Assembly (NCBI GenBank): GCA_951406725.2
Contig: OX597814.1
Location: 159,588,001-159,652,000 of the forward strand
Source of the DNA: Octopus vulgaris
Lineage: Eukaryota
DNA length: 64,000 bases
Direction of reading: 5' to 3'
Part shown: one piece after another, positions 1-64,000 of the stretch
How the letters are laid out: each line of letters starts with the position of its first letter
How positions within the stretch are numbered: the first letter of the stretch is position 1
Translations under genes and position numbers: made by a program
Notes under the pieces: model-generated
The model's database searches: none
What the model was told of the DNA's origin: nothing
What the model saw: only the letters and a program-made list of their open reading frames with translations

Positions 1-1558
1 GTAATGGATAGAAATTCTCTTAGATAACTCTAACGATGTGCTTCCAATGTAAAATCGTACTTTATTACGAGTACTGATTATACACTGGTATATAGAATTT
101 TTAATCTTAGAGTTACTTGACATAAATTTAATTCTATTGGGATTGACTTCAGATACAATAACCTTGTTATTAATATTTCTAGAGGGTTGGATGGTAGTAG
201 CTAAATTAATGTTAGTATTAGTAAATGTATTAATATTTAACAGTTTGTTATTATGAGAAGATATAATTTGCAAGAGATTTTTTGTGTTTGAAAAACCTAT
301 CCTAACCTTATGTGAATTAATTATAGAGTAATATCTAGAATTATTTGGAAAATTCCTAGCAATAGCTTGACGAAACAGCAGTGGGAGATTAGATTTAATT
401 TGTCTCCCGTAAGGAATTATTAACCAAATATTTTTACTAGTATTCATAGCGTAATTACTTTTGAAGGTGTTATATTTACTTTTAGATCGGTAATAGGGGA
501 ATAAATAAGGGTTATCTGCCTTCATTCGCTTTGTATCGGTGCGTAAGTTATGTTTGTTACCAATAATTCTTTTACGACTAGAAATCTTATCTACATTATT
601 GAATTTACAATTAGACTGAGCAGAATCAATGTAGAAAATTTTTTCTGTATAACCTGCTTTGATTAAGGCAGAGTTATAGAATTCAGCGTTATTATTGAAA
701 ATATCAACATTAGCAGATAATTTAGATAATCTAAATGAAATATTCTTAACTAAATTCTTAGTAATTGCTCCAGGATGATTACTAAATTTGCTAATGTACT
801 TAAGATTGGTCAACGGTTTATGATATGGGAAGTAAGAGTCACTGTGTAAATTAAGCGTAATATCTAAAAAGTTGGCCTTCGTCAGATCGTCATCAAAAAC
901 GATTTTTAAGCCCATTCTACTGAAAAAATTAACTAAACTGTTCTTAACTTTTTGTACCTTTTGGTTAGAAACATTTTGGAGGTAAAGTAAACAATCATCA
1001 CGATATAGACCTCCATAAATGTTAGGGAACTCTTCTGCCATTTCAAAAAGAATATATATACAGACCAAATCAGCTATCTGTGCTGAATCAGAACTTCCCA
1101 TAGGTATATCGAAACTATCTGGTGTGTCTTTACGGACCCACAACTTTAATAATAGATCTTCTGGCTGCCAACACAACATTAATTTCTTCTCGGGTGAGAC
1201 CAGCTTTGTTATGAGCAAGCCAAAGTGCCTTATTAAGTACTATTGGATTAATAGACGAATAAAAATTGGAAATATCAAACTGGATAAACTTCGTACTCAC
1301 CTTACTGTTAATAGACCTAAACCAGTCAACTACGTCAAATGAATTAGTCCATAAACTAAGTTTTAATGTTTTGATTAGATTAGGAATATATTTATCTAGT
1401 ATATTTTTACTAAGGATACCGATGTCAGAGCTAGAAGGGCAGATAAGCCTTAATGATGGGTTAGTAAAAAAATTTGGTTTGTGATCCTTCAAAATAAAAC
1501 TAGGTTGCAATTCTGAGCTATTTTTCATTATTTTTTCTAAAAATACTCTAGTAAACAC
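1..1558 (-). mobile_element. Penelope-like retroelement (Naiad-like) reverse-transcriptase fragment, 5'-truncated and frameshifted; runs off the window start
   Basis: Minus-strand translation gives FIQFDISNFYSSI, DIPMGSSDSAQIADLV, IYGGLYRDDCLLY, NFLDITLNL and YHKP..LKYISKFSNHP, then KNIWLIIPY...SHKVRIGFSNTKNLLQIISSHNNKLL. These are RT motifs plus a linker typical of YRDD-type PLEs. Confidence 0.85.
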
Positions 1559-1823
1559 GGTTATAGAACGAGCATACAGATGTAAGCATTGGCAAAAACA
1601 TACTTTTAGTGCATATAAATAGTATCTATCATTATATATAGTTTAGACTTTAATTTCCTTTATATTTAACATTCACTATTAATATCCTTACTCTTTCTGT
1701 TAGCTACTTATGACGTTATATCATATAACGTTTTTTTAAACAATATTAATAGCGTTCTGTCTATCGCTATACGAATCCATCATTTTTTGCTAAAATGTCG
1801 TATTGACAAGTTTCGTTTTTTCA

Positions 1824-1908
1824 CTTTCCCGAAGAGAAGATTGCATTGTTTATACCTTTTATTCTTTTGAATAAGTATCAGTGGAATTTTTGAAACATAT
1901 GTAGAAAG
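1824..1908 (+). ncRNA. Type-I hammerhead ribozyme-like motif in the inverted pseudo-LTR abutting the PLE
   Basis: Stem I CTTTC/GAAAG, core CCGAAGA, stem II GAAGATT...AATTTTT, GAAA, palindromic stem III ACATATGT, cleavage triplet GTA. Confidence 0.6.
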
Positions 1909-1951
1909 AAAAAAATACTTGTTTAAACCTGCGTTAACTCCATTTTTTATT

Positions 1952-1952
<1 letters not shown>

Positions 1953-2003
<51 letters not shown>

Positions 2004-2025
2004 GGTGTCGATAGGTGATATATAG

Positions 2026-2067
<42 letters not shown>

Positions 2068-2089
2068 GGTGTCGATAGGTGATATATAG

Positions 2090-2131
<42 letters not shown>

Positions 2132-2182
2132 GGTGTCGATAGGTGATATATAGGTGATATATATATATATATATATATATAT
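1953..2182. repeat. (TA)n array containing three copies of ATGTATATATAGGTGTCGATAGGTGATATATAGGTGAT
   Basis: Read directly; three near-identical units separated by (TA)n tracts of variable length. Confidence 0.85.
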
Positions 2183-2494
2183 CACCGTGATCAGCGTGAC
2201 CGATCAGGCTATCAGATGTTGGTACACATCGCTGGTCACAATGCGCTTCGCATTGTTTTAGCCTTCAAATGACGCCACCCCGCTGGCTAAGCGAGCAGGC
2301 TCACAGAGGAAAAAGTGAGAGAAAGTTGTGGCGAAGGAGTACAGCAGGGATCGTCCCCTCGCCCCTACCGGAGCCTCCTGGAGCTTTAGGTGTTTTCGCT
2401 CAATAAACACTCACAACGCCCGGTCTGGGAATCGAAACCGTGATCCTACGACCGCGAGTCCGCTACCCTAACCACCGGGCCATTGCGCATCCAC
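2183..2494 (-). mobile_element. tRNA-derived SINE, family A (tail variant 1)
   Basis: Minus-strand head TGGCCCGGTGGTTAGG...GGTTTCGATTCCCAGACCGGGCG with A and B boxes; head and core shared with 46064-46446 and 54882-55179. Confidence 0.8.
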
Positions 2495-2555
2495 ATGTAT
2501 ATATATATGTGTGTGTGTGAGTGTGTGTGTATGTATATACAGACATACATATACA

Positions 2556-3374
2556 CAGGATGCGGTGGATAAATTGTCGCCCTTTTATATTTTTTTATTT
2601 CGTGCATGCGAATTGTTTTTGATTTTGTCGACTACTCAGTATAGTAGGGTCAGATGGGCACTGTTTGTGAGGAAAACAGCGCCCTGACGTAATTCACTCT
2701 GCCAGAAATTTAGAAACGACATGTTGTACTGTTTGTATTTGCACCAGAAACTCCAATACGAACATTTGAGAGTGTTTTGGTGTCAATATAAGGACAGTGC
2801 AGTGGATTCAGAAAGAGTTGGATGAGTTTAATGGTGATTACGAAGGTGCCTGGCGTGATCAGTAGTGATGGCGACGTTATGCCTCTATTTATCTTCCCAC
2901 ACGGCCTCAGACTCAACACAGAAGCCTACATCAAGTGCCAGGACGAGGTAATACTGCCCTCAGTCAAGAGGGTGGCCGCTGGAAAATCCTATGTTTGGCT
3001 GAACGCTGCACCACACCACACAAGCAGGAGTATACAGTCATGACCGCCAGATAATTTCTGTGACCACATCACCTCTAATATCTGGCCACTTAACTCCCCA
3101 GACTGCAACACTCTTGATTATTATGTGTGGGGTGCAGTTGAGCTAGAGATCAACAAAACTCTTTGTAACACCAAATATGAACTGAAGGCAAGAAGACCGT
3201 CCAGAAGAGTAGCAGGAGATTCCGAAGTCGTCTGAAGGCCGTTGTTGTAGCCAATGGCGATTTCATTGAATAAATTTACTCTTTAGTATTTCAAGATATT
3301 TTTATGTAATTTTGGTAAATGTAGCTGTTAAAATGAGATGGCAGTGTTATTTTCAGTTTATTCACCGCACCCTG
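2556..3374 (+). mobile_element. Decayed Tc1/mariner element, maT-type (DD37D spacing)
   Basis: TIRs CAGGATGCGGTGGATAAATTG / CAGTTTATTCACCGCACCCTG with TA on the right flank. Remnant GVISSDGDVMPLFIFPHGLRLN...N(37 aa)D within WPLNSPDCNTLDYYVWGAVE; contains a stop. Confidence 0.85.
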
Positions 3375-3684
<310 letters not shown>

Positions 3685-3711
3685 GGAATTAAGACCAATA
3701 TTAAGTAATAT

Positions 3712-4112
3712 CAAGTATTGTTTAATGCCATCTAAACACAGTTGTTCCCTAGGAACCGACGATACTACCATGGGGACACCTCCTCCAGCTAGTTATGCAC
3801 CGTACTCTACACTTGATATATATTGCAAGCGAGGAAAGAACTCCCTACTATTTTAGCCCCAAGATCACCAGATCGTACGGTTTCGACCTTCTTATGGTCA
3901 TTCTCGGTGATGGATACTCATCCGCTAGACATAGCAGTCGTTCACTCCACTTCGCATTATACAGAAAAATAAGTGGCACACAGTCACTGATCTTGCAACA
4001 AGCAAACTAGCTAGTCAAGAAAATCTCAATAACATATGCAAGCAGTATTCATACTGCCAAGTAGCGTTTAACGCCTCCTAAACACGGCAGTTCCCTAGGA
4101 ACCGACGATACT
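3712..4112 (-). mobile_element. ~346-bp non-autonomous element with 55-bp terminal direct repeats and a degenerate hammerhead (retrozyme/PLE pLTR-like)
   Basis: 3712-3766 is repeated at 4058-4112. Minus strand 3864-3911 reads ATCA-CCGAGAA-T-GACC/GGTC-GAAA-CCGTACGA-TC-TGGTGAT. Confidence 0.55.
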
Positions 4113-5899
4113 GCGACTTTAACCTCAGGAGGTTAAAATCTGCCTATCTGCTTGTCTGTGTCTGTGTATAAAAAGAATAGCGATTAAACAAATCCAGGCG
4201 AATATCTGAATATCTCTATAAGCATTTTATGTAAAAAGAAACCAGGCTAACGAAGTTGTCCAGGCAATATTAGTGTAATTCGTATAGGCTATTACCTATT
4301 TCTCGTGACAGGTAAAAATTGATCTCCAGTTCGTTTCGGTGTATTATTCATAGAAAAGGCACAAAATATGAACATGGATTATCAATGATTTATTGGGCTT
4401 ACACGTGTTTCAAATACTCTAAGCAATGCATATCCGTTGCATATTGATGTGTGTATATTTATCGATCCCACAGTTGATTGATTAATTAACCAACATTACA
4501 GAGCTATTTACTGCGAAACCATTCTTTTCAAAGCTTACATTGTTTTTGCTAAATTTCATATAGTCTGAGATCATGTGGAAAGGGACTGAACAGACTATAA
4601 ATATTAGATCTCCATCTCTGTTTTATTGCTCAGTGCCTCTTTAATAAAATTGGAGGTTTTCTTTCTTTTTTTTTTATCGGATGCTTTTAAATGAGTGACT
4701 GCTATAGGTAGTTACTAACATGGTGTATGTTACTTGTGATAAGATTGTATTTTCGTTTCTTTTGTTGTTAAGTATAAACCAAGATAGAATGAACTGCAAA
4801 AATTATCATCTTTTAAGATTACTATGCAATTACAGGCTACCGACCGATGTATGTATATCATAAAATTATATGTAAAATTATATCAAATATAAACTTACTT
4901 GGAAATGGATGCGTCGCGTTCAATTAAATAATAAATAATACATAATATATGATATATATATATATATGCATAGATGGACACAGGGCGTTACGAACGGTGC
5001 AAATAACATGAAATACGTAAACAAACGAGTGAAAAACGATTGAAATACATAACGAGAAAAATCGGAAAACAGGACAAATAAACACAGAGAAAGGACCCTT
5101 CATCAGTTGTCGGCTGTCTATCTACTCCTCATTTCGAGCATTCAAAGACAGTTGCTCCCATAAATTCTCAAATAGAATTTAGGAATTATGGAGGGTCAAA
5201 GTTGGGAACAAAAAAATTGCAGTGGAGACATGTACATAGATAGATACGTACACATATATCTACATATATTCAAAATCGAAGAATTAGACCGAATAATAAA
5301 TATGTTATTTTACTTTAGGAAATTCCGGATCAAGATATGATCTTATAGTGAATTTTAAAAACTTTTAAGAAAGGAGTGGAGTGGGCTTAATTATTGAGTA
5401 AAGCAAAAATGGGGTGGAAGGATCAATGAAATATGATACATTATCTTAGTATCTACTTCTAATACATATTAATTCGTAGACGATTACGTACAATGTAATA
5501 TGTTACTCGATATTGCTAATAGGAAAGTAACAAAGGAAATTGAATTTATCTGTTCTTATCAGGGGTACGCTAATTATATTTATTAACCATGTTTATTTAA
5601 TGAGTTAGGGTCGCATTTGAGAATCTGCAGCATTTCTTTGAGCATAATATGCATTTAGAATTCCCTCTATTATAACTTAGAGCGCCTACTAACCATTCTC
5701 TAGAATTTTATATTATTCTCATTGAGGTTTCAAATATGCCCAGTGATCTCACGTTTTCTTTCCTTGTGTACTTAAAGGCAGGTGTATGGTTATGTCATCT
5801 TGACTTAAATTATGTGTAACAAGCACCCATATAATAACATTTTTTTTTATGTGTTATCACGCAATATTTTATAAACTATATTTTTTCTTAAGAATTGGT

Positions 5900-6460
5900 C
5901 TTCCAGAGTGTAGCTTTGACGGTTCCTATAATTACGTAAGTTATCCAGTCTGTTGTTATATCAGTTTCTATTCTCGAGGTTTGCGTTTGGTTTAATTATC
6001 CATACGCATACAAGCATCCCCCATATTTCGAATGTATAGACTTAACCACTTTTCCACACTGCGCTCCCTTTTCTCGGTTAACTAGTAGTTACTTTTAAAG
6101 GCTTTCTTGTAATTATAACACTTGTTAATCGACCTTTGCATCGACTACATTACCATCCCAGAATCTGCAGAAGTTACGTTTTCTTATAGTTTCCCTCTTG
6201 TTAGCCATAACCGTGGTCTTTTATTCTACACACGTGGTCGTTTCTGATGATGACGATGATGATGAGGTTGCTGTTGTTTTGCTATTATGTTTTTGCTTTT
6301 GTTTTCTGACACCTAGAACGATAGATTTGACCACTTCTCTCCACCGATACGACCACCCCACCCACCCAGATCCTCCACTATAGCCAATTATGTGGCATTC
6401 AGATAACATTTTGAAAATCCATACTTTCTTTTCTCACGTGCCTCATATTTGCCTAATATT
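5900..6460 (-). mobile_element. Possible highly decayed 3' end of an RLE-type non-LTR retrotransposon
   Basis: Minus-strand remnant ...KES...MLSECH resembles the CCHC knuckle region; heavily disrupted. Confidence 0.25.
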
Positions 6461-6769
6461 CGCCTCTCTACCCTCACTGTGACAAAAAGTGAGAAATCGT
6501 AACGGTGGGATTGGTGATGCCAAATCAATATCCATTAAAATCTCACCATCGGCGACTAAACCGGCAATCCCATAGAAAATGTTCTATGAGGAGGATATTT
6601 TTCTTTCTATTTGGACATCAAGCAGGAAAAGAAAAGCAAACTCTGTCAAAAGGCGGACGAACACAGAAAAGTCAACAGCCTTCCTAATAGTACTCCTATG
6701 TCAGTATTGCTGCCGATGACGCCGTCACCAGCTCATGATAGTGTCAATAATCCTGTCTACAAAAGGTAG

Positions 6770-7275
6770 TGGGGGGTAAGTTGATCACATCGAACCCAGT
6801 ACTTGACTGGTCCTTAACTTATCAACCCCGAAAGGATGAAAGGCAAAGTCGACCCCTGCGGAATTTGAACTCACAACGTAAAGAGGGGCCAAATACCGCT
6901 AACGATTCTACCAAGTTGCAATAATGATAATGACATGAAGTACAAAACCTTTTTCACTGTTGCCTTTTCATTTCTGTCCTACAGATATCCCATAGATTGT
7001 GCATTTGACATAAAAGACCTTAGAATATTCATATATTCTCCCTTCGTTGCATTCTTGTTTGAAAAGAAATATAATGGTTTTAAATTTTAGGAACAATGCC
7101 AACAATTTCGGAGAAGGAGTTGAGTCAACCCCAGTTCTCAACTGGCACTTATTTTATCAATCCCGGAGGAATGAAAGGTAAGGTCGACCATGGCGTAATT
7201 TGAACTCAGAGCATGAGGACAGACGAAATGCTGCTAAGCATTGCGCCCGGTGTGCTAACGATTCTGCCAGCTCGC
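6770..7275 (-). mobile_element. Two decayed copies of SINE family B
   Basis: Contain the reverse complement of the GTCGACTTTGCCTTTCATCCTTTCGGGG core and of GAGTTCAAATT. Confidence 0.7.
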
Positions 7276-8197
7276 TGATAAATAATAACAAGAGATTTGG
7301 TATTTTAGAACAGATGTGCAATATATTACTTAAGATGTTATGCAAAATACTAAAAATTAGTAAATAAAATTACATGTTCTATAATATTTTGTATAATATT
7401 TTGACTTTCTTTTCTTTGAAGCTTTAATTTGTTTGAAAGTATATTTTGTAGTTTTGAAGACGGTGAAATAATGTTTGTGGTTAAAATGTTATCTTAGATT
7501 TAGTTTAAATTTAGTATTTTAGTCTTGTTCTTTATAAAATTTGATAAAAAGAAATATTGTTGTTTATATTGGTAGTCTACTACTACTTCTTGTAGATCAA
7601 TAAAAATATAACTTTTAGGATATCATATGCAGGTGTATTGTCCAATCATAAGTGGAATATATTTTATGGACTCGGATACTACAACGTGTCAATATTTCAA
7701 CAGTAAAAACTGCCACAAACATTTTTTTCCGTGAACGAAACTAGGTTGAGAAATAAGATAAACCGATATATTATCTCTTTAAAAATTAAATTTATTGTGT
7801 TGAAACTAATTGAAATTATTTCCGAGTATGCGATGATAAGTAACTGCTAAATTAGAAAATAATCTATTTGTCTCTTCGGCATGGGTTTGAAATATTTCAA
7901 GTGGATAACACTAATTGCAAAACCAGTTATATCAATGGAAAATAACTTCATTCCAGCAACAGGCAAAGGGGATCACTTAATAAAGAATGATGAATCATAC
8001 AGGCGAAATTGAAATGATTTTTACTATATACGTAAATACCACATACTTAGTAATCTATATAAAATAAAGATGTTTTTGATACCATTAAAGTAATTAAAAT
8101 TACTATGTTTAGCAAGTCATTTAATATACATTCGTTAAATACTTCTCCTACAATTAACTAATTAAATTACCACATCTTGTTAATTATCATACAAAAG

Positions 8198-8235
8198 TAT
8201 ATAAAGCGGTAAGTTTCAACTGTAAATTATTACTT
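8198..8235 (+). promoter_or_regulatory. Candidate core promoter of reflectin gene 1 (TATA box plus initiator)
   Basis: TATATAAAG at 8198-8206; TTACTT Inr-like motif with A at 8232, 32 nt after TATAAA. Mirrors the gene-2 promoter. Confidence 0.6.
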
Positions 8236-8290
8236 TCGAGAACAACCGTTCTTGCCTGTTCTTCGCTCGCTTCAAACCTTGTTTGTTAAG
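8232..8290 (+). other. Predicted non-coding exon 1 (5' UTR) of reflectin gene 1; intron 8291-13315
   Basis: ATG-free ~59 nt ending at donor AAG|GTGAGA. The matching acceptor has branch point CACTAAT (13284-13290), a pyrimidine tract and TTTCAG| at 13315. Confidence 0.55.
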
Positions 8291-8809
8291 GTGAGACAAA
8301 TTTATTATTATTCTACAAAACAATTTATCGAAGCATAGTAAATCCTTCATAAATGATAAAACATATTCTTTTAAACTTTTATTGGGTGGAATTGCAAGAA
8401 TTCTATATGAATATATTTTATTCTTTACATTTTGCAAATATAAGGTCCAGTACATTCTAATCATGCATGTTTCCTTTCATAAATTAACTTCTCTCTTACA
8501 TTAGTTTGTTTTCAACTCAATTTCATAGTCGCTAGTTTGTAATTGATTCCTATTCAATAATAATGCATTTTAGTGACTTTTAACACACAAATTAACACAT
8601 AATTTTGATATTATCTAAACACATGATGCGCTCATAGACGCTAATTATTATAGGGGGGATAATTTCTTCTAGATTAAACTAAGTTGAGCCAAGTTTGAAA
8701 GTTTGGAATTTAGAGTAAAAAAATAACGAAGGGTACAGAGCATATACATTTAATTTGTTTTCTACACATTATAAATTTCTTAAAGTATCTACTCATTGAT
8801 AGCTATATT

Positions 8810-9415
8810 ATTTACATTCGACGGATATTTGCCCTCATTTTGTTTGTTACGTTTCGTCTGATATACCCTTCTGCTTCTTCAGGTGTCTTGGGGGAAATTT
8901 CGAACCTGGGTTCTCATTCCTAAGCTATTTTTTCGATATTATTATTATTATTATTATTGTTGTTATTGTTCATGTCACTGCTTGGAATCGAACTCGGAAT
9001 CGTGCAGCTAGTAGCCCGCGCTTTTAACCACTATGCCATATGTCCACGGGCATATGGCATAGTGGTTTTTTGATACCATCAAAGTAATTAAAATTACTAT
9101 GTTTAGCAAGTCATTTAATATAATGACTTGCTAAACATAGCTGTGGGCTTATGGCGTAGTGGTTAAGAGCGCGGGCTTCTAACCCCAAGATTCCGAGTTC
9201 AATTCCAAGCAGTGACCTGAACAACAACAACAATAATAATAATAAAAATAACAACAACAACAACATCGAAAAATAGCTTAGGAATGAGCACCCAGGTTCG
9301 AAATTTCCCCAAGACACCTGAAGCAGGCTGGAGGGTATATAAGCCGAAACGTTGTGTTAGCAACAAACAAGATGAGGACAAATATCCGTCGAATGTAAAT
9401 AATGATATACAACTG
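8810..9415. mobile_element. Head-to-head inverted dimer of a tRNA-headed, hammerhead-tailed element, with 16-bp flanking direct repeat
   Basis: Left arm is the reverse complement of the right arm. A box TGGCGTAGTGG (9152) and B box GTTCAATTCC (9197). CATTGATAGCTATATT at 8794-8809 and 9416-9431. Confidence 0.8.
9313..9358 (+). ncRNA. Minimal type-I hammerhead motif (one core substitution)
   Basis: GACAC-CTGAAGC-A-GGCT...AGCC-GAAA-CG-TT-GTGTT. The sister copy at 19583-19628 (-) has intact CTGAAGA and a GGCTG/CAGCC stem II. Confidence 0.6.
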
Positions 9416-9754
9416 CATTGATAGCTATATTTAGCATTATTTCATCCTCCTTTGGAATTGCCAACACAGCATAACTTGAGACAAATAAATTAAGCTAAAT
9501 TTAACATTTTACGAAGTGATGTATATCATCGAGTAAAGATAGGTCATAGTTTAAAAGAGATACTTGAGTTTTTTCTTCATTCTATATCGTGAATTGTTCA
9601 GCAATAGAGAAGAGAAGGGAAGAGAGAGAGAGAGAGATTTCTTACATGTAGTTTAACATTTCCATAGTATTTAAAAAATGGAAAACTTAAATTATTCAGC
9701 ATATTTTATACTACTTCATTAATATACGACCACAAAAACATCATTTACTTTCTC

Positions 9755-9866
9755 GTTTGCTTCCCAACCACATGTTTTCGGCTTTGCACTTTGGGTGTCT
9801 GCTATTGTAGCTTCAGGCCGACCAAAGTCTTGTGAGTGGATAGAAACTGAAAGACACCTGTCGTAT
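9755..9866 (+). mobile_element. Partial SINE family C, followed by (CATA)n to ~10135
   Basis: GGCCGACCAAAG..TTGTGAGTGGA..GAAACTGAAAGA matches 27846-28257. Confidence 0.65.
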
Positions 9867-9895
9867 ACACACACATACATACATACATACATACA

Positions 9896-9929
<34 letters not shown>

Positions 9930-10769
9930 CATACATACATACATACATACATACATACATACATACATACATGCATGCAGGCATACATACATACATACAT
10001 ACATACATACATACATACATACATACATACATACATGCATGCATGTATGCATGCATGAATGCATACATACATACATGCATGCATGTATGCATACATACAT
10101 ACATACATACATACCTACATACATACATACATACATTAAATAAAACGACAACAAGCGGAAAATATGAGATACCTGTATATATATGTACGAGCAAAACGCA
10201 CCACCCCCCGTCCAATGGACGGTGCTGAGTTGTCAAACATTTAAATTAAATTTTCTCAAAACAACTTGTCCGTATAGTGTGTGTAAAAAACATCCTGATG
10301 AGGGGAGTTTCAATTTTGATAATATGAAATATATCTGACACATCTCTGAAACTCTAAATCGTTAAATCTTTAAACTCTAAATCTTTAAATTTTTGTTATT
10401 TTCGGAGGTTTTTAATACGTCCTTTTAATGTTTCATCATCCCAAATTTTTAATTATACCAATATTTTATAACTTTTAAAATGTAAATTCACGGTGTTTTG
10501 TGTATAACACTGACTTATATCTATTTATATATATTTTTATATCTTTATATCTGGAATTTATACATCCGTTTTGTAAATGTGGAAGAATATATGAATATAT
10601 GAATATATGTATCTATTTGGTCTTCGAGTGTTGGTCTTAATTATGTTTCTCTAGTTTCCGCTTGCATTACCTCCGTTCAAATTAAGAAGTGAAATATAGT
10701 TCACTTGGAGCACTACAACTCCAGCCTGTAATTTTGCGAGTATTGTTAACTCTAGCAATCTCAAAATAA

Positions 10770-11800
10770 AGCAAGAAGCATAGGAGAGCGGGTAAATGAG
10801 CATTGGAGACAAATCAAGTAAGGTAAAAGCTCATCGATTCTGTACCAACACGCCGAACAGGAACACGGGGGATCAATCAATAACATAGAAATTAAAATAT
10901 TATCCACACATAGATCAGATGCAACAATTAGATAAATTACAGAAGCTACACACATAATAGAAAATAAACCTAGCCTGAATAGAAAACTAGAATGGAGCAC
11001 TAACACACACCACAACATATGACGATAGAGGATCCTGAAAACATAATAAATAAACAGATAAATAAACTAATAGAAATAAATAACTATATATATATATATT
11101 TTTTTTTTCGATTCGTTTTATTATTATTATTACTAGTATTGTTGTTATACATACATACATACAAGCATATGTAATGATAATAATAAATGGATGTAAACAC
11201 ATGAACAAAATAAGAATAAACAAAAACAACAAAAACAAAAAAACAAAATACAAATTACATGAAAATTACATGAACATATATAAACAGAAGATACAAATAT
11301 TACAGGCATCCCCCCACATACACACACTAAATAAACATAGACGCACATAGAGATATAAGCACGCGCAAATGAAGACATATAATAGAAATACAAAATGGCT
11401 GACGGTTAGTAAGGAGAGACACAAATAAGAAAGAAGAAAACAAAGGACCACTGATGCGGTCACAGGAGTGTGACGAAAGAACTCTGGCCGAAATAAGATT
11501 AAGATTAATGTAAAAATAAATAACACTGAAGCAAAATAACACCAAATATATAGTGCGTGTGTTTTTATTGGCTAAATGTGTGCATGTATGTTCCCTTTCT
11601 CTTTTTTAATTCTGAGTTAATTCTGACTGGCCACTTGCTTGGTAGCAAAGTTGTGAAGGAAAGCGTCTTGTTTTGTTTATTATCTTTAAATCTTAAGAAG
11701 GCCTTGCAAAATTTTATAGTCCCAGATATTGTGATCATTTGTAGTGTATGAAGAAGTTGTGTTCTCTCCCCGAGAACCAAGTTGAGCCATACTTTGCTCT
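10770..11800 (+). mobile_element. Penelope-like element 3' remnant: GIY-YIG endonuclease C-terminus plus tail with degenerate hammerhead
   Basis: Translation SRSIGERVNEHWRQIK*GKSSSILYQHAEQEHGG...IKILSTH...IR*ITEATHIIENKPSLNRKLEW (10770-11000). CCA-CTGATGC-G-GTCAC/GTGAC-GAAA-GAACTC-TGG at 11445-11489. Confidence 0.7.
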
Positions 11801-11846
11801 AGAGAGATTGATATGTAAATTATTGCTGCAATAACAAAAAAAGTAT

Positions 11847-12183
11847 GTGGAAGGCTCATGGCTCAGTGGTAAGAGCGTCGAACTTACGACCGTGAGGTTG
11901 TGAGTTCGAATCCTGGACCGGGCTGCGTGTTGTATTCTTGAGCAAAACACTTTATTTCACGTTGCTCCAGTTCACTCAGCTGTAGAAATGAGTTGCGACG
12001 TCACAGGTACCAAGCTGTATCAGTTTTTGCCTTTCCCTTGGATAACATCGGTGGCGCGGAGAGGGGCGGTTGGTATGCATGGGCGACTGCTGGTCTTCCA
12101 TAAACAACCTTGCCCGGAATTATGCCTCGGAGGATAACTTTCTAGGTGCAACCCCACGGTCATTCGTGACCAAAAGGGGTCTC
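11847..12183 (+). mobile_element. tRNA-derived SINE with CORE-like central domain (family D)
   Basis: TGGCTCAGTGG A box, GTTCGAATCC B box, then TTCTTGAGCAAAACACTT...CACTCAGCTGTAGAAATG. Related minus-strand copies at ~16835-17060 and ~32810-33295. Confidence 0.7.
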
Positions 12184-12492
12184 CGAATAATAAGTATAAA
12201 ACTTAAAGTGTACTTTGGGTATTGGATTTGTAAATCCCTTATTAATGATTCATAAATGTCCTCTTTCTTTTGTATCTTACTAACCACACTGATATCCAGA
12301 GGCAGCTAATTTCCAGAGCATGTTATTTCATCGTGGTCCCATACAACGATATGTGTTCGGTTGTGTTTTTATTTGGTGGCTGCTTTAATTTTTAAGTTTC
12401 ACCAATATTCTTTTAATCTATCGGTCACACTATAGCCAACTTCATCTGTTGGTGATTTCTTTTTTGTATGTGTGTATGTGTGTATACATACA

Positions 12493-12524
<32 letters not shown>

Positions 12525-12525
<1 letters not shown>

Positions 12526-12716
12526 GACGGAGATGTATTTGCATAGCAAGTGACCTGATCTGAGATCGTGTGCTGGAACGAAAACAATTGCAGCGTGAGA
12601 GGTGTTTATAAGCCATTTAAGAAACACACAATTTAAATTTAAATGTTAAAGTGAATCTAATGGTTTTTGTGTGTTTCTTAAATGGCTTATAAACACCATC
12701 CACGCTGCAATTGTTT
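12525..12716. mobile_element. Short microsatellite-embedded foldback element; second copy at 20713-20849
   Basis: ~50-bp inverted arms at 12582-12631 and 12667-12716; the same leader (ACGGAGATGTA...GACCTGATCTGAGATCG) precedes both copies. Confidence 0.7.
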
Positions 12717-12799
<83 letters not shown>

Positions 12800-13347
12800 G
12801 ATATATAGATGGGTAGATACATTCATACATACATAAATATACACATACATGTATATATATATTTATACATATATATGTATATATAGAGATATATGCACAC
12901 GCATACACATACATGAATATATATGTGTATATATTTGTTATGATATTAGAGTTGACTAGTTTATTTAACCAGTGATCAAAGCTTCATTTCTAAGGTTTAT
13001 TTAGCAGTGATACCTCATTAAAAAGTCAGCATGATCAGGTAGTAATTTGCTTTGGATGTAAAAGTTACAAGAAATGAAGTTTTAATATTTAAATTTCTTG
13101 TTGGTAGAATTCTTATAACAATCTAATGTTGAAAAAGCAAGTATAATGGTAGATGGTAGCATTTGCATAGGTAACAAAATATTACAAAGCGAGGTGAAAT
13201 AGATATGTATTTGAGCATAAGTATTGTATAAGCATTTAGACTCACAGAAAACCTTCAGAAAATAAATATCCTATTGTACTTTTCACTAATTCCTGCATTT
13301 ATCCTTCAATTTCAGACACAGAGTTTGGTAACCAATTCTCTTCCATC

Positions 13348-14466
13348 ATGTACGGGCACGGATACAACGGTAGAATGGAACCAATGCACATGATGTCAAT
13401 GGACTTCCAAGGCAGATACATGGATTCTTATGGAAGAATGGTTGATCCCAGATCCTATGGCTTCTATGGCAGATATCATGACCAAGACAGGTACTATGGT
13501 AGATCTATGTACAACTATCACGGTTTCCATGATTTCAATAGGTTCCATAGATTTGATTATTTCATGGATTTCCCAGATATGTTTATGGATATGTCCGGTT
13601 ATCAGATGGACATGTATGGAAGGTGGATGGACATGCACGGACACTACTCTAGCCCCTACTCCTACATGTTCAATTCTTCAAGACATGGCTACAACACTAG
13701 CTACTACAATGGTCGTTACGGGTTCTATCCAGAGAGATTCATGGACATGTCCCACTACCAAATGGACATGTATGGCCGATATATGGACAGAAACGGACGT
13801 CACTGTAGCCCATATAACAACTATTACAGGCGTTATATGAATTATCCATATATGAATTTCCTGCATATGTACCATCCCGAGAGATCCATGGATATGTCCC
13901 ATTACCAGATGGATTTTAATGGTCATTGGATGGACATGTATAATCATTACTCCCATCCTTTCTTTGGTCACAACCATTACTATAGGGGGAGCCACTACCA
14001 CAATTATTATCCCCACTCTAACTACAGCTGGGGACATAGATTTTACAACTACCCAGAAAGATACTTTGATATGTCCCACTACCAGATGGACTTCAATGGT
14101 CACTGGATGAACATGTATGGTCATGGCTATCAACCTTTCCATTCATTCAATGGCTCCAACGCTTATCACCATTCGGGTAACAGTTACAGTTGGGGACATA
14201 GGTACCACAACTATTACGACATGTTCAATGATATGTCCCATTACCAAATGGATTTCGACGGTAACTGGATGGACATGTACAATCAATACTCCTATCCTTT
14301 CTTTGGTTATAACCATTACCAAAGAGGGAGCCATTACTATAACTATTATCCCCACTATAACTACAACTGGGGACATAGGTTCCACGACTACCCAGAAAGA
14401 TTCTTTGATATGTCTCACTACGAGATGGACTTCAATGGGCGCTGGATGAACATGCACAGATTTTAA
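13348..14466 (+). CDS. REF: Reflectin (372 aa; His-rich; N-terminal motif plus 6 reflectin motifs)
   Basis: N-terminal motif MEPMHMMSMDFQGRYMDSYGRMVDP; repeats of PER[F/Y][M/F]DMS[G/H]YQMD[M/F]xG[R/H]WMD fitting M/FD(X5)MD(X5)MD; Y/M/R/H/N-rich; A at -3 of the ATG. Confidence 0.97.
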   Translation: MYGHGYNGRMEPMHMMSMDFQGRYMDSYGRMVDPRSYGFYGRYHDQDRYYGRSMYNYHGFHDFNRFHRFDYFMDFPDMFMDMSGYQMDMYGRWMDMHGHYSSPYSYMFNSSRHGYNTSYYNGRYGFYPERFMDMSHYQMDMYGRYMDRNGRHCSPYNNYYRRYMNYPYMNFLHMYHPERSMDMSHYQMDFNGHWMDMYNHYSHPFFGHNHYYRGSHYHNYYPHSNYSWGHRFYNYPERYFDMSHYQMDFNGHWMNMYGHGYQPFHSFNGSNAYHHSGNSYSWGHRYHNYYDMFNDMSHYQMDFDGNWMDMYNQYSYPFFGYNHYQRGSHYYNYYPHYNYNWGHRFHDYPERFFDMSHYEMDFNGRWMNMHRF

Positions 14467-14581
14467 TTTTGTAATCAGACAAACGACAAGACTTTTCGGA
14501 AGTTCTACTGGCTAATGTTAACTGGAAACCTGACACAGTTTTTTAACGTCCTCAGTAATCGGACACATTTAAATATATATC

Positions 14582-14625
14582 AATAAAATTTTGTTGCAAC
14601 ATATGAATATCTTGTGTTGTGTTTC
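14582..14625 (+). terminator. Polyadenylation signal of reflectin gene 1
   Basis: AATAAA at 14582-14587 followed by GT-rich CTTGTGTTGTGTTTC at 14611-14625. Confidence 0.65.
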
Positions 14626-15309
14626 AATATTTTCTTTACAATTTTGTTTAATTCGTAAAATAAAAAATAATCAATGTAAGACTGACTACTTTCATAAACT
14701 TATTAGAATTATATTTATTAAGGTAATTCAAGTTTCCTTTCTATCCAATTTGTTACCACTATATTTAAGTAAAGAAACCATAGTTTTATACGATATATAA
14801 ATTGTATTGCCATTAGTTTGCAACCGCAGGTGACAGACTTAGATTAATTTGAAATGTTTAATTGCTGCTTGAACTCCTTTACCTTTAGAAATTGAAGGAA
14901 TACGTTGTGACTTTTTAAACTTTCTACATCTTTTTGCTGATTATTAAAAGGTATGATCATTTTTTTTTACCAATGTGTTTTAACAAATAAAATGCAGCAA
15001 TTTTAGAGTCATTCAAAAAATACAACAGAGTTACTGCAATGATAATACAATGAAATGAAAAAGCAATTCTAGGAAGTAAGAATAATGGTCAGATAAAATC
15101 ACAGTAAAGAATATCTGAATAAGTGTTATTAAATTTGAAAGGGCGTCATAGTCACATCGTCGCTTTTTACTGTAGTTGTATATAAAATAGAAACGAACTG
15201 ATAAATTTGGTTTATATTTGGGATAAAAGTTACCAAATGTAATAAATGCTCTAAAATTAATTTACTAGCATTGAGCTTTTGATCATCTTCCGGATATTGA
15301 CTGAAGTGA

Positions 15310-15400
<91 letters not shown>

Positions 15401-15500
15401 ACACACATATATATATGTATATATATGTACATAGATACAAACATACATAAGCATGTGTGTGTGTGTGTGTGTGTTTCTGTGTGTGTGTGAGTGTGTGTAT
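15310..15500. repeat. (TATC)n plus (TG)n microsatellites
   Basis: Read directly. Confidence 0.95.
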
Positions 15501-17120
15501 ATAAATTGGTATCATTCATAGACCACACTTAAAGTAAGTCTGTTGGTTGTGGTTGGAGCTGAACTTTGTTTATGGGGGTGAAAATATATATCATATTACT
15601 TCAAAATATCATAGATAAAAGGTAAAAAATAAGTTTAATGTTGTATTTAGACATATTTAGTCACACGTATTACGTATTTGCTTTGTAATGGAGGAAAGCC
15701 AGTATATCAGTGATCATTTCAGTTGATACAGGAGCTATCTTGATAGTTCAAAAGCTGTTGTCTTGTCTATGGGTAATTAATATAATCGGACGATTAGCAA
15801 AGGCTTCTCCATTTATAATCGAAAGATTTTCTGATAATTGAAGCTTAGTTATATTTTTATTGAAATCTGCAAAAGTAAGGAAGTAAAGTTTTTAGCGATA
15901 TATGTAGTGAATCTTGCTTTATGCTGTAAAAAATAGACAATCTGCTATAGAAGATATGTCTGATACAGAAAGTACAAATGTATAGCGGTGGTTATGATTA
16001 AAGATAATGCGCTTGCAGACTTATAAGATCATTGCAATCTGTATAAAATACCGACTGGAATGTATATTTCACTTGTATTCATTGTGAGCAACCCGAATAT
16101 CAAAAATGCTGTAGATGGTACAAAAGTATCTATTTCAACTGAATGGTAATGCTGGCGAAGCAAGCCATGCAATTCAAATGATATTACAATGTTTATGAAA
16201 TAATTCATAGCAGACAATAAGTGGAAAGCTGCGTTTTTCTACAAGAAATAATCCGCAGAAGTGTAAAGCAGGAAAGGATTTGTGTGAGGGTGGATGTGCG
16301 TGTTTGGGAGTCCATATAAGTGAAACTGCATAAATTGTGTGTCCGTACAAATGAGACTGTATGAACTACGTTTATATCCATAAGTGTATATTTCTGTGTA
16401 ACGTCATCATTATGAAAGTAGGTTATCTGCCCGGGTACCACAAAGAAAGTAAAGGGACATTAATCCCTCATTGGTTAATAAAACCCTTATCACCTTCCAA
16501 TTAAATTGCTGGCAATGGTCTCTGTTCATAATTGGAAAGGAAGCCTTCTTTGAGGATACTCCATGGCTGCATGTATTCTCAAAATCTCCTCTAAACCCGA
16601 TCAAAAGAGATGAATTCTAATGACAACCTAAATAGATCGACGGGATTCTCTGTACTGAAGTAATCTACCCATTCCTACTATTTAGATTTTCGGTAAAATG
16701 ATGGAAAATAATTTTTGAAATGTGTTCTCGGAACTTAAACCCGTCAACAGCGTCAAAGCGCATATTAAAGAAAAACTATAACATTTTATCAGCATAACTA
16801 AAAAAAAAGAAAAAAAAGATCAAAAGTCCTTTACAAGCCTTCGGCGATTTCCCGGATTCTGTGACATATATTTGACTCCAGGACGGGACGCTAATCTATC
16901 GCAGGATTACTCATTTTTGCCAGCTGAGTAGACTGGAGCAATGTGAAATGGAGTGTTTATATCACAACAGCCGAACGAGAACATCGCCCGCTCTAGGAAT
17001 CGAAACCATAATCATATAATCATGAGTTCAACACTCTAACTACTAAGCCATGCGCCTCCAGTTCATCGTCATTCCAAGATATTCTGATCATACACCTTTT
17101 TAATTTAAAATACTTCCTTT

Positions 17121-17360
17121 AGGCGGCGAGCTTAGCAGAATCGTTACAGCACTGGACAAAATTCTTAGTGACATTTCTTCCAGCTTTGTGTTCTGAGTTC
17201 AAACATCGCCGGGGTCGACTTTGCCTTTCGTACTTTCAGCGTCGATAAAATAAGTACCATATGAACATTAGGGACGATATAATCGACTTATCCTCTCCCC
17301 CGAAATTGCTGGCCTCGTGCCGAAATTGCTGGCCTCGTGCCAAAATTTGGCACCAATTTA
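17121..17360 (+). mobile_element. SINE family B copy
   Basis: AGGCGGCGAGCT..GCAGAATCGTTA head and GTCGACTTTGCCTTTC core. Confidence 0.75.
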
Positions 17361-17644
17361 AAATGATTCCAATACAAAAAACTCTATGTCAAAAGTTGTT
17401 TCTTCGCCAAGAACAGAATATACTTCAACATAAACAGGTGGCAGGGAAGCGGCATGTTGAATTGTATCGTATATTCATAAGCACTTATTCTTGAACAAAT
17501 CCGAGAGAAAATAACGCCCAGCCTCTAACATTTCTAATTCTATATGAAAATTTTTTCCTTTCTCAGATGCAATCATAACAGTAGAGAAATAATCCATTCA
17601 TAAGTGTGGTCCTACAGAGTAGTATATATATATATATATATATA

Positions 17645-17830
17645 TAGTTAATTCAAACAAGAAAACACAAAAAAACACAATAACGCGAGGACGTGGAACA
17701 AATATAGTATTATTGGACGCTCAGGAAAGAAGGAAAGAAGGAGGGTTTAACGTTTCGAGCGGAGCTCTTCGTCGGAAACATAGGAGAAGGAAAGATCCAG
17801 AGAAGGGAAGACAGGAAAAAAATCGCCAAT
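17645..17830 (-). mobile_element. (TA)n-embedded short element with hammerhead motif (17745-17779); near-identical opposite-strand copy at 54243-54450
   Basis: GTTT-CCGACGA-A-GAGC-TCC-GCTC-GAAA-CG-TT-AAAC is identical in both copies. Confidence 0.75.
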
Positions 17831-17928
17831 ATATATATATATATTTTTTTTTAATAAAAGGGTTAAATTAATTAATTAATTAATTAATTAACTAATCAAT
17901 TAATATATATATATATATATATATACAA

Positions 17929-18154
17929 GGCGGCGAGCTGGCAGAAACGTTAGCACGCCAGGCGAAATGCGTAGCCGTATTTCGTCTGCCGTTACGTTCT
18001 GAGTTCAAATTCCGTCGAGGTCGACTTTGCCTTTCATCCTTTCGGGGTCGATAAATTAAGTACCAGTTACGCACTGGGATCGATGTAATCGACTTAATCC
18101 GTTTGTCTGTCCTTTTTTGTCCCCTCTGTGTTTAGCCCCTTGTGGGTAGTAAAG

Positions 18155-18158
<4 letters not shown>
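17929..18158 (+). mobile_element. Full-length young SINE family B copy ending in (AT)n
   Basis: GGCGGCGAGCTGGCAGAAACGTTAGCACGCC...GAGTTCAAATTCC...TAGTAAAGAAAT; near-identical to 26308-26538, 51495-51727 and 56581-56812. Confidence 0.85.
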
Positions 18159-18205
<47 letters not shown>

Positions 18206-18209
<4 letters not shown>

Positions 18210-18625
18210 ATGTTACATTACTCGGTAGTCAAGATAAAACTCTGAGTTTCAGATGCCGAAGTGGAAATCCACAACACCATCTCTTCGGTTATCTGGCTAT
18301 TTGAAAACGTTATGAAAAAATACCGTTAAAAATGAAGGGAAATTACTCTGTTATAACTCTGCTTTGCCTGCGTACTTATACATCGCTCGCATTTTTCGTC
18401 ATAAAAATTATATAAAAATACATAAAAATATATAAAAATATATAAAAATATATAAAATCTTCTTGGGACATAACACAGAAAGCATGTTCTATCCGTTTTC
18501 TTTAGGGGACCAAAAACGTAACAGAAATTTAGTCACATGTGGGCATGATCCGAAAAGCTCTGTCCTTGTATTTAGACATGTGGTAGGGAGGTCTCTTTCT
18601 TTCTTTTGTTATCTTACCGTTTTAT

Positions 18626-18630
<5 letters not shown>
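18206..18630 (-). mobile_element. (TA)n-embedded element with hammerhead-like motif (18233-18293)
   Basis: Minus strand: GATAA-CCGAAGA-GATG...CATC-T-GAAA-CTCAGAG-TT-TTATC. A related foldback remnant lies at ~50200-50347. Confidence 0.55.
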
Positions 18631-18690
<60 letters not shown>

Positions 18691-18691
<1 letters not shown>

Positions 18692-19216
18692 CTCTGTGTG
18701 AAAAGTCTGGCTGCATCCGAAAAAATATATATTATGAAAGAAAAATATAAACAAAATTTATTACACGAATCTGTTACCACCACGACAGTCAACTATTTGA
18801 CGCCGAACACGAGTTTGATGTTGTTTCTACCAAGTTGTCTACTGGTTGCAGTACGCCTTTCACGAATAGCATTGACTATTCTTTCTTGCATAGCAGCATT
18901 TTTGACAAGGCTTGGTCGCACAGAACGCTGTTTTTGCTGTATTGTTCCACGAAGATTTGCATTTTTATAAATTCGCGCTGGTATATTGCGGTCTACTTGA
19001 AAGGCATTGCAAAGATCACTCACTGCTTCATTTGCGAACCCATCTTTAATTTGCTGGTAGCGTAGAAGTATTGCCATTCTATCTCTCTCACTAATTTGTT
19101 CACCTCGCCTGCGAGCCATCTAAAGTTAATAATGATTCTGCTAATTCCACGTGTTGTCAATTGTATGCACCTGACATATGCTAACGTGCATGCAAGCCAG
19201 ACTTTTCACACAGAGG
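18691..19216 (-). mobile_element. Internally deleted Tc1/mariner-like DNA transposon retaining the N-terminal transposase region (ORF 18793-19119)
   Basis: 22-bp TIRs CCTCTGTGTGAAAAGTCTGGCT / AGCCAGACTTTTCACACAGAGG within (TA)n; basic HTH-like ORF MARRRGEQISERDRMAILLRY... Confidence 0.7.
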
Positions 19217-19251
19217 ATATATATATATATATATACATATACAAACACGCA

Positions 19252-19310
<59 letters not shown>

Positions 19311-19526
19311 CTTTACTACCCACAAGGGGCTAAACACAGAGGAGACAAACAAGGACAGACAAACGGATTAAGTCGATTACATCGACCCCAGTGCGTAACT
19401 GGTACTTAATTTATCGACCCCGAAAGGATGAAAGGCAAAGTCGACCTCATATATATATATCTATATATATATATATATATACACGAATACATACACACAC
19501 ACATACGTACACATACATATATATAC

Positions 19527-19680
19527 GCATTATTTACATTATTTACATTTGACGTATATTTGTACTCGTCTTGTTTGTTGCTAACACAAAATTTCGGCTG
19601 ATATACTCTCCAGCCTTCTTCAGGTGTCTCGGAGAAATTTCGAACCTGGGTTCTCATTCCTAAGGTATTTTTCGATGTTG

Positions 19681-19748
<68 letters not shown>

Positions 19749-19828
19749 GAGGTCACTGCCTGGAATCGAACTCGGAATCTTGGGGTTAGTAGCCCGCGCT
19801 CTTAACCACTACGCCTATACCTGTGGGC

Positions 19829-19897
<69 letters not shown>

Positions 19898-20072
19898 TCG
19901 ATAAATACCTTAGGAATGAGAACCCAGGTTCGAAATTTCCCCATGATACCCGATGAAGGCTGGTGGGTATATCAGCCGAAACGTATTAACAACAAACAAG
20001 ATGACAAATATCCGTCAAATGTAAATAATGTAAATAATGCACATAATTCCTCATCTCTTAAATATAAAACTG
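19527..20072. mobile_element. Second head-to-head inverted dimer of the tRNA-headed hammerhead element
   Basis: Same family as 8810-9415. Hammerheads at 19583-19628 (-) and ~19945-19990 (+); internal (AAT)n; right arm ends in AACTG, as in the first copy. Confidence 0.8.
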
Positions 20073-20143
20073 CCTATACATTTATACATATATATGTATA
20101 TATATGTATGTGTATACATGTGTATACATATATATGTATGTGT

Positions 20144-20182
<39 letters not shown>

Positions 20183-20228
20183 TATACACAAGCATACTGA
20201 TACACACACACACACACTCATACACACA

Positions 20229-20296
<68 letters not shown>

Positions 20297-20675
20297 GATA
20301 TGCAAGTAGGTTCGCGGAGGAACTGACCAAAGACCAAAGGTCCCAAGGACTGATTGGGAAATGTCGTCATGGACACAGTGGGAGGCGTCGGTAGATCCTT
20401 GAATGCATTTATTTTCGTAAATGCGTTGGAACCTTCATTGTTGAATGATTTATTTCCTAGCTATATATTTTTGAAAATGCATACCGTTTTTCTGGGAGTA
20501 TATTCTTTTATTCCGTTCTGTGCCTTGGTGTTTTTGTTTTGTTCTGTTCCCAAATTCTTTGCTCATCTACAAACCTACTTATTCATACATACATACATTT
20601 ACCCATATATAGACACCTTCCCCCACACCCTGACACCCACCCACATATACAACACATACACGCACTCTCACACAC

Positions 20676-20715
<40 letters not shown>

Positions 20716-20851
20716 CGGAGATGTACTTGCATAGCATGTGACCTGATCTGAGATCGTCTGCTGGAACGAAAACAATTGCAGCATCGAAAGTGTTTATAAG
20801 CCATGTGTTTCTTAAATGGCTTATAAACACCTTCCACGCTGCAATTGTTAT

Positions 20852-20962
<111 letters not shown>

Positions 20963-21429
20963 CACACAAACACGCACGCATGTACGTCCGCACAGACATA
21001 TGCACTTAAACACGCCCAGATATGTATGTGTCTATCCGAGTGGTGCTGGAGCACATGTATCCATATGATGGCAGAGAAGTCGTTGCCAGTTCTGATTACC
21101 ATTTATGCTTATGAATCTACACCTACAATCTTATAAGTATGTAGGAATAACTCCAACATAGACACAGAGTTGAGAATTAGAAGAAAGAGGAGAACGGTTG
21201 ATCTCATCGACTACGCAAGTTGTCCATTGATTGGCAACTTGTTCATTGATCTCAGTCCGGGATAAATGTACATTAGTATCTAACACATGAGGTCTCACGC
21301 ATATCTCTATACGGGGTTAGTGGTAGTAAATGTTCCCGTCTGTGTGTTAGTGGTGGGGCCAACAGCGGTGGTGATGTATCGATGTCATTCCTCCCGCATT
21401 TTGTTGGTTATTTTTCTGTTTAACAGACG

Positions 21430-22210
21430 CTCAATTAAATTATATAGCTGCTGCCCTAATATGAAGAGCATCATTACCCGTTAGTACCACCAAGTGCCCA
21501 CTTCCAGTTGTAACTGTCTAAACCCTGGAGATTGCCTACTTGACAAGGTGTGCATGATAAACTCCGTCGTATATAAGGCAGATGTTACAGCAACGCTACA
21601 TGATAATTCTAATCGGGCTATGCGAAGGTGATTTCAAAGAACTCTATGTTAACACCAATCTTCCTTCCGGCACATGGACAAAAGTAAAGCCACTAATTTG
21701 GATAACTAGGCTTGAAGACCAACTACATGCCACACACAATCAAGTGGAAAATCGTAGAAAAATCCATGCCATATGTTAATGGGTCTAAAAAAATGCAAGT
21801 TATGCGTAGATGAAAGATCGCATATTCTTTTTAGTTCTAAGAATTCCACCGTACTGCTGAATTCTAGATGAGAAATTTTCTGCAAATGCATATGGACAAG
21901 CTTCTTTAGGCGAATTTGAGAATATCGCTTTCTCCGGATTGAACAGCTGTATCGCACACTTTAGACCTCTGCTATTGGTTCTACACCAACTCGTTTTATG
22001 GCTTTACAGTGAAAGGGGACATAACTCTGATTCTCGCACTTCCTTCCGTTTTTTTCACCCTTCCACTTTTTGTGTCCTCCAGCTGTTCATTTTTTCTCAT
22101 GATTTCTCTTGTTCTATTGTCTTGACTTGTAACTTGTATAGACCGTGTGCTCAGATTTGGAAAATCGCTTGAAGACATTAAGCGTGTTATTAAAACCTGC
22201 CTAGACAACA
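21430..22210 (+). mobile_element. Penelope-like (Naiad-like) GIY-YIG endonuclease remnant plus 3' tail
   Basis: IKLYSCCPNMKSII..CNCLNPGDCLLDKVCMINSVVYKADV..IGLCEGDFK..IKWKIVEKSMPYVNGSKKCKLC..LLNSR*EIFCKC, with stops and frameshifts. Confidence 0.8.
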
Positions 22211-22282
22211 TCACCAATGTATGTAACTATTAGGAGCTCATAACTATATACAGTGTACACTAAACAATATATGTATGTGTGA

Positions 22283-22327
<45 letters not shown>

Positions 22328-22330
<3 letters not shown>

Positions 22331-23156
22331 TAAGGGCACACAAAGGCGCCTACCTGCTAGAAAGAGGAGTTAAAATCCTCATTTTAACCACCAATAATAA
22401 CACTGAAATATACAACAGAAAAACAACAGAAGTCGGGCGAACAGGCCAAAAGAAAAAAATCTTTCACTTACCTATATAGCCCAATGCTATATATTTCTTG
22501 GTATTTGGATATACATGTACCATGGTTTCTGATTTGGCAAACAGCCTCACCTTCCTTAGCATGTATTATCGGTTGAAAATCCTTTTCAACCCATCACGTT
22601 GTAGTCTGCCGGTGATCTGAATTGTTTTGCTCCAAAATCAGAACAGCCTCAGTGTAAATATACCAATAAGGAGCAAATATTCAGGAGTGAATATTTACAT
22701 AGATATTAGTATTGTTATAATTATCCACGGTGATATAAATCGTTGATAATAACAACAACAATAATATAAGTGGTTGCAGGCCTAAAATAGCATTAGATAG
22801 CTATAGAATTCAAATTCAATCATAAGGGCACACAAAGGCGCCTACGTGCTAGAGAGAGGAGCTAAAACCCTCTTTACCAAGAAATATATAGCATTGCACT
22901 ATATAGGTATGTGAAAGATTTTCTTTTGTCCGTTCGCCCGACTACTGCTGTTTTTCTTTCGTATTTTTCAGTGTTATTATTGGTGGTTTAAATGAGGGTT
23001 TTAACTCCTCTTTAACTCCAATAATATATATGGCCTGAAGCCACTTATATTATTGCTGTTGTTATTATGAACTATTTATATTACCGTGGATAATAATAAC
23101 AATAATAATATCTACATAAATATTCACTCCTGAATATTCACTCCTGAATATTTGCT

Positions 23157-23162
<6 letters not shown>
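22328..23162. mobile_element. (TA)n-embedded ~490-bp monomer in partial-tandem plus inverted arrangement (PLE pLTR-like)
   Basis: 22328-22380 is repeated at 22819-22872; 22876-23162 is an inverted copy of parts of the monomer. Degenerate hammerhead GTGATG-GGTTGAAAA/TTTTCAACC-GATA on the minus strand at 22567-22597. Confidence 0.7.
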
Positions 23163-23202
<40 letters not shown>

Positions 23203-23390
23203 ATTAATGGTAAAATAACTCTTTGCCCTCACCCATTTATTACACTCGGTAATGTAATTGCCATGCAATGAAAAAGCACTTGTGTATTAATAATTGGGTA
23301 TTCTACCAGCAGTATATTGGATAGATATTATCCCTTAGTTGGTTGGATTCACAACCTCTAACTTTCTTGGAATTATATACATACATTCAT

Positions 23391-23439
<49 letters not shown>

Positions 23440-23448
23440 GTATGTATG

Positions 23449-23480
<32 letters not shown>

Positions 23481-23506
23481 TGTATGTATGTATAGGGACA
23501 TACATA

Positions 23507-23706
23507 CGAAGGGATGTTGAAAAATTCTTGTCTTCAAGGGTATCGCGAAAGGCCTGATTGGAGGCCTAGCGTTCCGTGTTCTTTAGCAGGGCTTGGAGAA
23601 ATCGAAGGACCGCTTCAGTAAGTGTGAATCTGAGAATAAAATCATAATTAACTGATCCTCCTGTATTTTCTTTTACTCAAAGTCAAGGACTTTTCAGCAC
23701 CCCTCG
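23507..23706 (+). mobile_element. mariner-derived MITE
   Basis: TA|CGAAGGGATGTTGAAAAATTC ... GACTTTTCAGCACCCCTCG|TA imperfect TIRs. Confidence 0.7.
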
Positions 23707-25225
23707 TACATACATACACCCGCATATATACATACGGATATGTTAGTATAATATAATATAATATAATATAATATAATATAATATAATACATGCACATACG
23801 AGGTAAAAGTACTTAATACGAAGAGTTGAGTGACAGCAAATTTTGCATAAGTTGAAACTTCCCTAGTGCAACTCTGAGTGTTGCTTCTCGGCTCGTTCGG
23901 CTGTTGTGATATAAAGTAGAACGTTCCCTTATTTTCATATAATTTGGATATGTGAAAGCTGCATATAACAGTGTATCTGTATAAAATTATATAAAGGGAT
24001 ACAAATTCATAGAAGCAGCGCGGATATTGTGATGTACTGAGCAAGTTGAAAGCAATTCTATTGTCTTATTACTGTAATGCAATATACAATTGTACGTTAT
24101 ATATGTTTAGTGAAAATAAATTTATGAGTCTCAAAAGAGATGCGAGTCTGGAATTTCTATTCTCTGGGACTGAATAAAATTTCGCTCTTTTATGAAAGGC
24201 ATAAACCAAAAGATCTTGAAAACTGGTTATATGTTTTCGTATGGCTAAAATTTTGCATCATAATCGCGCGAATGAGTATCTTATCAAATACATAGCGTTG
24301 TGTGGTTGCACAAAAAATACAACAAATACAGTAATATTTGTACATGTATACATATTTTTATTGCAGTTTCTTTTTACATTTTTATCAACTTCAGTGCATA
24401 TACCTGTCCGGTGATGGAAATAATTGTTACAGTGATATAAAATAACAACTTACGAGTTACATAAAGCAAAAGTTCGAAGTGATTATCTGTAGAAAGTATA
24501 CTCTAACAGGATGAAAGTGAATTATATTTTACTTTTGAAAGAAAAGGAGCGAAAATTACATAATTTGATAGGAAATGGTAGAAATAATTTACTGCTTTAA
24601 GTATTCATTCAGATAAGAACACGTATAGTTTTGAGAGAGTCTGACCGAAAATGTTCCATCAGAAATAGATGAAAGGTGGTATAAATATAATACATAAATT
24701 GCAAAATGACTCGAGTCTGTAATTTCTTCGAATGTTGCAAATTGGCTTACGGCTGTAAGATGTGCATCCGGTCATGTACCAGTGTTCGTGCAACTTATTG
24801 AAGTAACGCAGTGCATACATGGAAACGAATGATTCACAAACTGTATAACTCGAATGTAGTTGTGGTTAGATGTTGGTTGTTGTGGTGATTGCTGCAAGGT
24901 CGAGATGTGAAGCGAAATTAAATAGTCGACGCATGTATTGACTCATAAACTGTATAGTTGGAGAGAGCGTTTGTATCGTATCCGATAAGCTTCGTAGCTG
25001 GTGATTCCGGAACTTACTGCTGTTGGTAAAAGAGTTATCGAGAGTTAGTGATAAAAATTCTTGAATGTTAATTGACTTGTTCTACAGACAACATACAACA
25101 AAACCAGTTGCAGGACAGTTCGGTAAAGAAGCGTCAGTCTGTGGGGATGCGAAAGACTCTGAAATAGAAAGCTGGTAACTAATTCTAGCTATGTGATGAC
25201 TTCGACTTTGATCGAATAAATACAG

Positions 25226-25295
25226 CAGTGGTCCCCAAACCTTTTATTTAAATGAATTTTCCTACGGACCCCTTTTAATATGCTTATCCTTATGT

Positions 25296-25361
<66 letters not shown>

Positions 25362-25471
25362 GTGTGTGCGTGCGTGTATATATATTTGAAATTTTGAATT
25401 TAGTTCACGGACCCCTAGCACTACATTTGCGGACCACCAGGGGTCCGCGCACCCTAGGTTGGGAACCACTG
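25226..25471. mobile_element. hAT-type MITE with internal (TG)n
   Basis: TIRs CAGTGGTCCCCAA / TTGGGAACCACTG and a perfect 8-bp TSD AAATACAG (25218-25225, 25472-25479). Confidence 0.9.
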
Positions 25472-25598
25472 AAATACAGAGGTACATTTTACTAACTACT
25501 ACATTGAAAGTCAACAATAATTAAATGTAGTTTATACTAATATAACCATAGAAGATGCGTCAAACCCTAGTTAAAGTTTAACAAGAGGAAAAAGAATG

Positions 25599-25636
<38 letters not shown>

Positions 25637-26307
25637 TGTATGTGTGTGTGCGCGCGACGCATATATATATAAACATATGCATTTATATATATATTGTACC
25701 GTGTGAGTTGTATAATATATATATATTAGAAAAATTGCCCAAGCAGCTTAAAAAGAATGGTGAATTCTGTAATGATAAACGTAACATTTTCAGTCGTTCT
25801 GGAGATGAGGAAAGTTTATCAAATTACTTTCATCTCGGGGGAAGGGAGACTCTGGGAAAGGATTTCTTCAGAGCATGATCAGAAGAAGAATGCCAATTTA
25901 TAAATTAGCTGAGTTGCAGAACGTAGTTATTTTATGTCGCGGAGAGCAAAATGCTTTTGCAATCTCCTGGCTCATTGCTGCAGATCTTGCCTTATTAGCA
26001 TTATAACAGCTTCTGGTGTTGCTATGTCCGCTTTTGTTCGTCAATTAACTTTTTCTAAAGCATATCCGAATTCTGTTTATTTACACAGTTTTTACTGGTA
26101 AAAATTGCAAAAACAGATGTGTTCTTCTCAGCAGATTAAGTCAATAACAAAGATACGACACGTCAGTTTGTGATTGGCTGGAACACTACAAAGAGGCTAT
26201 TTCTTTTAGTTATGTAAAAGAAATCGCATGACATAACAAAGTATTGACATAAAACAAATGTGTTTAAAAGCGAAATAATTCATTACCAATATACACTGCA
26301 ATTCGTA

Positions 26308-26538
26308 AGGCGGCGAGCTGGCAGAAACGTTAACGCGCCAGGCGAAATGCGTAGCCGTATTTCGTCTGTCGTTACGTTCTGAGTTCAAATTCCACCGAAG
26401 TTGACTTTGCCTTTCATCCTTTCGGGGTTGATAAGTAAAGTACCAGTTACGCACTGCGGTCGATATAATCGACTCAATCCCTATGTCTGTCCTTGTTTGT
26501 CCCTTCTATGTTTAGCCCCTTGTGGGCAATAGAGAAAT
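26308..26538 (+). mobile_element. SINE family B copy
   Basis: Near-identical to 17929-18158. Confidence 0.85.
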
Positions 26539-26940
26539 ATATACTCTGCAATTCATCAGTTCAAAACACCTGATGTGGTCGTTGATCAATTAAGAGTAGT
26601 TCAAATCTTAAGCAGATTGCAAACTGCCACAACTATCTTTGTTCATAATAATTTTCAACTTTAATTCTAAATGAAGCAATTTTATAGTAGCAAACATTTT
26701 CCGTAAGAATGTAGGCAATGAGTATCGTTCTCGCCACATTAACAAATTGCTAGATGTAATGCCGTTGCTGATACACAAATCAAAAATGCTGGTGTGAGTT
26801 ATTATCGCTGATACACCTCGAGTGTAGTTATCTTTTTTTTATGTAAGCGATTTGCTAATTTGCATGGCGAATAACCAGTTGTACATGGTTAAGTGTTTAC
26901 TTTCATTGTCTCTCTGTCTGTGGTTTTATCACTCTCTCTT

Positions 26941-26994
<54 letters not shown>

Positions 26995-27165
26995 ACTTGT
27001 TTTGTCTGTCCCCCTATCGTCCCCTCTTTTTCTCAACTTCATGGTTATTAAAGAAATTCTCTCAGTCTCTTTTTCTCTCTCTTTTTCTATCTCTCTCTTT
27101 TACTCTTTCTCTTTCTTTCTCTCTCTCTCTCTTTTTCTCTCTGTCTGTCTGTCTGTCTGTCTGTC

Positions 27166-27228
<63 letters not shown>

Positions 27229-27533
27229 CTTTCTCTCTCTCTCTCTCTCTCTATCTATCTCTTTCTCTCTCTCTCTCTCTCTCTCTCGCTCGTTCGCTTG
27301 ATCGCTCGTTGTGCGCATAATTCACCAGTATCATCAGAAAGACAAGCTACTGTTACTTTCATTAAATGTATCAAAGTATTACAACTTGATTCGGATTGCC
27401 TTGTAAGAACTCACACCGATAATATAAACGATATTACATATCACATCCTCTAAGAACGACTTATTTGAGTTGGTAAAAAAAATTGCACAGAAGCGGCGTA
27501 ATCGAGATAATGTTTAATATGATTTTGTGTATG

Positions 27534-27584
<51 letters not shown>

Positions 27585-27683
27585 AAGAAAGAGAGAGAGA
27601 GTGTGTGTGTTTCTATGTGTGCGTCTGGATGTGCATGCAAGTATGTCCATGTGTGTATGCATATATATACATATATAAATAAA

Positions 27684-27748
<65 letters not shown>

Positions 27749-27757
27749 GTATATGTA

Positions 27758-27820
<63 letters not shown>
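26941..27820. repeat. Cluster of (CA)n, (CT)n, (CTGT)n, (GA)n, (TA)n and (TATC)n microsatellites
   Basis: Read directly. Confidence 0.9.
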
Positions 27821-27845
27821 AATAAAAGTTCAAATAAAGGTTACA

Positions 27846-28257
27846 AGGCGCAGGAGTGGCTGTGGGGTAAGTAGCTTGTTTACCAACCACATGGTTCCGG
27901 GTTCAGTCTCACTGCGTGGCACCTTGGGCAAGTGTCTTCTACTGTAGCCTCGGGCCGACCAAAGCCCTGTGAGTGGATTTGGTAGACGGAAACTGAAAGA
28001 AGCCCGTCGTATATATGTATGTATATATATATATGAGTGTGTGTGTGTCTGTGTTTGTCCCCCTACCATTGCTTGACAACCGATGCTGGTGTGTTTATGT
28101 CCCCGTTACTTAGCGGTTCGGCAATAGAGACCGATAGAATAAGTAAGTACTGGGCTTACAAAAGAATAAGTCCCGGGATCGAGTTGCTCGATTAAAGGCG
28201 GTGCTCCAGCATGGCCGCAGTCAAATGACTGAAACAAGTAAAAGAGTAAAAGAGTAA
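27846..28257 (+). mobile_element. Full-length SINE family C
   Basis: GGCGCAGGAGTGGCTGTG..GGTTCAGTC head, internal (TA)/(TG) tract, tail CCAGCATGGCCGCAGTC...(AAGAGTA)2; minus-strand copy at ~50915-51316. Confidence 0.85.
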
Positions 28258-28386
28258 ACCTCAATAAGGGATAATAAAATCAAAAGTATACACTGGTTTA
28301 TTACCTATTACAAGAAGTGTTGAATATTACAATTAATATTCAACTGTAAGGTAACTGGATACACCGGGATTTATATATATATATTT

Positions 28387-28625
28387 AAGAAAATAAGAAA
28401 ATAGAGTGATAATTAAATTGATTATTATTTATGAATTATAACAAAGGACATCATCTCTGACAGCTGTTACAATTCAAGACTTTTAGAAATTAATTAGAAT
28501 AATTAAAAACACTTTAAAGCTGAATTTCATCGGAGATGACTAAAGATATACCATCAGATTTCCATGTTCCAGTGAGTTGAGTGTACGGCTCCAAACCGTA
28601 TATCTCTCTATTTTCTTATTTTCTT
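28387..28625 (-). mobile_element. Short element with 20-bp terminal inverted repeats and a degenerate hammerhead (28451-28539)
   Basis: AAGAAAATAAGAAAATAGAG / CTCTATTTTCTTATTTTCTT. Minus strand: TCATCT-CCGATGA-AATTC...GAATT-GTAA-CAGCTG-TC-AGAGATGA. Confidence 0.55.
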
Positions 28626-29710
28626 ATATACATGTATATATAATAATTACGTGTAAAGTACATGTTATCATTTGAATATGATTCATTAATCGCATTTGAA
28701 CAATCAGACGAATTTGACGTGTGTAAGAAACTTTAAGTAATGAATGAGTGAATCGTTCTCTCAATACATAAATTATGCAGTTTGTACTAAGTACTGTTCT
28801 CTTGTACATTTAAATATATGTACGTATGAGCGTATGCATTTATGTGTGTGTTTGTGTGTATTTATGCATTTCTTTACAGACGTAAGAAAAAAGGAAAAGC
28901 TGATCTTAACGTTATTGTTATTCAAACCGCTCTATATTTGTATGAAGGTAGGAAACATCCTACTAAATTTAGAATGCTACAGGATATATTGATGACAACT
29001 TTATGGAAAATGGTGGATTAAACCAGGTTACTGTTTCTTCCCGACTCTAAATGAAGATGCTTCTAATATACTTTTTGATAAATCTTCTTGATATTTCTTC
29101 TTCTCTCTGTCTCTCTTATTCGCGTTCTGTCTGAGTATGCTTTTGCAATCTGTTGGCTCATTGCTACGGATATTGCCTTATTAGAAAATACACACACGTA
29201 AGTGTGTGTATCTGTATGTGTGTTCGTGTATACGTGTATGCGAACCTGTGATCGTGACTGCGTTCGTGCTTGCCCGTGTAAAGCAGGACATTGCTTAAAA
29301 TGTTTAACCCCATGATCCATTAAATGTAGATTGATAAATATTACTAGACTAAAATAAGTGGTGAGTTACATATGATCGAGTAAAGAGTACAGGGCACCAG
29401 TCTGACGACAGTTCAATGATTGAAGCCAATGAAAGAATAGAAAAAGAAAGTAGCAAATATACAAATATAGCAGAATAAAAAATATAAGACAATTCACTCG
29501 ATAACTCGAATTTATTTGTATGCAATTCACATTACAAAGATTTGTTGTATCCTTCTTAACAAATGAAAGCGTTTTCACACCAACGTCCTTTCTATCAATA
29601 TTATTGTTACTATTACACTGTTCATCAAGTATCAAAGCTATTTTTTGTTGTTCATCACGATGTTACTGCCTATTATATCTGCAAAAATTATTCAGAGTTA
29701 TAGAGTAATT

Positions 29711-29716
29711 TTTATT
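29711..29716 (-). terminator. Candidate poly(A) signal of reflectin gene 2 (alternative at 29511-29516)
   Basis: AATAAA on the minus strand ~95 nt after the stop codon. Confidence 0.4.
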
Positions 29717-29810
29717 AGTTATGATCTGCTTTACGTATTGAATTCAGAGTAATTTTCAAACGAGAAAACGACTGCCATCAACAACAGTTGGTCGATAAAT
29801 GGCACTATGT

Positions 29811-31280
29811 TTAATAGTTGTAATTATCCCAAGAAGAGTAGAAATTCTGACCATCCATCCAACGGCCATCGAAATCCATTTGATTATTGAACATATCAAA
29901 GTTTCTTTCTGGATAGTCGTAATACCTCTGTCCCCAGTTGTAGTTGTAGTAGTTTGGGTAAGAGTTGTAATAGTGCCTGTTATGGTAGTTATAGCCATGG
30001 AAATTACGGCCATAATTATCCATCCAACGGCCTTCAAAATCCATCTGATAATTTCCCATATCAAAGTATCTCTCTGGGTAGTTGTAATATCTTTGGCCCC
30101 AGCTGTAGTTATAGTAAGGATAGTTATGGTGGTATCTGCCATGGTAGTTGTAGAAGGGGCTAGAATAACGGCCATAATTATCCATCCAACGTCCTTCAAA
30201 ATCCATCTGGTAGTTTCCCATATCAAAATATCTTTCTGGGTAGTTGTAATATCTTTGGCCCCAGCTGTAGTTATAGTAAGGATAGTTATGCTGGAATTTG
30301 CCATGATAACTGTTGAAGGGGCTAGAATAACGGCCATAATTATCCATCCAGCGTCCATCAAAATCCATCTGGTAGTTTCCCATGTCGAAATATCTCTCTG
30401 GGTTGTTGTAGTATCTTTGGCCCCAGCTGTAGCTATGATAAGGGGAGTTATGTTGGAATCTACCGTGGTAGTTATAGAAAGGTGTGCAATGACGGCTATA
30501 CGTATCCATCCAACGACCATCAAAATCCATTTGATAGTTTCCCATATCAAAATATCTCTCTGGGTAGTTGTAATACCTTTGGCCCCAGCTATAGTTATAA
30601 TAAGGGTAGTTATGGTAGTATCTGCCATGATAACTGTAGAAGGGGCTAGAGTGACGACCATAATTATCCATCCAGCGGCCATTCATGTCCATCTGATAAC
30701 CAGACATATCCATGAATCTCTCGGGATAGTACATATGAAGGAAATTCATAAATGGACAATTCATATAACGCCTGTAATAGTTGTAATAAGGGCTACAGTG
30801 ACGTCCATATCTGTCCATGTATCGGCCATTCATGTCCATTTGGTAGTGGGACATGTCCATGAATCTCTCAGGATAGAACCAGTTGCGACCATAGTGGTAG
30901 CCGGGGTAGTAACCATGTCTTGAAGAGTTGAACATCTGCCAGTGGGGGCTGGAGTAGTGTCCTTGCATGTCCATCCATCTTCCATACATGTCCATCTGAT
31001 AACCGGACATATCCATAAACCTCTCAGGGAAGTCCATGAAATTACCATATCTATGGAACCTATCGTTATCATAGAAACCGTAATAGTTGTACATAGATCT
31101 ACCATAATATCTATCATTATCAGAATATCTGCCATAGAAGCTGTAGCATCTGGGATCTACCATTCTTCCATAAGAATCCATGTATCTGCCTTGGAAGTCC
31201 ATGGTCATTCTGGACATTGGTTCCATGATACCACGGTATCTTCTGCTGAAATTATTTCTTCTGCTCATGTATCTGTTCAT
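29811..31280 (-). CDS. REF: Reflectin (489 aa; canonical MNRYM start, N-terminal motif plus 8 reflectin motifs)
   Basis: MNRYM...MEPMSRMTMDFQGRYMDSYGRMVDPR; eight PERxxDMxxxQMDxxGRxMD motifs; tandem 54-aa units. Confidence 0.98.
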   Translation of the reverse strand: MNRYMSRRNNFSRRYRGIMEPMSRMTMDFQGRYMDSYGRMVDPRCYSFYGRYSDNDRYYGRSMYNYYGFYDNDRFHRYGNFMDFPERFMDMSGYQMDMYGRWMDMQGHYSSPHWQMFNSSRHGYYPGYHYGRNWFYPERFMDMSHYQMDMNGRYMDRYGRHCSPYYNYYRRYMNCPFMNFLHMYYPERFMDMSGYQMDMNGRWMDNYGRHSSPFYSYHGRYYHNYPYYNYSWGQRYYNYPERYFDMGNYQMDFDGRWMDTYSRHCTPFYNYHGRFQHNSPYHSYSWGQRYYNNPERYFDMGNYQMDFDGRWMDNYGRYSSPFNSYHGKFQHNYPYYNYSWGQRYYNYPERYFDMGNYQMDFEGRWMDNYGRYSSPFYNYHGRYHHNYPYYNYSWGQRYYNYPERYFDMGNYQMDFEGRWMDNYGRNFHGYNYHNRHYYNSYPNYYNYNWGQRYYDYPERNFDMFNNQMDFDGRWMDGQNFYSSWDNYNY

Positions 31281-32809
31281 ACTGGATATTAGTAGTGATC
31301 TGAAATATATATAAAAAAAGATGTTTCAATAATGGAAAAAAGTTAATTTTACAAACTAATGAAATAATAACTATACAATAAATGTTTGTATCACATACTT
31401 GACTAGTCGTAATTAACAGCTTACCTAAAATATATTAACCCTATTAATTTGCTGAAATTTTTTAATATAATAGATAAATAAATACTGGGATTGATTTTCA
31501 AGCTCTTTCTAAAGTTAACAGCTAAAGAAATGTAATTAAAAGTATTATAGTCGAAAACTGAAACGAGATTGTTCACTGATTGATGTTCATTGTATTATAA
31601 AGTGAGAAATATTTCATGAATGCCAAACTCGAATTAAATAGCATACAAAACTGACATTATATTCAGAAAAGCATTTGGTTTTTCTACATCATGGTTTGAA
31701 AGCTTACGAAAGCTACAATTTAACTATACTGTGAGACTAACTTAAACGTTAAATCGTCCCTTACAAGTAAAATTAATATATTTTACATTTAAAGGATTCA
31801 ATCACGAAGCTTTCGTTATATGAATAGAGTTTGGAATATATAACAACAACTATCTAGAATAACAGTCGCAATTTATAGAAGGAAAGTTATGTTGCATTAG
31901 TATTTTCATATACTACATATTTTCATGTACTTCTTCTTCAAATGCTCATGTAAACATATAAAAAATACGTTTATAAGTAATTACGTCTTGGACTGGTTTC
32001 TTGCTTATTAAGAACAGAATTTGTTATTTCACAGTGTTCACTCGAGATAACTAAGAATCAAGATAACTAAGACGAGATAAGATTAAAATTGTGATTCGTG
32101 AATAATTGAATATTTTTGTTGTTTTATGTTATTAAGAGCACAGTGATTCTAGAATTCTACTCAAGGCCTTCTCATTTCTCATAATGTTGTCACTTGTCAA
32201 TTTTTTACTAATAAGCGGCTGAACGAATGCTTATTGTCTTAACTACAAATAACTCCTGGAGTTTCATGCTAATTTAGACAAAAGTTTCTCTGAGCTATTG
32301 TTGTCTATTGCCTACCCAGAGAAAAATTCTCCTAAAACCACAGCCTAAACACTTGTGGAAAGAGAGAACCCATTAGGTAAAGCAGTTCGACATACAGGTC
32401 ATGAATAGAATTCCTTTGATCATTGGTACAAAATATCAACAATAGCAACAACAATAACAACAAACGAATTCTGTACTTAAAAGACAGAATATATGAATTA
32501 GTAATATACTGCTATTTATGTCATCAACCATGAAGAAACGATCCAAAAGAGAGCTTCTGTATTATTACCCGCCCAGTTAAAATGACAACTAAACTTTCCC
32601 CAAACACCCCTTACCATCTCATTAGAAGATACATTAGCTAATGTCACCAAAAGTATTATAGGTGTATCTACTTATCAGGGCTTATGTGGGACCGAAACAA
32701 CAAAAGAACGGTCGCCCTCAAGAAAAAAAAAAAAAAACGGGATGAAAAATAAACACTACATCAATAAGACAACGTAATGGACTTAGAACTTATAGAAACC
32801 CCAGGAATC

Positions 32810-33295
32810 ATAAAGCCAGAACACCGCCTAGGTTCCATGGCATATAATTGAATAAGGTTGCAATATTCTTTCCTGAACGGAATACCGGTCCATCGCAGGA
32901 TTAACTTCCAAACTATTGTTGGAACTTATTTACAGCTGAGTGGACAGGAGCAGCGTGAAAGGAAGTGTTTTACTCAAGAGCACAATGCATTGCATACTCC
33001 AGGAATCGAAACCACAATTTTCTTTTCTACTCTAGGCACAAGGGTCGAAATTTTTAGGGAGAGGTCAGTCGATTAGATCGACCCCAGTACGCAACTGGTA
33101 CTTAATTTATCGATCCCGGAAGGATGAAAGGGAAAATCGACCTCGGCGGAATTTGAACTCAGAACGTAACGGCAGACGAAATACCGCTAAGCATTTCGCC
33201 CGGCGTGCTAACGTTTCTGCCAGCTCGCCGCCTTATCGAAACCACAATTTTACGATCGTGCATGTAATACTCTATCCTGTAGGCCACGTGCCTTC
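32810..33295 (-). mobile_element. Old SINE family D copy with a nested young SINE family B insertion (33022-33234)
   Basis: 17-bp TSD ATCGAAACCACAATTTT at 33005-33021 and 33235-33251. Confidence 0.8.
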
Positions 33296-34304
33296 ATTAA
33301 AGTAAATGTATGACCTTAAATAAAGCAAGAGGGGAAAGCTATAGTAGATTTTGATCAAGCCTAGTACTTTTTTAGATACACATTTTATGAAACCTATCCA
33401 GTTTTCTCAGGATTAAAATTCTGTGTTTCTGCCATTCCACTGCATAGATGTGTTGTGGAAACATTGATGAAACAATAACGTCCTAGTAAAATACAAGGGT
33501 TTCGTTATGTCATAGGGTGTTTAATCGTACAGTTCTTATATTTGGCCGAAGTAACAGATCGCATTCGGTTAACACAGAAAAATCAGTATAGATTTAGTAG
33601 AAACATCATTTTACCACAATATGTAGAATACAATATATATAATTACACAACATATATTACATTTTCAACAAAAAATACTTTCTGTTTATGATATTTCTTT
33701 ATCAAATGAAACTACAAATAGATGAATGAAAAAATGTAAATCATGACGAAACTGAATGCTTTAAAAGTAAAAAAAGATATATAAATATTATTGAAATTAC
33801 AACAATGTAGTATTTAGATTTTGGAGGAATCAAAATTGATTTCAAGAATCAAATGCCTCAATGGTATCTTTGGTTTACATAGTACCATGTTCCTTAGACA
33901 TCAAAGACGCTTTAATATTATGACTGTTAGAATATGGTTTTTAACACCAAGTACAAAGTGAAAATATTTTGTATTTACTGGTATATGGACCATTTGCATA
34001 AATATGCAAATATTCATTCAATATGTGAACCATCTTATGAATAATTGGCAATTTTTAAAGGACCTTATTAGAAATATAGTTTTAAAAAATATTCAAATAG
34101 CAGTATCAGAATGTGTATTGGCATTGAAATTCAAACATTATTCCTCGACTGTTACTCAGTTGGTTCAATACAATTTATAATTAGTTAAACAAGAGATGCC
34201 CTAATTCAAGAATTAAAACTTTTTAGCAATATATATAAAAATAAATAAATGAAACAAAATTTGTGGAGAAAAAAATTGAAGAATTGCTTTTAAAACAAAC
34301 TCAC

Positions 34305-34365
34305 AGACTGAAGAACAACCTTAGCTTCTGCTTACGCTAGTAGGACAGAGATGTGGTTCTCAACT
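34305..34365 (-). other. Predicted non-coding exon 1 (5' UTR) of reflectin gene 2; intron 31300-34304
   Basis: Starts at the TCAGTT initiator, is ATG-free and ends at donor TCT|GTGAGT. Acceptor TTTTTTTATATATATTTCAG| lies 19 nt before the ATG. Confidence 0.65.
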
Positions 34366-34400
34366 GAGACAAACTTTCTAACTTACAATCCCTTTATATA
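34362..34400 (-). promoter_or_regulatory. Candidate core promoter of reflectin gene 2 (TATA plus Inr)
   Basis: TATATAAAGGG at 34400-34390 and a consensus Inr TCAGTT (A at 34365) ~33 nt downstream. Confidence 0.7.
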
Positions 34401-34799
34401 GGAATTAGTAAAAAGCGGACAGCTGGTTATTTCAACAGGAATTATTTTTAGTAAGGAGAAAATTAATTTGATGAAACAATCAACAAATAATGACAAGAAT
34501 TTAATCTTTAATTAATTGTTTTTGGAATTCCTTATTCAATGTCTTTTAATTAACATAGCTGTTAATACATGGCTTTGAAGTTTGATGGACATATGAATAA
34601 TATGATTGGTTACTATAGTCTTTTCATCTGAAATCATTTACACCACATCATTGCGCGGGATGCAGAATTGATTATCTTTCTAAAAAAACAAAATGTTTCT
34701 TCTACAATTTTGCTTTCTCCTCAGCAAATATTCAGTGTCATAATAATAGAGTAATATAAGGCAATTATAGCCATCTTACATAATCAGCACCACTTTTTA

Positions 34800-35455
34800 A
34801 ATATTGGTTTCAAATTTTGGCGCAAGGCCAGCAGTTTCGGGAAAGAGGTTAAGCCGGTTACATTGATCTCAATGCTCGACTGGTACTTATTTTATCGACC
34901 TCGAAAGGATGAAAGGTGAATTTGACCTCAGAACATGTGGATGGACGAAATGCGATTAAGCATTTTGTCCGGTGCGATAACGATTCTGCCAGTTCACTGC
35001 CTCAAACGCACCTTCTCAAATTGCTCCGAATATTAAGATATTTTTCATGTAAGATAATCACCACGTTCAATATTACAAAATTTTCAAAAATATGATGCAC
35101 ATTCTATGATATATAGTGAAATCCCAAATAATAAATAATCCTTATTCTCACAAGGAAAACTGGCGCTTTTCATATCCCCCACCCACCAAAAGTAAAAAAA
35201 AAAGCAGGTGTGACAAATTAAACGTAATGAAAAAGTTTGATTTCAAATTTTGGAACAAGGCCAGCAAGTCCTAGGGAGAGGGTAAGTTGAACTCATCAAC
35301 CCTAGCAGTCGAATAGTACTTATTTTATCGACCCAAAAAGACGAAAGAGAAAGATGACTTGGGTGGAGTTTGAACTCCCACCAAAAAAGAGATGAAAGAA
35401 ATGCCAGAGTGCATTTATTGTCCGGCATTCTTAACGATTCCGGCAGCTTGCAGTC
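34800..35455 (-). mobile_element. Two decayed SINE family B copies
   Basis: Reverse complement of the family B core and head. Confidence 0.65.
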
Positions 35456-36819
35456 TTCTACAACGAAAGGAACAATAAATTACTTTTCTCCCACTAAGGA
35501 AAATGTTTTTATTAATCTGAAAAACAGAAACTACATTCCCAACTATTATGCTCCCTTCTGAAATGGTTATTCATAACCATTGTATTTCATTCTAGACTGG
35601 TGAGATAGATGAAAGATCATGTTCTGCTTAAACTCTTAAGTCGACATTTACATGCAAAAAAAAAAAAAAAAAAACATCAGAAGGGTGACTTACAGATTTC
35701 AGTATGTGAAGGTGAGTGTTTTTAATGGGAAAACTGACAAGATAAATCATGGGGAAAGACTAAAATAACCATATACAAAGAGTAGGACTAAATTAAAATT
35801 TTTGTGCATATCATAACACATTCAAGTATTTGGCTCATTTATAATGATTACAATTTCTGATCGAAAAGATTTGATATTCGGGAATTTGTTCTAACCAACA
35901 CTAGGATCAATCAAATTTTCAGTACTTCAAACACTGGATATATGCTTTTTTTTTCTTAGTTTGGTGGAGCATCAGAAATATGAAGTTGGAAAATGTTGAT
36001 ACAAATTTTCTAGGTTACTATGTTGCTGTAACCAGGCTCATTCAATACTGTTTATGCGTAACCGACATAATTTCTAGTATGTTTTTAGTTAGGCATATTG
36101 GTCTGCTTAAAGCAGCACGCGAAGATAGTATTGAAAAAATTCCTCGATTCAGCTCTTTTAATGAACCTTTCTAAATATGCTACCTTCATCTGTAATGAAG
36201 TATGATGCCCTTGTTTATTTTTTTATCCTCTTTTACGTGTTACATTTTAAGAATATTGATAAGATTATGTCTAGAGAGAGTTTCGCTTTTGCATTCGTTT
36301 GAAAGATTCTTGCTTTGAATTCGTGTGATGAGATTATGGCGACTTAGAATTTACTGAATTTGTTTCAAATTGCGAACAAAGGTTGTTTTCTTGGGTGGAT
36401 CAATCTTAAATGATTGGTTCTGCCCGATAAGTCGCACTTCTTTTTCTCACGTTGAATAAATTTATTCCACTGTTTAACAGTTTATAACTACTGACACAGA
36501 CCACCAATATCTTCTTACAATCCTAATACTTATTTCAATTTTGAGAGGCGAATTTTAGCATATAAATGCTCAAAATTTTGGAGATACATCAGAAAAGACG
36601 CTTTGGGATATTTCTTCCGACATTTTACATACTGAATTCAAATCTCACCAAAGCCAAGGTTGGATTTTATCCTTTCGCGATAAAATAAAGTACACGTCAT
36701 TTACGCATGTACTTATGTCGATGCAATCGACTCACATTCCCCAGCAAACGTCCGGGCTTGTATCTGTAGTAAAAATAAGATTTGGGAATGATATACCTGC
36801 GCAGTTCATTGTTATATAT

Positions 36820-37032
36820 TGGTCTTAAATTTTGGCACAAGGTCAGCAATTTGGTGGCAGGGGGTAAGTCGATTATATCGGCCCCAGTGTTCGAATGGTA
36901 GTTATTTTGTTGACCTCGAAAGGATGGAAGGCAAAGTCAACCTCGGCGGAATTTGAATCCAGAACGTATAAACGGATGAAATGCCGCTAAGCATCTTTCC
37001 CGGCGTGCTAACGATTCTGCCAGATCGCCGCC

Positions 37033-37034
<2 letters not shown>
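36820..37034 (-). mobile_element. SINE family B copy
   Basis: Ends ...GATTCTGCCAGATCGCCGCCTT, the reverse complement of the head. Confidence 0.75.
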
Positions 37035-37081
<47 letters not shown>

Positions 37082-37097
37082 TGATAATAATAATAAT

Positions 37098-37247
37098 GCA
37101 AGTGTATGTAACATACAGAAAATAACACTACTAGGCACCGCACACATCCTACATAAAACACTTTCAATACAGTGAAAATAAGAATACCCAAGACATATAG
37201 AGCTGTTCTCGCTAGTGCAGTGAAAGTACGTGACAAAAACAAGCCTA

Positions 37248-37250
<3 letters not shown>
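37098..37250 (+). mobile_element. 5'-truncated 3' end of an R4/Dong-like LINE within (AAT)n
   Basis: NIQKITLLGTAHILHKTL* matches the C-terminus IQKTALLGTALILRRV of the element at 37805-40003; (AAT)n on both sides. Confidence 0.65.
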
Positions 37251-37321
<71 letters not shown>

Positions 37322-37804
37322 GATTGTCTTAACTGGTACATCACACGTATTGAGAAGAGCATTGTCGATGTGAGAACTGTTGCTGCTCATGTATTTTAAT
37401 TTAACTTAAAAAAAAAAAAAATGAACGAACTACTGAGTTTGGTTTAATGGCCTACCAATGTATACTATGAGTTTCTTTGCCCTAGGAGTCGGGAAGACAC
37501 TCGGCAAGAAATGGAAGCAAATTTGAAAGAAGAAAAAAAAAGTAATAATAATAATAATAATAATAATAATGATAAAAATAATATATATTTATTATTATAT
37601 TTATTATTTATATTTATATTATTATAAATTATATTTATCTTGATATGAGATCACCATGTCGCGCACATATGGTTGTGATGCATGTGCCTAGTGTACCCTT
37701 ATAAGACGGGTAGTCTTGATGGGTATACTGGGCTTCGTATATTTTACCCCAGTGTCACTTTGATGGCAAGCACTGCTCTCTCACTTAATAATAATAATAA
37801 AAAA

Positions 37805-40003
37805 TTCTGGTCAAAGATTCTGGTCAAACATATGGTCCCAGGAGAAACAACACGAAACTGAAGCAGAGCGGTTAAAGACTGTCAAAGAGGAGAGTAGAGA
37901 GTATCAGCAAGAGGATTTAAGAATAACCGAGGAGATGATTAGAGATCAATGCAGAAAAATTCCTAACTGGAAAGCGCCTGGCCCAGGACAATTGTGAGAC
38001 AGCTGGACGAAATACTGAATAGTGACATTCAAGTACCGACCTGGATGACAAAAGGAAGAACGGTACTATGCCAGAAGGACCCAAGTAAAGGGAATGCGGT
38101 TGGAAATTTCCGACCAATATCTTATTTGCAACTGATGTTGAAACTGATGACGGGCATCATATCAAACTGCATCTTTAAGTACCTAGATGAGAACGATCTA
38201 CTACCAATGGAACAAAAGGGGTGTAGACGTAAGAGCAGAGGAACAAAGGATCAATTTCTAATCGATAAGACTATCCTGGCTGATTGCAAGAAGAGACACA
38301 AAAAATTGGCGATGGCATAGGTAGACTACAGGAAAGCATATGACATGGTCCCACACTCGTAGATTATTGAATGTCTTAAACTGCTTAAGGTCTCACACAA
38401 TATCCTGAAGCTAATACAAAAGTCAATGACAACGTGGTGCGCTGAACTCACAGCATGGAGAGATAAGCTGGGAGAGGTAAATATCAAAAGAGGAATTTTT
38501 CAAGGGGACAGTCTGTAGCCTCTCATATTTGTTGTCTGCACACTGCCACAAACGAGCGTTTTAAGAAAGCTGCGTGTAGGGTACATGCTAAGACTGAGAA
38601 AAAATTGAGAGTTTGACGACATCTGTGCAGGTGATTAGCAAGAATATTGCCATGGAATTTTGGATTGAGAAATGTTGTACAATGATCCTCAATAGGGGGA
38701 AAATCAGTAAAAGCTATGGGATCAAGCTGGAAAATGGTGAAACTATAAGGGAAGTCGGAGAGGAAGGACATAAGTACCTAGGTATCATTGAAAGAAATAA
38801 GATGAATGAACACAAGGTGAAGGAAATGTACAGGAAAGAGTATTTGAGGAGAACTCGGCTTCAGCTCCAATCGAAGCTAAATGGCCGCTATAAGATTGGG
38901 CAGTTGCTTTGATGAGATATGTGGAAAGAATAGTATCTTGGAAGAAGCATGAATTACGAGAGATAGACCGGAGAACACGTAAATTAATGACAATGAATAA
39001 GGAACTACACCCTAAGAGTGATGTGATAAGATTACATGTAAAGAGGAGGGAAGGAGGACGGGAATTAGTGTGATGTGAAGGTTGTGGAAAGGAAAAGGAG
39101 AGTAGCCTGGCCTGGTATGTCAGGGAAAATTCAGGGAACCTTTAGAGTGAACGAAGCCATAGATCCAAAACAATTTAAGAGAGACCAGAGAGAGCAGGTG
39201 AAGAAAATATGGCAGGACAAAAAAATGCACAGTCAGTTCTTGAAGAATAAAGATGAGATTAATTAGAATAGAACCTGACAATGGCTGCAGAAAGGAGACG
39301 TAAAAGGGCCAACTGAAGCATTAGTGTGCAGCGCTCAAGAACAAGCTCTCAGAACAAACTACTCCAAATATCACATTGATAAAAACACTGACTCGCCACA
39401 GTGTAGGATGTGCTCTGAGAAGGGAAAAAAGTATAAGCCATATTGTTAGTGAGTGCTGAAAGCTCGCACAACGCAAATATAAAAGGAGATACGACAATGT
39501 GGCCAGATATATCCACTGGCTGTTGCACAGTAAAGCAAACCTCGAGAGAGTCGAACAATGGTATGAACACAAGCCGGTATGAATACATGCAGTGCGACCA
39601 AGTTATAGAGGCGAGAGGACCAGATATCATCTCATTCATAAAGATGAGAAAGAAGTAAAGATACCAGGCGACTCGAGGGGGAAATGTAAGGAAACAGAAA
39701 GATTGAGAAGTACCAGCCACGGCGGGACGTTATGGAGCATGAGGAAAGTAATGATGATACCGGTGGTAGTAGGAGCATTAGGAGCAGTTTCCAAGGGCTT
39801 TGAAAGACATATAAAGAATATTGGAGCTGCTGTCAGGCCCGAGGTGATCCAGAAGACAGCATTGTTGGGTACAGCTCTCATTTTAAGGAGAGTATGGTCT
39901 CTTTGAGTCACAATAATCACTACTTGAAACCTTTGGTGATTTGTTGTTGCTTGCTTTCAAGTAAAGAATAACTTGTAATTAAGAACTATCTGAGAGTATT
40001 TCA
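37805..40003 (+). mobile_element. Decayed R4/Dong-clade non-LTR retrotransposon (RT plus restriction-like endonuclease)
   Basis: [74 protein letters not shown] and IPVVVGALG motifs with stops and frameshifts; flanked by (TAA)n and (TAG)n. Confidence 0.88.
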
Positions 40004-40024
40004 TAGTAGTAGTAGTAGTAGTAA

Positions 40025-40068
<44 letters not shown>

Positions 40069-40626
40069 ATGCCTTAAAGCAGTACCAGGCAGTGGCTCTC
40101 ATCGCTTCTGATCTTAAATGATTGGAAGTGTTATCATGTACATTGTTTTGTATTGCTATAAAAGATGGGCTACAGCAAATATTCTGCTCAATACCACATA
40201 TTTGCTTGTCAGTTGTTTGTCCTTAATCAGTTGAGCATGTCCCTTGGTGGATGGTGATATGTGCATCTCTGATCATGAGCAGAAGTTGTGGGGGAGCATC
40301 ATAGCTGTGTGTTGAAAGGAATTCTTGGAGGTTTGGATAATTCACATATGTAAACATGGGTGGTTCGTTCAACATCCTTAAACAACCCTTATTCGGGGAC
40401 CTTTTGAGCAGGATGGGCTACTCGACTTGAAAAAATTCGTAACTGGGCCCCACCTACAAGGTCACGCGCTGTTTATCTTGATATGAGATCACCATGTCAC
40501 GCACATATGATTGTGATGCACGTGCCTAGTGTACCCTTATCAGACGAATAGTCGTGATGGGCATACTGGGCTTCGTATATTTGCACTCCAATGTCACTTT
40601 GATGGCATGCACTGCTCTCTCACTCA
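40069..40626 (+). mobile_element. (AAT)n-associated non-coding interspersed repeat; its 3' ~150 bp also occurs at 37635-37787
   Basis: TTTATCTTGATATGAGATCACCATGTC...CACTGCTCTCTCACT(C/T)AATAATAAT is shared by both loci. Confidence 0.7.
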
Positions 40627-40654
40627 ATAATAATAATGATAATGATGATGATTT

Positions 40655-41200
40655 CATTTATTTCCCACAAGGGCGACGGATGAGGGGGCACAATACAGAG
40701 ACAGACATAAAGTGTTGGGGCGGGGTTTAAATATAATAATGAAATGATAAAAGTAAGTAAAAGAAAAAAAATTAAAGTATACGCGGTATACACTGGAAAA
40801 GACGGGACATGGGAATAGCATACAAAGATAGAAAAAAAATGGGGAGAGGATGATAGAGATGTGGCCCTCCTGATACAGGAACGCCTCTAGGGATAATCGA
40901 GGAACCCCACTGTCCGATATTTCTCTGAAACCCTAGGAGCAAGTGCTCTCACCAAATCCTTCTCTCCGACTCACACTTAGACAGGTACCATCTACTCTTG
41001 CCATTTTCGCAACTTTCACCCATCTTTCAATAAACTCACTCGAGGACAGCACTTCCTCTCTACTCACGATTTTGTTTCAAGTGAAACTTAAAAAAGTCAA
41101 TGAGAGCTCTACCAAAGAGGAATGTATCTGTCCTTATGACTTTCAGCCTTCTCCACCAAACAGGTTTTTCCGCCACAGCTACCTGGCAAAGGAAAGCTGT
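40655..41200 (-). mobile_element. Possible 3' end of an L1/Tx1-like LINE
   Basis: Minus-strand remnant VAVAEKPVWWRRLK...LIDFFKFHLK...EFIERWVKVAKM followed by a 3' UTR; weak. Confidence 0.3.
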
Positions 41201-41211
41201 CTTAATAATAA

Positions 41212-42313
41212 CTAGCTAACGCACTCGTCCTTTGGACGGTTTAGGTTGCTTTGGTGGTTTTTTTAAACCAAATAATTGAACTACCGAGAAAGTTTATTAA
41301 TAGCACAGTAATCTATATTTCCGATTAGCCTAGGAACAGAAAACCAAACTGAAGGCTGGTTATTGTGGATGTCGTTGCACTTTAATGATCAAAGAACATA
41401 TAAGTTTACAATCGATGCAAAGTAGAGCTACTGAAGTGTTTTGGGAGTAGATTACGGATAATGACTACAAAATATTGTTGTTTTACATGAAAGCGAAACT
41501 TCTTGTTAGAAACAGCCACATAAATGGTGTAAGGAAATTGAAGAAAGACGTTGAAACTTCCTCTCTGCGAGTTTATTTTATTCAACAGCAAAGGGAACTA
41601 TTTTTTCGGAGAGAAGTATGATTGGTATGTCCATAAAAGTAGAGTGTACAACCACTCTGAAAATGACTTCAGGTAACGAAAAACGAAGACATGAAGAGTT
41701 TTGATTTCAGTTCACGAATACTGCTTTGAACCTTTAGCAGTTCGAAGTGAAAAGATGTCTCGTTGTAAGGCAGACAAATAATAAATAAAAAAAATGTGAA
41801 AACAACTGAAAAGTATTCGGTAATGCAAATATACGACCATATAGATTAAAAACGTATGGAAAATAGTCGAAATAAATAAATAGACAAAATCTTTTCACTT
41901 TTATAATATTCTCTAACCAAAATACTTAATCACAAAATACACACCAATATACATATAAAAAATACAGAAAGTAATAACACACAATTACAACATATAAATA
42001 TATAAAAAATAAAATAAATGTGAAAACCACTAAAAATATTCTCTAATGCCAATATCCGAACATATAGATTTAAAAAGTATGGGAGACCCTAAATACCAAA
42101 AAAGTAACTATGCACTGACAACGAATTAGAGAAAAACCCATGTAGACCACCGTTTTTCCAGTTTTTTTTCTCCATTTACGCGGGTTATAGTGCATGACCA
42201 TGCTTGGGACATAAGTGATGTGTGTGTAAAATTTGGTGAAAATCGGTTGAGAATTGTGGAAATGCATACGTTAATCAAAATACACACATATACTGTGATT
42301 TATATATACCAGA
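41212..42313 (-). mobile_element. Non-autonomous Helitron-like element
   Basis: Minus strand begins A|TCTGGTATATATAAA and ends with hairpin CGTCC-AAA-GGACG then CTAG|T. Confidence 0.5.
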
Positions 42314-42556
42314 TAGATTGTCATACGCAAAGTGAACGGTGAGATTAAAAAGAAATGATTGACTTATTCTTAATACGTTCTGGCAGATTCTCAAGTGAAT
42401 ATGCTAATCGTTGTTGTGTCTGTCATAGGATAGCAACTTCTTTCTGACGAATAACGCACTCAATTCATTAGTACGAGAGATTCTGAGATATCATTGTTTC
42501 GAGAGGTTATGTTCCGTCAGACAGAAGCTTCTTCTTAAGATGTTGATGATGAGACT

Positions 42557-42679
42557 GAAGAAGAAGAAGAAGAAGAAGAAGAAGAAGAAGAAGAAGAAGA
42601 AGAAGAAGAAGAAGAATATGAAGAAGAAGAAGAAGAATAAGAAGAAGAAGGAGGAGGAGGAGAAGAAGAAGAATAAGAA

Positions 42680-42710
<31 letters not shown>

Positions 42711-42729
42711 AAGAAGAAGAAGAAGAAGA
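42557..42729. repeat. (AAG)n microsatellite
   Basis: Read directly. Confidence 0.95.
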
Positions 42730-42900
42730 GTTTCTTTATTTGTAATAGGGTGATGAATGATGCAAAATGCAAAGACAGGTTTTTAGAAACTGTTCTTTAA
42801 ACACCAAGTAAAAAATAAAAGAAAAAGAACATTAACAGTATTTTTATGAATCGAAATGAATAATATACAAATATATAAATATTTAAAAGTATATTACATA

Positions 42901-43776
42901 CAAGGGGCGTTCAATGAGTGCCCGACTTTTTTCCCACCAAAACTAATATTGCGGGGGTAAAATTTTCTGTGCGGAAAGTGACACCACCCTTCCTGAACAT
43001 GTATGAAAATTTTCGCGCTGGCTGGCCGTGTCAGTTTCCGGCCGTTGCATCTAAAGTACAGACGTGTAGTGCACCTTCGTTGGATATTCATTTTCACCGA
43101 ACCCATCGAGCAGAAATATTGCATCAAGTTTTGCCAAAAGCTTTGTGATACTCAAGCCCAAGCCATCCAGAAGATTCAACAGGCTTTTGGTGAAAGAGTT
43201 CATGGAGTGGTACAACCGTTTCAAACATAGCTGTACCCTAGTGGGGAGTGAGGTACGCCCAGGCATGCTACTCACAAGTAGAAACGAGGAGACGATTCAG
43301 AAGGTTCGGCAAATACGACCGTCCAAGATATTGCTCACGGAGCGGGAATAAGTACAGGATCAGTGCATTCCATTTTAATGAAAGATTTGTGCATGTGGAG
43401 AGCGTTGGCGAAACTCATCTTCAAGGTGCTTGTGGAGCAAAAGAAGCATCTCTGCATGGAAATCGCTTAGGACATGCTAGACTGTGCAAACCACGACCCA
43501 GACTTCATGAAGACCATTATCACTGATGATAAGACATGGGTTTATAGCCTGTGTTCGATGCGTTGGGTCGTCTTGCGGGAAAACGAAAATCCGACTAGCG
43601 CGCACTACATGCCTGTACTTCATGCGTAACAGCCGGGAACTGATGCGACGTACTGGTGCGAAACTTTTCACGCATGCGCAGGAAGGGTGGCGTCACCATC
43701 CACTCAAAGGATTTTACCCACACAACATTAATTTTGGCGGGAAAAATAAAGTTGAATACTTTTTGAACGGACCTCC
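42901..43776 (+). mobile_element. Decayed mariner element with long (~175 bp) imperfect TIRs
   Basis: TA flanks; remnants EQKYCIKFCQKL, MEWYNRFK and DPDFMKTIITDDKTWVY (cf. mariner ITGDETWVY). Confidence 0.85.
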
Positions 43777-44459
43777 TATGTCCCAACACAATGACAGTTA
43801 ATCAGAAAAAAATAGAATGTCTGCGTATCCCCAAATGCTCTTCAATGCTAAAGTGAGTACCTTCTTGTTATAAAATTGCTCCCGAAAGTTGAGAGCGAAA
43901 CCAAAGAATCACATCAGGCTTTCTGTTCTCACCCACTTTCAGGAGATTTATAGGAGAACTACACTTCGTTAGTCACGATCTCTTACTAATAATCGAAAAG
44001 TTAAAAGTTTCAAACTGAAAAAAACAACCAAATTGGTGCTGAAACAGCATGGACGGTGAAAAGTTTTTACATGAACAGAAAAGATTTAATAATATTAACA
44101 AGGTCTCGTTTCTAAAAAATAATATCCACCATGATAAAACGAAAACTATAAGGGATTAATGAATTAAAGAACAATATCTCTAACGTGTTACACGCATCCT
44201 ACACTGCAATAATATTCTTCATATACGAGCTAGTGAGAAAAAAAGTTGGAAATGTAAGATAAAACTAAACTTGAATATATTAGCAAATGTCTGCGAATTT
44301 ACAGCAATAAAAATATCCCAGAAAAAATAGAACCCATGCAAAGAATACCTATGAAATATAATAAAATGCAACCAAATACCCATCCACCCATTATCACACG
44401 CAATGTAAGCTGCTTAAAAGAATTTCTCATAAAATCCCACAATAGAAGAAAATAATGCA

Positions 44460-44522
<63 letters not shown>

Positions 44523-46063
44523 CCTCAGAATACATTGAAATATCGCATCACACATGAGAAGGACAAAGGCATCATACCGAAACGAAATGCGAGGTTGGAG
44601 AAAAAAGAACAAAAACATGAAACAGTGATATAAAAATATCAAAGACCCCAATCACAAATATATATCTTCTTTGGAGTACTTGATGTGGAAGACCATAAAG
44701 CTATAAATTATCCTTTCTACTATATGTAAAAGGACTAAAGTTTTTGGGGATGGGATAGTCGATTACATCGACACTAGTGCTCAACTGGTACTTAATTTAT
44801 CGATCCCGAAAGTATGAAAGGCAAAATCTAACTCGGTGGAAGTTGAATTCAGAACGTAATGAGGCACGAAATACCGCTAAGCATTTCCCTAGCTTCAAAG
44901 AAACAAACCTGAACATTAACAGGCTGATTGGCATCATTCACTTAGTGATTATCTCAGAGCTGGTTCGGCAAGTAAGGTGAAGTCTCACTTTCGCTGATGA
45001 AGTAATAATAAGATTGAAACATGTTCTGAAATGTTTCTCAGATCTGCTAGAGCAATTAAAATACCATTAGCCAATTACTAATATTGCTTTTTCCACAATG
45101 CATAAATATATCTTGTTAGGTTTTTAATACTCTCCTGTATTAATTATATTAGCATTAACTTAATCGTTTTCTATGTGGATGCTCAGGGTAATTTATTTTA
45201 TAAACAATTAAATTTTTCTACATAGCCAATATGCAATACTGTACATTTACTTGGTCATTCTCTCATTACCATTTCGCCAAGTATGGTAAAGTTTGTACAT
45301 CACCAATGAGGTGGCTGCGATACGCGTGGCGTTGTTACTCGTACTTGCCGAAATAATTAAAATAATTAGTCAACGACTAATATTATTTTTAGATCAACGT
45401 ATAATTATTTCTAGTTAACTTTTTAAAACTCCCAGCATTGTGTATGTTAACACTTTTAATCTATTCTGAAGTCACAATAATGTAGAGGAAAGATGGTTTC
45501 ATTTATAACAATAAGATTTGCTTCAGTCAAGCTTCTCAAACCACATAAAGTAGGAAAAACATGTTATATAACATTGAAAGCAAACCCGGGAGAAGCAATT
45601 CTCACTGTGCGACAGAGAAAGAGAGGAGTATTATATAAAAACTAAAAAAAAACAAAAAAAAAACCAAAAGCAAAACTAAATATGAAGAAAATATATCATT
45701 AAAAAATGAGGAAACTTTAAATATCTTAGTAAAAGTCATGCGGAGTAAGACGCACCGAAAAGCAAGCAGTCAATTATAAGGCGTAAAAAATTCGAGATTT
45801 TGCTTAATTGCTTAATTTATTTGTTTAAATATTTCTTTGCACATAAACACACACACTCACACTCATACACACACGTACACGTATACACAGACGCACACAT
45901 ATACACACACGCATTCGTTATCTGAAACAAATACTGAAAAATTTTTTCATCGACGATGGAAAAAATGGTAAGAATGAAACCTTTCTGCAGTCAAACCGCA
46001 CGATTAGAATTGGAATAGAAAGACAAAACTGGCTGTACATTTCTGAAAATTCTTGATTAAAGT

Positions 46064-46446
46064 GATGGAAGCACTCCGTCGGTTACGACGACGAGGGTTC
46101 CGGTTGATCCGATCAACGGAACAGCCTGCTCGTGAAATTAACGTGTAAGTGGCTGAGCATTCCACAGACACGTGTACCCTTAACGTAGTTCTCGGGGATA
46201 TTCAGCGTGACACAGAGAGTGTCAAGGCCGGCCCTTTGAAATACAGGTACAACAGAAACAGGAAGTAAGAGTGAGAGAAAGTTGTGGTGAAAGAGTACAG
46301 CAGGGATCACCACCATCCCTGCCGGAGCCTCATGGAGCTTTAGGTGTTTTCGCTCAATAAACACTCACAACGTCCGGTCTGGGAATCGAAACCGCGATCC
46401 TACGACCGCGAGTCCGCTGCCTTAACCACTGGGCCATTGCGCCTCC
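46064..46446 (-). mobile_element. tRNA-derived SINE, family A (tail variant 2)
   Basis: 13-bp TSD TCTTGATTAAAGT (46051-46063, 46447-46459); A and B boxes on the minus strand. Confidence 0.9.
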
Positions 46447-46969
46447 TCTTGATTAAAGTACATAACCTGTATCAACAGTTCTCTGTGAATTATTAAAACA
46501 ATACCAGAATTATGAGAGGAGAAAACTGTATTGACTCACATATACCAGGAAACCCCTAAATTTACAAAGCAATAGACACTATTCGCCAAAAATATACAAA
46601 GGTCAGTATATCGATAACACTTCTTACTGGAAGAGCAGCAGCTGAGTTAAAAAAGACGATGTAATATCATAAACAATAGCTATTGATTAACAGGAAAATT
46701 ATTGAATTCTGCAGGAAGAGAAGGGAAAATCTAAGGACTGTAAAATTTAACAGTATAACTTACTCCTAATTATTAGAGAGACTATTAAGGTTTATCCTTA
46801 TAAGAAGAATTCTTTTTCGAAGAAAGTCATTACTCCTTTGCACTTTTTTGATTCAATTTAAATGAAACGGACAATGGCTACGCATTCTATATACAAATTA
46901 TCCTTTACATGGAAGAAAAAAATCTATTTAAACCTGCCTCGTGATTGTTTCAATTTCTGGCTGAAAATT

Positions 46970-47215
46970 TTCTTTCCTACTTTATGCATAAGGCTCGAAA
47001 TTTTGGGGGAGAGGGTCAGTCAATTAGATCGACTCCAGCACGCAACTGGTACTTAATTTATCTACCCCGAAAGGATGAAAGGTAAAGTCGACCTCCGTGG
47101 TTTTGCCTTTCATCCTTTCGGGGTCGATAAATTAAGTACCAGGTGCGTCCTGGGGTCGATCTAATCGACTGGCTCTTCCCTCAAAATTTCGGGCCTTGTG
47201 CCTAGAGTAGAAAAG
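46970..47215. mobile_element. Headless inverted dimer of SINE family B 3' halves
   Basis: Arms 46970-47097 and 47101-47215 are reverse complements; flanking direct repeat AATTTCTGGCT at 46952 and 47216. Confidence 0.75.
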
Positions 47216-49934
47216 AATTTCTGGCTAAAAGTATTTTTATGTCTTCATTTACATACATGAACGTAGTTAGGAAAGAAACGGGCAATACAAAATTCCGTTT
47301 CTTCTTTTAAAACATATGGACTTAGCACTAATTGAAATAAACAAGTATTAAACACTAATTGAGAGTATGTATGTATATGTGTCTGTATGTATGTACGTAC
47401 GTATGCACGTATGTATGTATGTATGTATGTATGTATGTATGTATGTATGTATGTATGTATGTATGTATGTATGTATGTGCGCATGTTTACAGGCATAAAG
47501 CAGTATGGCGAGTTGTGGTCCATTATATCAATTCGAAAAGATATCATCAGTACGATCGCTTTCAACTTTAATTTTGTACATCAGCACGTCAGCAGTTCAA
47601 TGACCGAAAGCAATAAAAAAACAAAAAGGATAAAAGGATGTAAAGTTAATGAGAGAAAGCGAGTAAAAAGCCAACTATAACATTTAATGATTTTCACATT
47701 GTTGATTAAACTCTGAGACAATAACTGATAATTTTATATTCTGTTTCACACAGCTGTTTAAGTCGTTAGGATGTAAGCCTGTCGACGTATGGTTTATTGT
47801 CCTCCATTGTTGTATTTAAATTATCACGTAGACAAAACCTACCATAGGCGATATGCCTACCATAGGCGGATTATCTGGAATGTGGGCCAATACTTATTTC
47901 TCACTTTGAATGTCTCTGAAGCTGGTGAGGAATATTTGTTCTGAATGATTCTGCTCAAATTAGCTTCCCTGAAAATGACTCTCTGGCATTCTTTTCATTC
48001 TCTGAACATTCCGTTACCTGGTTTTGTGCTGATTCAATTATAAGGCGTAAAAGATTCGGGATTTTGCTTAATTGATTAATTTATTTATGTATAAATATTT
48101 CTTGCACATAAACACACACACTCACACTCATACTCATATGCACACGCACACGTATACACAGACACACACATATACACACACACGCATATATATTAATACA
48201 TTTGTAATTATCAGCTTAATCTAAGACGAATGCTACGCAAAGTTTCTAACGTGCAGGTTTCGATTATCAACAAGAACAATTTTACTTCACATATATTGTG
48301 AGGTTTCTTTTCTTCCCGCCCAGAAATCTGATACCATCTTGAATGCAAATAAGGAATTTAGCATTTTTCTTGAAATAAATAACTTCTAAAATCTTCCTAC
48401 AACAAGAATGACGAGATTTGTAGTCATTAATATGCTTAAAATATGGAAGTCTTCAAACACCTACCCAAGCACATATCTTATCTCTTACGAGCTCAGACTG
48501 GATATTTCTTTGATAGTAATTTGGATTTGTACACACCAATGTTTTATAATTCAGAAATATTCGTAATCCGGTGGTAAAATATGAAATCTCCGTCCAATTA
48601 TTTGTTTCCTTCGACTCCTACACTGACCTGCCATTAGATATATTTCTTCCTAATCTTCTGCTGAAAAATTAAACACCTTGATTCAGTAACATTTATTCTC
48701 ACTCGTAACATAATTTCTCTTGTGTTATTTTCCCTATCATTCATTAAAATACTTGGACAATTTCTAGCCATTTAAGTAGTAATAAAACTCATAATCACTT
48801 GCCGTTACAAATCTCCATCAAACCGACAATTTTATTTTTGTTTATTTCCTTCAGTTGCAATCCTCTTCTCTTTCATAATCTCACTCTGGTTGTTTCTATT
48901 GCACCTGTTTTGCTTTATCTATATTTACTCTGTGTTTCAACTCCATTCTAAAATATACATATTTCTGTTGTTAATTTAAAGCATTACTATTTATTTCTCA
49001 CTTCAAATTTCAGTTGATACCTCCAAATTTTTGTTTATTTCTTTTTGTATCAGTAACTTTTTCCTTCATAATTTCATTAGGAATATATGGTTCTTCGTCT
49101 ATGTCCGTTTGACTAAAAAATTACAAATCGAACACCAACAAAATCATATATGTTATTATTTACCATTCCATACTGAATATATCTATAACATTAATTTCTA
49201 TCTGTACATCCTGTATGTGTTTGAATTCGCTTCTAAAATATTCTTAATCGGGTCGTAAAATATATTCCCAGTTTATTAAGAGTCATTTTTGTCCAATATG
49301 TAAAAAGCATGTATTTTGTGACACTACACATTTCATCCATGATTTCTTGAAATTATTTTCCCTTTCCACGAATAGTTGCTCATAGTTTATTCCAACTTTC
49401 TCGTTCTTTCATAATAATTTAAAGATAATTTTCTTTGTATTATTTATTTGCTATTCCATTAAAAATATCTTTTAGTTTTTAATCTCAGTCAGTAAGTGAA
49501 AATTGACAGCAAAATCTATATTCACGATGAGACATGAAAAGTGACTCAAAATTGGTAGAGAGAGAGACAGAGAACAAATGAGAACAAGCTCCGTCTCGAT
49601 GTGATGCTTCTGGACACGCCAGGAGCAGGCAGAAAAAAGAAAACAAGAGTGCTTGTACGCAACATAACGGTTACCAGATAGAATTATATGATCAGTGTGA
49701 GCCGATATCCTCTTGAAGTTTTCTCATTTGCTTTTCTTTTTCTTCCTGGACCCTTATGATGTTAGTCATCCCATTGCATGTTGGTTCATTAGCGCGGGCC
49801 GATTTTGCCTTTGTGACAGTTAAACTTACAACAATGACAACTTGGATGACCATTGTAGAGCAATTTATAGTACTTACTCAAAACTTTTACATATCATATA
49901 TGGTTTTAAGATATTTAACAAATTCTCCATACTA

Positions 49935-50034
<100 letters not shown>

Positions 50035-50342
50035 CATTTCTACTATAGGTACAAGGCCTGAAATTTTGGTGAGAGTGTTAGTCAATTACATCGACCCCAG
50101 TGCTCGACTGGTATTTTATCGCCCCCAAATTTGAACTAAAGAAGTAGATCCGACATGCCAGCTCGGATTATATATATATATATATATATATTTGTAAATA
50201 TAATATGTAACAATTATTCGGTAGCCATGATAAAACACCGATGGCTACCGAATAATTGTCACATATCCTATTGACAGATAAATTCCTCTATTTGCATAAT
50301 ATCGAGGTCTCTTTCATTCATTTGTTGTCTTGCCATTTCTAT

Positions 50343-50442
<100 letters not shown>

Positions 50443-50914
50443 GAATGTATGTATGTATGTAGATGGATGGATGGATGCATGCTTGTCCCACCCCACCCCC
50501 ACCGCTTAACAACCAGTGTTGGTGTGTTTACGTCTCTGTAAAATAAGTACCAGGTTTTAAAACAAAAGTAAGTACTAGGTTTGATTCGCTCGACTAAAAT
50601 TCTTCAAGGCGCTACTCCAGCATGGCCGCAGTCTAATGACTAAAACAAATAAAAAGTAGTAGAAAGGATCCTCTTGAGGTTTGTACAGAGATTTCAGATA
50701 AACGTGGCATATTTTTGCAAGATGTATACGATCAAAATTTCCTTAACGCTCTCACATCTTTAGAGAAATATAAGGAAATCACTCATCTCAACCAATATGT
50801 GAGCTCATCTTGATGGAGATACATTTTCAAGGCGATTTCAAAATAAGGTAATTGAATAGTGAAACTAGATAGGAAAGGAAGAACTGGTATGGAAATAATC
50901 TGTATATAAGCATC

Positions 50915-51121
50915 ATCTCTTTTACTCTTTTACTTGTTTCAGTCATTTGACTGCGACCATGCTGGAGCACCACCTTTTAGTCGAGCAAATCGACCCTCAG
51001 GACTTATTCTTTGTAAGCCTAGTACTTATTCTATCGGTCTCTTTTTGCCGAACCGCTAAATTACGGGGACGTAAACATACCAGCATCGGTTGTCAAGAGA
51101 TGTTGGGAGGGACAAACACAG

Positions 51122-51158
<37 letters not shown>

Positions 51159-51316
51159 TGCATATATACGACGGGCTTCTTTCAGTTTCCGTCTACCAAA
51201 TCCACTCACAAGGCTTTGGTCGGCTCGAGTCTATAGTAGAAGACACTTGCCCAAGGTGCCACGCAGTGGGACTGAACTCGGAACCATGTCGTTGGTAAGC
51301 AAGCTACTTACCACAT
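50915..51316 (-). mobile_element. SINE family C copy
   Basis: Reverse complement of 27846-28257. Confidence 0.85.
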
Positions 51317-51494
51317 GAATTGAAAGAAATATTGTTTTCAAACATTTCTGAATACTAGTAGAATTGCGGGCGCCTGAGTCAAAAGACAATATAAGCTCTA
51401 AAGAACAATGCTGTTAATATTGTCAACGTTAAGGCTTTACAGCAGCTCCCTGGTAAGAACTACTTTTACGCGTCAATTAACACAGTTCGTGGAA

Positions 51495-52050
51495 GGCGGT
51501 GAGATGGCAGAATCGTTTGTACGCCGGGTGAAATGCGTAGCCCTTATTTCGCCTGCCGCTACGTTCTGAGTTCAAATTCCGCTGAGGTCGACTTTGCCTT
51601 TCATCCTTTCGGGGTCGATAAACTAAGTACCAGTTACGCACTGGGGTCGATATAATCGACTTAATCCATTTGTCTGTCCTTGTTTGTCCATTCTGTGTTC
51701 AGCCCCTTGTGGGTAGTAAAGAAATAGGTATTTCGTCTGCCGTTACGTTCTGAGTTCAAATTCCGCCGAGGTCGACTTTGCCTTTCATCCTTTCGGGGTC
51801 GATAAATTAAGAACCAGTTACGCACTGGAGGTCGATGTAATCGATTTAATCCGTGTGTCTGTCCTTGTTTGTCCCCTCTGCGTTTAGCCCCTTGTGGGTA
51901 GTAAAGAAATAGGTATTTCGACTGCCGTTACGTTCTGAATTCGAATTCCGCCATTCATCCTTTCGGCGTACCAGTTTCGCACTGGGGCCGATGTAATCGC
52001 CTTAATCCCTTGTTTTTCCCTTCTATATTTAGCCCCGGTGGGCAATAAAG

Positions 52051-52054
<4 letters not shown>
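51495..52054 (+). mobile_element. Tandem trimer of SINE family B
   Basis: Units restart at GTATTTCG(T/A)CTGCCGTTACG (51728, 51913) directly after AAAGAAATAG. Confidence 0.85.
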
Positions 52055-52091
<37 letters not shown>

Positions 52092-52094
<3 letters not shown>

Positions 52095-52335
52095 TAATAA
52101 ATCGTATGCTATACACCTAGAAGCTTACCAGTGATGCTCGTTCACTTTCACAGTGTTCGTTGGGTATTTAAATAATGAGAGAGAGACGGAAGATGGAGTT
52201 ACCTGAAGGGCCACATCTAAACCAGTTGTTAAGTATCCAACCCATGAGGGATAGATGCTAGATAGGTCGAAACAATTGTAGTGATTAATAAACATTCCCG
52301 TATCTTCCAGCTTCTGTGTCTCTCATTATTCATAT
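52092..52335 (+). mobile_element. (TA)n-embedded element with hammerhead-like motif (52197-52286)
   Basis: AGTTAC-CTGAAGG-GCC...GGTC-GAAA-CAATTG-TA-GTGATT, bracketed by the inverted repeat AATAATGAGAGA / TCTCTCATTATT. Confidence 0.5.
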
Positions 52336-52475
52336 ACACACGCGTTCGCATACACATACACACACACACACACACATATATATAAAATTAAATAAGGATA
52401 GAAATTGATATTAATCAATTAAAACCAGTGGCTTAGTATATTTTAAAAAATCCGAAGATTAAAAATTGTTTTACC

Positions 52476-52663
52476 TACAAAATTTAGAGGACTGACCACT
52501 AAAAGTGGTACATAGGTAATCGTTTTTTTATTTCGTATATTTTCATATGTCTTGCTTACTTTTACACTTTGGTTTTTGCCGAGATGCTTCGTGGTAAATG
52601 GCGATTTGACGTCTATGTTTAGCATATAGGCTGTCCACTTTTAGTGGTCAGTCTTCTAAATTT

Positions 52664-52667
<4 letters not shown>
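52476..52667. repeat. 33-bp inverted repeat in a (TA)n-embedded element
   Basis: TACAAAATTTAGAGGACTGACCACTAAAAGTGG / CCACTTTTAGTGGTCAGTCTTCTAAATTTTGTA. Confidence 0.75.
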
Positions 52668-52697
<30 letters not shown>

Positions 52698-53423
52698 CCA
52701 GTAAGTATATATACATATATACATCTAGTAAGTATCGAAACTTCAATGTTGTAGAGCATGAGATTTTTTGCTTGTCAGATTTCAGTAAATAAGCATGATG
52801 GGACCCAGCTTACGAGTGAGCATAATGAGCGTTCTTACTTCAAGATTAAAACAATGCGGCGGGGCATGAATATGTACTTAAGCTGAAGCACTAGAATTTA
52901 GTACGGTATTATCCATACAATTTCAAAACAAGGTGATTAAAATCAAAATAAGCAAGGATAGCCTTGTTGCTTATTTTGATTATGTGTGTGTGTGTGTGTA
53001 TTGATTACCGGAATTTTTGTCATTCCTATATCTTTGCCAAATTCCTATTTGCTGTGTCCGTCAATAAATCCTTGTGTCACATATTGACGGTAGCTGGCTG
53101 CAGTTGGAGGTTACTTGTTATATGTTCACGTGTAGGAAGCAAGAACAAACTTTATGCTAATGTTCAAAGTGGAAAAGCTAAAAAAAAAAAAAAATTGTTT
53201 GCCGTGAATCAATTAGCTGAAAATAGTTTGTCTAAGTCCTGCCATAGGCAAAGGAAAGTATAAAACGCAAAGTTTTTAGTACTCTGTGACTACCTTCTGC
53301 TCCAAGTTCTCTTAAGTCAGCACATCTTCCTCGCAGATTTATTTATGTTTCGCAATAATACAATGCTACCACAGACTTCTTCTTTAGTCTATATCTTGTT
53401 TTAATCGCTACTTTATTTATTAA

Positions 53424-53706
53424 CTAGCAGTATCGCCCGGCGTTGCTCGGGTTTGTAAGGGAAATACCTATATAAGCATTTTTAGAGAGTTACTTCCCTT
53501 ATATAATAGCAAGAAAATGCATTAAAAATGGGAAAAAACGATGGTAAATTTTTTTTTAAATCGTAGACGCGCTAATACCCAGTAGGGCTCGATATGAATC
53601 ACGACTACAAGATACCCGCTTTTGGTTAAACTGCACCGCAAAATGTGGGAGTAAGGAATCTAAATCGTAGGAGACAGACACACAACTTCACTTTTATATA
53701 TAAAGA
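53424..53706 (-). mobile_element. Non-autonomous Helitron
   Basis: Minus strand A|TCTTTATATATAAAAG ... hairpin CCCGAGCAACGCCGGG ... CTAG|T, with no TSD. Confidence 0.8.
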
Positions 53707-54203
53707 TATTTTTTTCAGATAATAATCAATGTGTCAATATTGTAGAATTTTCAAATATTCAAAGGTGATTAAATCCGCAGTCCGTTTTCCGATATAGGGG
53801 AGCAATAGATTTAATGTGCATAAAACAAACTTAACGGAAGAGCCTTTACGAAGTCATTTGACCTGCTAGAAATAACAGCCAAATCTCCCTTATCCAAAAG
53901 AAGAGCTTGCTTGGATAATGTAGTTCTAGATATATATTATTTAGTTAGAGAATCTTGAACTAATCACTGTTGATCATAGATTTGTTCAGTCAAAATTGTA
54001 TTAACAAGAACTAGAATTCTTATTTACATTCTTTAATCTTCGAATAGCTTCAATTGAAGAGGCACAACCATGATGAAACAGCGCGGTGCCTGAATGCCTC
54101 CTTATTTAAAAAAAACCCAAAAACACCCCCAATATGCTATGATCTGAAACTTGTTCTGCATTGACTTTAAAAGCAATGATTAGTATATTCACGTCTGAAT
54201 CTA

Positions 54204-54246
<43 letters not shown>

Positions 54247-54317
54247 GTGACCTCGTGTGTACCGTTGGCGATTTGTTTTCCTCTGTCTTTCCTTCTCTGG
54301 ATCTTTCCTTCTCCTAT

Positions 54318-54352
54318 GTTTCCGACGAAGAGCTCCGCTCGAAACGTTAAAC
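54318..54352 (+). ncRNA. Minimal type-I hammerhead motif (CCGACGA core) in element 54243-54450
   Basis: Stem I GTTT/AAAC, stem II GAGC/GCTC, palindromic stem III ACGT. Confidence 0.7.
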
Positions 54353-54445
54353 CCTCCTTCTTTCCTTCTTTCCTGAGCGTCCAATAATACTATATTTGTT
54401 CCACGTCCTCGCGTTGTTGTGTTTTTTGTGCTTTCTTGTTTGGAT

Positions 54446-54483
<38 letters not shown>

Positions 54484-54881
54484 TATATGTATATGTGTGT
54501 GTGTGTATATATATATATGTATGTATGTACATTCGTGTGTGTGTGTGTGTGTGTGTGTACAAAGCTAAGTCACATGTCATTTATGTTTGTTGGTTTTGTC
54601 AGGGTTTAGGAATATTACCCGAAGGATTAGGTCCTTCACTGAACGGAATAGAAAACACCTAACTGGGAAACTACGTTGCTCATAAAAATTCTGTTTCAGA
54701 ATCCATATTCAACGCTGCGACTTACATTCGTTTCCGTTCTCTCGGTTTTCCTTCTTCATAACACTTACTGTACTTTGCACTTTCTTCTTATCTCAGTGAG
54801 ATAATTCTACCTTTATTGTTTAATTTTTGTTTGCAAATATCTGTTTCGCTCTAGCAACATTTGTGAAATAATCTTCGTATC

Positions 54882-55179
54882 GTGGAGGCACATGGCCTAG
54901 TGGTTAGAGCAGCGGACTCGCGGTCGAGGGACCGTGGTTTCGAATCTCAGACTGGGCGATGTGTGTGTTTATGAGCGAAACATCTAAGCTCCACGCGGCT
55001 CCGGCAGAAGGTAATGGCGAACTTCTGCTGACTCTTTCGCCACAACTTTCTCTCACGCTTTCCTCCTGCATATTGCAACTCACCTGCGACGGACCGGCGT
55101 CTCGTCCAGGTTGGGAACCTACACGCTAAGGAATCCGGGAAACCGGCACTATTGAGCCAAGCATGGCTCGAGAAGGAAC
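54882..55179 (+). mobile_element. tRNA-derived SINE, family A (tail variant 3)
   Basis: 12-bp TSD AATCTTCGTATC (54870-54881, 55180-55191); TGGCCTAGTGG and GTTTCGAATC boxes. Confidence 0.9.
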
Positions 55180-55224
55180 AATCTTCGTATCTGTCAGAGA
55201 ATAGAGTAATCAGAGGATTATTAT

Positions 55225-56985
55225 ACTGGTTTCACATTTTGGCACAAGGCCTGCAATTTCAGAGAGAGGGGTAAGTCGATTACATTGACCCCGGTATTCA
55301 AATGGTACTTATTTGATCGATTCCGGAATAATAAAAGACAAAGTCGACCCCAACGACATTTGAACTCAGAACGTAAAGATAGACGTGTCGTTAAGCATTT
55401 CCCCTGGTGTGTTAACGATTTTACCAGCTCACCACCTTAGGGGATTATTGTACTAAATATTTTTATTGTGCCCTTGGTAGAAGGTGGCGAGCTGGCAGAA
55501 TTGTTAGCACGCAGGGCAAAAATGATTAACGACATTTCGTCTGCCTTTGCGTTCTGAGTACAAATTCCGCCGAGGTCTACTTTGCGTTTTATCCCATTCG
55601 GGGCCGATAAACTAAGTATTAGTTGAGCACCGGGGTCGGTGTAAACAACTTACCGTCTTCCGTGAAATTGCTGCCCTTGTGTCAAAATTTAAAACCAATA
55701 AGATGGGTAGAAGAGGTAGTGAGCTCTGGCAGAATTGCTAGCGCGCTAAACAAAATGCATAGCAATATTTCGTCCGACTTTACATTCTCGGTTCAAATTC
55801 CGCTGAGGTCCACTTTGCTGTTCATCCCTTTTGGGACAATAAGATAAGCACTAGTTGAGCACTGGATCCGATATGATCGACTGCTCCGCCACCCACAAAA
55901 TTTCAGGCCTTGTGCCTGTAATAGAAAGGAGTATTTAGTAGGTTGGTAGACTCATTACTGCGTCGAACAAAATGCCTTTTTGGTATATTTTTCGCTTTCA
56001 TCTTTCCTAGTTCAAATCACACCAAGGCTAAATCAATTTTACTCCATCTAGAATTGATGAAATAGAGTACAAATTTAGTACTAAATAATTTCCCACTAAA
56101 TTTAAGGTTTCTGCCTATATTAGCAAATAAGCATCCCCATTCCCGAAGTCACACTGTTTCAGCTGGTGCCCTCTCTTGCCGGTCGCATTTTCCTTAGGAG
56201 CCGGACGCATTTTCTGACATTCTAATTTTCTGGCACTCTAATTTTCTGACATTCCTATCAAGATCACTCTCTCCCACCTGGAATACCCACTTTACTTATA
56301 TCTACATATGTGTGTGTGTGTGTCTTAGTGATGGTCAGTTTATGGAATACATCTATGTGTGCTATATATGTGCCGTGTCTGTGATTCCCTTTTACCATGA
56401 TAAATATGATACATTCGGATCGGTTATATTTGGAACTCATTGCAATTATTTGTCGCTATTTCTGTTTGTAAGAATCATTGCAGTGTTGTATCCTTCCATA
56501 CATATTCACGTTTATGTATTCACACAATAATACAGTAGTTAATAATATTTTTTTTCTTATTAATATTAATTGGAGCGATAAGGCGGCGAGCTGGCAGAAA
56601 CGTCAGCATGCCGGGCGAAATGCCTAGCGGTATTTCGTCTGCCGTTACGTTCTGAGTTCAAATTCCTCCGAGGTCGACTTTGCCTTTCATCCTTTCAGGG
56701 TCGATTAAATAAGTACCAGTTACGCACAGGGGTCGATATAATCGACTTAATCCGTTTGTCTGTCCTTGTTTATCCTCTCTGTGTTTAGCCCCTTGTGGGT
56801 AGTAAAGAAATAGCAGAATCATTGCCGCGACGGACAAAATGCTTAGATGTATTTCGTCCGTCTTTGTGTTCCTTGTTCAAATACCGCCGAGGTTGATTTT
56901 GCTTTCATCCTTTCGGGGTCGAACGCGACTTAATCCTCTTCTCCCGAAATTGCCTACTTTGTACCAAAATTTAGAAACAATATTA
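55225..56985. mobile_element. Cluster of SINE family B copies in both orientations (young copy at 56581-56812)
   Basis: Repeated family B head and core motifs. Confidence 0.75.
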
Positions 56986-58790
56986 AATGAAGCGTTTTTG
57001 CTCTTTTAAAATTTACCAATTAAGTAGAAAATTTTTGAAGTAATTCAGAAATATTTCCTAATTATAATTTCACGAGAAAACCTTCGATATCATTCTCTCA
57101 GAATATACGAATAGTATTATTGATATTTCAGAATAACAGTATAATACTTCTAGAGACTACGGTATTCTAGCAAATGTGCTTACCTAACCGTTTTCTGTAC
57201 CTGTGTGGCGTGTGGGCGATTCTAATGTACAGAAGATTAAGAAGAAATAAAACGGGAAATCGTTGGCATATTAATATATATGTAGTGGTTAGAAGCAACT
57301 AGAAGTAGATAATTAACGTCCATAACAAACAAGAAAAATTGTAGGAAACCGATCCTTGCGTTACAGCAAAGGTAATAGAATATAAGTCGGAAATAAATCA
57401 TCAGCAAACTTTGCTGTGATTTGGTCTCACAGTAAACAGCCAACTTAAGTGATGAGTGGTGCATTAGACGTAGAAGTAGTTTTTATATCTCCGAAGTTGT
57501 TATCATACGACCAAAGATAACAGATTTGGTTTTGTAAAATTCTCATGAGTGAGAAACAATTAGGACCTAACGTAAAGAAGTCTCCGGCTCCAAAGGTTTG
57601 TTGTCACAGAGCAGGGAGAGATACTGAAGTTTGTTACCAACCGATTATTCAACTGCTTGAAGTTGCTGCGTGAAGGAGACGGAACCGTTGTTAGCAGCGT
57701 CAGATAATTTTTTTTTGTTAAATGGCCCATATTGCTATATATTTCAATATTTGTTTCATGATTCCTGTCGAGATAGAAATAGTGAAGAGTCTGGGGAAGA
57801 TACAAGCTTGCTCTGTAGCAAAATGTTAAGGGAAAGATCAACAATTACACTTTATGGGACTAGTGACTTATCTATCGTTTACCGGGCGACTGCGTTGCCT
57901 GTTAAAACACATTGAATTTGATCACATTTATCACCTTTAAGATGCTGGTGCGAAAGACATCGGTCAACAGTTTGTAGGTTCGAAGATATTGCAATTACTG
58001 TTTCCAATTAGTGGCTATACGTACCTGTAAAAAGGTAAAATTAAGCTTGTTGGCTAGAATAGTAGACACCTCTGGCAAATATTGTGGCAAAGTGATAAAA
58101 TTCATCAACCGAGGCCAGTTTGTTGAAAGCTGACATCAATAGCAACTTCGCTTGCAATGGTTTACCTGTGCAGATCTGTAAATTCAAGAACTAGAGTGGA
58201 AGGATCCATTAAAGGCAGACGAGAACTCTCATCGCTTACATTTATTGAATAATTGGTGTCTGTAGAACATTTTAGAAATGGTTACTTTCCTGACTTAAAT
58301 TTCATTTTACCAAACTTTCATTTACAGATGTCTAGTTTATTAATAAGCAACTTATTCCAATTAATTTGAATAATTACTGGCTGTATGTCTTAGTAAATTT
58401 TCAAAAAAATCTACTTCTGAACACTATAATCAAATAAAGTATGGGGGAACATAAAAATAAAGAGCTTTCTCAGACTCATAAATAATTCTTATTCGATGGC
58501 ATGGATAATCAACGTAGAATTGGCTTAAAACCAGTGGAATAACCAAGAGCATCGTATGTATTCTTTCATAAGTCTCGAACTTAGGATTACGGCCATATAG
58601 GAGCACCACTTTGAAAAGTATTAGTCAACTGTATAGACTCCAGCGTTTATTTCAGCTTGGTACATATTTTATCAATCTCCAGTCATCGAATCCCTGAGGT
58701 ACGTTCTTTGTCAAAAAGTAGCTTAACTTCATATGCTGATAACAAAGACACACATGAGAATTATTTGAAATCCATTCTCCCCGATTGTGC

Positions 58791-59272
58791 AATTCTTATT
58801 GACATACAGTCATAGCATCGACTACTAAGTGAGTCATTTTACTCATTCAGGGATTAAATACCTCGGTCAGATGGACTAAGAACGAACTGCTTGGAGTCAA
58901 GTATATCTATCTGTTCCATAACCACTGGCATGTATTTAAGCGTCCCAACTTATTTACAAAGTAGAGAATTCTGAAGATATTTTACTACCATTATAAGACA
59001 ATTATTATTTCTTGATGGAATATGAAGCGATCACGTCTTTCCTTTGTCCGTCTCTGTTGATTTATATTCAACCATTATCTCATTAGTTCAACAACGTCTG
59101 ATAAGGTGAATAGTTATTGAAGCATCTTGATATTCCGCTAGGAAATTTTTGACAAATATTTCATATTTTCTTCATGTCATATATTTCTTTCCATTTGTTT
59201 AATTCTCATTGATATAGAGTCATAGCATCGACTACCTGTTGAGTAATGCACTCTCAGTGAATAAATATCTCG
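58791..59272. repeat. ~410-bp unit bounded by ~72-bp imperfect direct repeats
   Basis: AATTCT(T/C)ATTGA(C/T)ATA(C/G)AGTCATAGCATCGACTAC... at 58791 and 59201. Confidence 0.6.
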
Positions 59273-59376
59273 CATAGATTAATTAATGTTGTTTCGCCTA
59301 TGTTCATGTGTGTGTATCGTTTATCCAATATGTATGTGTGTCTGAGCACATGCTCGTGCGCATATGTATGTATAAT

Positions 59377-59411
<35 letters not shown>

Positions 59412-59699
59412 GTTGAATAAGTCGCCATTATGTGAAGTTCTAGTCAAAATGAATTTGATAATAAATTTGACTCTACCTTCAATATTTAATCTTCTCATTA
59501 GTAAGTGCTCTGTTATTCTTAAATTTATATTGAAATAGTAACCTAAATATACCACACACACACACACCTAGTGAAATTTTATGATGGTGCCTCCAGCATG
59601 GCCGCCCTGTAGTAACCGAAACAAATGAATAATAAATACATGGGCATTTTTATGCGTTAGTTAGAAAAGGAAGGACAGTGCCCATTAGTTTTCTAAGCT

Positions 59700-60790
59700 T
59701 TCCTAGAAAGGAGACCAGTTGAACACCTGCAATAAACATTTGAAAACAAAATTCGAGCAGGGAAAGAATTCCAAAGGATTACTTCTCTGTAGAGGAGTGA
59801 TTGGGTGATGGAACACAGACAGCAGCGGGATTACATGAATGAGTTGAGTATGTGTAAGTACACGTGGTATGTGCTCTTCAAAGGGCCAGAGACTTGCAGT
59901 AGCAGTTAAAGTGACAAAGAGCATCATATTTCTCAGCTAGGTGTTGTTGCGTGGTTCTAAAGATTGGAACAGATTCTTGTTGAGGGAGAAATATTGAATA
60001 GTTTGGAAAGTAGGGGTATTAGGTATGGGATATACTATTTGAACGAAATAGTTTGGACATTGTGACGACCTGTGTGTACATGATTGTTAGGCATCTGGGA
60101 CGGACAAAGAAAGTTATCGAGAAGATTTAGCAAGCCTACGCAATGTTGTGTTAGAGGTAAAGTGGTCTGCGATTGTTGTAGTTTTCTCAGCAAGAGAGCC
60201 ACTTACAGAACCATTTTGCCAAGATGTCAGACATTTCTTGGAAAGTGAAGAAAAGGAATTGAAGGCTGTGATGAAAGTTTCTCGTGCTGTTCTGATGGTT
60301 GCCTTGCAGGCATTGCAATCATGAGTAAAAACCTCCCAAATGTTGAAAATGGGCGATTTCTTCCAGGTATTTCAGAGAGTTTTCTTTTATTTGCCCAAAC
60401 TGCTACAATACATACAAGCAGTTACAGGGAAATCATTTAGCAGATTTTGAGTCTTAGGATTTGATTGCGTGGGGAACAAAAGAGAACACGCTTATGTGGT
60501 TGGCTTCGATCACTCGTTTAATTGTCTCAGACAGGTTGAAGACAAAGTAAAATTCTGGTCAGGTATAGTTGTCATGGAAACCGACGGAAGTCCCCGGTCA
60601 TTTCACTGGCTTGAATTACCAATGAGTATAAAAGATGGCAGGGGTTGTGAAGCATGAGGTTTTCTGGAAGTTGGTCCGGTGGGTACATAAGTGTTCTGTA
60701 GGTATATGCTAAAACATAGTCAATGATGTTTGTAGTGTCATGAATTTGGATAGCTGATGATATTATATGGTGTAAGCAGTTGAAAATGGC
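59700..60790 (-). mobile_element. Possible ancient LINE (CR1/Jockey-like) remnant
   Basis: Higher-GC, coding-like composition with weak motifs (TIADHFTSNTTL); no clear catalytic motif. Confidence 0.3.
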
Positions 60791-60802
60791 TCCAGACATT
60801 AT

Positions 60803-60838
<36 letters not shown>

Positions 60839-61419
60839 ACACACACACACACACATTATTATTATATAGAATAAGAATCACTTTTAACCATTTAAGAACA
60901 CACATAAATTTCAAATTTCTTCTATTTTTTAATGTTCTTCCTAATCTTGGCACAAAGCCAGCAGTTTTTAAGGAATGGTGCAAGTCGATCACATCGATCC
61001 CAGTACATGACTGGTATTTAATTTGTCGACCTCGAAGGATAAAAAGCAGAGTCGACCTTTTGAAGTAAGATAAAAATTTCCTTCCACTTTGAGACCAGCT
61101 TGAGTGATATTAATACAGCTTAGTCGTTTTAAAATTAGAATGTACACTTATACTTAATCTTGATGTCCGTGCTTAAGCATATTTAAGTCAGTGTTTCATA
61201 TTTAGAATATAAAGTTCCCATAGCGTTTACTGAATATTCTTAGGGATAACTGATGAAGCGGCTTACATTAAAAGTGTTGGTAATACGATCGTACGTCAGG
61301 AGTTGGTGACAAATGTGTCCTTTTTAAACGCTGCACGGTTGCCCCTAACAGAATAAAAATCCAAATACATGATATAAAATACAGTGCCAAAAGGAATAAA
61401 TGAGGACGACAACCGTTCT

Positions 61420-62338
61420 ACTGTTTGAGAGAAGAGAAGACTTTATTTACGAATGTGTACAAAGAGAGAGTATGGGTACTAGCAAAGTGGAGTGTCTATG
61501 AGCATGTGACAAGTGTTTGTGTCTGTGTGTTCGTTTGTGCGACAGAAGCTGCATGCGTATAAAACAGAATACAGAGCATAAGATGAATCTCTCAGCATAT
61601 TGAGTTAAGATGGAATTAGTTTACCAGTTCGTGAGTTTATAGCAATAGTTCTGTAACAAGATGTTGGGGTCACGAGGCAGAATGCTGGTTGGACACATGT
61701 CGTGTAGCGGTTGTAGCTTCAATGCCGTGCCGAGTCTCTTGATACAGGAAGTTCTTTCAGGTAGACTGGAACTGTTTACCTCGTTGAAATATTCACAACA
61801 GCGTGGAATTTAAACCTGAGCGAATGCTGTGTACGTATTTGAAGTTGACGGTGTTAATGGCGACGGTGGTGGAGACGTCCTACGTTGCTGGAGTATATTA
61901 GCGTCGTCATGGCTGGATCAGGAACAGGATTGGCTGACTGGTCGTCTGTCGCTAGAACTGGAACATGACTGAATCGCTCGGTGGTCAGAGGTTAGTCCTG
62001 AAAAGGACTGGAACCTAAGACTGGTGTTGTTGGAACATGGTTGAGTGCTCTGTGGTTAGTGACTAGACCTTAGAAGTTCTAGAGCCAAAGACCTGGAATA
62101 GTGAATGCTGGCGCCTTATAAAGCCGGGGGTAGGCTCAAACAAGGCATGAGAAAAAACAATGTCACGAGACCTTATCCAAAGATCGTGATTGGTTGGCTT
62201 GCACACTGGCGCGAAATAAGTTGAGAGACAAACTGCGCCAATGCCAACCAATCAGAGCAGTGGACACAACAGGGTCAAACTAGCCAAACATGGTTGTTAT
62301 CTCACACAAGATCATTTCTAATATATCTCTCAAACAGT
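61420..62338 (-). mobile_element. Solo-LTR-like element
   Basis: 13-bp terminal inverted repeat ACTGTTTGAGAGA / TCTCTCAAACAGT (TG...CA inside), CCAAT boxes, TATA-like TTTATAAGG (~62120, minus) and AATAAA (61442-61447, minus); no clean TSD. Confidence 0.5.
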
Positions 62339-62546
62339 GAGGATATCACTGACGCTACAGAAGTATTGAGTCTCAGTGAAACGTTTTCACGAAAGTCAAG
62401 TAATTAGCTTTGACATCAAGGACAATGTGAATTCAGAGAATTCATTCTTCTGACGAAAAAAAATTACATGCTATAACAAAGTTAAGAACAATAACAAAAG
62501 TAACAAGGACAAAAACAACAAATATTCGAAATATTCAATAATTAGA

Positions 62547-62556
62547 TTTATTTATT
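62547..62556 (-). terminator. Poly(A) signal of reflectin gene 3
   Basis: Overlapping AATAAATAAA on the minus strand, followed by GT-rich TGTTGTTTTTGTCCTTGTT. Confidence 0.6.
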
Positions 62557-62684
62557 TCAGTTATATAATAGATTGATAATATTTGTTGAAGCACTGAAGA
62601 AGGAAATAATTACGTTTCATTTCAAATTTTGGTATAAGAAATAAATATTCGTTCTTATAGGATTTCCTGTACGCTGATTTATTA

Positions 62685-63989
62685 TTACCAGAAGTTATCG
62701 CTGCTATAATTATTCGAATCCATCCAACGACCATCAAAATCCATCTGATAACCGGACATATCAAAGAACCTTTCAGGGTAGTCTTGATATCTCTGACCCC
62801 AGTTGAAATTATGGCTTTGAGAGGGATTGCTGTTTTGTTGGTATCTATTAGAGTGATTGTAGTTACCGGAGAAAGGCTGACACTGACGATCATCCATATC
62901 CATCCAATGACCATCGAAATCCATCTGGTAGTTACCCATATCGAAGAGCCTCTCTGGGTGCTGGGTATATCTTTGACCCCAATTGAAATGATGAGGGAGG
63001 CTGTGCTGATATCTGCCATGAAAGTTATTATAGCCATAGAAAGGATTAGAATAACGACCATACATATCCATCCAGCGACCGTCAAAATCCATCTGATAAT
63101 TGCCAATATCGAAGTTCCTATCTTGGTATCTTTGACCGTAACTGAAACTGTTTTGAGGTTGGCCATGATGCTGTCTTCCTTGGTTGTTGTTGTTATAACC
63201 ATTGAAAGGCGACTGATTACGGCCGAACATATCCATCCAGCGACCATCAAAATCCATCTGGTAGTTGCTCATATCGAAGTATCTTTCTGGGTAGTGGTAA
63301 TATTTTTGACCCCAATTGTAGTTGTAGTGAGGGTACATGTTATAACTGTATTGTTTACCATAATAATTGCTATTATCATAGAATGGGTGGCAATGGCGAC
63401 CGTAGGTATCCATCCATTTTCCATCAAGATCCATCTGATAGTTGCTCATGTCGAAGAACCTATCTGGGTAGTTAACGCCTCTTTGACCCCAGCTATAGTT
63501 AACATGAGGGTAATTCTGATGGTGTCTGCTACCATAGTTGCTGAAAGGGCTTGAATAACGACCATTTGAATCCATCCAGCGTCCATGCATATCCATTTGG
63601 AAGTTGGACATGTCCATTAATTTCTCAGGGTTGTACATATGGTAGTTTTCATAGTTGTTGCTTGGATAATTCATATGACGTCTGCTATAGGGATTGCAGT
63701 GACGACCGTACTTGTCCATATAACGGCCACGCATGTCCATCTGGTACCCAGACATGTCCATATGTCTTTCAGGGAATTGCATAAAGCGACCATGCTTTTG
63801 GAATTTATCATTGTCATAAAAGCCAGTGTTGTGCATCGACCTGTAGTTGGAGTTTCTACCGTAGTAATCATTACACCTAGGCTCGACAAGTCTTCCGGAA
63901 GAATCCAAGTATTTTCCTTGGAAATCCATTGTCATTCTTGTCATTGGTTCCATGACACCTCTGTGTTTTCTGCTGCTATTACGAAACAT
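62685..63989 (-). CDS. REF: Divergent reflectin (>=434 aa; variant N-terminal motif plus 7 reflectin motifs); true start may lie beyond the window
   Basis: MEPMTRMTMDFQGKYLDSSGRLVEPR; seven DM/IxxYQMDxxGxW/YMD-type motifs; the frame is open to the window edge (..SRN-M). Confidence 0.95.
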   Translation of the reverse strand: MFRNSSRKHRGVMEPMTRMTMDFQGKYLDSSGRLVEPRCNDYYGRNSNYRSMHNTGFYDNDKFQKHGRFMQFPERHMDMSGYQMDMRGRYMDKYGRHCNPYSRRHMNYPSNNYENYHMYNPEKLMDMSNFQMDMHGRWMDSNGRYSSPFSNYGSRHHQNYPHVNYSWGQRGVNYPDRFFDMSNYQMDLDGKWMDTYGRHCHPFYDNSNYYGKQYSYNMYPHYNYNWGQKYYHYPERYFDMSNYQMDFDGRWMDMFGRNQSPFNGYNNNNQGRQHHGQPQNSFSYGQRYQDRNFDIGNYQMDFDGRWMDMYGRYSNPFYGYNNFHGRYQHSLPHHFNWGQRYTQHPERLFDMGNYQMDFDGHWMDMDDRQCQPFSGNYNHSNRYQQNSNPSQSHNFNWGQRYQDYPERFFDMSGYQMDFDGRWMDSNNYSSDNFW

Positions 63990-64000
63990 ATTTCTGGAAC

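Follow-up and report, generated by a model that had tools for sequence, protein, structure and literature searches.

Judged from their sequences, the three genes found in the 64,000-nt window of Octopus vulgaris contig OX597814.1 (the whole stretch of DNA that was analysed) are canonical members of an octopus cluster of reflectins, the proteins behind shiny cephalopod skin, and appear intact and long diverged. The reading that we favour, with a probability of about 0.6, is that the products of these long-diverged genes likely condense as high-index reflectors and are predicted to differ modestly, gene 1 in its response to pH, the other two by stickiness and not by charge. An ORF and motif scan returned three uninterrupted reflectin ORFs (Table 1), clustered, each a single coding exon and all unbroken (gene 3 within the window), as in a preliminary description of this DNA that had listed three single-coding-exon reflectin genes of 372, 489 and at least 434 aa with 6, 8 and 7 motifs; those figures are reproduced by the ORFs and a relaxed motif pattern. 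Coordinates and strands also agree with its account of genes 1 and 2 as convergent (stops 15.3 kb apart) and of genes 2 and 3 as a tandem, lying 31.4 kb apart on the same strand. Outside the three genes, neither a six-frame motif scan nor tblastn, which gave microsatellite matches only, detected other reflectin-like stretches, fragments or pseudogenes in the window.

Table 1. Features of the reflectin locus, numbered from the first nucleotide of the window
Feature	Position	Strand	Description
Candidate TATA box and non-coding first exon of gene 1	8198..8290	+	ends in AAG|GTGAG donor at 8290
Splice-acceptor-like site, gene 1	13310..13315	+	TTTCAG, 32 nt before the ATG
Gene 1	13348..14466	+	reflectin, 372 aa; N-terminal motif and 6 repeat motifs
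Candidate poly(A) signal, gene 1	14582..14587	+	first AATAAA past the stop
Candidate poly(A) signal, gene 2	29711..29716	-	first AATAAA past the stop
Gene 2	29811..31280	-	reflectin, 489 aa; N-terminal motif and 8 repeat motifs
Tandem array inside gene 2	29853..30699	-	162-nt (54-codon) unit, 5.2 copies, 82% matches
Splice-acceptor-like site, gene 2	31300..31305	-	TTTCAG, 19 nt before the ATG
Candidate poly(A) signal, gene 3	62551..62556	-	AATAAA, 128 nt past the stop
Gene 3	62685..64000	-	reflectin cut by window edge; N-terminal motif and 7 repeat motifs

The reflectin identity given in that description is borne out by BLASTP homology and by both types of motif. Sepia reflectin 1, Doryteuthis opalescens A2 and S. 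pharaonis reflectin 14 are matched with E values of 1e-36 to 1e-76, and gene 1 shares 63% identity with an Argonauta hians protein and 55% with D. opalescens A2. The N-terminal motif, whose canonical consensus is MEPMSRMTMDFQGRY(M/L)DS.GR(M/L)V(D/E)P (PMC11931252, partial text), occurs once in each of the three genes. With the strict repeat pattern M/FD(X)5MD(X)5MD, of canonical form M/FD(X)5MD(X)5MD(X)3/4, genes 1, 2 and 3 score 3, 8 and 7 motifs, and with the relaxed pattern 6, 8 and 7; the strict count of gene 1 is only 3 because several of its motifs end in MN or start with ND. The amino-acid make-up is canonical as well, rich in aromatic residues, Tyr, Met, Arg and His and almost devoid of Lys and aliphatics, with 3, 3 and 11 aliphatic residues (A+I+L+V), 0, 1 and 9 Lys, a spread of few residues, and 8.5-11.8% Met. 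The linkers of genes 2 and 3 are cationic, strongly so at the N-terminus, with the exception of the last linker of gene 3 (R+K 4, D+E 4); those of gene 1 are weakly cationic unless His is protonated, and its leader holds 1 Arg. Assignment to the non-canonical reflectins B/C, which are motif-less, with Tyr-poor linkers and a proline-rich region, was rejected, all three proteins having 6-8 motifs and 11.5-19.8% Tyr; the Tyr share of gene 3 is equal to that of canonical A2 (12.6%) and far from that of reflectin B (5.8%). In Pfam no family was found at E<=0.001 for genes 1 and 3, and gene 2 had a sub-cut-off Formyl_trans_C_2 match only; the 7 matches of a PDB profile search (E 0.33-0.52), all Sindbis capsid, were taken as chance; the ESM Atlas gave no usable feature match or model for genes 1 or 2. 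An exact look-up of genes 1, 2 and truncated gene 3 in a protein collection returned 0 of 3, and identical copies of the gene 1 and gene 2 proteins are already in a public protein atlas.

The frame of gene 3 is open to the window edge, with 437 codons inside, or 434 aa counted from an internal Met (minus strand, 63989-62685). Its likely orthologue is the O. bimaculoides protein XP_014779611.1 (442 aa; 91.5% identity, 399 of 436 aligned residues), which keeps its length, 7 motifs and composition; since this protein begins MNRSRNMF and its SRNMF stretch falls in register at the end of the window, the full gene 3 protein is likely 440 aa, its first three codons lying just outside the window. The NCBI name of XP_014779611.1, 'TBC1 domain family member 5 homolog A', was set aside, as Pfam gave no RabGAP-TBC domain match in gene 3. 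For genes 1 and 2, homologue searches, including one of the full protein library, retrieved no orthologue.

Over 187 ungapped codons, genes 1 and 2 differ by a dS of 0.30 and a dN of 0.11 (ratio 0.35, Fisher p=1e-4), and dS from both to gene 3 is near saturation; these genes are under purifying selection, and on such distances they appear as old paralogues whose sequences have diverged non-redundantly, the sense in which the earlier claim of non-redundant copies stands. Recent gene conversion among the three was rejected (dS 0.30 or more, and between-gene unit identity of 52-78% in the regions compared). Within genes, the tandem array of gene 2 is a recent expansion of the C-terminal linker-motif unit, with unit identities of 80-93%, and this unit of 54-59 residues has expanded independently in each of the three genes.

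Gene 1 is inverted relative to genes 2 and 3 and is faster evolving. It has 22 derived changes, against 6 in gene 2 (p=0.004; 9 more sites ambiguous), as polarised with references that are not strict outgroups, the tree placing gene 1 nearer to them than to gene 2. One could take this excess to mean that constraint on gene 1 has been relaxed and that the gene is slowly degenerating, with a lost leader and worn motifs: the strict pattern fits only 3 of its 6 motifs, and in three of them PERF has given way to PDMF, PERS and YDMF. This is improbable, however, as the frame is intact across 372 codons, dN/dS is 0.35 against gene 2 and 0.097/0.373 when its units 3 and 5 are set against each other, and the changes lean to His (6 of 22) and not to random residues, with aliphatics still virtually absent. 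A change from Tyr to His takes a single T-to-C substitution. Much of the His excess of gene 1 lies in three repeat units that share descent, and hence represents fewer independent events.

The preliminary description had also held that His, Lys and Arg contents differ strongly, which is true of His only. His makes up 10.5% of gene 1, about double the 4.7 and 5.8% of the other two and the highest value among 21 reflectin-like sequences compared, and in its C-terminal half it reaches 13.6%, with 5.1% Arg; gene 1 lacks Lys and has a short, near-neutral leader with one Arg/Lys, against 5-7 in 7 other leaders compared. Gene 2 is rich in Tyr (19.8%) and Arg (10.4%), and gene 3 has 7.1% Gln, 2.1% Lys and 11.5% Tyr. 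Overall composition differs three ways (chi-square p=1.3e-4) and shows no significant difference between genes 1 and 2 (p=0.18). Of 15 uncorrected Fisher tests judged against a threshold of 0.05/15, only His between genes 1 and 2 (p=0.0013) and Tyr between genes 2 and 3 (p=0.0006) pass, and all these p-values are optimistic because repeated units make residues non-independent. The Lys difference amounts to the few residues given above, and strong Arg differences were rejected (p=0.15-0.7). Net charge was computed per 100 aa: for pH 4.5, 6.5 and 7.4 it is 10.8, 3.6 and -0.6 for gene 1, 7.7, 3.2 and 1.2 for gene 2, and 8.2, 3.1 and 0.7 for gene 3, the last two profiles being nearly equal. Near-neutral charge is not special to gene 1 (P0001 -0.7, P0002 -0.1, P0011 -4.9).

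A rival proposal is that the copies are functionally interchangeable and kept for bulk output, their compositional differences being by-products of repeat duplication that amplified chance substitutions. The expansion of units within each gene, the nearly equal charge profiles of genes 2 and 3 and the absence of a significant overall difference between genes 1 and 2 speak for it, and for Argonauta dosage has been the preferred interpretation (PMC9635652, partial text). We nevertheless consider it rather unlikely, as this cluster shows no homogenisation (dS 0.30 or more), the His gains of gene 1 occur also in the non-repeated N-terminal block (6 of 22), and the make-up of gene 3 persists across species.

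In the reading that we favour, and by analogy with squid, each protein would be a disordered block copolymer, with linker net charge and Tyr/Arg stickers governing its assembly. As all three have a computed charge near neutral at pH 7.4, condensation would be their default state, making them static reflectors. Gene 2, with 8 motifs and the most Tyr, may form the stiffest scaffold, and gene 3, with less Tyr and Gln-rich linkers, a softer one of the same charge profile; Tyr/Arg-rich linkers have been reported to drive arrest (10.64898/2026.08.27.747642, partial text). Gene 1, in which titratable His would have taken the place of fixed positive charge and the cationic leader would have been lost, may be the sole one reversed by acid in vitro; we propose that it would not be triggerable by phosphorylation-driven neutralisation, because it is already neutral. 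Paralogue-specific assembly is established for squid reflectins (10.1101/456442; 10.64898/2026.03.13.711711), for which it was shown that A2 is not reversed in acid, A2+5H is borderline and A2+10H is reversed (10.1101/456442, partial text). The computed charges of these at pH 4.5 are 7.1, 9.0 and 10.9, so that by the published charge rule gene 1 alone is predicted to disassemble in acid, a rule derived from low-salt squid experiments with pH as surrogate for phosphorylation and applied here to a set of sequences that lacks D. opalescens A1. The suggestion that the paralogues have different assembly triggers is thus retained as a prediction for gene 1 against the other two, and not for genes 2 and 3, whose charge profiles are nearly equal. 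A bolder version, that after its inversion gene 1 neofunctionalised into a 'histidine-switch' reflectin, with His in place of Arg charge and leader and with assembly and disassembly that follow local pH or metal ions and not phosphorylation, so that octopuses would have a tunable reflector unlike the loliginid A/B/C system, strikes us as a long shot. Neurally tuned iridescence has been described as unique to loliginids.

Like the O. vulgaris genes, D. opalescens A1 and A2 combine the N-terminal motif with repeat motifs and Tyr/Arg/His-rich linkers, and they differ from each other in His and hence in acid reversibility (10.1101/456442, partial text); they have 5 and 3 motifs against 6-8 in O. 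vulgaris, where gene 1 is, unlike them, net-neutral at pH 7.4 and without cationic leader, and where the window holds no B/C-type partner. In Argonauta argo the cluster Aargo020153-6 also consists of single-exon tandem reflectins with one divergent copy inverted, but its copies are 97% identical via gene conversion, whereas those of O. vulgaris are old and distinct; in that paper, clusters from other octopuses are named in the legend to Fig. 3A, and Fig. S5 covers O. bimaculoides and O. sinensis (PMC9635652). Two O. bimaculoides proteins, XP_014779611.1 and XP_014779614.1 (344 aa), have accessions three apart, and both records give a longest contig of 199,874,329 bases; this suggests a single cluster. 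The 344-aa type is absent from the O. vulgaris window. Among 15 aligned sequences, the C-terminal unit WG[Q/H]R..YPERYFDM.NYQMDF.G.WM appears, together with its expansions, to be confined to octopods.

Another possibility, less probable than our reading and in part compatible with it, is that the paralogues are split by expression site (skin iridophores, leucophores, iris/eye, possibly neurons), protein differences being secondary. In E. scolopes the expression domains of reflectin paralogues are not the same, although most reflectins share two or more domains (PMC6386654, partial text), and in Loligo vulgaris paralogue expression differs from one cell cluster to another (PMC9839350, partial text); in the window, genes 1-3 have no recognisable common flanking sequence. 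The candidate first exon of gene 1, whose TATA box lies where the feature of the preliminary description starts (8198), would mean that the 5' UTR holds an intron of 5.0 kb, and its TATA-plus-donor pattern is not above chance (1 in 1-13300, against 0-5 in 40 Markov controls). The TTTCAG hexamer common to the sites before genes 1 and 2 has a frequency of 5.2e-4 per position, and no first exon to pair with the gene 2 site was found within the window; of two candidates rejected, that at -57280 is a weak TATA-plus-donor (0-4 in 20 controls), and that at -37311-37412, the best local match, lacks a proper donor and, judged by eye, is situated within a retroelement remnant. Rfam gave 0 matches.

Reflectin clusters are already published for octopods, squids and bobtails, with tandem clusters in D. 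pealeii (17 genes, three clusters), E. scolopes and Architeuthis dux (PMC9068888, PMC6386654, PMC6962438; all in part), so the system is known and the cluster itself adds little. Octopus reflectins are, nonetheless, poorly characterised (10.64898/2026.04.14.718489). At this locus, nature provides a test of the charge rule derived from squid: one paralogue falls on its reversible side, and the two others lie close to its irreversible side. Were gene 1 a pH or metal switch, this would be relevant to the question why tunable iridescence is found in only some cephalopods, and would provide a new building block for reflectin materials.

Three reflectin genes (g1, g2 and g3) lie in the window, whose DNA is AT-rich (35.5% GC), of animal type and interspersed with many microsatellites; the motifs fall in three long, non-repetitive ORFs under the standard code, and no further reflectin-like stretches were found elsewhere within the window. 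Each product carries one copy of the N-terminal motif, together with 3, 8 and 7 repeat motifs in g1, g2 and g3 by a strict pattern, or 6, 8 and 7 by a relaxed one, and the genes are arranged with g1 and g2 convergent and g2 and g3 on the same strand. The ORFs, motif numbers and orientations of the three-gene cluster given in a preliminary description were all reproduced. The orthologue of g3 begins with MNRSRNMF, and SRNMF can be read in frame at the window edge, so the g3 start probably lies 7 nt past the edge, giving a protein of 440 residues. A pyrimidine tract with TTTCAG is found 32 nt upstream of the ATG in g1 and 19 nt upstream in g2; since TTTCAG, at 5.2e-4 per position, would match within 40 nt by chance in about 2% of cases per gene, a 5' UTR intron is likely in both, although the pattern was noticed post hoc. 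A TATA box with a donor is a plausible first exon of g1, a pattern not above chance (1 seen, against 0-5 across 40 controls), and a matching first exon for g2 was looked for within the window and not found. AATAAA occurs at most 130 nt past the stop in each gene. A 56-nt segment that precedes the candidate TATA box has a second copy about 1 kb downstream. The g1 N-terminal hexapeptide is also seen again at residue 256, where the fourth linker (the stretch between repeat motifs) begins.

Coordinates of features in the window
Feature	Position	Strand	Remarks
g1	13348-14466	+	372 aa ORF
g2	31280-29811	-	489 aa ORF
g3	63989-62685	-	434 aa from first Met; frame open to window edge
Candidate g1 first exon	TATA box 8198, donor 8290	+	
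Duplicated 56-nt segment	8073-8128; 9067-9122		98% identity
g1 hexapeptide	13348-13365; 14113-14130	+	
g1/g2 inverted repeat	13361-13963; 30638-31240		603 nt, 85%, 16.7 kb apart
Two overlapping ORFs	1-1642	-	170 and 413 aa; RT-like stretch, GIY-YIG-like motif at window edge
Degenerate LINE-like element	37300-40000	+	strong strand skew; weak RVT_1 match 37967-38317, E 0.013
Inverted arms	18017-19448		189 nt, 98% complementary, 1054 nt apart; composed of a repeat with scattered copies across the window
ORF between the arms	19119-18793	-	108 aa

The overlapping ORFs at the window start, which gave no Pfam match, resemble a Penelope-type retroelement; the ORF flanked by the inverted arms is taken to resemble a Tc1/mariner DNA-binding region, with no supporting Pfam match.

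The locus is real, intact and of an already known type. In the accessible parts of the sources, reflectin clusters are reported in Argonauta argo, with one divergent copy inverted (PMC9635652, which also figures other octopus clusters), D. pealeii (PMC9068888), E. scolopes (PMC6386654) and A. dux (PMC6962438). A 2026 preprint describes octopus reflectins as poorly classified and analyses 8 from O. bimaculoides and 9 from O. vulgaris, with 16-99% identity within species (10.64898/2026.04.14.718489); its supplement may list the g1-g3 proteins with their compositions. A search of the accessible open literature, with passages of the reviews PMC9779258 and PMC11931252, turned up no description of a reflectin rich in His from octopus; in the passages covered, 'histidine-rich' concerns beak proteins.

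Homologue searches retrieved 10 proteins for g1, 5 for g2 and 7 for g3, among them octopod proteins and reflectins annotated as such from Sepia, Doryteuthis and Loligo, and no orthologues of g1 or g2; the ESM Atlas contains exact copies of the g1 and g2 sequences, which shows deposition only. The cluster nearest to g3 includes O. bimaculoides XP_014779611.1 (399 of 436 aligned residues identical), publicly named 'TBC1 domain family member 5 homolog A'. No TBC domain is present and the name is rejected; low complexity probably led to the wrong label, which keeps octopus reflectins out of searches by name. A second octopus type of 344 aa (XP_014779614.1; 93.9% identical to its O. vulgaris/sinensis counterpart) has a neighbouring accession. 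It does not occur in the window, and the cluster therefore probably extends past the window's limits. The source is in turn probably an Octopus-like species other than O. bimaculoides. P0013, P0016, P0017 and P0020, retrieved proteins of 757-1270 aa in two families, carry degenerate reflectin motifs within unrelated sequence and are possibly reflectin-like genes with other roles.

In a tree of 13 N-terminal blocks, g3 and its orthologues form one group (100/100), and a second octopod group (95/88) unites g1 and g2 with the 344-aa type and Argonauta hians. When 18 linker-motif units are compared as DNA, in a tree most of whose deep forks lack resolution, units 1 and 2 of g1 pair with those of g2 (100/99, 95/95); g3 is without the first of these. 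The g1/g2 inverted repeat corresponds to their common N-terminal blocks; as pure speculation, read-through RNA could form a long duplex in which A-to-I editing would convert His codons to Arg. Over an ungapped block of 187 codons (150 identical), g1 and g2 give dS 0.30 and dN 0.11 (ratio 0.35, Fisher p=1e-4), and synonymous sites between g1/g2 and g3 are at or near saturation. By these measures the copies are old, constrained and without homogenisation. C-terminal units have expanded inside genes (g1 units 3 and 5, 98/95; a 162-nt array in g2). It is rather unlikely that the locus reflects dosage with drift via repeat turnover.

Shares in g1, g2 and g3 are 10.5, 4.7 and 5.8% for His, 7.5, 10.4 and 8.5% for Arg, 0, 0.2 and 2.1% for Lys, 17.7, 19.8 and 11.5% for Tyr, and 2.7, 3.9 and 7.1% for Gln. 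Overall composition differs jointly among the three (p=1.3e-4) and not between g1 and g2 alone (p=0.18). When single residues are tested (15 tests), only the His difference between g1 and g2 and the Tyr difference between g2 and g3 pass correction, and Arg differs significantly in no pairing. Repeat units within genes overstate the significance of all these tests. The composition of g3 is a stable trait, since it does not differ from that of its orthologue (p about 1). No other reflectin-like protein in the comparison reaches the His share of g1: g2 and g3 are lower, as are the 18 further proteins (0.6-7.0%), a set without the four long embedded-motif proteins and squid A1. Polarised against the homologues P0002 and P0009, neither a strict outgroup, 22 derived changes are assigned to g1 and 6 to g2, with 9 ambiguous (p=0.004); 6 of the 22 lead to His (p=0.0006 at an assumed 5% rate, 0.018 at 10%). 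The g1 leader is 9 residues long and includes a single Arg, whereas the seven other leaders compared span 15-25 residues and contain 5-7 Arg/Lys. Relaxed decay of g1 seems improbable; a histidine switch in g1 is given a probability of about 0.1.

Work on squid (Doryteuthis opalescens), in the accessible text, shows reflectins to be disordered block copolymers whose assembly size is set by linker net charge density, with acid reversal absent in A2, borderline in A2+5H and present in A2+10H, the latter two His-added variants (10.1101/456442). Phase separation is driven by salt and charge (10.1101/2024.11.26.625517; PMC11427776) and arrest by linkers rich in Tyr/Arg (10.64898/2026.08.27.747642). 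Condensates with several compartments arise from A1, A2, B and C, and loliginids are described as the only group with neural tuning (10.64898/2026.03.13.711711). From residue counts only (His pKa 6.5, other pKa values our own), charge per 100 aa at pH 4.5/6.5/7.4 is 10.8/3.6/-0.6 for g1, 7.7/3.2/1.2 for g2, 8.2/3.1/0.7 for g3 and 7.1/3.3/1.9 for A2, and at pH 4.5 9.0 for A2+5H and 10.9 for A2+10H. By the squid rule, in which pH serves as a surrogate trigger, a limit on carrying it over, all three products would be condensed at cell pH, and g1 would be the sole one to reverse in acid and would not be open to phosphorylation-driven neutralisation. Against this reading, homologues P0001, P0002 and P0011 are also near-neutral in computed charge, and the Tyr share of g3 equals that of A2. 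Division of the paralogues by tissue, in support of which the accessible text of PMC6386654 and PMC9839350 may be cited, is a tentative possibility and partly compatible with the mechanism. The earlier suggestion of different assembly triggers holds in part: only g1 is predicted to be distinct in charge response. For g2 and g3 the charge profile would be common to both, and the contrast would lie in the density and valency of their Tyr/Arg stickers.

Follow-up and report, generated by a model that had tools for sequence, protein, structure and literature searches.

The 64,000-nt stretch of Octopus vulgaris DNA analysed here (the window) raises the question of where transcription of its reflectin genes begins. 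An earlier note had proposed that two of them, each with an unbroken coding sequence, possess a non-coding first exon and a promoter lying kilobases upstream.

Reflectin genes in the window

Gene 1 (13348..14466, plus strand, 372 aa) and gene 2 (29811..31280, minus strand, 489 aa) were both uninterrupted ORFs. A third reflectin ORF (gene 3; 62685..64000, minus strand, read as 62685-63989), absent from the earlier note, lay mostly inside the window and was cut by its end; its true start is likely six codons before 63989, and its upstream region falls outside the window. The N-terminal reflectin motif, MEPMSRM(T/S)MDF(H/Q)GR(Y/L)(I/M)DS.. (PMC9779258), was found with a relaxed pattern at residue 10 in gene 1 (with substitutions), 19 in gene 2 and 13 in gene 3. 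Copies of the repeat M/FD(X)5MD(X)5MD(X)3/4 numbered 3 by the strict pattern (5 by a relaxed one) in gene 1, 8 in gene 2 and 7 in gene 3. All three proteins had a reflectin-type composition, with Tyr, Met, Arg and Trp together representing 39, 43 and 31% of residues in genes 1, 2 and 3, and Ala, Ile, Leu and Lys being scarce (0.5, 0.6 and 3.7%); the corresponding values for Sepia officinalis reflectin 1 were 42% and 0.7%. Gene 2 shared 56% identity over 280 aa with this S. officinalis protein, and gene 3 shared 91% identity with an Octopus bimaculoides protein. The protein collection searched contained no exact copy of the three proteins, and none of them matched a Pfam family above the curated cut-off. 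A reflectin profile searched against metagenome contigs gave 232 pattern matches, none of which was confirmed, and hence no relative.

Transcript evidence for the gene 2 leader

The splice acceptors described earlier were present before both coding sequences: TTTCAG|13316 lies 32 nt before the ATG of gene 1 (13348) and TTTCAG|31299 lies 19 nt before that of gene 2 (31280), leaving 13316..13347 and 31281..31299 as the untranslated starts of exon 2. The motif sets proposed 5.0 kb (gene 1) and 3.0 kb (gene 2) upstream were likewise found.

In gene 2, on the minus strand, the predicted TATA box TATATAAAG (34392..34400) is followed after 5 nt by the putative element GTAAGTT (34380..34386), then by an initiator, TCA(+1)GTT, with its A at 34365, 33 nt after TATAAA, and by GAGAAC at +5 (34361-34356). 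With this A as the predicted start site, the read-supported non-coding exon 1 (34305..34365) would measure 61 nt. It ends at the donor TCT|GTGAGT (34305|34304), and the 5'-UTR intron covers 3005 nt (31300..34304, GTGAGT...TTTCAG). The spliced leader contains no ATG. The 3' UTR extends over 29493..29810, with an AATAAA at 29516 and contig ends between 29493 and 29552.

Contigs from four public runs of four studies (X1, X5, X15 and X17) were mapped to the gene 2 region. None of the runs is recorded as RNA (they are typed "RNA?" or "?"), and they were taken as transcript-derived from their pattern of cover. Of the nine wholly intronic bins, six were devoid of cover in each of the four runs, which argues that the runs are not genomic DNA; bin 35500-35803 was equally empty in all four, and cover ceased near the AATAAA.

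In every run, the longest 5' contigs ended their alignment exactly at 31299, with 0-1 mismatches, leaving 55 (X1), 22 (X5), 51 (X15) and 88 (X17) unaligned letters beyond it. Depth in the bin holding the predicted exon (34284-34587) was 13.6, 1.87, 1.52 and 2.69, respectively. Multiplying depth by leftover length and dividing by 304 gave 12.75 for X1, 1.87 for X5, 1.52 for X15 and, after subtraction of 30 loose letters, 2.69 for X17. The leftover letters thus explained the exon-bin depth exactly in three of the four runs, while 0.85 depth units remained unexplained in X1. In X17, a loose end at 34362 followed by 58 letters leads to the donor at 34305, the upstream piece being 34362-34305. The donor position is exact in this run only; the leftovers of X1, X5 and X15 were placed to the 304-nt bin, which also holds donor-like sites at 34386 and 34335. 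The joint 34305>31299 was not among the 15 joints listed (there were 431 others), as dispersed repeats mapped at 85% likeness filled the table, and the junction therefore rests on arithmetic from the depth and contig tables. By this route, the proposed check by reads joining 34305 to 31299 supported the gene 2 intron: a GT-AG intron upstream of the ATG is removed from the transcript, with its acceptor seen in four of four runs and its donor obtained in one. The 5' reach deduced for the contigs (+4, +7, +11 and +40) gives a weak hint at the predicted start site, as contigs carry no cap information.

Predicted first exon of gene 1

On the plus strand, gene 1 has the same predicted TATA box, TATATAAAG (8198..8206), followed 2 nt later by a GTAAGTT (8209..8215) that resembles a splice donor and lies, as a putative element, between the TATA box and the initiator. 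The initiator-like TTA(+1)CTT has its A, the predicted start site, at 8232 (32 nt after TATAAA), and GAGAAC stands at +7 (8238-8243). The predicted non-coding exon 1 (8232..8290, 59 nt) would end at the donor AAG|GTGAGA (8290|8291). The predicted 5'-UTR intron (8291..13315, 5025 nt, GTGAGA...TTTCAG) has a branch-point-like CTAAT 30 nt before its end, and its acceptor has the best pyrimidine tract (12/15) of the acceptors within 600 nt before the ATG. The predicted spliced leader is ATG-free. It was not seen as a loose end in the gene 2 read mapping, which was made at 85% likeness and filled by repeats.

Predicted core-promoter elements and motif statistics

In focused promoters, the first T of TATAWR is described at -33 to -28 from the initiator A, with TCA+1GTY as the Drosophila initiator and BBCA+1BW as a further form (PMC5580651). 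The first T lay at -32 in gene 1 and -33 in gene 2, the upstream edge of this range. The gene 2 sequence TCAGTT fits both initiator forms, while that of gene 1, without a central CA, misses TCAKTY at two places and fits only YYANWYY, an older form of the consensus. No TATA box was present in the 350 nt before the ATG of gene 1, and in gene 2 this interval held only an AT run inside the acceptor tract. GTAAGTT matches the BREd consensus RTDKKKK at six of seven positions, but begins 3 and 6 nt past the 8-nt TATA instead of directly adjoining it, and a BREd with at most one mismatch follows 40 of the 116 TATAAA sites of the window. For GAGAAC at +5/+7, the parts of the core-promoter description available (PMC5580651) list no corresponding element.

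The full motif pattern, which was derived from the two sites themselves, had two matches in the 64 kb, a number reached in none of 100 dinucleotide shuffles. The 9-mer TATATAAAG occurred four times in the window, and its pairing with GTAAGT was expected 0-0.025 times per window. A looser rule (TATAAA, a generic initiator 27-34 nt on, a GTRAG donor 30-150 nt further and no ATG), chosen after the sites had been seen, was satisfied by two of the 116 TATAAA sites; these were the gene 1 and gene 2 sites, each upstream of a reflectin on the same strand. Among pairs of TATAAA sites outside low-complexity sequence, 13 of 5151 had two hexamers in common at similar offsets. Three metagenome stretches that matched the DNA pattern were bacterial-looking, gene-dense contigs with no similarity to reflectins or to the window, and were dismissed as chance.

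As plain alignments, the two promoters scored 37, compared to 38 for the best match elsewhere upstream of gene 1 and a null mean best of 39, and the pair ranked 289 of 6670 in global and 1675 in local alignment. Between the two upstream regions, plain alignment revealed conserved stretches only where dispersed repeats are shared. The shared promoter architecture proposed earlier thus holds at the level of motifs, as TATA, initiator and two hexamers of putative function, but not as alignable sequence, where similarity was no better than chance.

Proposed model and alternative explanations

The model, held likely as a whole, is that gene 2 is spliced from a short exon ending at 34305 to its single coding exon, that gene 1 is probably spliced likewise from 8290 to 13316, and that both would start at predicted TATA and initiator elements 3.0 kb (gene 2) and 5.0 kb (gene 1) upstream of the ATG. 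TATATAAAG and the initiator would be recognised by TFIID, with transcription by polymerase II beginning at A34365 (gene 2) or A8232 (gene 1). The spliceosome would then take out the GT-AG intron, giving an ATG-free leader of about 80 nt (gene 2) or 91 nt (gene 1), and scanning ribosomes would initiate at the first start codon they meet, which lies in exon 2. This layout was likely inherited from a gene duplicated into the cluster. In the weakest step of the model, GTAAGTT and GAGAAC would be retained core-promoter contacts, which appears likely, and GTAAGTT may be a BREd site for TFIIB.

The gene 1 junction is likely by its parallel with gene 2, since only these two of the 116 TATAAA sites combine an initiator, an ATG-free exon and a donor. 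Gene 1 could instead use another first exon or donor, such as the GCG|GTAAGT donor (8209) or one at some other point of the 13-kb upstream region, the motif set at 8198 being a coincidence or relic and gene 2 remaining as described. Five donors between 7000 and 13315, including that at 8209, outscored 8291 by a crude U1 match, the promoters aligned at chance level, and sites satisfying the looser rule appeared in 107 (order 2) and 53 (order 4) of 1500 Markov sequences of 13.3 kb. However, the U1-match score is weak, since it put neither predicted donor first and left the read-supported gene 2 donor outside the top 15. Moreover, gene 1 is preceded by 13 TATAAA sites on the plus strand, of which only that at 8200 is accompanied by an initiator and a donor; this site is also the only other of the 116 to have the two hexamers of the read-supported gene 2 promoter, a combination found in 1 of 1500 random sequences at each Markov order. 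The exon lengths are similar as well (59 and 61 nt), and a different gene 1 exon is therefore regarded as unlikely. The chances are nearer to even, if somewhat below, that GTAAGTT and GAGAAC have no function and are accidental or neutral leftovers of duplication, which would be compatible with the exon model, the promoters being plain TATA and initiator. The frequency of hexamer-sharing TATAAA pairs, the two-example basis and the lack of alignable similarity around the hexamers favour this reading, whereas their retention at matching offsets between flanks that do not align, and the rarity of the TATATAAAG..GTAAGT pair, speak for function.

For gene 2, the 60-nt exon might be internal, with a promoter further upstream and TTTGTCTCAG, just before 34363, serving as an acceptor instead of an initiator. 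The sequence is acceptor-like, contigs do not reveal a cap, and that of X17 has 30 extra letters 5' of 34362. Yet no part of the window matches these letters over more than 10 nt, and their junction at 34362 misses the AG by one base. The leftovers of the other three runs all fit inside the 61-nt exon, and a TATA box lies 33 nt upstream, making an internal exon very improbable. That the joined form is a processed DNA copy is hardly credible: the uncertain typing of the runs would allow it, but genomic DNA would cover the empty bins, cover ends near the AATAAA, and a retrocopy would itself require spliced RNA. Retaining the first-exon model, a broader and rather doubtful extension is that all coleoid reflectins derive from one gene that arose when a coding sequence, for which a bacterial-transposon origin has been proposed, was domesticated by capture of a promoter and a non-coding exon of the host. 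Under this reading, the elements TATATAAAG, GTAAGTT and GAGAAC would be a selected core-promoter signature of reflectins as a whole, one that outlasted all alignable similarity and could serve to identify reflector-cell genes and to drive them in cephalopods at large.

Significance and comparison with known systems

The practical value lies in having located predicted reflectin promoters, with base-level start candidates for two octopus transcripts, one of them read-backed, that are useful for reporter, CRISPRi and ATAC work. At least one genome paper regards reflectins as genes with a single exon, so that a promoter fragment cloned from the 1-2 kb upstream of the ATG would consist of intron sequence. 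A literature search, partly swamped by unrelated papers, returned no earlier description of reflectin promoters. The interpretation in the earlier note is partly supported; a 5'-UTR intron conserved in reflectins generally would be an extension from two paralogues, with read sets that are close relatives of each other. Reading the promoters as iridocyte-specific drivers overreaches; reflectins have also been reported from chromatophore sheath cells (PMC6397165) and from olfactory organ and optic lobes (bioRxiv 10.1101/2022.03.28.485983). The model bears only lightly on the bacterial origin proposed for reflectin (as covered in a review, PMC9779258), as the coding sequence is still unbroken.

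The 5'-UTR intron itself is ordinary biology. Genes with a non-coding first exon share the short ATG-free exon, the GT-AG intron and the ATG in exon 2, with no difference in kind; about 35% of human genes have a 5'-UTR intron (PMC2864569). In insects with large genomes, core promoters often lie at a distance (PMC8011201). Compared to focused TATA and initiator polymerase II promoters (PMC5580651), the predicted octopus promoters have the same kind of box, TATATAAAG, the gene 2 initiator TCA+1GTT and a -32/-33 spacing, but this spacing is at the long edge and the gene 1 initiator is degenerate. The genes resemble those of other cephalopod reflectin clusters (O. bimaculoides XP_014779611.1 and XP_014779614.1, Argonauta, and S. 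officinalis reflectin 1) in their N-terminal motif, repeats, composition and clustering in both orientations. In contrast to the "single exon genes" of the argonaut paper (PMC9635652), octopus gene 2 has two exons.

Reflectin genes in the window

The window (G+C 35.5%, with abundant microsatellites) contained three Met/Tyr-rich reflectin ORFs: gene 1 (13348-14466, + strand, 372 aa), gene 2 (29811-31280, - strand, 489 aa) and gene 3 (62685-63989, - strand, 434 aa), the last being cut by the window end. All three possessed the reflectin N-terminal motif and typical composition, with 3, 8 and 7 strict reflectin motifs, respectively (definitions from the portion of PMC9779258 consulted). The gene 2 protein search gave 5 matches among 2917 candidates, including Argonauta, Octopus bimaculoides and Sepia officinalis reflectin 1, and gene 3 showed 91% identity to an O. 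bimaculoides protein, which points to an octopus as the source of the DNA. No Pfam family scored above its cut-off on these proteins; the source name of XP_014779611.1, a clear O. bimaculoides reflectin, was 'TBC1 domain family member 5 homolog A', others being 'uncharacterized'. The 3' half of gene 2 (29853-30699) consisted of a 162-nt tandem repeat (5.2 copies, 82% match), each unit comprising one reflectin motif and a linker. As the O. bimaculoides relative of gene 3 extends the N-terminus by 6 residues in the same frame, the true start of gene 3 likely lies just outside the window, past 63989. A contig of run X17 matched 63976-64000 and then continued, which implies that the gene 3 leader is about 64 nt long or longer.

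Splicing of the gene 2 leader

The earlier note had predicted that the intronless CDS of gene 2 is preceded by a non-coding exon and a 5'-UTR intron (junction 34305>31299, - strand). Public runs matching the gene 2 coding exon numbered 24 (at least half of its words in 20; 7 studies), all of them contigs and none recorded as RNA. Four of the 20 (X1, X5, X15 and X17), from four studies and with four organism labels, were compared with 27900-37000. In all four, a contig aligned with 0-1 mismatches ended exactly at 31299, the first base of predicted exon 2, leaving 55, 22, 51 and 88 letters, respectively, on contigs of depth 70.5, 25.8, 9.06 and 14.1. Predicted exon 1 lies in a 304-nt bin (34284-34587), whose depth was 13.6, 1.87, 1.52 and 2.69. 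For X1, X5 and X15, depth multiplied by leftover letters and divided by 304 gave 12.75, 1.87 and 1.52, the X1 bin standing 0.85 depth units above what its one contig explains; these letters are placed only to the bin, which also contains donor-like sites at 34386 and 34335. For X17, 58 letters give the observed 2.69: a 30-letter loose end lies behind 34362, and the other 58 of the 88 letters span 34362 to 34305, the predicted donor, which is placed to the base, by arithmetic, in this run only. The 34305>31299 joint itself was absent among the joints listed (15, with 431 further), where dispersed repeats dominated at 85% likeness. The donor-like GTAAGC at 34335 (-), within exon 1, was skipped in X17, the GTGAGT 30 nt further on being used.

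Among the nine wholly intronic bins, six had no depth in any of the four runs, two covered bins overlapped a dispersed repeat (32923-33240), and bin 32460-32763 had low depth, without explanation, in three runs. As the contigs stop at 31299, the exon bin is covered and most intronic bins are empty, the four runs behave as spliced transcripts. The predicted splicing of a non-coding exon 1 to the coding exon is therefore supported by reads for gene 2, with the acceptor found in all four runs and the donor in X17, and the junction is almost certainly correct.

If donor 34305 is used throughout, the contigs reach 34362, 34359, 34355 and 34326, at +4, +7, +11 and +40 relative to A34365, the predicted start; since contigs cannot show a cap, this is a weak hint towards that start, which we consider very probable. 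The 30 loose letters of X17, 5' of 34362, had no match in the window (best 10 nt); they are likely a chimeric end, and may otherwise be an outside exon or an added leader.

Contig ends at 29493-29552 place the end of the transcript close to the AATAAA at 29516. X1 also contained a 212-nt exact contig at 28845-29056, about 450 nt past the main 3' end, which may represent read-through, a longer 3' UTR or DNA carry-over. Contigs of X15 and X17 over 30402-31034 differed from gene 2 at 12/180, 19/171 and 25/231 letters and, by mismatch count, fitted neither gene 1 nor gene 3; they likely derive from one or more additional expressed reflectin paralogues outside the window.

Predicted promoters of genes 1 and 2

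Every promoter and splice element of the earlier note was found in place in both genes. Predicted first exons of 59 nt (gene 1, junction 8290>13316, + strand) and 61 nt (gene 2) are followed by introns of 5025 nt and 3005 nt, respectively, which begin with GTGAG and finish with TTTCAG; both leaders, once spliced, lack an ATG. A promoter directly before the ATG is unlikely for both genes, as there is no TATA box within 350 nt upstream of the gene 1 ATG and the sole one before the gene 2 ATG is an AT run inside the acceptor tract. Each gene would instead be transcribed from a distant, focused TATA and initiator promoter, and splicing would remove the 3-kb (gene 2) or 5-kb (gene 1) intron, leaving a leader that lacks an ATG and measures about 80 or 91 nt, respectively, ahead of an unbroken ORF. 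The feature is likely real for gene 1 too, and its predicted exon 1, intron and promoter, read from the genomic sequence, have a high probability of being right.

The exact motif pattern, which was taken from the same two sites that it scores, occurred twice in the window, and none of 100 shuffles reached two. A looser rule, chosen post hoc with the sites already known (TATAAA, a generic initiator 27-34 nt on and a GTRAG donor 30-150 nt further, ATG-free), was satisfied at two positions, 8200 (+) and 34398 (-), among the 116 TATAAA sites of the two strands, and in 107/1500 (order 2) and 53/1500 (order 4) Markov 13.3-kb sequences; requiring two hexamers in common with the gene 2 site left 1/1500 in each order.

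Of the proposed 'shared architecture', the common motif layout stood, whereas overall similarity did not: the gene 2 core promoter aligned to the gene 1 site with a score of 37, against a mean best score of 39 for 100 random 13.3-kb sequences. Among 6670 TATAAA pairs, the two promoters came 289th on global score and 1675th on local score; two such hexamers were common to 13 of the 5151 pairs that were not of low complexity. GTAAGTT, which would act as DNA since it lies upstream of the predicted start, matches BREd at 6/7 positions, an equally good match being present at 40/116 TATAAA sites; the odds that GTAAGTT and GAGAAC have a function appear evenly balanced.

The predicted gene 1 intron also contained a palindromic MITE-like element (about 8804-9415) with long inverted arms, with a 16-nt direct repeat on either side (8794-8809, 9416-9431) and with a related copy near 19535-20032. 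Its centre (9067-9122) was a 56-nt, 98% copy of DNA upstream of gene 1 (8073-8128), followed by a 19-nt fold-back, and looks like local DNA captured at insertion; in the pre-mRNA, base pairing between the arms is possible.

Comparison with known systems

In the sections of PMC5580651 consulted, the Drosophila initiator is TCA+1GTY and the first T of the TATA box lies at -33 to -28. The gene 2 initiator (TCAGTT) fits this consensus, that of gene 1 is degenerate, and the TATAAA T at -33 (gene 2) and -32 (gene 1) falls at the upstream edge of the range. The earlier note went too far in calling the 5'-UTR intron conserved in reflectins, as the comparison covers two paralogues and read sets sharing 88-95% of sampled 31-mers. 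The suggested value as iridocyte-specific drivers was overstated as well: core promoters do not act as cell-type drivers, and reports, in the parts of these sources consulted, also place reflectins in chromatophore sheath cells (PMC6397165) and in the optic lobes and olfactory organ (bioRxiv 10.1101/2022.03.28.485983). The practical worth lies in candidate reflectin promoters placed to the base, hence testable.

The argonaut genome paper terms reflectins 'single exon genes' (PMC9635652, in part). Public gene models, which may already include this exon, aside, no description of a reflectin promoter or UTR intron was found in the titles and abstract openings searched (reflectin genes, cephalopod core promoters), nor any mention in the portions consulted of PMC10329180, PMC6962438, PMC13218726, PMC9068888 and PMC9779258. 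According to excerpts of the respective papers, a 5'-UTR intron is present in about 35% of human genes (PMC2864569) and large insect genomes feature distant core promoters (PMC8011201); a non-coding first exon is thus a common design.
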